Shown in pieces: positions 1 through 64,000 of a stretch of 64,000 bases of DNA (its first letter is position 1; each line of letters opens with the position of its first letter). Origin of the DNA: Orbicella franksi (taxonomy: Eukaryota); contig OZ116712.1 in NCBI GenBank assembly GCA_964199315.1, positions 19,220,001-19,284,000 on the forward strand, written 5' to 3'. Position numbers and translations under genes: made by a program. The notes below the pieces were generated by a model. The model searched no databases. It was not told where the DNA came from and saw only the letters and a list, made by a program, of their open reading frames with translations.

Positions 1-11
1 TACTGGAGTGA
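1..11 (+). CDS. Last codons of an upstream TRIM-NHL paralog (copy 0)
   Basis: TACTGGAGTGA equals the ...ILE* end of copies 1 and 3, and the following ~500 bp match their 3' flanks. Confidence 0.8.
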
Positions 12-716
12 GCACTGTACTTTATGAAAAAAGAGAAACTCCAGGATATTAATTCAAAATTCAAAATTCAAAATTTATTTTAGTTTTCAGTTTGTTTAAT
101 ATGTGGAATTATTTTCTGTGATAAAACGTTAGAGATGCAGTGTTCACCCAATTGCTTGTGGTGTGGCTCTGTATCGGTTGAACTGTTCTATAATTGTTTT
201 GGGGTTAGGTGGGACGGGTGGGTGGGTGACAAAAACAAATTTGTGTGGCTTGCAGTTGGATGGGAATAATACGTACATCTCTTAAGTTGTATTGTATGAA
301 TTATTTTGAAGGACAAGAAAAAACGTTTTTTTTTTGTTTACTTTACCAGTGGTTATATTATATAATAGAGTGACTAGCAAAATAAGAAAGTTATAAAACC
401 ACTTTATGGATTAATTGTTGTAATATGAACCTCCACAATAGGAGAAAAGGCTGTTTAGAGGATTTGCCTTTTCTTAATTTAAAGAAGAAACATTTTGTTT
501 CTCAAATGATTACTATACTCTTTGACATTTAATTATCTTTATGATGTTTTTATAGCAAGTTTGTTTTAGGGATTAGCAGGTTATTGACAGTCAGGTATGT
601 ACTGGAAAATATGTAGTACAATGAACATTGCTTCAATGAACTTACCGAGTTACTAATTGCCTTGAAGTTTGTAGTTTCCTTATACTCAATAGCAGTATTT
701 GTTAGCTGCAGTGCTA

Positions 717-894
717 CAGTTAAACCCCACTTTACGAATGACCGCTTAATACGGACACCTTGAGCCTTATGGAAATTGATTTTAGTTCCTAGCTCCAAGA
801 TTTTCTGTTAGCTTGACCAGCTTAAGACTGACACCTGGATTATAGCAACACTTAGTGTACTTCTGACGGTGTTTGAGAAAACGGAGTTCGACTG
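717..894. mobile_element. Tc1/mariner-type MITE (TA TSD); paralogous copies at 7308-7470, 15414-15580, 25290-25467 and inverted at 33229-33405
   Basis: TIRs CAGTTAAACCCC / GG(A/G)GTTCGACTG flanked by TA on both sides. Confidence 0.7.
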
Positions 895-1346
895 TATCTG
901 TAGGTTAATATATATATTTTTAAAGTTTGTATTTTTAGCTTTAGTTTATTGGAACTTTAAGGTTAGCTGCTTTAATGAAGATACGTTTTGTAGAAAGAGC
1001 TGTTAGCAATGATGAACAGTAGTGAACAGCTTTTTGTATGATATTATTGTTAAATCATCATTTACTCGATGTGAGAAACTGAAATAAAGTGTAAGTTAAG
1101 TGAAGTTGTAATATGCATCCAGTTTTAACTGTTTCTTGAGAAGCGAATTGTTTGGTTTACGTTTGAGAAAAGTTAGCGAGCCAAAGGTGAGAACCTGTAA
1201 CAACAGAACGAGAGCAATATTTCCTCGTTATAAAATAACTGAGATACTACGCGCGCTCTTATTGGTCGATAGGTGTGTTTAGATGAGAGTATGTAAACTG
1301 GGTTGTGACGTTTTAGATTCGCGCTATTTTTGAGAATTCTTTTATA

Positions 1347-1530
1347 AAGCGAAAGAACGCTTTTTCCGTGTTTACATAGCCTTATCTAAACACTCGGGGG
1401 TTAGGAGAATTCTCGAAAGTTACGCAAACCCGAGACGTAGTCGAGGGCTTGCATAACTGTCTCGAATTCTCCGAACCCTCCTCGTGTTAAGATGAGGCTA
1501 TGTAAACACGGAAAAAGTGTTCTATTGCTT
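1347..1530. repeat. Palindromic MITE-like hairpin repeat (second copy ~16035-16218)
   Basis: Long arms ...CTTTTTCCGTGTTTACATAGCC... / ...GGCTATGTAAACACGGAAAAAG.... Confidence 0.7.
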
Positions 1531-2058
1531 AGGTACTGAGCAAACAATTATTCAAACAAAGTTGCTCTTTTACAACTTCGCTTATGAATCTTACAAACAT
1601 GGTTTTCATTTCGGGCCCATGAACTCGAGTAATAACAGGAAGCGACGCACAAAAGCGAGAACACGCGCACGGGTCGCCACACGCCAGGAAACGAAAAGAG
1701 CGCTGCAAACCGAAGGCAATTCATTTCCTTCCCCTCACACCCCTCACACTCGCCCCATATTATTCCTCAAACGCGTGCTATGCAGATAATGATTATTAAC
1801 TGCGTGTATGGTCTGAAGAAGTAAATCTCGAGTATAATCCGCCGCTTTCCTTTGTGCTAGAAGGGTTTTGGTCTTCGTGTAAAGATTGAAAGTCACACAT
1901 GGAGTCTTCCACACAGTACACGTTCCATCTCTGGAAAGCTACTCTGATTCACTGTGGAAGATAAAATTAAGCGTAGCAGGTAAGAACAATGAGGAATAAC
2001 ACAATACAGTTTATAAATGCTAGCTTGCTGATAATTGGTTCTGAATATTGTATTGTTA

Positions 2059-2127
2059 CCGCCGCCTGGTTAGCTCAATTGGGAGAGCGCCGGACTGCTG
2101 TGCGGGAGGTCGAAGGTTCGAGCCCCA

Positions 2128-2167
<40 letters not shown>

Positions 2168-2513
2168 TGTGCTGCCTTTGTAATTACATCCACAAATGGT
2201 TAAACATTCAAGTCTTCTCGGATAAGGACGATAAACCGTAGGCCCCGTCTCACAGCACTACACTGATCTGGTTCTTGTGGGACGTTAAAGAACGCATGAC
2301 ACTGTTCGAAAAGAGTAGGGGACGTAGAACCCGATGTCATGGTCTATCTGACTTGTGCCGGTCATTGGTCTGGGGTGGGTAAGGTGAGATCATACATGGA
2401 CTGAAGTGGCTGCAAAGTGCGCCTTCATATACTGACGTCCGATCTCACCTCTCTGGTTCCTCCGCAATTCAGCCTCTTGCTGCAAGGGAGGAAATTGGCA
2501 CCAACTATCTATC
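2059..2513 (+). mobile_element. tRNA-derived SINE with Nin/Deu central domain
   Basis: Pol III A box TAGCTCAATTGG and B box GGTTCGAGCC; core TAAACCGTAGG...GGGACGTTAAAGAAC...TTCGAAAAGAGTAGGGG; CTAT tail; TGTTA duplicated at 2054-2058 and 2514-2518; empty site at ~20132. Confidence 0.8.
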
Positions 2514-4361
2514 TGTTAAAGCGACGTGTGTTAAATTGTGTTTGTGTTGTTAAAGCGACGTGGTCTTCTTTTGTCATGTATAAGAACTTTCGTCTTCTAA
2601 AAAGTTTTCGATTTCTGTCAAGGCTGAATTGATGATTAAAGAATGAATATCGTTTCATCTGATCAGAACCGTACGAGGAGCCATGTCTGTTTCGGTTTTT
2701 TTGTCTTGTCTTCAGTGTTTCAATCAGAATGTATACAGGTTGACATTTCCCTTGCTTTCCCGCGAAAAAATAGAATCGCTTGAACAGTGACGTATGACGG
2801 CGCTAGTGTCCCTGCTTTAGTAAGGTATTGTTGGGACGCCCCTAAGGTGTGTGTATGATATACAGCGCTCTCGTTTGAACGCCTTCGAATGAAGGATTAA
2901 TAAAGCTAACCGGATCGTTTGATGCGAGGCTGCTTAATTTAACGTGACATGAGTTAACGTTCTTACTAATTGTCATGGGAGAGTATCTGTCTTCTCCTCA
3001 TAGCAACAAGACAGAAAAAAGGTTGAACGTATCTAGATAATTGCTAGTAGGAGGCAATGAGAAACACTACATTGAAAACATTTGTTCCTTCCTCAATCTT
3101 TAATTAAAAATTCTTCACTGCTGATGAGTTGACCGGTACACAAGATCCTTGTCAGACCAAAAAACGCTTTTCTTTCCACCAATAGAATAACTACACGTCT
3201 CATGTATATAAGCATGAGGCAGCAGACGGCCAGGGGGGTTACGGGAGTCCCATACAAAAATGTCGGGTATGCTCGTCGAAAAATTTGAATAAAAGTTCTA
3301 GAGGAGACCACTCTGGGCGTAACTCCAGCTCTATTTTCAATCCCGACAAAATACCAATTAAAACGAAAATGACAGCGTTAACGTCTTCAGGGTCTTCAAA
3401 TGTACACTTAGACAGCTAAAACTAGTAGCGTTTTATTCCTGAACACTCTATAAGTAAGACCAGAATCATTGATTTACAGCCGGCCCTTAGCGAGACGACA
3501 GCGTCCATCCCCGACTATTTCATTTGGTCGCCTCCTCTCAAGTAGTGAGCTAAATTCCAGATTAAACAGTTCCGGAATAAGCAGTGGGCAGTCACTTTTC
3601 CAAAAATTGATGGGCAAGCACCCCCTGACATTTTACTGTTGTAGCACCTCTCCTCACACAGAAACTGTTAGAACAAAATAAGAAAATGAGCGGGGGGGGG
3701 GGGAGTAACCTGTGTTGGATTAGCATCCAATCCGGGGGAGCCGCAATGCTCTTGACTCCTTTATGCCATGCAAGTCAGGATAAGCTTAAGATTTTAGAAA
3801 ATAGATAACTGATGCCATTGCCATATATGAAAATTACAGTCCATAATGACATAGGTAGTTTTGATCATAACAGACTGCCAAGAAGCATTTTTCCTCTCGT
3901 GAGAGATCGACCCGCGGCCCGCGAACCAGCTCACGAGGGACGCGTGACTCGCAGATAACCGCAAGTCTTCGCGCGTCAGTAGAGATTGTAAGTTCAAACC
4001 ATTGCTTGAAGTTCTGTCTGACCAACAAACCATAACAAAATCAGCTGTCCATCGTTTGCGCGTGAACAAAACAAATGAAGTCTATTCAGGCAGAAAGGAA
4101 TTCAAATACAGACTCCAAAGAATTTCTCTTGTTCTGATCAGTGTTTTAGTGACATATCTGATCAACGAGCTTAAACGGAGTGCCTCGGGGTCACATTCAT
4201 AGGAATCAGTATCCAAGACAAAATGACAAAGGCTCTTTAAAGCAACGTTCCATGATTGGTTTGAACAAGCGAAAAGATTAGCATGACAAACAGCCAGACT
4301 TCATTGTTTCGAGTTGAGTTCCGCGAAAACCTTGCTTTACTCGCTTGTTGCTGAACACGAC

Positions 4362-6605
4362 ATGGATATCAAAACGTTGCTCCATAATCTCCGTGAAGAA
4401 GTGTCTTGCTCGGTGTGTTCCGACATATTTACCGATCCAAAACACCTGCCATGTTTACACAGTTTCTGTCTGCACTGCTTGAAACAATGGCATAGGACGA
4501 GTCATGGCTGCGACACCATCAGATGCCCGAATTGTCAAGCCGTTAGCAGAGTACCTGAAAGTGGGGATCTGAAAGATCTTCCAAGCAGTTTTTATCTGAA
4601 TGGCTTGATTGATGTGCTGGCAATCAAAGAGTGCAGAAATAGTCAAGTAAGATGTGGGAACTGCGAGAAGAAAAGCTCTGCCACTTCTTATTGTTTCCGG
4701 TGTTGCATATTTCACTGTCAAGAGTGCGTAACTGCACACAACATAATGCGAAGCAATAAAGATCATCGTGTTCTGGCGCTGAAAGACTTTGAAGACAAGG
4801 ACTATGAGGATGTGCTAAAGCGACCTGTGTTCTGTACAAAGCAACGGAACGAGAAAGAAGAGCTAAAGTACTTTTGTAAGTGTGAAATGGCGGTCTGCCA
4901 AACTTGTGTCACTCTAAGCCACAGTGGTCATGCTTTGGAGCACATAGAAGACGAAACTGAAAGACAAAAGATTGAAATGAAATCAATGATTGAAACACAG
5001 AAGCGTAATTTACAAGCAAAGCTGACTGCTGTTAGTAAACTTGATGAAGACTACGCGAAGATCATACAACGAGGCGAAGAGGTGAAGAGGGACGTTCAGA
5101 GGACTGTTGACAATTTAATTGTCAATATTGAAGCGAAGAAACAGACTATTTTTGCAGCGGTGGAAGACCAAACAAAGAAATCACTGGAAAGTCTAACAAC
5201 CCAGAAGACCGAGATCGAGAATCAAATAGAGGTGATCAAATCAACGTTGGATAAAGCTGATAAAGTTTTGACACGAAGTGCAAACGCTGAAGTCGTTCAA
5301 GTGAAAAAGTCATTACAAACAATCTTGGAGGGAGTTGATCAAACTACTAAGCCAACTGAGCGTGACCTGAAAGATCCTCCGACGTTGGTTTTCGTGCCAA
5401 ATCTAAAGATGTTGAAGACTGTAAGCACCGAAGAAATTGGAACACTGAAAATAGTGCAGCAAACTGAAGCTAGTCAATCTGTCGCTGAGGGCAAAGGACT
5501 CCAAGAAGGAACTGTTGGAGTTGAAGCACAGTTTGTTCTGACCACTAGAAACGCAGAGGGAGAGCAGTGTTACAATAAACATGACCGTGTAACGGTAGAG
5601 ATGAGGGACGAACAAGGACGAGAATGCGCGACGGAAGTGCGAATAAATGACAATAAAGATGGAAGCTACAAAATCAGCTATTCACCCAAAGATCAAGGCA
5701 AATACAAAGTGACAGTAAAGGTAAACGGAGGACACGTTCTTGATAGTCCTTTTTCCATTGATGTGAAATTATTTCAGTTAAAACCTGCTTTTTCTTTTGG
5801 AAAAGAAGGTTCGTCTGTCGGAATGTTTAAGTATCCCTTTGGGGTGGCAGTGAATGCCAGGGACGAGATAGCTGTAACTGATTGTGGGAACTACAGAGTT
5901 CAAATCTTCAAGAGTGATGGAAAATACTTAAGATCGTTTGGTCGGGAAGGTAACAAAGTGGGCGAATTTAAGTATCCTTTGGGAATAACGTTTCATACAA
6001 ATGGAAATATTTTCGTAGCAGACAGGGATAACCATAGTATCCAGATTTTCAGTGGGGAGGGTGAGTACGTGGGTATGTTTGGTGGGAAAGGAATCCTTGA
6101 TAGTCAGCTCTCTTATCCTTGGGGTTTATCTGTAGACAGTAATGGAAACATCATTGTTGCTGATGTAGGTAACATCATGATTAAGATCTTTTCTCCTGAA
6201 GGCAAGTTTCTAACAAAGATAGGTGGGCAGGGCTCTTTTACTTGTCCTATCCACTGTGTTCAGTGTGATAGATATCTCATAGTGTCAGACTACAGTAAAC
6301 ACTGTATAAAGGTTTTTAATTGTAATGGAGACTTTCAGTACAAGTTTGGAAAACAGGGTAGCGGGGACGGGGAGTTTAATTATCCCCATTGTTTGTCAGT
6401 GACCAAGTCAGGACACCTGATGGTCTGTGATTCAGGTAATAATAGAATACAAGTATTTGAACTCAGTGGAAAGTTTGTTGGCAAGTTTGGAAGAAAGAGT
6501 AGTAATTTAGGAGAATTCAATTTCCCATCGTCTGTAGCAGTTCTCAGTAATGGCCGAATTGTTGTGTCTGACAAGAATAACCATCGCATCCAGATACTGG
6601 AGTGA
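4362..6605 (+). CDS. TRIM-NHL protein (TRIM2/3/71-like E3 ligase), copy 1, intronless, 747 aa
   Basis: C3HC4 RING (CSVC...PCLHSFCLHC...CPNC), B-box1, degenerate B-box2, coiled coil, filamin repeat (DNKDGSYKISYSP), six NHL repeats (FxxPxGVAV...DxxNHRIQ). Start set at the ATG (MDIK) shared by all copies, not the TTG at 4314. Confidence 0.93.
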   Translation: MDIKTLLHNLREEVSCSVCSDIFTDPKHLPCLHSFCLHCLKQWHRTSHGCDTIRCPNCQAVSRVPESGDLKDLPSSFYLNGLIDVLAIKECRNSQVRCGNCEKKSSATSYCFRCCIFHCQECVTAHNIMRSNKDHRVLALKDFEDKDYEDVLKRPVFCTKQRNEKEELKYFCKCEMAVCQTCVTLSHSGHALEHIEDETERQKIEMKSMIETQKRNLQAKLTAVSKLDEDYAKIIQRGEEVKRDVQRTVDNLIVNIEAKKQTIFAAVEDQTKKSLESLTTQKTEIENQIEVIKSTLDKADKVLTRSANAEVVQVKKSLQTILEGVDQTTKPTERDLKDPPTLVFVPNLKMLKTVSTEEIGTLKIVQQTEASQSVAEGKGLQEGTVGVEAQFVLTTRNAEGEQCYNKHDRVTVEMRDEQGRECATEVRINDNKDGSYKISYSPKDQGKYKVTVKVNGGHVLDSPFSIDVKLFQLKPAFSFGKEGSSVGMFKYPFGVAVNARDEIAVTDCGNYRVQIFKSDGKYLRSFGREGNKVGEFKYPLGITFHTNGNIFVADRDNHSIQIFSGEGEYVGMFGGKGILDSQLSYPWGLSVDSNGNIIVADVGNIMIKIFSPEGKFLTKIGGQGSFTCPIHCVQCDRYLIVSDYSKHCIKVFNCNGDFQYKFGKQGSGDGEFNYPHCLSVTKSGHLMVCDSGNNRIQVFELSGKFVGKFGRKSSNLGEFNFPSSVAVLSNGRIVVSDKNNHRIQILE

Positions 6606-9600
6606 GCACTGTACTTTATGAAAAAAGAGAAACTCTAGGACATTAATTCAAAATTCAAAATTTATTTTAGTTTTCAGTTTGTTTAATATGTGGAATTATT
6701 TTCTGTGATAAAACGTTAGAGATGCAGTGTTCACCCAATTGCTTGTGGTGTGGCTCTGTATCGGTTGAACTGTTCTATAATTGTTTTGGGGTTAGGTGGG
6801 ACGGGTGGGTGGGTGACAAAAACAAATTTGTGTGGCTTGCAGTTGGATGGGAATAATACGTACATCTCTTAAGTTGTATTGTATGAATTATTTTGAAGGA
6901 CAAGAAAAAACGTTTTTTTTTTGTTTACTTTACCAGTGGTTATATTATATAATAGAGTGACTAGCAAAATAAGAAAGTTATAAAACCACTTTATGGATTA
7001 ATTGTTGTAATAAGAACCTCCACTATAGGAGAAAAGGCTGTTTAGGGGATTTGCCTTTTCTTAATTTAAAGAAGAAACATTTTGTTTCTCAAATTATTAC
7101 TATACTCTTTGACATTTAATTGTCGTTATGATGTTTTTATAGCAAGTTTGTTTTAGGGATTAGCAGGTTATTGACAGTCAGGTATATACTGGAAAATATG
7201 TAGTACAAAGAACATTGCTTCAATGAATTTATCAAGTTACTAATTGCCTTGACGTTTGTATTTTCCTTATACTCAATAGCAGACGGTATTTGTTAGCTGC
7301 AGTGCTACAGTTAAACCCCACTTTACGAATGACCGCTTAATACGGACACCTTGAGCCTTAGTTCCTAGCTCCAAGATTTTCTGTTAGCTTGACCAGCTTA
7401 AGACAGACACCTGGATTATAGCAACACTTAGTGTACTTCTGACGGTGTTTGAGAAAACGGGGTTCGACTGTATCTGTAGGTTAAAATATATGTTTTTAAA
7501 GTGTGTATTTTTAGCTTTAGTTTATTGGAACTTTAAAGTTAACTGCTTTAATGATGAAACGTTTTGTAGAAAGAGCTGTTTGCAATGATTAAGAGCAGTA
7601 AATAGCTTGATATGAAATAATTGTAAAATCATCATTTTCTTTGATAATGTAAATAAACAAAGTGTGAGTTCAAGAAAGTTGCTCTTTGCTTTGAGTTTAC
7701 TTTTTAGTTTCTTGTGTGAAAAAAGAAATTGCTAGAGATCGTAAAGAGAGGTTCATAAATTCTCCAGTACAATGGGCCGAATAAGCCTGTTTAATAAGGT
7801 TTTATCGTATTTAACTCTGTTCTTTTGTGACTACGTTATAAATTGAAAAAACTTGAGTTTGTTTTGGAGCTATGAAAACGAAATACATGATAAGTTACGA
7901 GGTCATTTGATACATGACTACGTTTCAGCTTCCTGTTAACACGAACCGTGGTCGAACAATAACTTTACCTCTTTGACTGTGTTGAGATACAGAAGAAACA
8001 CTTCAAAGCAGTTACGTTAACCTTCCCCTCCCTACAAATCTCTTGCACGCTACTCTTGGCGGGTCGGCAAGGCGAGCGAGCACTAGTTTCATATTCTGCA
8101 GGGTTTCTTTTTTTCTGGTAGCGCTAAATTCATTGCGTGGAGAACTGGACTCGAGAAAGGAAATCAATGGCAATAGGTTAGATAAACTAGCGCCGTTCTT
8201 AAAGCGTTTTATGTTTCTTTCTCCGTACCTCGGTTGTGTGCTCCGCCAAGGTTTGTTTTTGGAAGCAATGCTACAATGCCTTTCGTTGTCACGATACTGT
8301 CCCACAGGAAGTTAACGCCGAAGAGCCATTTAGGGAAAGGCTAGATACAACAAGCAAGCACCGAGGAAGCGTATGATACTTGTCCAAACGAAAGAGCAAT
8401 CTGACGGATTTTTCAGTAGAAGCCAACTTAAAACCAAATATTGAAAAAAGAACCCCTGGGAGTCACGCTTCAGTTTAAGTTTGTAGTTTCTAGAGCAAAG
8501 AAATATATTTTTAAGTTTTCTTTCTTGCCACGAACAATCAATGAATAGAACTCTCTTCCTGAGGATATTGTCCCGGAATGCATTGTCCGTAGATAGTTTT
8601 AAATCAAAGTGAGTTTTTAATATTCGAATGTATTAGTTTTATTTGGATTTTTTTAATTTTTTGGATATTTTATTATATTATTTTTATTTAGAGAGTTTTA
8701 TTTTTATTTTTTTTTATTTTTTTAATATCCCAGTGTATTATTTTTATTTAGATTTTTAAAGCTGGTGTGATATCTCAAGCATTTTACCAAATTAACTAAG
8801 TAGAGATATAGATGTAAAGTGCGTTCCTCAGCTTTCGGCTTCTCTGTCTTCTCTTCAGTGTTTCAATCAGAATGTATACAAGTAAACATTTCCCTTGTTT
8901 TACCGCCAAAGAATAGAATCGCTTGAACAGTGACGTATGACGGCGCTAGTGTCCCTGCTCTAGTATGGTATTGTTGGGACGCCCCTAAGTTGTGTGTATG
9001 ATATACAGCGCGCTCGTTTGTAAAGCCTTGGAATGAAGGATTATTAAAGCTGACCGGATCGTTTGACTGCTTGGGAGTTTTTCGCGAAATAAGTTTACTT
9101 TCTCACTAAATATCCTGGGAAAGTATTTGTCTTCTCCTCATAGCCACAAGACTGAAAAAAAAGGGTTGAACGTATCTAGATAATTGCTAGAAGGAGGAAA
9201 TGAGAAACACTCCATTGAAATCATTTAATTTGTTTTTTTCTCAATCTTTAACTGAAAAGTTCTTTACTGTTGATGAGTTGACCGATACACAAGATCCTTG
9301 TCAGACCAAAAAACGCTTTTCATTCCTCCAATAGAATAACTACACGTCACATGTATATAACCATGAGGCACTGACGGTTACCGAGCCCCGAGTTAGGGGG
9401 GAGGGGTAGAGGGGAGGCCCATACGAAAAGGTCGGGGATGCTCGTCGGAAAATTTAAATTAAAGTCCAAGAGGAGATCAATCTGGGTGAAACTCTAACTT
9501 TATTGTCAGTCCCTACAAGATACCACTTAAAACGAAAGTGACAGCGTTGACGTCTTGAGGGTCTTCAAGTGCACACTTAGAAAGCTAAAAATAGCTCACT

Positions 9601-9976
9601 ATTTCAGTGAGGTCAGCTGTTACAAACCACAACAGCTCTTAATTCAAACTTGCCACTGATTTTCAACGTCCAAAGAAAACGATTGATATCAAATTTCTCC
9701 TGACTGAGCCGCAGTATTTCTTTAAATATTTTTGAGAGAATTTGGGTTTTGGTCAAACCTTTTGAACTGTGATGATTGGGTCTAGTATTTCCATAACGTG
9801 TCTTCTTACATTAAGGAGAAATTAGGCTTTTATCACAGGCGCAGATGAAACGGAAAGATTTTAGAAGATGGATAAGATGCCATTGCCACATAAAAATTAC
9901 AGTCCATAGTGACATAAGTACTTTTGATCATAACAGACTGCCAAGAAGCATTTTTCCTGTCGTGAAACATCGACGC

Positions 9977-11870
9977 CTTATGCCCAACCCTCCTCTTTTA
10001 CCCGGGCTTGGGATCGGCTGGATGTACCCAGATTAGACTGGATATACCCAGGCACAGTCAAAAAAAAAAAATTACCAAACTAGACAAGAGAAAACTTGTA
10101 GAGAGACTCGCGGTTGAGGCAGAAGAGGCTGCTGGTAGACAAGATCTGAAGACCCTATATAGAATTAACAAAATGTTAAATAATGGTTTTAAAAACAACG
10201 ATGTCCCTGTAAAAGACACAGATGGTAATGTTTTTTCGAAAGAAGCAGAAAAGCTGGCATGCTGGAAGGAACATTTTGAAAGCATTCTAAATAGGCCAGA
10301 ACCTGAACAGGTAGCTGAGATTCCACCGGCAGTAGAGGACTTGGATATCTGCATAGATCCACCTACCATGGAAGAGGTGAAAGCTGCCATCAAAGTGATG
10401 AAGAGCGGGAAGGCAGGTGGAGCAGATGGAGTGACTGCAGAAATGCTCAAGGTTGAAGAAACTGAAACACCAGGCCTTTTGACGTGCATATTCAGAGAGA
10501 TATGGGAGAGCGAGACGATTCCTGAAGCGTGGAAGACCGTACTCTTTGTCAAATTACCCAAAAAGGGTGATTTGGGTGACTGCAACAACTGGAGAGGTGT
10601 CACTCTACTCCCCATTACCAGCAAGGTCTTCAGCAAGATCATCCATACAAGACTGGCTGAAACACTGGATGAGTACATCAGGCAGGAACAGGCAGGTTTC
10701 CGCCCTGGACGCTCGTGCTCTGACCACATTTTCACCCTAAGGCAAATTCTAGAGCAGAGGAAAGAATGGAATGCTCCCCTGTATGCCAACTTTATTGACT
10801 TTGAGAAGGCGTTTGACGGCATTTACCGAGATTCCCTATGGAAGATATTAAGGCACTACGGGATTCCATCAAAGCTGGTAAATGTCATCAACATGCTTTG
10901 CAGTGACTTCAAGTCCCAGGTTATTTGCAACGCAGCGCTTACAGACGCCTTCAGCGTGACCACGGGTGTGAAAAAAGGGTGTATTTTCTCCCCCTTTCTA
11001 TTATTCTTGGGGATCGACTGGGTTTTGAAACAAGTGACTAGTGGTGGAAGGAGAGGGATTAGATGGACATTGACCAGTGTCTTGGAATACCTTGATTATG
11101 CAGATGATATTGCGCTGCTCGCCCATCGACACCAGGACATGGAGGCAAAGACCAATGCAACTACAGCAGGGAAATTAGGCCTGAAGATCACCATTAAGAA
11201 GACAAGGCATTTGAGGATGAGTGGCAGGACCAATGAATCCATCATGGTGTATGGGGAAGTGGTAGAAGAGGTTGATCACTTTACCTACCTGGGATCTAAG
11301 GTGTCCACCAGCGGAGATGGAGAAGAAGAGATCCTAGTCCGGATTTCAAAGGCAAGCCAGGCCTTTGCCTCGCTTCGAGGCACTTGGAGATCCAAGAACA
11401 TCAGCCAGAACACAAAGATCCGATTTTTCAAAAGCAATGTCTTAAGCATTCTACTTTATGGCGCAGAATCCTGGAAGATGACCAAAACCATCAGCCACAA
11501 GCTAGAAGTCTTCCAGAACAAGAGCCTTCGCACGATTCTCCGTATATACTGGCCCCAGACAATCTCAAACTGTGAGTTGCGCAGAAGAACAGGAACAGAA
11601 CCAATCAAACAACAAGTCCGGCGAAAGAGATTGAAATGGATTGGTCATGTGCTGCGCATGCCACCACCAGCACTACCACGAGTTGCCCTCAGGTGGACCC
11701 CTGATGGCCGTAGAAAGAGAGACAGACCGAAAGAAACATGGGGGAGGACAGTGGAGAAAGAGATGAAGGAGAACAGCTGGACATGGGGTCACCTGGAACG
11801 ACGAGCACCCGACAGAGGCCAATGGCGCACTTTGGCCGAGGCCTTATGTGTTTCAAAACACGAAGAGGAT

Positions 11871-11904
<34 letters not shown>

Positions 11905-11905
11905 G
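9977..11905 (+). mobile_element. RTE-clade non-LTR retrotransposon lacking the endonuclease, copy 1
   Basis: Open RT frame 10008-11873 (LPKKGDL...WRGVTLL, QAGFRPGRS, FIDFEKAFD, YADD); (TAAG)8 tail; 13-bp TSD GAAA(C/G)ATCGACGC at 9964-9976 and 11906-11918. Confidence 0.92.
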
Positions 11906-12354
11906 GAAAGATCGACGCGTGGCGCGCGAACTAGCTCACGAGGGACGCGCGACTCGCAGATAGTCCATAGAGATTGTAAGTTCAGTTCCTCCTGACCAAC
12001 GCACCCCAACAAAATGAGCTGTCCATCTTTTGCAAGTGAGAAAAACAAATGACGTCTATTCAGACAGGAAGGAATTGAAATACAGACTCCAAAGTACTAA
12101 TGTTTTGTTCTGATCAATGTTTTAATGACATCTGATCAACCAGCCACATGTGTCACATTCTTAGGAATCAGTATCAGGCAAAATGACAAAGGCTCTTAAA
12201 ACAACGTTCCATGATTGGTTTGAACAAGGGAAAAGATTATCATAATAAACAGCCACGATTTCAAGAAGAACTAAAAAAGAAAGTCACCAGACTTCATTGT
12301 TTCGAGCTGAGTTCCGCGAAAACCTTGCTTTACCCCCTTGTTTGTGAACACGAC

Positions 12355-14469
12355 ATGGATATCAAAACGTTGCTCCATAATCTCCGTGAAGAAGTGTCTT
12401 GCTCGGTGTGTTCCGACATATTTACAGATCCAAAACATCTGCCATGCTTACACAGTTTCTGTCTGCACTGCTTGAAACAACGGCATAGGACAAGTCATGG
12501 CTGCGACACCATTAGATGTTTAAATTGTCAAGCCCTTAGCAGAGTACCTGAAAGTGGCGATCTGAAAGATCTTCCAACCAGCTTTTATCTGAATGGCTTG
12601 ATTGATGTGCTGGCAATAAAAGAGTGCAGAAGTAGTCAAGTAAGATGTGGGAACTGCGAGAAGAAAAGCTCCGAAACTTTTTATTGTTTCCATTGCTGCA
12701 TATTTCACTGTCAAGAGTGCGTCACGGCACACAACATCATGCGAAGCAATAAAGATCACCGTGTTCTGGCGCTGAAAGACTTTCAAGACAAGGACTATGA
12801 GGATGTGCTAAAGCGACCTGTGTTCTGTGCAAAGCAACGGCACGAGAAAGAAGAGCTGAAGTACTTTTGTAAGAACTGTGAAACGGCCGTTTGCCAAACT
12901 TGTGTTTTGATGGATCATCCTGGTCATGCTTTGGAGCACATAGATGACGAAGCTGAAAGAGAAAAGATTGAAATCAAATCAATGATTGAAACACAGAAGC
13001 ATAATTTACAAGCAAAGCTGATTGCTGTTAGTAAACTTGATGAAGACTACGCGAAGATCATACAAAGAGGCGAAGGGGTGAAGAGGGACGTTCAAAGGAC
13101 TGTTGACAATTTAATTGCCAATATTGAAGCGAAGAAGCAAACTATTTTTGCAGCGGTGGAAGACCAAACAGAGAAATCACTCGAAAGTCTAACAACGCAA
13201 AAGACCGAGATCAAAAATCAAATAGAGGTGATCAAATCAATGTTGGATAAAGCTGATAAAGTTTTGACACGATGTGCAAACGCTGAAGTCGTTCAAGTGA
13301 AAAAGTCATTACAAACAATCTTGGAGGGAGTTGATCAAACTACTAAGCCAACTGAGCGTGACCTGAAAGATCTTCCGATTTTAGTTTTCGTGCCAAATCT
13401 AAAGATGTTGAAGACTGTCAAGACCGAAGAAATTGGAACACTGAAAATACTGCAGCAAACTGAAGCTAGGGACGAAGAAGGACGAGAATGCGCGACGGAG
13501 GTGGGAATAAATGACAATAAGGATGGAAGCTACAAAATCTCCTATTCACCGAAAGATCAAGGCAAATACAAAGTGACAGTAAAGGTAAACGGCAAACACG
13601 TTCTTGATAGTCCTTTTTCTATTGAGGTGAAATCATTTCAGTTAAGACCTGCTTTTTCTTTTGGAAAACGAGGTTCGTCTGTTGGAATGGTTAATTATCC
13701 CTGGGGGGTGGCAGTGAATGCCAGGGACGAGATAGCTGTAACTAATTGGGGGAACCACAGAGTTCAAATCTTCAAGAGTGATGGAAAATACTTAAGATCT
13801 TTTGGTCGGGAAGGTAACAAAGCGGGCGAATTTAAGTATCCAGCGGGAATAACTTTTCATACAAATGGAAATATTTTCGTAGCAGAGCAGGATAACCATA
13901 GGATCCAGATTTTCATTGGGGAGGGTAAGTACGCGGGTATGTTTGGTGGGAAAGGAAGCCGTGATAGTCAGTTCTCTAATCCTTGTGGTTTATCTGTAGA
14001 CAGTGATGGAAATATCATTGTTGCTGATACAGGTAACAAATTAACTAAGATCTTTTCTCCTGATGGCAAGTTTCTAATGAAGGTAGGTGGGCACGGCTCT
14101 TTTACTTTTCCTTTCCACTGTGTTTAGTGTGATAGATATCTCATAGTGTCAGACTACAGTACAGATTGTATGAAAGTTTACGACAGGAATGGAAACTTTC
14201 AGTACAAGTTTGGAAAGCAGGGTGGAGGGGACGGGGAGTTTAAGTATCCCTGTTGTTTTTCAGTGAACAAGTCAGGAGACCTGATGGTCTGTGATTTAGG
14301 TAATGATAGAATACAAGTTTTTGAACTGAATGGAAATTTTGTTAGCAAGTGTGGAAGAAAGGGCAGTAATTTAGGAGAATTCAATTTCCCATCGTGTTTA
14401 GCAGTTCTCAGTAATGGCCGGATTGTTGTGTCTGACAAGAATAACCATCGCATCCAGATACTGGAGTGA
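12355..14469 (+). pseudogene. TRIM-NHL copy 2, disrupted
   Basis: In-frame TAG at 14125-14127 (CAG in the paralogs) with the frame continuing to ILE* at 14469; 132-nt in-frame deletion in the filamin repeat at 13469/13470; RING Trp changed to Arg (TGG>CGG, 12481). Confidence 0.85.
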
Positions 14470-16505
14470 ACATTGTCCTTTACAAACAAAAAGAAAACCG
14501 GTTATTGTCGAGTTATTTTAACGGATTCAAAATTCATTTTAGTTTTCAGTTTGTGTAATTTGTGGAATTCTTTTCTGTGATCAGTAAAACGTTAGAGGTG
14601 CAGTATTCACGTAATTGCTGGTGATTTGGTTCTGTATCGATTGAACTGTTCAATAATTGTTTTGAGGGTAGGGGGAGGGTGGGTGAGTGGGTGACAAACA
14701 CAAATTTGTGTCTCTTGCAGATGGATGGGATTAATAACTACATCTCTTGAGTTGTATTGTATGAATTATTTTGAAGGACAAAAAAACCTTTTAGTGGTTA
14801 ATGGTTATATTAAATAATAGAGTGACTAAATAAGAAAGCAGTAAAACCCCTTTATGTATTAATTGTTGTAATAAAAACCTCTACTATAGGAGAAAAGGCT
14901 CTTTAGAGGATTTACGTTTTCTTAATTTAAAGGGGAGACGGGTGGGTTGGTGACAAAAACAAATTTGTGTCGCTTGCATATGGATGGGATAAATAGCAAC
15001 GTCTCTTAGATTGTATTGTATGAATTGTTGTATGTTTACTTTACCAGTGGTTATATCAAACAATAGACTTACTAGCAAAATAAGAAAGTAATAAAACCAC
15101 TTTATAGATCAATTGTTGAAATAAGAACCTCCACTATAGGAGAAAAGGCTGTTTAGAGGATTTGCGTTTTCTTAATTTAAAGAACAAATGTTTTGTTTCT
15201 AAAATGATCACTATACTCTTTGACATTTAATTATCTTATGATGTTTTTATAGCAAGTTTGTTTTAGGGATTAGCAGGTTATTGACAGTCAGTTATGTACT
15301 GGAAAATATGTAGTACAATGAACATTGCTTCAATGGACTTACTGAGTTACTATTTGCCTTGAAGTTTGTATTTTCCTTATACTCAATAGCAGTATTTGTT
15401 AGCTACAGTGCTACAGTTAAACCTCGCTTTACGAATGACTTCTTAATACGGACACCTCGAGATTACGGAAAGTGATTTTAGTTCCTACCTCCAACACATT
15501 CTGTTAATTAAGACAGTCACCTGGATTATATCAACACTTAGTGTGGTCCTAATGGTGTGTGAGAAAACGGGGTTCGACTGTATCTGTAGGTTAATATATA
15601 TATATTTTAAAGTTTGTATTTGTAGCTTTAGTTTATTGGAACTTTAAAGTTAGCTGCTTTAATGAAGAAACGTTTTGTAGAAAGAGGTGTTAGCAATGAT
15701 GAACAAGTAGTGAACAGCTTTTCATATGAGATTATTGTTAAATCATCATTTACTCGATGTGAGAAACTGAAATAAAGTGTAAGTTAAGTGAAGTTGTAAT
15801 ATGCATCCAGTTTTAACTGTTTCGTGAGAAGCGAATTGTTTGGTTTACTTTTGAGAAAAGTTAGCCGGCCAAATGTGAGAACCTGTAACAACAGAACGAG
15901 AGCAATATTTCCTCTTTATAAAATAACTGAGATACTACGCGCGCTCTTATTGGTCGATAGGTGTGTTTAGATGAGAGTATGTAAACTGGGTTGTGACGTT
16001 TTACATTCGCGCTATTTTTGAGAATTATTTTATAAAGCAAAAGAACGCTTTTTCCGTGTTTACATAGCCTCATCTAAACACTCGGGGATTGGGAGAATTC
16101 TCGAAAGTTATGCAAACCCGAGACGTAGTCGAGGGCTTGCATAACTGTCTCGAATTCTCCGAACCCTCCTCGTGTTAAGATGAGGCCATGTAAACACGGA
16201 AAAATTGTTCTATATCTTAAGTACTGAGCAAACAATTATTTAAACAAAGTTGCTCTTTTACAACTTCGCTTATGAATCTTACAAACATGGTTTTTATTTC
16301 CGGCCCATGAACTCGAGTAATAACAGGAAGCGACGTACAAAAGCGAGAACACGCGCACGGGTCGCCACACGCCAGGAAACGAGAAGAGCGCTGCAAGCCG
16401 AAGGCAATTCAATTCCTTCCCCGAACACCCCTCACACTCGCCCCATATTATTCCTCAAACGCGTGCTATGCAGATAATGAAAACGGAGAAACTAACAACA
16501 TGCAT

Positions 16506-17183
16506 AAAATCTTAAAAGTTGTTGTCACTGACTTACAAATCTTAAAATAGACGTTTCGGCTAAAATACTATAACCTTCTTCAGTGATGAAATGAATGTTA
16601 ATGGCGTCTAAATGTAAATGAGATGTTTATAAGAATGTGAGGAACTCGCTAGGGATTAATTTAGCATTTTGTAAATGTCTGGAATATGCGCGTGGTCATT
16701 AATTGAGTTCGGTTCGCGAATGGAATGCCACGCTTCCAAGAACAATCTACGCGACCACAAGGGACAGCGGTCTATGACCTTGACATTATCAAAATCAAAT
16801 TCGTGGTTGTTTTTCATACAGTGTTGCGCCAAAAGAGAGTTCTTGTCACATGTGAGGACGGCTCTTTTATGTTCTTTTGTTCTAGATCTCAGTGCTCTGG
16901 ATGTTTGACCGATGTTAAGTTTTTCACAGTTTTTACAATTGATTTTATACACGACACCAGTTGACAGGTCTTGATCGAATTTATCCTTCGGTTTCTTCAG
17001 GATCGAACCAACCGTCTTGACGGGTTTATGAGCGACATTTACGTCGAATTGTCCTAAAGTTCTTGCAATTTTTTCAGAGATTCCTTGAAAATATGGCAAA
17101 GTAACAAAGCCTCTGTGGCTTTGAAGCTGATTATTTTGGGGCTGATTTGATGCTTTAGGTGGTTTGGTTCTTTGGCAGCTTTT
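16506..17183 (-). mobile_element. 5'-truncated Penelope-like element (GIY-YIG endonuclease end plus 3' terminal region)
   Basis: ORF 16656-17189: TLPY..GISE.I.R.L...VVYKINCKNCEKLNIGQTSR.L..R..EH...FLEAWH; imperfect 13-bp flanking duplication TAACAA(C/G)ATGCAT at 16493-16505 and 17184-17196; absent at the paralogous site near 34095. Confidence 0.88.
16548..16586 (-). ncRNA. Minimal hammerhead-ribozyme-like motif in the PLE terminal region
   Basis: Minus strand reads CTGAAGA-A-GGTTA-(TAGTATTT)-TAGCC-GAAACGTC; stem I pairing is poor. Confidence 0.6.
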
Positions 17184-17924
17184 TAACAAGATGCATGTTC
17201 ATTGATGAACGGGTCCCTTATCAATGAGCATAACATGAGCCTTGGTTTAATTTCTCCCGTTCTTCTGTTCAGTGGCCTTTCCGAGATGGAAAAGTGTATC
17301 GTTATAAGAATTGCAGACAAACAGCTTACTACTAGTAAGCTATAATTAACAGGCCACACGACAAGACACAGAAAGTATATTTGACGGCTAGTGGCTAAAA
17401 ATAGTGAGGTTTTTGTTTTGAACACCGTAAGCGAGACCAGAAGCATGGATTTACACCCCTTTGCGAGACGACAAGCATCCATCCCACGCAGATAGGGAGC
17501 TAAACTCCAGATTAAACAGTCCTGGAATAAGCAGTGGGCAGTGACTGTGTGGACAATTGATGGGAAAGCTCCCCCTCTGACATTTTAATGTTGTAGTGCC
17601 TCTCGTCACACAGAAGTGTACCACCATGCACCAAACTGTTGGGACAAACTAAGAAACCTGTGTTGGACTAGCAGCCCATCCGGGGGAGGCAGCAATTCCC
17701 TTGACTGCTTTATACCACGCAATTCAGGATAAGTTCTGCTGGGCACGCTTCGACCGAACGGACTGAATATTAACTTCAATTTCTTGTGACTGTGGGTCTA
17801 GCGCGTATTACACTTACGCGCACTAAAACAATGGTTTTCCCCTTTGTTTACTTTGTACTTCATGCGCGCGCTTTTCGTGCGTGCTTACGCGTACAGTTTT
17901 TTTGTATGGCGTGGCTAAATCCAC

Positions 17925-17957
17925 CTAGTGAAGAAGGGCTAAGCCCGAAACGTTTAG
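17925..17957 (+). ncRNA. Second minimal hammerhead-like motif (C3G variant)
   Basis: CTA-GTGAAGA-A-GGGC-TAA-GCCC-GAAACGTT-TAG: 3-bp stem I, perfect stem II, core with one substitution. Confidence 0.55.
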
Positions 17958-18045
17958 TTTCTCAGAACAAATTCGACAATTTTCAGAGCATTTCAGCTTT
18001 AAATACAACTCATATGAGTGTTTTGCTCATTCCTACTGAATTTAA

Positions 18046-18400
18046 GTTTTCGCGGTCCTGCTTGTTGATGTACTCCGCCCGTTGTATATTCGATGGCGAG
18101 GTGAATGTTGTTTGTTTCGTCTGGTGACCCTGCAGAATTTTGATTATTTTAAAACTGCTTAGATGGTCTGAAGAAGTAAATCTCGAGTATAATCCGCCGC
18201 TTTTCTTTGTGCTAGAAGGGTTTTGGTCTTCGTGTAAAGATTGAAAGTCACACATGGAGTCTTCCACACAGTACACGCTCCATTGCTAGCCTTCGTTACG
18301 TCGTCTGCTGATAAACCAAGTTTTTGATGTAGAAATGACTCAAAACGTTCAACCGAGCCATTCCATTTAAACTGAATTTTAGCATTAACAAATACCGTAA
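18046..18400 (-). mobile_element. Probable CR1/L2-type LINE ORF1 N-terminal fragment
   Basis: FKWNGSVERFESFLHQKLGL...TFNLYTKTKTLLAQ resembles ORF1 N-termini as recalled; part (1808-1927) is repeated in spacer A. Confidence 0.35.
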
Positions 18401-18541
18401 ATCCTCGAATTAGCACCCCGGGCGCTTATTTCAAATTAGGAGAAGACGGGGGGGCGCTTATTTAATTTTTATGTTCTTTCGTGACTTGGCGATATAAATC
18501 GAACAAAGTTGACTTTGTTTTGGAGCCAAGAAAACGGAATA

Positions 18542-19026
18542 CAGTCGAACCACTCGTAACCAACTATCCAAAATGTCAAGCGTACGTGTCCTAGGTGGTC
18601 GGTTTCGGCAGAATGCCGCTTACGAGAGCTTAGACCATACTTGGTCAAAAGTTTGCCTCAGTAGCATATCTGGTAACTGTATAGACGACATGTTTTAAAT
18701 GTTTTATTCATGTCATCAAAAACTCAATATCGAGAAAAAATCCTGTACTTCCCATTGAAAAAAAAAATCAGTCTCTTGTGCTACCTAGGAATTTGCGATA
18801 ATGTCTTGTTACCAAATCTCCACTCTATTATCTGTCCAATGGTCGATTACGGGAGGCTAAAAAAGAAAAGAAAATTTCAAACTTTGAGCGTCAAAAGTTG
18901 TCGCGATCGCTTACGAGAGGTGGTCGCTTACAAGGGGTTCTAAATATAATGATTTGACTTCAAAACTTTTAGTATTTTAGAAAACTGGTCGCTTACGAGA
19001 GGCGGTCGCAACCGGAGATTCGAGTA
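18542..19026. mobile_element. Degenerate TA-flanked MITE
   Basis: Starts TA-CAGTCGAACC; ends with repeated GGTCGCTTACGAGAGG and GATTCGAGTA. Confidence 0.5.
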
Positions 19027-22000
19027 TATCTGATAAGTCACTTGATCATTTGATTCATGATTACTTTTCAGCTTCCTGTTAACTACAGAAGACACACTTC
19101 AAAGCAGTTACGTTTCCCTCCAAATAACATTTCTACAGATCTCTTGCACGCTACTCTTAGCTGGGTCGGCAAGGCGAGTGAGCCTTATTTTCATATTCTG
19201 CCGGAGGGTTTCTTTTTTTCCGGTTGCGTTAAATTCATAATTGGAGAACTAAACTCTCAAATGGGTCAAATGGAAATTGCCAATTGGTAAGATGAACTGG
19301 CGTAGTTCTTGAAGCGTTTTATGTTCCTCTCTGTTTGGCTGGGTGAGGTGCTCTGTTAGGTTTTCCTTTAGCTAGTAATGTTTCAATGCTTTTCGTCATC
19401 ACTATACTCTTCCATTAGACGTAAACGCTAAAAAGAGCCACATATGGGAAAGGCTATATGATGTATACAGCAAGCGAGCAAAAAGCGTGTGTTGCTTGGA
19501 TTTTCAACTGAAACACAGAATAACAAAACGCGAGCGAGAACGTTTTTCTCCGGCTTCATGTCGAAACGTTTGCTTTAGACTAAGGTATTTATGATCTGAA
19601 TTCTTCTTGAATTCAAATTTTGAGTTGGATCGCCGTTTTTCCGCAATATTTTCCATTTTATGTTGTACTTTTTTGGTCTGCGTATAGACAATACATAACT
19701 TCACGGCCTCTCGGAGCACAATGTACTCCAGTCTCTCCAACCCTCTGTGGTCTTGCAGTTGTTAATTTCTCTCCCTTCGACCAATAGCACGTGTTATTAT
19801 TTCTACCGATAAATTAGGGGTTGACATCGTGTTTCCTTTGACTGGTTCTTCTAGCCAGGGAGGGGAGGTTGTTATGCCGAAACTGAGTTTGATGTGCTGG
19901 GAGCTGTTTGTCGCAATGTCCTTGGTTTCTAAGCACTCAAGTAAGCAGGTAACCAAATTACAGGTCATGTTATACAAAAACTACAAAACTCAAAACCACT
20001 TCCATCTCTCGATAGCTACTCGAATTCACTGTGGAAGATAAACTTAAGCGTAGCAGGTTAAGAACAATGAGAAATAACACAATACAGTGTATAAATGTTA
20101 GCTTGCTGATAATTGGTCCTGTATATTGTATTGTTAAAGCGACGTGTGTTCTGGTCTTCTTTTGTCATGTATAAGAACCTTCGTCTTCTAAAAAGTTATC
20201 GATTTCTGTCAAGGCTGAATTGCTGACTTAAGAATGAGTATCGTTTCATCTGATCAGTACCGTACGAGGAGCCGTGTCTGTTTCGGTTTCTCTGTCTTGT
20301 CTTCAGTGTTTCAATCAGACATTTCCCTTGTTTTCCTGCCAAAGAATAGAATCGCTTGAACAGTGACGTATGACGGTGCTAGTGCCCGTGCTTTAGTAAG
20401 GTATTCTTGGGACGCCCCTAAGTTGTGTGTATGAGATAAAGCGCTTTCGTTTGCAACGCCTTAGAATGAAGGATTAATAAAGCTAACCAGATCGTTTGAT
20501 GCGAGGCTGCTTAATTTTACGTGACATGAGTTTACGTTCTTACTAATTGTCATGGAAGAGTATCTGTCTTCTCCTTATAGCAACAAGACAGAAAAAAGGT
20601 TGAACGTATCTAGATAATTGCTAGTAGGACGCAACGAGAAACACTACATTGAAAACATTTGTGCCTTCCTCGATCTTTAATTAAAAATTCTTCACTGCTG
20701 ATAAGTTGACCGGTACACAAGATCCTTGTCAGACAAAAAATCGCTTTTCTTTCCATCAATAGAATAACTACACGTCTCATGTATATAAGCATGAGGCACT
20801 GACGGCCAGAAAGCCCCGGTGCGGGGTGGGGGTAAGGGAGGGGGGGTGTTACGGGAGTCCCATACAAAAATGTCGGGGATGCTCGTCGAAAAATTTGAAT
20901 AAAAGTTCTAGAGGAGAGCAATCTGGGTGTAACTCTAACTTTGTTTTCAATCCCGACAAAATACCAATTAAAACGAAAATGACAGCGTTAACGTCTTCAG
21001 GGTCTTCAAATGCACACTTAGACAGCTAAAACTAATGGGGCTTTTGTCCTGAACACCCTATAAGTGAGAACAGAATCATTGATTTACACCAGCTTCTTAG
21101 CGAGACCACGAGCATCAGTCCCCGACTATTTCATTTGGTCGCCTCCTCCCAAGTAGTGAGCTAAACTCCAGATTAAACAGTCCGGGAATAAGCATTGGGC
21201 AGTCACTTTTCAAAAATTGACGGGCAAACCCATCCTTCGCTCGCCCCCTCTGACATTTTACTGTTGTAGTGCCTCTCGCCACACAGGAGTGTACCACCAT
21301 GTTAGAAGAACCTAATGAAAGGTTACGAGGGAAGTAATCTGTGTTGGGCTAGCATCCAATCCGAGGGGAGCCGCAATGCTCTTGGCTGTTTTATACCACG
21401 CAAGCCAGGATAAGTTCCAGTTGTGTTGGCCAGTTTGGCTTAAGTGTGACATCACTCCATCGTTAACTAAAAATAGTTCACTATTTCAGTGAGGTCAGCT
21501 GTTACAAATCACAGTAGCTCTTAATTTAAACATGCCAGTGATTTTCACCGTTCAAAGAAAAATATCGATATCAAATTTCTCTTTACTGAGTCGCAATATT
21601 TCTTTAAATAATTTTGAGAGAATTTGGGTTTTAGTCAAACGTTTGCAACTGTGATGATTGGGTCTTGTATTCCCGTAACGTGTCTTCTTGCATTTGCCAA
21701 AAGATGGTAAGGAGAAATGAGGCTTTCATTACAGGCGCAGATGAAACGGAAAGATTATGGAGGAAGGATAAGATGCCATTGCCACATGAAAATTACAGTC
21801 CATAACGACATAAGTAGTTTTGATTATAACAGACTGCCAAGAAGCATTTTTCCTCTCGTGAGAGATCGACAAGTGGCGCGCGAGCTAGCTCACGAGGGAC
21901 GTGTGGCTGGCAGATAATCACGAGTCTTCGCGAGTCCGTAGAGATTGTAAGTTCAAACCATTGGTTGGAGTTCTGCCTGACCAACACCCTAACAAAATGA

Positions 22001-22328
22001 GCTGTCCATCGTTTGTGCGTGAAAACAACAAATGAAGTCTATTCAGACAGAAAGGAATTGAACTACAGACACCAAAGCACTAATGTTTTGTTCTGCTCAA
22101 TGTTTTAGTGACATCTGATCAAGGAGCCCCAAGGGTCACATTCTTTGGAATTAGTATGCGAGACAAAATGACAAGGGCTCTTAAAGCGACGTTCCATGAT
22201 TGGTTTGAACAAGGGAAAAGATTAGCATAATAAACAATCACGATTCCAAGAAGAGCTAAAAAAAGAAAGTAACAAGACTTCATGGTTTCGAGTTGAGTTC
22301 CGCGAAAACCTTTGTTTCTGAACACGAC

Positions 22329-24575
22329 ATGGATATGAAAACGTTGCTCCATAATCTCCGTGAAGAAGTGTCTTGCTCGGTGTGTTCCGACATATTTACC
22401 GATCCAAAACATCTGCCATGCTTACACAGTTTCTGTCTGCATTGCTTGAAACAATGGCATAGGACGAGCAATGGCCGCGACACCATCAGATGCCCAAATT
22501 GTCAAGCCGTTAGCAGAGTACCTGAAAGTGGCGATCTGAAAGATCTTCCAACCAGTTTTTATCTGAATGGCTTGATTGATGTAGTGGCAATCAAAGAGTG
22601 CAGAAGTAGTCAAGTAAGATGTGGAAACTGCGAGAAGAAAAGCTCCGAGACTTCTTACTGTTTCCAGTGTTGCATATTTTATTGTGAGGAGTGTGTAACA
22701 GGCCACAACATCATGCGAAACAATAAAGATCACCGTGTTCTGGCGCTGAAAGACTTTCAAGACAAGGACTATGAGGATGTGCTCAAGCGACCTGTGTTCT
22801 GTGCAAAGCAACGGCACGAGAACGAAGAGCTGAAGTTCTTTTGTAAGAACTGTGAAATGACCGTTTGCCAATTTTGTGTTTTGATGGATCATCCTGGTCA
22901 TGCTTTGGAGCACATAGAAGACGAAGCTGAAAGACAAAAGATTGAAATGAAATCAATGATTGAAACACAGAAGCGTAATTTACAAGCAAAGCTGATTGCT
23001 GTTAGTAAACTGAATGAAGACTACGCGAAGATTATACAACGAGGCGAAGAGGTGAAGAGAGACGTTCAGAGGACTGTTGACAATTTAATTGCTAATATTG
23101 AAGCGAAGAAGCAAACTATTTTTGCAGCGGTGGAGGACCAAACAGAGAAATCACTGGAAAGTCTAACAACGCAAAAGACCGACATCGAGCATCAAATAGA
23201 GGTGATCAAATCAACGTTGGATAAAGCTGATAAAGTTTTGACACGAAGTGCAAACGCTGAAGTCGTTCAAGTGAAAAAGTCATTACAAACAATATTGGAA
23301 GGAGTTGATCAAACTACTAAGCCAACTGAGCGTGACCTGAAAGATCTTCCGACGTTGGATTTCGTGCCAAATCAAAAGATGTTGAAAACTGTCAACACCG
23401 AAGAAATCGGAACACTGAAAACACTGCAGCAAACTGAAGCTAGTCAATCTGTCGCTGTGGGCAAAGGACTCGAAGAAGGAACTGTTGGAGTTGACGCACA
23501 GTTTGTTCTGACCACTAAAAACACAGAGGGAGAGCAGTGTTACAATAAACATGACCGTGTATCGGTAGAGATCAGGGACGAACAAGGACGAGAATGCGCG
23601 ACGGAAGTGCGAATAAATGACAATAAGGATGGAAGCTACAAAATCAGCTATTCACCCAAAGATCAAGGCAAATACAAAGTGACAGTAAAGGTAAACGGCG
23701 AACACATTCTTGATAGTCCTTTTTCTATTGATGTGAAATTATTTCAGTTAAGACCTGTTTTATCTTTTGGAAAAGAAGGTTCGTCTGTTGGAATGTTTAT
23801 GAATCCCTGGAGGGTGGCAGTGAATGCCAGGGACGAGATAGCTGTAACTGATTTTGGGAACCACAGAGTTCAAATCTTCAAGAGTGATGGAAAATACTTA
23901 AGATCGTTTGGTCGGGAAGGTAACAAAGCGGGCGAATTTAAGTATCCTTTGGGAATAACGTTTCATACAAATGGAAATATTTTCGTAGCAGACGACGGTA
24001 ACCATAGGATCCAGATTTTCAGTGGGGAGGGTGAGTACGTGGGTATGTTTGATGGGCAAGGAAGCCTTGATAGTCAGCTCTCTTATCCTTGGGGTTTATC
24101 TGTAGACAGTGATGGAAACATCATTGTTGCTGATAAAGGTAACAACATGATTAAGATCTTTTCTCCTGATGGCAAGTTTCTAATGAAGATAGGTGGGCAG
24201 GGTTCTTTTAGTTCTCCTATCCACTGTGTTCAGTGTGATAGATATCTCATAGTGTCAGACTACTGTGAACACTGTATAAAGGTTTTTAATTGTAATGGAG
24301 ACTTTCAGTACAAGTTTGGAAAGGAGGGTAGCGGGGACGGGGAGTTTAAGTATCCCCGTTGTTTGTCAGTAAACAAGTCAGGACACCTGATAGTCTGTGA
24401 TTCAGGTAATAATAGAATACAAGTATTTGAACTCAGTGGAAAGTTTGTTGGCAAGTTTGGAACAAAGGGCAGTAATTTAGGAGAATTCATTTGTCCAGTG
24501 TCTGTAGCAGTTCTCAGTAATGGCCGAATTGTTGTGTCTGACAAGAATAACCATCGCATCCAGATACTGGAGTGA
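22329..24575 (+). CDS. TRIM-NHL copy 3, intronless, 748 aa
   Basis: Uninterrupted ORF; RING, both B-boxes, filamin and six NHL repeats intact. Confidence 0.93.
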   Translation: MDMKTLLHNLREEVSCSVCSDIFTDPKHLPCLHSFCLHCLKQWHRTSNGRDTIRCPNCQAVSRVPESGDLKDLPTSFYLNGLIDVVAIKECRSSQVRCGNCEKKSSETSYCFQCCIFYCEECVTGHNIMRNNKDHRVLALKDFQDKDYEDVLKRPVFCAKQRHENEELKFFCKNCEMTVCQFCVLMDHPGHALEHIEDEAERQKIEMKSMIETQKRNLQAKLIAVSKLNEDYAKIIQRGEEVKRDVQRTVDNLIANIEAKKQTIFAAVEDQTEKSLESLTTQKTDIEHQIEVIKSTLDKADKVLTRSANAEVVQVKKSLQTILEGVDQTTKPTERDLKDLPTLDFVPNQKMLKTVNTEEIGTLKTLQQTEASQSVAVGKGLEEGTVGVDAQFVLTTKNTEGEQCYNKHDRVSVEIRDEQGRECATEVRINDNKDGSYKISYSPKDQGKYKVTVKVNGEHILDSPFSIDVKLFQLRPVLSFGKEGSSVGMFMNPWRVAVNARDEIAVTDFGNHRVQIFKSDGKYLRSFGREGNKAGEFKYPLGITFHTNGNIFVADDGNHRIQIFSGEGEYVGMFDGQGSLDSQLSYPWGLSVDSDGNIIVADKGNNMIKIFSPDGKFLMKIGGQGSFSSPIHCVQCDRYLIVSDYCEHCIKVFNCNGDFQYKFGKEGSGDGEFKYPRCLSVNKSGHLIVCDSGNNRIQVFELSGKFVGKFGTKGSNLGEFICPVSVAVLSNGRIVVSDKNNHRIQILE

Positions 24576-27500
24576 GCACTGTACTTTATGAAAAAAAAGA
24601 GAAACTCTAGGACATTAATTCAAAATTCAAAATTCAAAATTTATTTTAGTTTGCAGTTTTTTTAATATGTGGAATTATTTTCTGTGGTAAAACGTTAGAG
24701 ATGCAGTGTTCACCCAATTGCTTGTGGTGTGGCTCTGTATCGGTTGAACTGTTCTATAATTGTTTTGGGGTTAGGTGGGACGGGTGGGTGGGTGACAAAA
24801 ACAAATTTGTGTGTCTTGCAGTTGGATGGGAATAATACGTACATCTCTTAAGTTGTATTGTATGAATTAGTTTGAAGGACAAGAAAAAACGTTTTTTTTT
24901 TTTTGTTTACTTTACCAGTGGTTATATTATATAATAGAGTGACTAGCAAAATAAGAAAGTTATAAAACCACTTTATGGATTAATTGTTGTAATAAGAACC
25001 TCCACTATAGGGGAAAAGGCTGTTTAGGGGATTTGCCTTTTCTTAATTTAAAGAAGAAACATTTTGTTTCTCAAATTATTACTATACTCTTTGACATTTA
25101 ATTGTCTTTATGATGTTTTTATAGCAAGTTTGTTTTAGGGAATAGCAGGTTATTGACAGTCAGGTATGTACTGGAAAATATGTAGTACAAAGAACATTGC
25201 TTCAATGAACTTACCAAGTGACTAATTGCCTTGACGTTTGTATTTTCCTTATATTCAATAGCAGACGGTATTTGTTAGCTGCAGTGCTACAGTTAAACCC
25301 CACTTAACGAATGACCGCTTAATACGGACACCTTGAGCCTTATGGAATTTGATTTTAGTTCCTAGCTCCAAGATTTTCTGTTAGCTTGACCAGCTTAAGA
25401 CAGACACCTGGATTATAGCAACACTTAGTGTGCTTTTGACGGTGTTTGAGAAAACGGGGTTCGACTGTATCTGTAGGTTAAAATATATGTTTTTAAAGTG
25501 TGTATTTTTAGCTTTAGTTTATTGGAACTTTAAAGTTAACTGCTTTAATGATGAAACGTTTTGTAGAAAGAGCTGTTTGCGATGATTAAGAGCAGTAAAT
25601 AGCTTGATATGAAATAATTGTAAAATCATCTTTTTCTTTGAAAATGTAAATAAACAAAGTGTGAGTTCAAGAAAGTTGCTCTTTGCTTTGAGTTTACTTT
25701 TTAGTTTCTTATGTGAAAAAAGAAATTGCTAGAGATCGTAAAGAGAGGTTCATAAATTCTCCAGTACAATGGGCCGAATAAGCCTGTTTAATAAGGTTTT
25801 ATCGTATTTAACTCTGTTCTTTTGTGACTGCGTTATAAATTGAAAAACCTTGATTTTGTTTTGGAGCTATGAAAACGAAATACATGATAAGTTACGTGGT
25901 CATTTGATACATGACTACGTTTCAGCTTCCTGTTAACACGAACCGTGGTCGAACAATAACTTTACCTCTTTGACTGTGTTGAGATACAGAAGAAACACTT
26001 CAAAGCAGTTACGTTAACCTTCCCCTCCCTACAAATCTCTTGCACGCTACTCTTGGCGGGTCGGCAAGGCGAGCGAGCACTAGTTTCATATTCTGCAGGG
26101 TTTCTTTTTTTCTGGTAGCGCTAAATTCATTGCGTGGAGAACTGGACTCGCGAAAGGAAATCAATGGCAATAGGTTAGATAAACTGGCGCCGTTCTTAAA
26201 GCGTTTTATGTTTCTTTCTCTGTACCTCGGTATTGTGCTCCGCCAAGGTTTGTTTTTGGAAGCAATGCTACAATGGTTTTCGTTGTCACGATACTGTCCC
26301 ACAGGAAGTTAACGCCGAAGAGCCATTTAGGGAAAGGCTAGATACAACAAGCAAGCACCGAGGAAGCGTATGATACTTGTCCAAACGAAAGAGCAATCTG
26401 ACGGATTTTTCAGTAGAAGCCAAATTAAAACCAAATAATGAAAGAAGAACCCCTGGGAGTCACGCTTCAGTTTAAGTTTGTAGTTTCTAGAGCAAAGAAA
26501 GATATTTTTAAGTTTTCTTTCTTGCCACGAACAATCAATGAATAGAACTCTCTTCCTGAGGATATTGTCCCGGAATGCATTGTCCGTAGATAGTTTTAAA
26601 TCAAAGTGAGTTTTTAATATTCGAATGTATTAGTTTTATTTGGATTTTTTTAATTTTTTAGATATTTTATTATATTATTTTTATTTAGATTTTTTTATTT
26701 TTATTTATTTTTATTTTTTTAATATCCCAGTGTATTATTTTTATTTAGATTTTTAAAGCTGGTGTGATATCTCAAGCATTTTACCAAATTAACTAAGTAG
26801 AGATGTAGATGTAAAGTGCGTTCCTCAGCTTTCGGCTTCTCTGTCTTCTCTTCAGTGTTTCAATCAGAATGCATACAAGTAAACATTTCCCTTGTTTTCC
26901 CGCCAAAGAATAGAATCGCTTGAACAGTGACGTATGACGGCGCTAGTGTCCCTGCTCTAGTATGGTATTGTTGGGACGCCCCTAAGTTGTGTGTATGATA
27001 TACAGCGCGCTCGTTTGTAAAGCCTTGGAATGAAGGATTATTAAAGCTGACCGGATCGTTTGACTGCTTGGGAGTTTTTCGCGAAATAAGTTTACTTTCT
27101 CGCTAAATATCCTGGGAAAGTATTTGTCTTCTCCTCAGAGCCACAAGACTGAAAAAAAAAAAGGGTTGAACGTATCTAGATAATTGCTAGAAGGAGGAAA
27201 TGAGAAACACTCCATTGAAATCATTTAATTTGTTTCTTTCTCAATCTTTAACTGAAAAGTTCTTTACTGTTGATTAGTTGACCGATACACAAGATCCTTG
27301 TCAGACCAAAAAACGCTTTTCATTCCTCCAATAGAATAACTACACGTCACATGTATATAACCATGAGGCACTGACGGTTACCGAGCCCCGAGTTAGGGGG
27401 GAGGGGTAGAGGGGAGGCCCATACGAAAAGGTCGGGGATGCTCGTCGGAAAATTTAAATTAAAGTCCAAGAGGAGATCAATCTGGGTGAAACTCTAACTT

Positions 27501-27990
27501 TATTGTCAGTCCCTACAAGATACCACTTAAAACGAAAATGACAGCATTGACGTCTTGAGGGTCTTCAAGTGCACACTTAGAAAGCTAAAAATAGCTCACT
27601 ATTTCAGTGAGGTCAGCTGTTACAAACCACAACAGCTCTTAATTCAAACTTGCCACTGATTTTCACCGTCCAAAGAAAACGATTGATATCAAATTTCTCC
27701 TGACTGAGCCGCAGTATTTCTTTAAATAATTTTGAGAGAATTTGGGTTTTGGTCAAACCTTTTGAACTGTGATGATTGGGTCTAGTATTTCCATAACGTG
27801 TCTTCTTACATTTACCATAAAATGGTAAGGAGAAATTAGGCTTTTATCACAGGCGCAGATGAAACGGAAAGATTTTAGAAGATGGATAAGATGCCTTTGC
27901 CATATAAAAATTACAGTCCATAGTGACATAAGTACTTTTGATCATAACAGACTGCCAAGAAGCATTTTTCCTGTCGTGAAACATCGACAC

Positions 27991-29896
27991 CCCATGCCCA
28001 ACCCTCCTCTTTTACCCGGGCTTGGGATCGGCTGGATGTACCCAGATTAGACTGGATATACCCAGGCAAAGTCAAAAAACAAAAAATTACCAAACTAGAC
28101 AAGAGAAAACTTGTAGAGAGACTCGCGGTTGAGGCAGAAGAGGCTGCTGGTAGGCAAGATCTAAAGACCCTATATAGAATTAACAAAATGTTAAATAATG
28201 GTTTTAAAAACAACGATGTCCCTGTAAGATGGTAATGTTCTTTCGAAAGAAGCAGAAAAGCTGGCATGCTGGAGGGAACATTTTGAAAGCATTCTAAATA
28301 GGCCAGAACCTGAACAGGTAGCTGAGATTCCACCGGCAGTAGAGGACTTGGATATCTGCATAGATCCACCTACCATGGAAGAGGTGAAAGCTGTCATCAA
28401 AGTGATGAAGAGCGGGAAGGCAGGTGGAGCAGATGGAGTGACTGCAGAAATGCTCAAGGTTGAAGAAACTGAAACACCAGGCCTTTTGACGTGCATATTC
28501 AGAGAGATATGGGAGAGCGAGACGATTCCTGAAGCGTGGAAGACCGGACTCTTTGTCAAATTACCCAAAAAGGGTGATTTGGGTGACTGCAACAACTGAA
28601 GAGGCATCACTCTGCTCCCCATTACCAGCAAGGTCTTCAGCAAGATCATCCATACAAGACTGGCTGAAACACTGGATGAGTACATCAGGCAGGAACAGGC
28701 AGGTTTCCGCCCTGGACGCTCGTGCTCTGACCACATTTTCACCCTAAGGCAAATTCTAGAGCAGAGGAAAGAATGGAATGCTCCCCTGTATGCCAACTTT
28801 ATTTACTTTGAAGAGGCGTTTGACGGCATTTACCGAGATTCCCTATGGAAGATATTAAGGCACTACGGGATTCTATCAAAGCTGGTAAATGTCATCAAGA
28901 TGCTTTGCAGTGACTTCAAGTCCCAGGTTATTTGCAACGCAGCGCTTACAGACGCCTTCAGCGTGACCACGGGTGTGAAACAAGGGTGTATTTTCTCCCC
29001 CTTTCTATTATTCTTGGGGATCGACTGGGTTTTGAAACAAGTGACTAGTGGTCGAAGGAGAAGGATTAGATGGACATTGACCTTGATTATGCAGAAAAAC
29101 CTTAAAAGACCTTGATTATGCAGATGATATTGCGTTGCTCGCCCATCGACACCAGGACATGGAGGCAAAGACCAATGCCTCGGCAACTAAAGCAGGGAAA
29201 TTAGGCCTGAAGATCAACATTAAGAAGACAAGGCATTTGAGGATGAGTGGCAGGACCAATGAATCCATCATGGTGAATGGGGAAGTGGTAGAAGAGGTTG
29301 ATCACTTTACCTACCTGGGATCTAAGGTGTCCACCAGCGGAGATGGAGAAGAAGAGATCCTAGTCCGGATTTCAAAGGCAAGCCAGGCCTTTGCCTCGCT
29401 TCGAGGCACTTGGAGATCCAAGAACATCAGCCAGAACACAAAGATCCGATTTTTCAAAAGCAATGTCTTAAGCATTCTACTGCATGGCGCAGAATCCTGG
29501 AAGATGACCAAAACCATCAGCCACAAGCTAGAAGTCTTCCAGAACAAGAGCCTTCGTACGATTCTCCGTATATACTTGCCCCAGACAATCTCAAACTATG
29601 AGTTGCGCAGAAGAACAGGAACAGAACCAATCAAACAACAAGTCCGGCGAAAGAGATTGAAATGGATTGGTCATGTGCTGCGCATGCCACCAGCAGCATT
29701 ACCACGAGTTGCCCTTAGGTGGACTCCTGATGGCCGTAGAAAGAGAGACAGACCGAAAGAAACATGGGGGAGGACAGTGGAGAAAGAGATGAAGGAGAAC
29801 AGCTGGACATGGGGTCACCTGGAACGACGAGCACCCGACAGAAGACAATGGCGTACTTTGGCCGAGGCCTTATGTGTTTCAAAACACGAAGAGGAT

Positions 29897-29960
<64 letters not shown>
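27991..29960 (+). mobile_element. RTE retrotransposon, copy 2 (decayed)
   Basis: Near-identical to copy 1; 8-nt deletion near 28227, TGG>TGA at 28597-28599, complex indel at 29080-29125, (TAAG)16 tail. Confidence 0.92.
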
Positions 29961-30421
29961 ATCGACGCGTGGCGCGCGAACTAGCTCACGAGGGACGCGC
30001 GACTCGCAGATAATCGTGAGTCTTCGCGAGTCCGTAGAGATTGTAAGTTCAGTTCCTCCTGACCAACGCACCCCAACAAAATGAGCTGTCCATCTTTTGC
30101 GCGTGAGAAAAACAAAGGACATCTATTCAGACAGGAAGGAATTGAAATACAAACTCCAAAGCACTAATGTTTTGTTCTGATCAATGTTTTAGTGACATCT
30201 GATCAACCAGCCACATGTGTCACATTCTTAGGAATCAGTATCAGGCAAAATGACAAAGGCTCTTAAAACAACGTTCCATGATTGGTTTGAACAAGGGAAA
30301 AGATTGTCATAATAAACAGCCACGATTCCAAGAAGACCTAAAAAAGAAAGTCACAAGAAGTCATTGTTTCGAGTTGAGTTCCGCGAAAACCTTGCTTTAC
30401 CCGCTTGTTTCTGGACACGAC

Positions 30422-32662
30422 ATGGATATCAAAACGTTGCTCCATAATCTCCGTGAAGAAGTGTCTTGCTCGGTGTGTTCCGACATATTTACCGATCCAA
30501 AACATCTGCCATGCTTACACAGTTTCTGTCTGCACTGCTTGAAACAATGGCATAGGACGAGTCATTGCTGCGACACCATTAGATGCCCAAATTGTCGAGC
30601 CGTTAGCAGAGTACCTGAAAGTGGGGATCTGAAAGATCTTCCAACCAGTTTTTATCTGAATGGCTTGATTGATGTGCTGGTAATCAAAGAGTACAGGAGT
30701 AGCCAAGTAAGATGTGGGAACTGCAAGAAGAAAAGCTTCGAGACTTCATACTGTTTCCAGTGTTGCATATTTCACTGTCAAGAGTGCGTCACTGCACACA
30801 ACATCATGCGAAGCAATAAAGATCACCGTGTTCTGGCGCTGAAAGACTTTCAAGACAAGGACTATGAGGATGTGCTCAAGCGACCTGTGTTCTGTGCAAA
30901 GCAACGGCACGAGAAAGAAGAGCTAAAGTACTTTTGTAAGAACTGTGGAACGGCGGTTTGCCAATCTTGTGTTTTGATGGATCATCCTGGTCATGCTTTG
31001 GAGCACATAGAAGACGAAGCTGAAAGACGCAAGATTGAAATGAAATCAATGATTGAAACACAGAAGCGTAATTTACAAGCAAAGATAGACGCTGTTAGTA
31101 AACTTGACGAAGACTGCGTGAAGATCATACAACGAGGCGAAGAGTTGAAGAGGGACGTTCAGAGGACTGTTGACAATTTAATTGCCAATATTGAAGCGAA
31201 GAAGCAAACTATTTTTGCAGCGGTGGAAGACCAAACAAAGAAATCGCTTGAAAGTCTAACAACCCAAAAGATCGAGAACCAAATAGAGGTGATCAAATCA
31301 TCGTTGGATAAAGCTGATAAAGTTTTGACACGAAGTACAAACGCTGAAGTCGTTCAAGTGAAAAAATCATTAGAAACAATCTTGGAGGGAGTTGATCAAA
31401 CTACTAAGCCAAATGCGCGTGACCCAAAAGGTCTTCCGATATTGGTTTTCGTGAAAAATCAAAGGATGTTGAAGATTGTCAACACCGAAGAAATTGGAAC
31501 ACTGGGAATACTGAACGAAACTAACGCAAGTCAGTCTGTAGCTGAGGGCAAGGGCATTCAAGAAGGAACTGTTGGAGTTGAAGCACAGTTTGTTCTTACC
31601 ACAAAAAACGCAGAGGGAGGACAGTGTTACAGTAAACATGATCGTGTAACGGTAGAGATCAGGGACGAAGAAGGACGAGAATGTGCGATGGAAGTGCGAA
31701 TAAATGACAATAAGGATGGAAACTACAAAATCAGCTATTCACCCAAAGATCAAGGCAAATACAAAGTGACAGTAAAGGTAAACGGCGAACACATTCTTGA
31801 TAGTCCTTTTTCTATTGAGGTGAAATTATTTCAGTTAAGAGCTGCTTTTTCTTTTGGGAAACAAGGTTCGTCTGTTGGAATGTTTAACAATCCCTGGGGG
31901 GTGGCAGTGAATGCCAGGGACGAGATAGCTGTAACTGATTGTGAGAACCACAGAGTTCAAGTCTTTAATAGCGAAGGAAAATGTTTAAGATCTTTTGGTC
32001 GGGAAGGTAAGAATCTGGGCGAATTTAAGTTTCCTAGGGGAATAACTTTTCATAAAAATGGAAATATTTTCGTAGCAGACAACGGTAACCATAGGATCCA
32101 GATTTTCAGTGGCGAGGGTGAGTACGTGGATATGTTTGGTGGGAAGGGAATCCTTGATAGTCAGCTTTCTAATCCTTGGGGTTTATCTGTAGACAGTGAT
32201 GGAAATATCATTGTTGCTGATACAGGTAACAAACTGATTAAGATCTTTTCTCCTAATGGTAAGTTTTCAATGAAAATTGGTGGGCAGGGTTCTTTTTCTG
32301 ATCCTATCCACTGTGTTCAGTGTGATAGATATCTCATTGTGTCAGACAACGGAGCAAATTGCGTAAAGGTTTTCAACTGTAATGGCAACTTTCAGTACAA
32401 GTTTGGAAAGCAGGGTGGAGGGGATGGGAAGTTTAAGTATCCCCGTTGTTTGTCAGTAAACAAGTCAGGACACCTGTTGGTCTGTGATTCAGATAATAAT
32501 AGAATACAAGTATTTCAACTAAATGGAAAGTTTGTTGGCAAGTTTGGAACAAAGGGCAGTAATTTAGGAGAATTAAATTTCCCATCGTCTGTAGCAGTTC
32601 TAAGTAATGGCCGGATTGCTGTGTCTGAATGGCATAACAATCGCATTCAGATACTTGAGTGA
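30422..32662 (+). CDS. TRIM-NHL copy 4, intronless, 746 aa (possible 48-aa extension from ATG 30278)
   Basis: Uninterrupted ORF with the same architecture; 6-nt deletion in the coiled coil (TQK--IENQ). Confidence 0.92.
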   Translation: MDIKTLLHNLREEVSCSVCSDIFTDPKHLPCLHSFCLHCLKQWHRTSHCCDTIRCPNCRAVSRVPESGDLKDLPTSFYLNGLIDVLVIKEYRSSQVRCGNCKKKSFETSYCFQCCIFHCQECVTAHNIMRSNKDHRVLALKDFQDKDYEDVLKRPVFCAKQRHEKEELKYFCKNCGTAVCQSCVLMDHPGHALEHIEDEAERRKIEMKSMIETQKRNLQAKIDAVSKLDEDCVKIIQRGEELKRDVQRTVDNLIANIEAKKQTIFAAVEDQTKKSLESLTTQKIENQIEVIKSSLDKADKVLTRSTNAEVVQVKKSLETILEGVDQTTKPNARDPKGLPILVFVKNQRMLKIVNTEEIGTLGILNETNASQSVAEGKGIQEGTVGVEAQFVLTTKNAEGGQCYSKHDRVTVEIRDEEGRECAMEVRINDNKDGNYKISYSPKDQGKYKVTVKVNGEHILDSPFSIEVKLFQLRAAFSFGKQGSSVGMFNNPWGVAVNARDEIAVTDCENHRVQVFNSEGKCLRSFGREGKNLGEFKFPRGITFHKNGNIFVADNGNHRIQIFSGEGEYVDMFGGKGILDSQLSNPWGLSVDSDGNIIVADTGNKLIKIFSPNGKFSMKIGGQGSFSDPIHCVQCDRYLIVSDNGANCVKVFNCNGNFQYKFGKQGGGDGKFKYPRCLSVNKSGHLLVCDSDNNRIQVFQLNGKFVGKFGTKGSNLGELNFPSSVAVLSNGRIAVSEWHNNRIQILE

Positions 32663-34429
32663 ACACTGTCCTTTACAAACAAAAAGAAAACCGGTAATTA
32701 TTGGATTATTTTATTTGAAATTCATTTTAGTTTTCAGTTTGTTTAATTTGTGGAATTCTTTTCTGTGACAAAACGTTAGAGATGCAGTATTCACGTAATT
32801 GCTTGTGGTTTGGTCCTGTATCGGTTGAACTGTTAAATAATTGTTTTGGGGGGTAGGGGGACGGGTGGGTGAGTGACAAAAACAAATTTGTGTCTCTTGG
32901 AGACGGATGGGATGAATAACTACTACATCTCTTGAGTTGTATTGTATGAATTATTTTGGAGGAAAAGAAACCGTTTGTTTGTTTGCTTTACCAGTGGTTA
33001 TATTATATAATAGAGTGACTAACAAAATAAGAAAGTTATAAAACCACTTTATGGATTAATTGTTGTAATAAGAACCTCCACTATAGGAGAGAAGGCTCTT
33101 TAGAGGATTCGCGTTTTTTGTGATTTAAAGAAGAAAATGCTATACTCTTTGACATCTAATTATCTTGATGATGTTTTTATAGCAAGTCTGTTTTAGGGAT
33201 TAGCAGGTTATTAACCTGCAGATACTGACAGTCGAACCCCGTTTTCTCAGACACCATCAGGATCACATTAAGTGTTGATATAATCCAGGTGTCTGTCTTA
33301 ACCTGGTCAAGCTAAGAGAAAATGTTGGAGCTAGGAAGTAAAATCACTTTCCGTAACCTCAAGGTGTCCGTATAAAGCAGTCATCCGTAAAGCGGGGTTT
33401 AACTGTAGCACTGTAGCTAACAAATACTGTTATTGAGTATAAGGAAAATACAAACTTCAAGGCAAATAGTAACTCAGTAAGTTAATTGAAGCGATGTTCA
33501 TTGTACTACATATTTTTCAGTACATAGCTGACTGTCAATATATATGTTTTTAAAATTTGTATTTATAGCTTTAGTTTATTGGAACTGTAAAGTTAGCTGC
33601 TTTAACCATGAAACGTTTTGTAGAAAGAGCCGTTAGCAATGAAGAACGGTAATCAATAACTTTTGATATGAAATAATCGTAAAATATTCATTTACTGTCA
33701 CGATGGGAGAAACTGAAATAAAGTGTAAGTTAAATGAAGCTGTAATATTCCTCCACTTATTAGTGTTTCTTAGAAAGCGAATTGTTTTGTTTACCTGTAA
33801 GAGCAGAACGAGAGCAATGTTTCCTCTTTACTTGTTTAAGATATTTTTTCTTTTACAACTTCGCTGATAAATCTTTCAAACATTGATTTCACTTTCGGCC
33901 CATGGACTCGAGTAAATAACCGGAAGCGACGCCCAAAATCGAGAACGCGCGCGCGGGTTACAACACGCGAGGAAAAGGAAAGAACACCTGCGTTAGGAGG
34001 GTTGAGGAACTTCATTTCTTCCTCTGAACACCACTCAATCCCGTGCCATATTATTCTTCAAGCGCGTGCTATGCAGATAATGAAAACGGAGAAACTAACA
34101 AACAGTATGTTTATTAATGCATGGATACCTTATAAATGAGCATAACATGAGCCTTGGTTTAATTTCTCCCTTTGTTCTGTTTAGTGGCTTTCTGAAGACC
34201 TATCAGTTTCAATACAACTAAGGCACGTTCCCCCTAGAGGACGGTACAAAAGCTTTGAACCGTCATGAGTTAGCGCTGAGTCTGGCAGACTTTACACTCT
34301 ACTTTTAGACCCCTCCTTGTGTTATTAAAAAAGCCTGGAAATAACAACAAAGATCGGACTATAGTACAGTACAGTGATACAAAGATCAACCAGCACTACA
34401 GTTTACAGAACTACATCAAGGGTTTGACT

Positions 34430-34636
34430 CAAAAAAGTCGCGCCATTTTCTCATCCAATCAGAAATAAAATCAAAACCAATCGTGTCTCGCTGGCGCTCG
34501 TTTCCCCGCGCTTTGCCTCAGCTAAATGTATTTTCTTGGAAATTTGATTGGCCCGTTGGATGAAGTTCGTCCTTTGTGACTGGCTAAGGTGATAACTTTG
34601 GTTTTGGTTTTACGAAACTCAATTGAAAACCGCCCT
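34430..34636. repeat. Dispersed repeat (second diverged copy ~51575-51795)
   Basis: Shared CCAATCAGAA(A/G)TAAAA..AAT..., TTTGATTGG..., AATTGAAAA skeleton. Confidence 0.55.
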
Positions 34637-36066
34637 GACATATAGTCTGGCACAATTAATGTCTTCCCTAGCGTATTCGTGTAAGTGAGATTTGACTTTG
34701 ATTGCAGGTTAATGTATTTTCAGTTTTTAAGTATTTTCGTTTGTAGCTAGCTAGATTTAGTTTACTGGAACAATAAGTTAGTTTACATTGCAATGAAAAA
34801 TTTTTAGAGCTGAACTGTAAGCGATATTTAACAATTAGATTATGAGCTCGAGGTTTCTATTGAGCGAGTTCCCGTGGTTTTCTGCTTTTCACGTGAGCCA
34901 CAAGCTAAGGTAAACAAGAACTAACAAAACCACAAAAACCAGAGAAGACAGAAAGTCACGGGAAAACTGGGAACGACAAGAGAACAGCGTCACAGGAACC
35001 ATGACAGCCACGCGAATCTGACGAGAACAACAAGAAAGTTTTATGTGAAATCAAATGAGTGACATGTGACGTCAATGGCTGTTGTATCGTTGACCAGTCC
35101 TGAGCGCTGACTTGCGATTGATTAATTAGTTAACATTTATTCACTGAAGTGGAGGTGAATAGTACTTTGCTAGTCATCTCCGAGTTAACCAATAACAACG
35201 CGTAAAAAGTACTATTTACTTACGTGGTATATTCAGTGAATTCTTCGCTTTACGGACACTCTCGTAAGCGGACAGCCATACTTACAGACACTTTTTTCAA
35301 TTCCCTTTTTTACCTCCCGGTCAGGCTCTATATTTACACCTTCCCGTAAGAGGACGCCCTTACGTAAGAGTACGCGGACATCCCAGGTATAATAATTGAC
35401 TCCTGGCATGGAAAATTGTCTTTAATTTGCAATAAAAAGCTTCAGTTGTTATTTTTGGCGACGCAATTAAACATGTGATTAAAACCCGCTAATCTGAATC
35501 CTGCCTGTCCGCTTATGAGAATAATTCCCGTAAGCGGACAGCTCTACTAATGGAGACTTTGTCCAATTCCCGAGGGGTATCCGTTTTAATACGAGAGAGT
35601 TGGCTGTACAAGTAAATGATCCATATACCACGTGACTCGAACATTTGACTCGGGGGCCAGCTGATCAACTCACGTTAAGCTTAAAAGGAAAATTATGCGT
35701 TGAAAACGAGTAATTCAGACATAATAATTTTTCTCTTTTCTTGGGTCTAGCGATATTGTTTTTATGCTTTTTGACTCTCGGTATTTTTTTACTGAACGCA
35801 AACTTAACGGAACGGCGGTCAAAATGTCCAAAGCTCTGAGACAAGCAACTGAATTATTCCTAGCGGTTCAGAATGCTCTGCACAAGCTCGCGCTAATAAT
35901 ATACAATGCAAGAATGCCACTCATTCTGTTTTAACAACACTTATCTCGAGTCTAGCAATATTCCACTTCCTTTTGTGAGCATAGACTAGTTCCTATTAGA
36001 GACGAACAAGTAAATCGATCATTGTCCACGGATCCTGATTTTCCAGTTTTTTTCGGGCGCGGGCTT

Positions 36067-36083
36067 CCCAAGGCATTCTGGGA
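36067..36083 (-). promoter_or_regulatory. Staf/ZNF143-like site (TCCCAGAATGCCTTGGG) 24 bp upstream of the MTHFD1 ATG
   Basis: Visual match to the SBS consensus; motif match only, no binding evidence. Confidence 0.4.
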
Positions 36084-36106
36084 CGTTTGGCGGTACCTGG
36101 ATCAAC

Positions 36107-63996
<27,890 letters not shown>

Positions 63997-64000
63997 GTAT

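Follow-up and report, generated by a model that had tools for sequence, protein, structure and literature searches.

A tandem array of TRIM-NHL genes in the stony coral Orbicella franksi with diversifying selection at the predicted ligand-contact face of the NHL propeller

The TRIM-NHL genes and their array

The window, a stretch of 64,000 nucleotides of Orbicella franksi contig OZ116712.1, contains four intronless ORFs on the + strand (c1-c4) with the domain order RING, B-box, coiled coil, filamin and NHL (Table 1). Three of the four copies (c1, c3, and c4) are intact. The remaining copy, c2, has lost 44 codons of the filamin domain without a shift of frame and is interrupted by an in-frame TAG (14125-14127); it is probably a pseudogene.

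Table 1. Features identified in the window.
Feature	Position	Strand	Description	Basis
c1	4314..6605	+	intact intronless TRIM-NHL gene, ORF of 763 aa; conserved initiator Met (MDIKTLL) at 4362	ORF and Pfam
c1 NHL six-blade propeller	5793..6602	+	30 hypervariable codons, 5829 to 6578	alignment and site models
Segmental duplication (9.3 kb), copy 1	4296..13452	+	c1, spacer, LINE and 5' part of c2; 95% identical to 22275-31513	
LINE-type reverse-transcriptase ORF (RVT_1 + DUF6451)	10008..11873	+	between c1 and c2; passenger of the duplicated unit	ORF and Pfam
c2	12211..14466	+	probable pseudogene; ORF ends at 14127, frame open beyond to the normal stop after 14466	
c2 NHL region	13657..14466	+	broken by TAG	
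Segmental duplication, copy 2	22275..31513	+	c3, spacer, LINE and 5' part of c4	
c3	22293..24575	+	intact TRIM-NHL gene; conserved Met at 22329; poly(A) RNA reads across the gene	
c3 NHL propeller	23763..24572	+	hypervariable codons 23799-24548	AlphaFold2 (pLDDT 94.6)
c3 3'UTR	24576..25674	+	about 1.1 kb; poly(A) run at the end of an RNA contig (about 25674)	
Degraded second copy of the c1-c2 LINE	28191..29899	+	between c3 and c4	
c4	30278..32662	+	intact TRIM-NHL gene closing the array; ORF of 794 aa that starts at an ATG upstream of the conserved Met (30422)	
c4 NHL propeller	31850..32659	+		alignment

Pfam matches to RING, B-box, filamin, and NHL were obtained in all four copies, the B-box reaching the curated cut-off in c2, c3, and c4 and falling below it in c1. 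The N-terminal RING is of the C3HC4 type (zf-RING_UBOX / zf-C3HC4), and its metal ligands, C-x2-C...C-x-H-x2-C-x2-C...C-x2-C, do not vary across 31 paralogs. The coiled-coil region, as read from position and conservation rather than by a predictor, covers approximately residues 200-370 and is strongly conserved in the alignment. The filamin domain was matched with E-values of 1e-22 to 1e-24 in c1, c3, and c4, is truncated in c2, and can be aligned to that of LIN41, while the NHL matches of the window copies had E-values of 1e-45 to 1e-49. No SPRY domain was matched by Pfam in the window copies, in which the C-terminal domain is NHL, and direct reading of the window proteins revealed neither a signal peptide nor a membrane span. 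By this architecture the genes are assigned to the class VII TRIM (TRIM-NHL) type, with a predicted E3 ligase function. The AlphaFold2 model of the c3 NHL domain (pLDDT 94.6) has 24 strands that make up six four-stranded blades. A Foldseek comparison gave TM-scores of about 0.9 (0.90-0.92 for Thin and TRIM71) and rmsd values of 1.3-1.6 Å against Thin, TRIM71, and LIN41, and by both sequence and structure the best match was Drosophila Thin/TRIM32 (E 7e-64; TM 0.92).

The four genes, noticed as a tandem array in the preliminary description of this DNA, are the downstream end of about 32 copies that extend over 350 kb (C15:18.905-19.253 Mb). Approximately 50 copies in the genome are at least 72% identical to c3, and the number of NHL matches genome-wide in this robust-clade stony coral is at least 144. 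Another TRIM-NHL array at about 4.4-4.5 Mb of C15 belongs to a different subfamily, with NHL domains only about 37% identical to that of c3. C579, the only extra contig with copies, is an assembly duplicate of 100% identity and does not represent an allele.

The array has grown by segmental duplication. Within one duplication the coding DNA is 3-4 times more diverged than the flanking non-coding DNA. In AU tests the tree of each segment was rejected on the other segments, and non-sister paralogs have cassettes in common; the paralogs are mosaics of each other that arose via gene conversion.

At least c3 is transcribed and polyadenylated, with uncertainty in the assignment of reads to paralogs. 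Raw poly(A) reads span 22200-25700 without splice joints, their assignment to a single paralog being uncertain, and 3' of c3, at about 25674, an RNA contig runs into a poly(A) tail. For the c4 NHL domain, 54-61% of the 31-mers were present in poly(A) RNA runs from several studies. The runs containing array genes are labelled as coral or coral-metagenome samples.

Hypervariable positions and diversifying selection

It had been noticed that the amino acid differences between the four NHL domains concentrate around two motifs of the blades. To define these sites, we took the x's of F-x-x-P-x and D-x-x-N in every blade, that is, five per blade and 30 altogether, hereafter the motif positions. Among c1-c4, 26 of the 30 motif positions are variable, compared with 61 of the 240 other NHL positions (odds ratio 19, Fisher p=8e-11). 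The strings quoted previously were all recovered in the alignment, both for F-x-x-P-x (KYPF/NYPW/MNPW/NNPW, KYPL/KYPA/KYPL/KFPR, TCPI/TFPF/SSPI/SDPI, NYPH/KYPC/KYPR/KYPR, and NFPS/NFPS/ICPV/NFPS) and for D-x-x-N (CG/WG/FG/CE, RD/QD/DG/NG, VG/TG/KG/TG, and KN/KN/KN/WH); the c2 strings of blades 5 and 6 lie downstream of the c2 stop codon. The codons cited for c1 and c3 were also exact: AAG TAT CCC TTT GGG at 5829 and ATG AAT CCC TGG AGG at 23799, and AAT TTC CCA TCG at 6519 and ATT TGT CCA GTG at 24489. Among 119 database homologues from other corals, the motif positions account for 26 of the 30 most variable columns.

Codon site models were fitted to the 31 intact paralogs with our own code, which reproduces the IQ-TREE likelihood; only a scale factor on the branch lengths was left free, and the posteriors are naive empirical Bayes values. 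The log-likelihoods were -15621.7 (M1a), -15398.8 (M2a), -15647.6 (M7), -15607.7 (M8a), and -15395.1 (M8). The resulting likelihood ratios, 446 for M1a/M2a and 505 for the M7/M8 comparison that the preliminary description had proposed, are inflated by recombination, for which five fixed segments and a tree-free test served as controls in place of a formal breakpoint search. The positively selected class had an omega of 4.7-5.3 and contained 4.4-4.9% of the codons. The posterior exceeded 0.95 at 29 sites, of which 25 are in the NHL domain with a periodic spacing: 21 of the 30 motif positions were selected, versus 4 of the 238 other NHL positions (Fisher p=2e-20) and 4 of the 470 non-NHL codons. 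In each blade the selected positions surround the proline of F-x-x-P-x (P-2, P-1, and P+1) and follow the aspartate of D-x-x-N (D+1 and D+2); in blades 1, 2, and 5, selection also acts on a rim position within F-G-K-x-G.

In a partition analysis, omega was 2.6 at the motif positions (LRT against omega=1, 29.9) and 2.4 when the window copies were left out (LRT 23.1), while the rest of the NHL domain had an omega of 0.44 and the N-terminal two thirds 0.36. With segment-specific trees, the LRT was 247.6 for the NHL domain, 102.7 and 170.2 for its halves, and 0 for the segment of the coiled coil and filamin. In the tree-free test, the ratio of pN at the motif sites to pS of the NHL domain was 2.9 over twelve independent sister pairs (bootstrap interval 2.2-4.0). 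Site models, partition omega, segment trees, and sister pairs agree in placing positive selection, as had been suggested, at the motif positions, where dN/dS is above 1. Approximately 25-30 codons are under strong diversifying selection, against a background of purifying selection on both the propeller framework and the E3-ligase scaffold.

The earlier attribution of the diversity to selection is borne out at the selected sites, but part of the diversity among these mosaic paralogs has been reshuffled by gene conversion and is not new mutation. Not every clustered multi-nucleotide difference that separates c1 from c3 arose after their duplication, since several of the cassettes are found again in other paralogs.

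The predicted contact face and its ligand

For zebrafish LIN41, 14 RNA-contact residues have been listed (PMC5908797). All 14 align to the 30 motif positions, which in the AlphaFold model are found in the D-A and B-C loops. On account of this match, the motif positions are predicted to form the ligand-contact upper face of the propeller, a placement derived from loop topology and LIN41 homology and not from measured geometry. The variable loops would thus be on the ligand/RNA-binding top face, as initially supposed, and not at buried or bottom-face positions.

The LIN41 contacts include eight arginines, one lysine, and one aspartate. At the 14 contact-equivalent positions the net charge is around 0 in the coral (range -2 to +2; 31 paralogs) compared with +8 in zebrafish LIN41, and the coral variable sites are uncharged and rich in Tyr, Trp, Cys, Ser, and Asn. 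This composition suggests that the ligand of the propeller is probably a protein or peptide. The basic pocket with which LIN41 binds RNA has been lost in the coral proteins, so RNA cannot be taken as the default ligand. The initial reading of the locus holds for selection, contact face, and expression, while the innate-immune or self/non-self sensor that it proposed is a candidate role.

An alternative is that the paralogs are RNA regulators of the LIN-41/Brat type, in which selection diversifies RNA specificity and each copy represses a different cellular, transposon, or viral RNA. The exact match of the hypervariable positions to the RNA contacts of zebrafish LIN41 speaks for it, as does TRIM71 being among the closest solved relatives. 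Moreover, the Brat surface that reads bases is partly hydrophobic and partly basic (PMC5908797), so RNA binding is compatible with aromatic residues. The loss of the basic pocket, however, and Thin/TRIM32 as the closest solved relative make this alternative unlikely. Membership of the LIN-41/TRIM71 orthologue group was considered and rejected, as the coral proteins have no basic pocket on the upper surface and the NHL family is not single copy.

TRIM71/LIN-41 (class VII; PDB 6FPT/6FQ3, 7QRX, 8J72) has the same order of RING, B-boxes, coiled coil, filamin, and six NHL blades, with an NHL domain about 39% identical to the coral one (TM about 0.9, rmsd 1.3 Å) and RNA contacts at the positions that are hypervariable in the coral. 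It is, however, a developmental regulator that evolves slowly, is present in a single copy, and binds RNA in a basic pocket, whereas the coral genes are multi-copy with an uncharged, aromatic-rich hypervariable face; the two are not orthologues. The closest NHL likeness is to Drosophila Thin/Abba (the TRIM32 orthologue; PDB 6D69/6XG7) and to TRIM2/TRIM3. Unlike the coral genes, these are conserved single genes with housekeeping roles in muscle or neurons. They use the NHL domain for protein binding, and we know of neither a tandem array nor diversifying selection among them.

A putative recognition repertoire and its alternatives

A conserved scaffold with a diverging contact face has the appearance of a recognition-receptor repertoire, and this evolutionary signature suggests, by analogy, an immune or non-self function of the array. 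Each paralog would be a cytosolic RING E3 ligase, dimerised by its coiled coil, the propeller face of which binds a different ligand; the array as a whole would be a germline-encoded recognition repertoire. Ligand binding would lead to the tagging of the target with ubiquitin, or to signalling. The likeliest targets would be fast-evolving intracellular non-self, such as viruses and intracellular microbes or symbionts, or products of mobile elements. Taken as a whole, the explanation of the array as E3 TRIMs with a selected and shuffled NHL face that serve as a recognition repertoire is, in our judgement, fairly probable. We put forward more tentatively that corals possess an intracellular germline repertoire on the NHL propeller, in which 30 contact positions are selected, recombined, and coupled to a constant E3 effector.

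The mode of action would resemble that of the variable SPRY loops of TRIM5alpha and fish finTRIM, on an NHL scaffold. With omega above 1, an upper-face location, and expression of the copies, the analogy drawn in the preliminary description is apt as a way of working, but the recognition domain is NHL and not SPRY. Primate TRIM5alpha/TRIM22 and teleost finTRIM/btr share with the coral genes a constant RING/B-box/coiled-coil scaffold, tandem expansion, and positive selection in surface loops of the C-terminal recognition domain (PMC2657112, PMC3845644). They differ in being vertebrate, in having a B30.2/SPRY recognition domain, and in their demonstrated antiviral roles, whereas any such role of the coral genes is putative. 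With no B30.2/PRY-SPRY found by Pfam, we rejected the coral array as a member of the TRIM5/finTRIM family, the likeness being one of mode of evolution only. Plant NLR leucine-rich repeats and lamprey VLRs likewise combine a repeat unit that has few exposed hypervariable positions with duplication, gene conversion, and selection. Their scaffold is an LRR solenoid and not a beta-propeller, and VLRs are assembled somatically, of which the coral array shows no sign.

Corals have no adaptive immunity and must separate pathogens both from the alga that lives in their cells and from a rich microbiome. To our knowledge, their specific recognition molecules are largely uncharacterised, and we are not aware of the NHL beta-propeller as a scaffold of a germline recognition repertoire. 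The array fits the expected look of such a repertoire, with many expressed copies, an effector module that is conserved, and a small group of contacts that are under strong diversifying selection and reshuffled between copies. Should viruses, intracellular microbes, or the algal symbiont be what it senses, the array would be an independently arisen cnidarian counterpart of the TRIM5/finTRIM and NLR-type repertoires, and the NHL propeller would join the short list of scaffolds used by evolution for variable receptors. The 30 positions on a confidently modelled fold, along with dozens of natural variants, make a concrete list for binding screens, and the array can be used to ask if disease resistance, bleaching, or symbiont specificity goes along with its copy number or alleles. 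An expansion of NHL and B-box orthogroups has been mentioned in passing for merulinid corals (PMC11639872). The open-access literature yielded no paper describing the selection pattern of coral TRIM-NHL genes, and our searches found no report of their antiviral or immune function or of induction by infection.

Intragenomic or reproductive conflict, such as transposon control, gamete recognition, or meiotic drive, could drive the array instead of pathogen defence. Diversifying selection and rapid gene turnover are typical of conflict loci too, LINE elements lie within the repeat unit, and nothing in this analysis ties expression to immune challenge. On the other hand, we saw no evidence that expression is restricted to the germline (the RNA runs are labelled as coral or coral-metagenome samples), and we consider this alternative quite improbable. 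Corals do have allorecognition, and a hypervariable multigene array resembles histocompatibility loci. However, cell-surface allorecognition is hardly to be expected of a cytosolic TRIM with RING E3 architecture that lacks both a signal peptide and a membrane span, and the variation observed is between paralogs and not individuals (the copies on C579 being no alleles), so a role in colony self/non-self determination is very improbable.

The pattern is also very improbable as an artefact, whether of decaying duplicates under relaxed constraint, of mutational hot spots, or of false positives from gene conversion, an explanation that is largely refuted. Recombination among the paralogs is strong, c2 is probably a pseudogene, and the selected codons are 1.6-2.3 times as diverged at synonymous sites as their neighbours. 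Yet omega is significantly above 1 and not just near it, the interval of the tree-free ratio begins at 2.2, selection falls in all six blades on the same five structural positions, which coincide with known contact residues, and ORFs of about 750 codons are kept in 31 copies with a framework omega of 0.36-0.44. The raised synonymous divergence may reflect older lineages preserved at these codons or, in part, local mutation. The selected sites have an ordinary kappa, and very young paralog pairs have zero changes there and thus give no sign of hypermutation.

Gene copies and the wider family

An ORF scan of the window revealed four long ORFs on the + strand within a stretch of 26.8 kb, the TRIM-NHL gene copies c1 to c4. 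Their predicted domain order is that of the class-VII TRIM (TRIM-NHL) architecture, and introns are absent from all four genes. The segments that carry c1 and c2 on the one hand and c3 and c4 on the other are duplicates, therefore the four genes represent two copies of a two-gene unit, and a LINE-type element was duplicated as a passenger of this unit. The filamin domain of c2 lacks 44 codons through an in-frame deletion, and the reading frame of c2 is interrupted by a TAG at 14125-14127, beyond which it is open as far as the normal ...HRIQILE stop; c2 is probably a pseudogene.

Features of the window
Feature	Position	Strand	Description
3'UTR-like tail of the preceding array member	1-1108		93-95% identical to the c1 and c3 tails
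Duplicated segment, first copy	4296-13452		95% identical to the second copy
c1 ORF	4314-6605	+	RING finger, B-box, filamin repeat, NHL repeats (Pfam)
LINE reverse-transcriptase ORF, intact	10008-11873		621 aa, RVT_1 and DUF6451; first unit, c1-c2 spacer
c2 ORF	12211-14127, frame open to 14466	+	RING finger, B-box, filamin repeat, NHL repeats (Pfam)
Duplicated segment, second copy	22275-31513		95% identical to the first copy
c3 ORF	22293-24575	+	RING finger, B-box, filamin repeat, NHL repeats (Pfam)
LINE copy, degraded/broken	28191-29899		second unit, c3-c4 spacer
c4 ORF	30278-32662	+	RING finger, B-box, filamin repeat, NHL repeats (Pfam)

The c2 stop replaces the Gln of V-Q-C-D-R-Y (locus coordinate 2001). 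The same codon is stopped in the array members L023 and L024 (C15:18,943,044 and 18,917,354), both with additional breaks, and the broken copy seems to have spread with the repeat unit or through gene conversion. At the upstream edge of the window, the propeller of the preceding array member has its last base at window base 8. Downstream of c4, no ORF of at least 115 codons was present in window 33000-64000, and the array stops abruptly.

The c3 propeller was searched in six frames against the 497 Mb assembly, in which the window occupies C15:19,220,001-19,284,000. NHL matches numbered at least 144, and about 32 lie head-to-tail within C15 18.905-19.253 Mb, with c4 as the final member. Sister clusters are located at 17.8 Mb, at 19.9 Mb and on unplaced contigs, and another TRIM-NHL cluster, at C15 4.41-4.49 Mb, shares only about 37% identity with the c3 propeller. 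Among named database proteins, the closest were a 'TRIM71-like' protein from Orbicella faveolata, at 83% identity, and Oculina patagonica proteins at about 80%, which places the organism among the robust-clade stony corals. When the propeller was compared with a library clustered at 50% identity, its best matches were proteins 1,000-7,700 residues long that carry as many as 41 NHL stretches (P0121-P0270). These are either fused gene models of tandem arrays or genuine giant multi-propeller proteins; single propellers were cut from them for structure alignment only, and they were left out of evolutionary inference. The unplaced contig C579 (L010) was considered as an alternative haplotype of c1 and rejected, being 100% identical over 3547 bases to window 4556-8102; it is an assembly duplicate without allelic information. 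Further identical locus pairs were L027/L028, L039/L040 and L044/L045.

Variable positions on the contact face of the propeller

The preliminary description had listed the residues around F-x-x-P-x and D-x-x-N in the four copies, together with two codon comparisons between c1 and c3, and had held that the differences concentrate at these positions of the NHL blades. All the motif strings and both codon comparisons are exact in the alignment of c1-c4. A rule was fixed before testing, which takes five residues per blade, three around the Pro of F-x-x-P-x (P-2, P-1, P+1) and two after the Asp of D-x-x-N (D+1, D+2), and so 30 positions over the six blades. The claimed concentration is borne out by it, as 26 of the 30 rule positions vary among the four copies vs 61 of the 240 other propeller positions (Fisher p=8e-11). 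In 119 database homologues from other corals, the 30 columns with the highest variability anywhere in the protein included 26 rule positions; the mean entropy at rule positions was 2.71 bits vs 0.55 bits for the remaining NHL.

The AlphaFold2 model of the c3 propeller (pLDDT 94.6, pTM 0.90) has six blades of four strands each and superimposes on Drosophila Thin, human and mouse TRIM71 and zebrafish LIN41 with a TM of about 0.9 and an rmsd of 1.3-1.6 Å. The selected residues are located where the D-A loop ends, just before strand A, and in the B-C loop, a short turn that follows strand B, and both loops are predicted from propeller topology to lie on one common face. This face was assigned from the topology of strands and loops and by comparison with the homologous LIN41. 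Kumari et al. 2018 described 14 residues of zebrafish LIN41 through which its 'upper' surface, on the side away from the filamin domain, touches the RNA stem-loop, namely Cys563, Arg564, Arg581, Ser582, Arg611, Lys628, Asp629, Tyr658, Trp660, Arg676, Arg707, Phe722, Arg752 and Arg770 (PMC5908797). An offset of 415 from residue number to chain index recovered 14/14 of the residue identities, and all 14 contacts align to rule positions (HMMER, c3 vs 6FPT_A). Thus, the hypervariable positions are the canonical NHL ligand-contact positions, in agreement with the ligand-binding top face that had been proposed.

Selection and the origin of the diversity

Positive selection, which the preliminary description had proposed, was examined in 31 distinct intact coding sequences out of 45 fetched loci (738 ungapped codons) using our own Goldman-Yang site-model code, which reproduced the IQ-TREE codon likelihood to 0.001 log units. 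The likelihood-ratio statistics were 446 for M1a/M2a, 505 for M7/M8 and 425 for M8a/M8, and the whole-gene omega was 0.49.

Site models for the 31 paralogs
Model	lnL	Selected-class omega	Codons in selected class
M1a	-15621.7		
M2a	-15398.8	5.3	4.4%
M7	-15647.6		
M8a	-15607.7		
M8	-15395.1	4.7	4.9%

A posterior above 0.95 was obtained for 29 codons, 25 in the propeller and 4 in the RING/B-box region, and for none in the coiled coil or filamin domain. Selected codons comprised 21/30 rule positions vs 4/238 other propeller codons and 4/470 N-terminal codons (p=2e-20); of the four additional propeller sites, three occupy the x of F-G-K-x-G (blades 1, 2 and 5), periodic and in the same loop. At the rule positions omega was 2.6 (31 sequences; LRT vs omega=1 29.9), and 2.4 after removal of the three intact window copies (LRT 23.1, p=1.6e-6), compared with 0.44 for the remaining propeller and 0.36 for the N-terminal two thirds.

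The paralogs are mosaics: in AU tests every third of the gene strongly rejected the trees derived from the two others (delta lnL 170-370), and a single tree is therefore wrong. With segment-specific trees, the LRT was 247.6 for the propeller (102.7 and 170.2 for its halves), 0.0 for the coiled coil and filamin domain, and 12.7, at one site, for the RING/B-box. A tree-free Nei-Gojobori comparison of 12 phylogenetically independent sister pairs gave a ratio of pN at rule positions to pS of the propeller of 2.9 (bootstrap over pairs 2.2-4.0), and the codon differences at rule positions were 117 non-synonymous vs 8 synonymous. Between c1 and c3, pN at rule positions was 0.27, while the non-coding DNA of the duplication, which serves as a local neutral reference, differs by 1.6-2.3%. 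Diversifying selection on the ligand-binding face is solidly supported.

On the single tree, the positively selected sites outside the propeller were codons 50, 176, 184 and 188 of the paralog alignment, in the RING loop and B-box 2 (in c3 at about 22476 and 22857-22893), of which only codon 176 survived the segment-specific tree. Codon 50 alternates between Arg and Cys (15 and 16 paralogs, respectively), which might come from recurrent substitution at a hypermutable CpG. The B-box 2 surfaces of other TRIMs mediate higher-order assembly.

Within the 9.3 kb duplication, coding sequence is 5.6-6.9% diverged vs only 1.6-2.3% for UTR, spacer and dead LINE. Usually it is the non-coding DNA that diverges more, and the inverted order seen here is best explained by ectopic gene conversion, which would have brought sequence from other array members into the genes. 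In the comparison of c1 and c3, the propeller framework had a pS of 0.036 and the N-terminal half one of 0.146. The 31 paralogs carry 194 distinct nucleotide cassettes at the 12 hypervariable clusters, of which cassettes 110 are unique and 84 shared, some by non-sisters. The c3 blade-6 cassette ATT TGT CCA GTG has its only other occurrence in a copy 134 kb upstream, and the c1 version is found again in c4. The five changes beside identical sequence noted earlier between c1 and c3 are thus exact as differences, but in part they are block imports, as the shared cassettes indicate. Synonymous divergence at selected codons was 1.6-2.3 times that of neighbouring codons, which fits old cassette lineages being preserved while the surrounding framework was homogenised. 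DGR- or AID-like hypermutation was rejected, as kappa (transition/transversion) at the selected sites is ordinary and the rule positions are almost unchanged in four very young paralog pairs (pS <0.02); neither showed any sign of targeted hypermutation.

Putative ligand, related TRIM systems and expression

The LIN41 contacts include eight Arg, one Lys and one Asp; in the coral paralogs, the net charge over these 14 positions is about 0, ranging from -2 to +2. Hypervariable sites are enriched relative to the propeller framework in Tyr (10.3% vs 1.9%), Trp (5.4% vs 0%) and Cys (6.8% vs 2.5%), and also in Ser, Asn and Thr. Such a composition is typical of protein-recognition surfaces, and therefore seems to favour a protein or a peptide as the ligand over an RNA backbone; a possible alternative is Brat-type binding, in which RNA bases are read. 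The RING metal ligands are invariant among the 31 paralogs, which argues that the effector module has been kept. Neither signal peptide nor membrane span was visible when the protein sequences were read by eye, so the proteins should be cytosolic.

By architecture and modelled fold, the coral genes are classified as class-VII TRIM-NHL proteins. They are not orthologues of LIN-41/TRIM71, because they lack the basic pocket and are present in a massive number of copies. They resemble TRIM5alpha/TRIM22 and the fish finTRIMs in having a constant RING/B-box/coiled-coil part, with recognition-domain loops that are under positive selection (PMC2657112, PMC3845644). However, the B30.2/SPRY domain that defines those proteins is missing, and the coral genes are not members of that group. 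A merulinid coral transcriptome paper mentions expanded NHL-repeat and B-box orthogroups (PMC11639872). TRIM is unmentioned in a paper on pervasive tandem duplication in corals, and full-text searches of the open-access and bioRxiv literature turned up no account of an NHL face under diversifying selection, in corals or elsewhere. We regard the array as a putative recognition repertoire of diversified TRIM proteins, which in this cnidarian is built on the NHL propeller, with a selection pattern for which we found no earlier description in the open-access literature. The putative sensor function that had been proposed for the array is a reasonable inference.

The preliminary description had made its reading depend on expression of the copies. 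Poly(A) RNA reads of one public run cover c3 continuously over 22200-25700 at ≥97% identity (201 reads, 80 of them at ≥99%), without coverage directly upstream or downstream and without splice joints in that run; assignment of the reads to c3 only is uncertain because the paralogs share long identical stretches. From a different study comes an RNA contig whose end, at about 25674, is a poly(A) run. The continuous unspliced coverage and the poly(A) end thus define an intronless transcript of about 3.5 kb, of which 1.1 kb is 3'UTR, and the hypervariable part of c3 is matched by RNA contigs with 0 mismatches. Several of the variant letters in RNA reads and contigs on c3, at window 23854, 23856, 23994-23998 and 24090, affect hypervariable codons, namely blade 1 D+1/D+2, blade 2 D+1/D+2 and blade 3 P+1; they could represent alleles or reads from cross-mapped paralogs. 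Of the 31-mers of the c4 propeller, 54-61% were present in poly(A) RNA runs of several studies.
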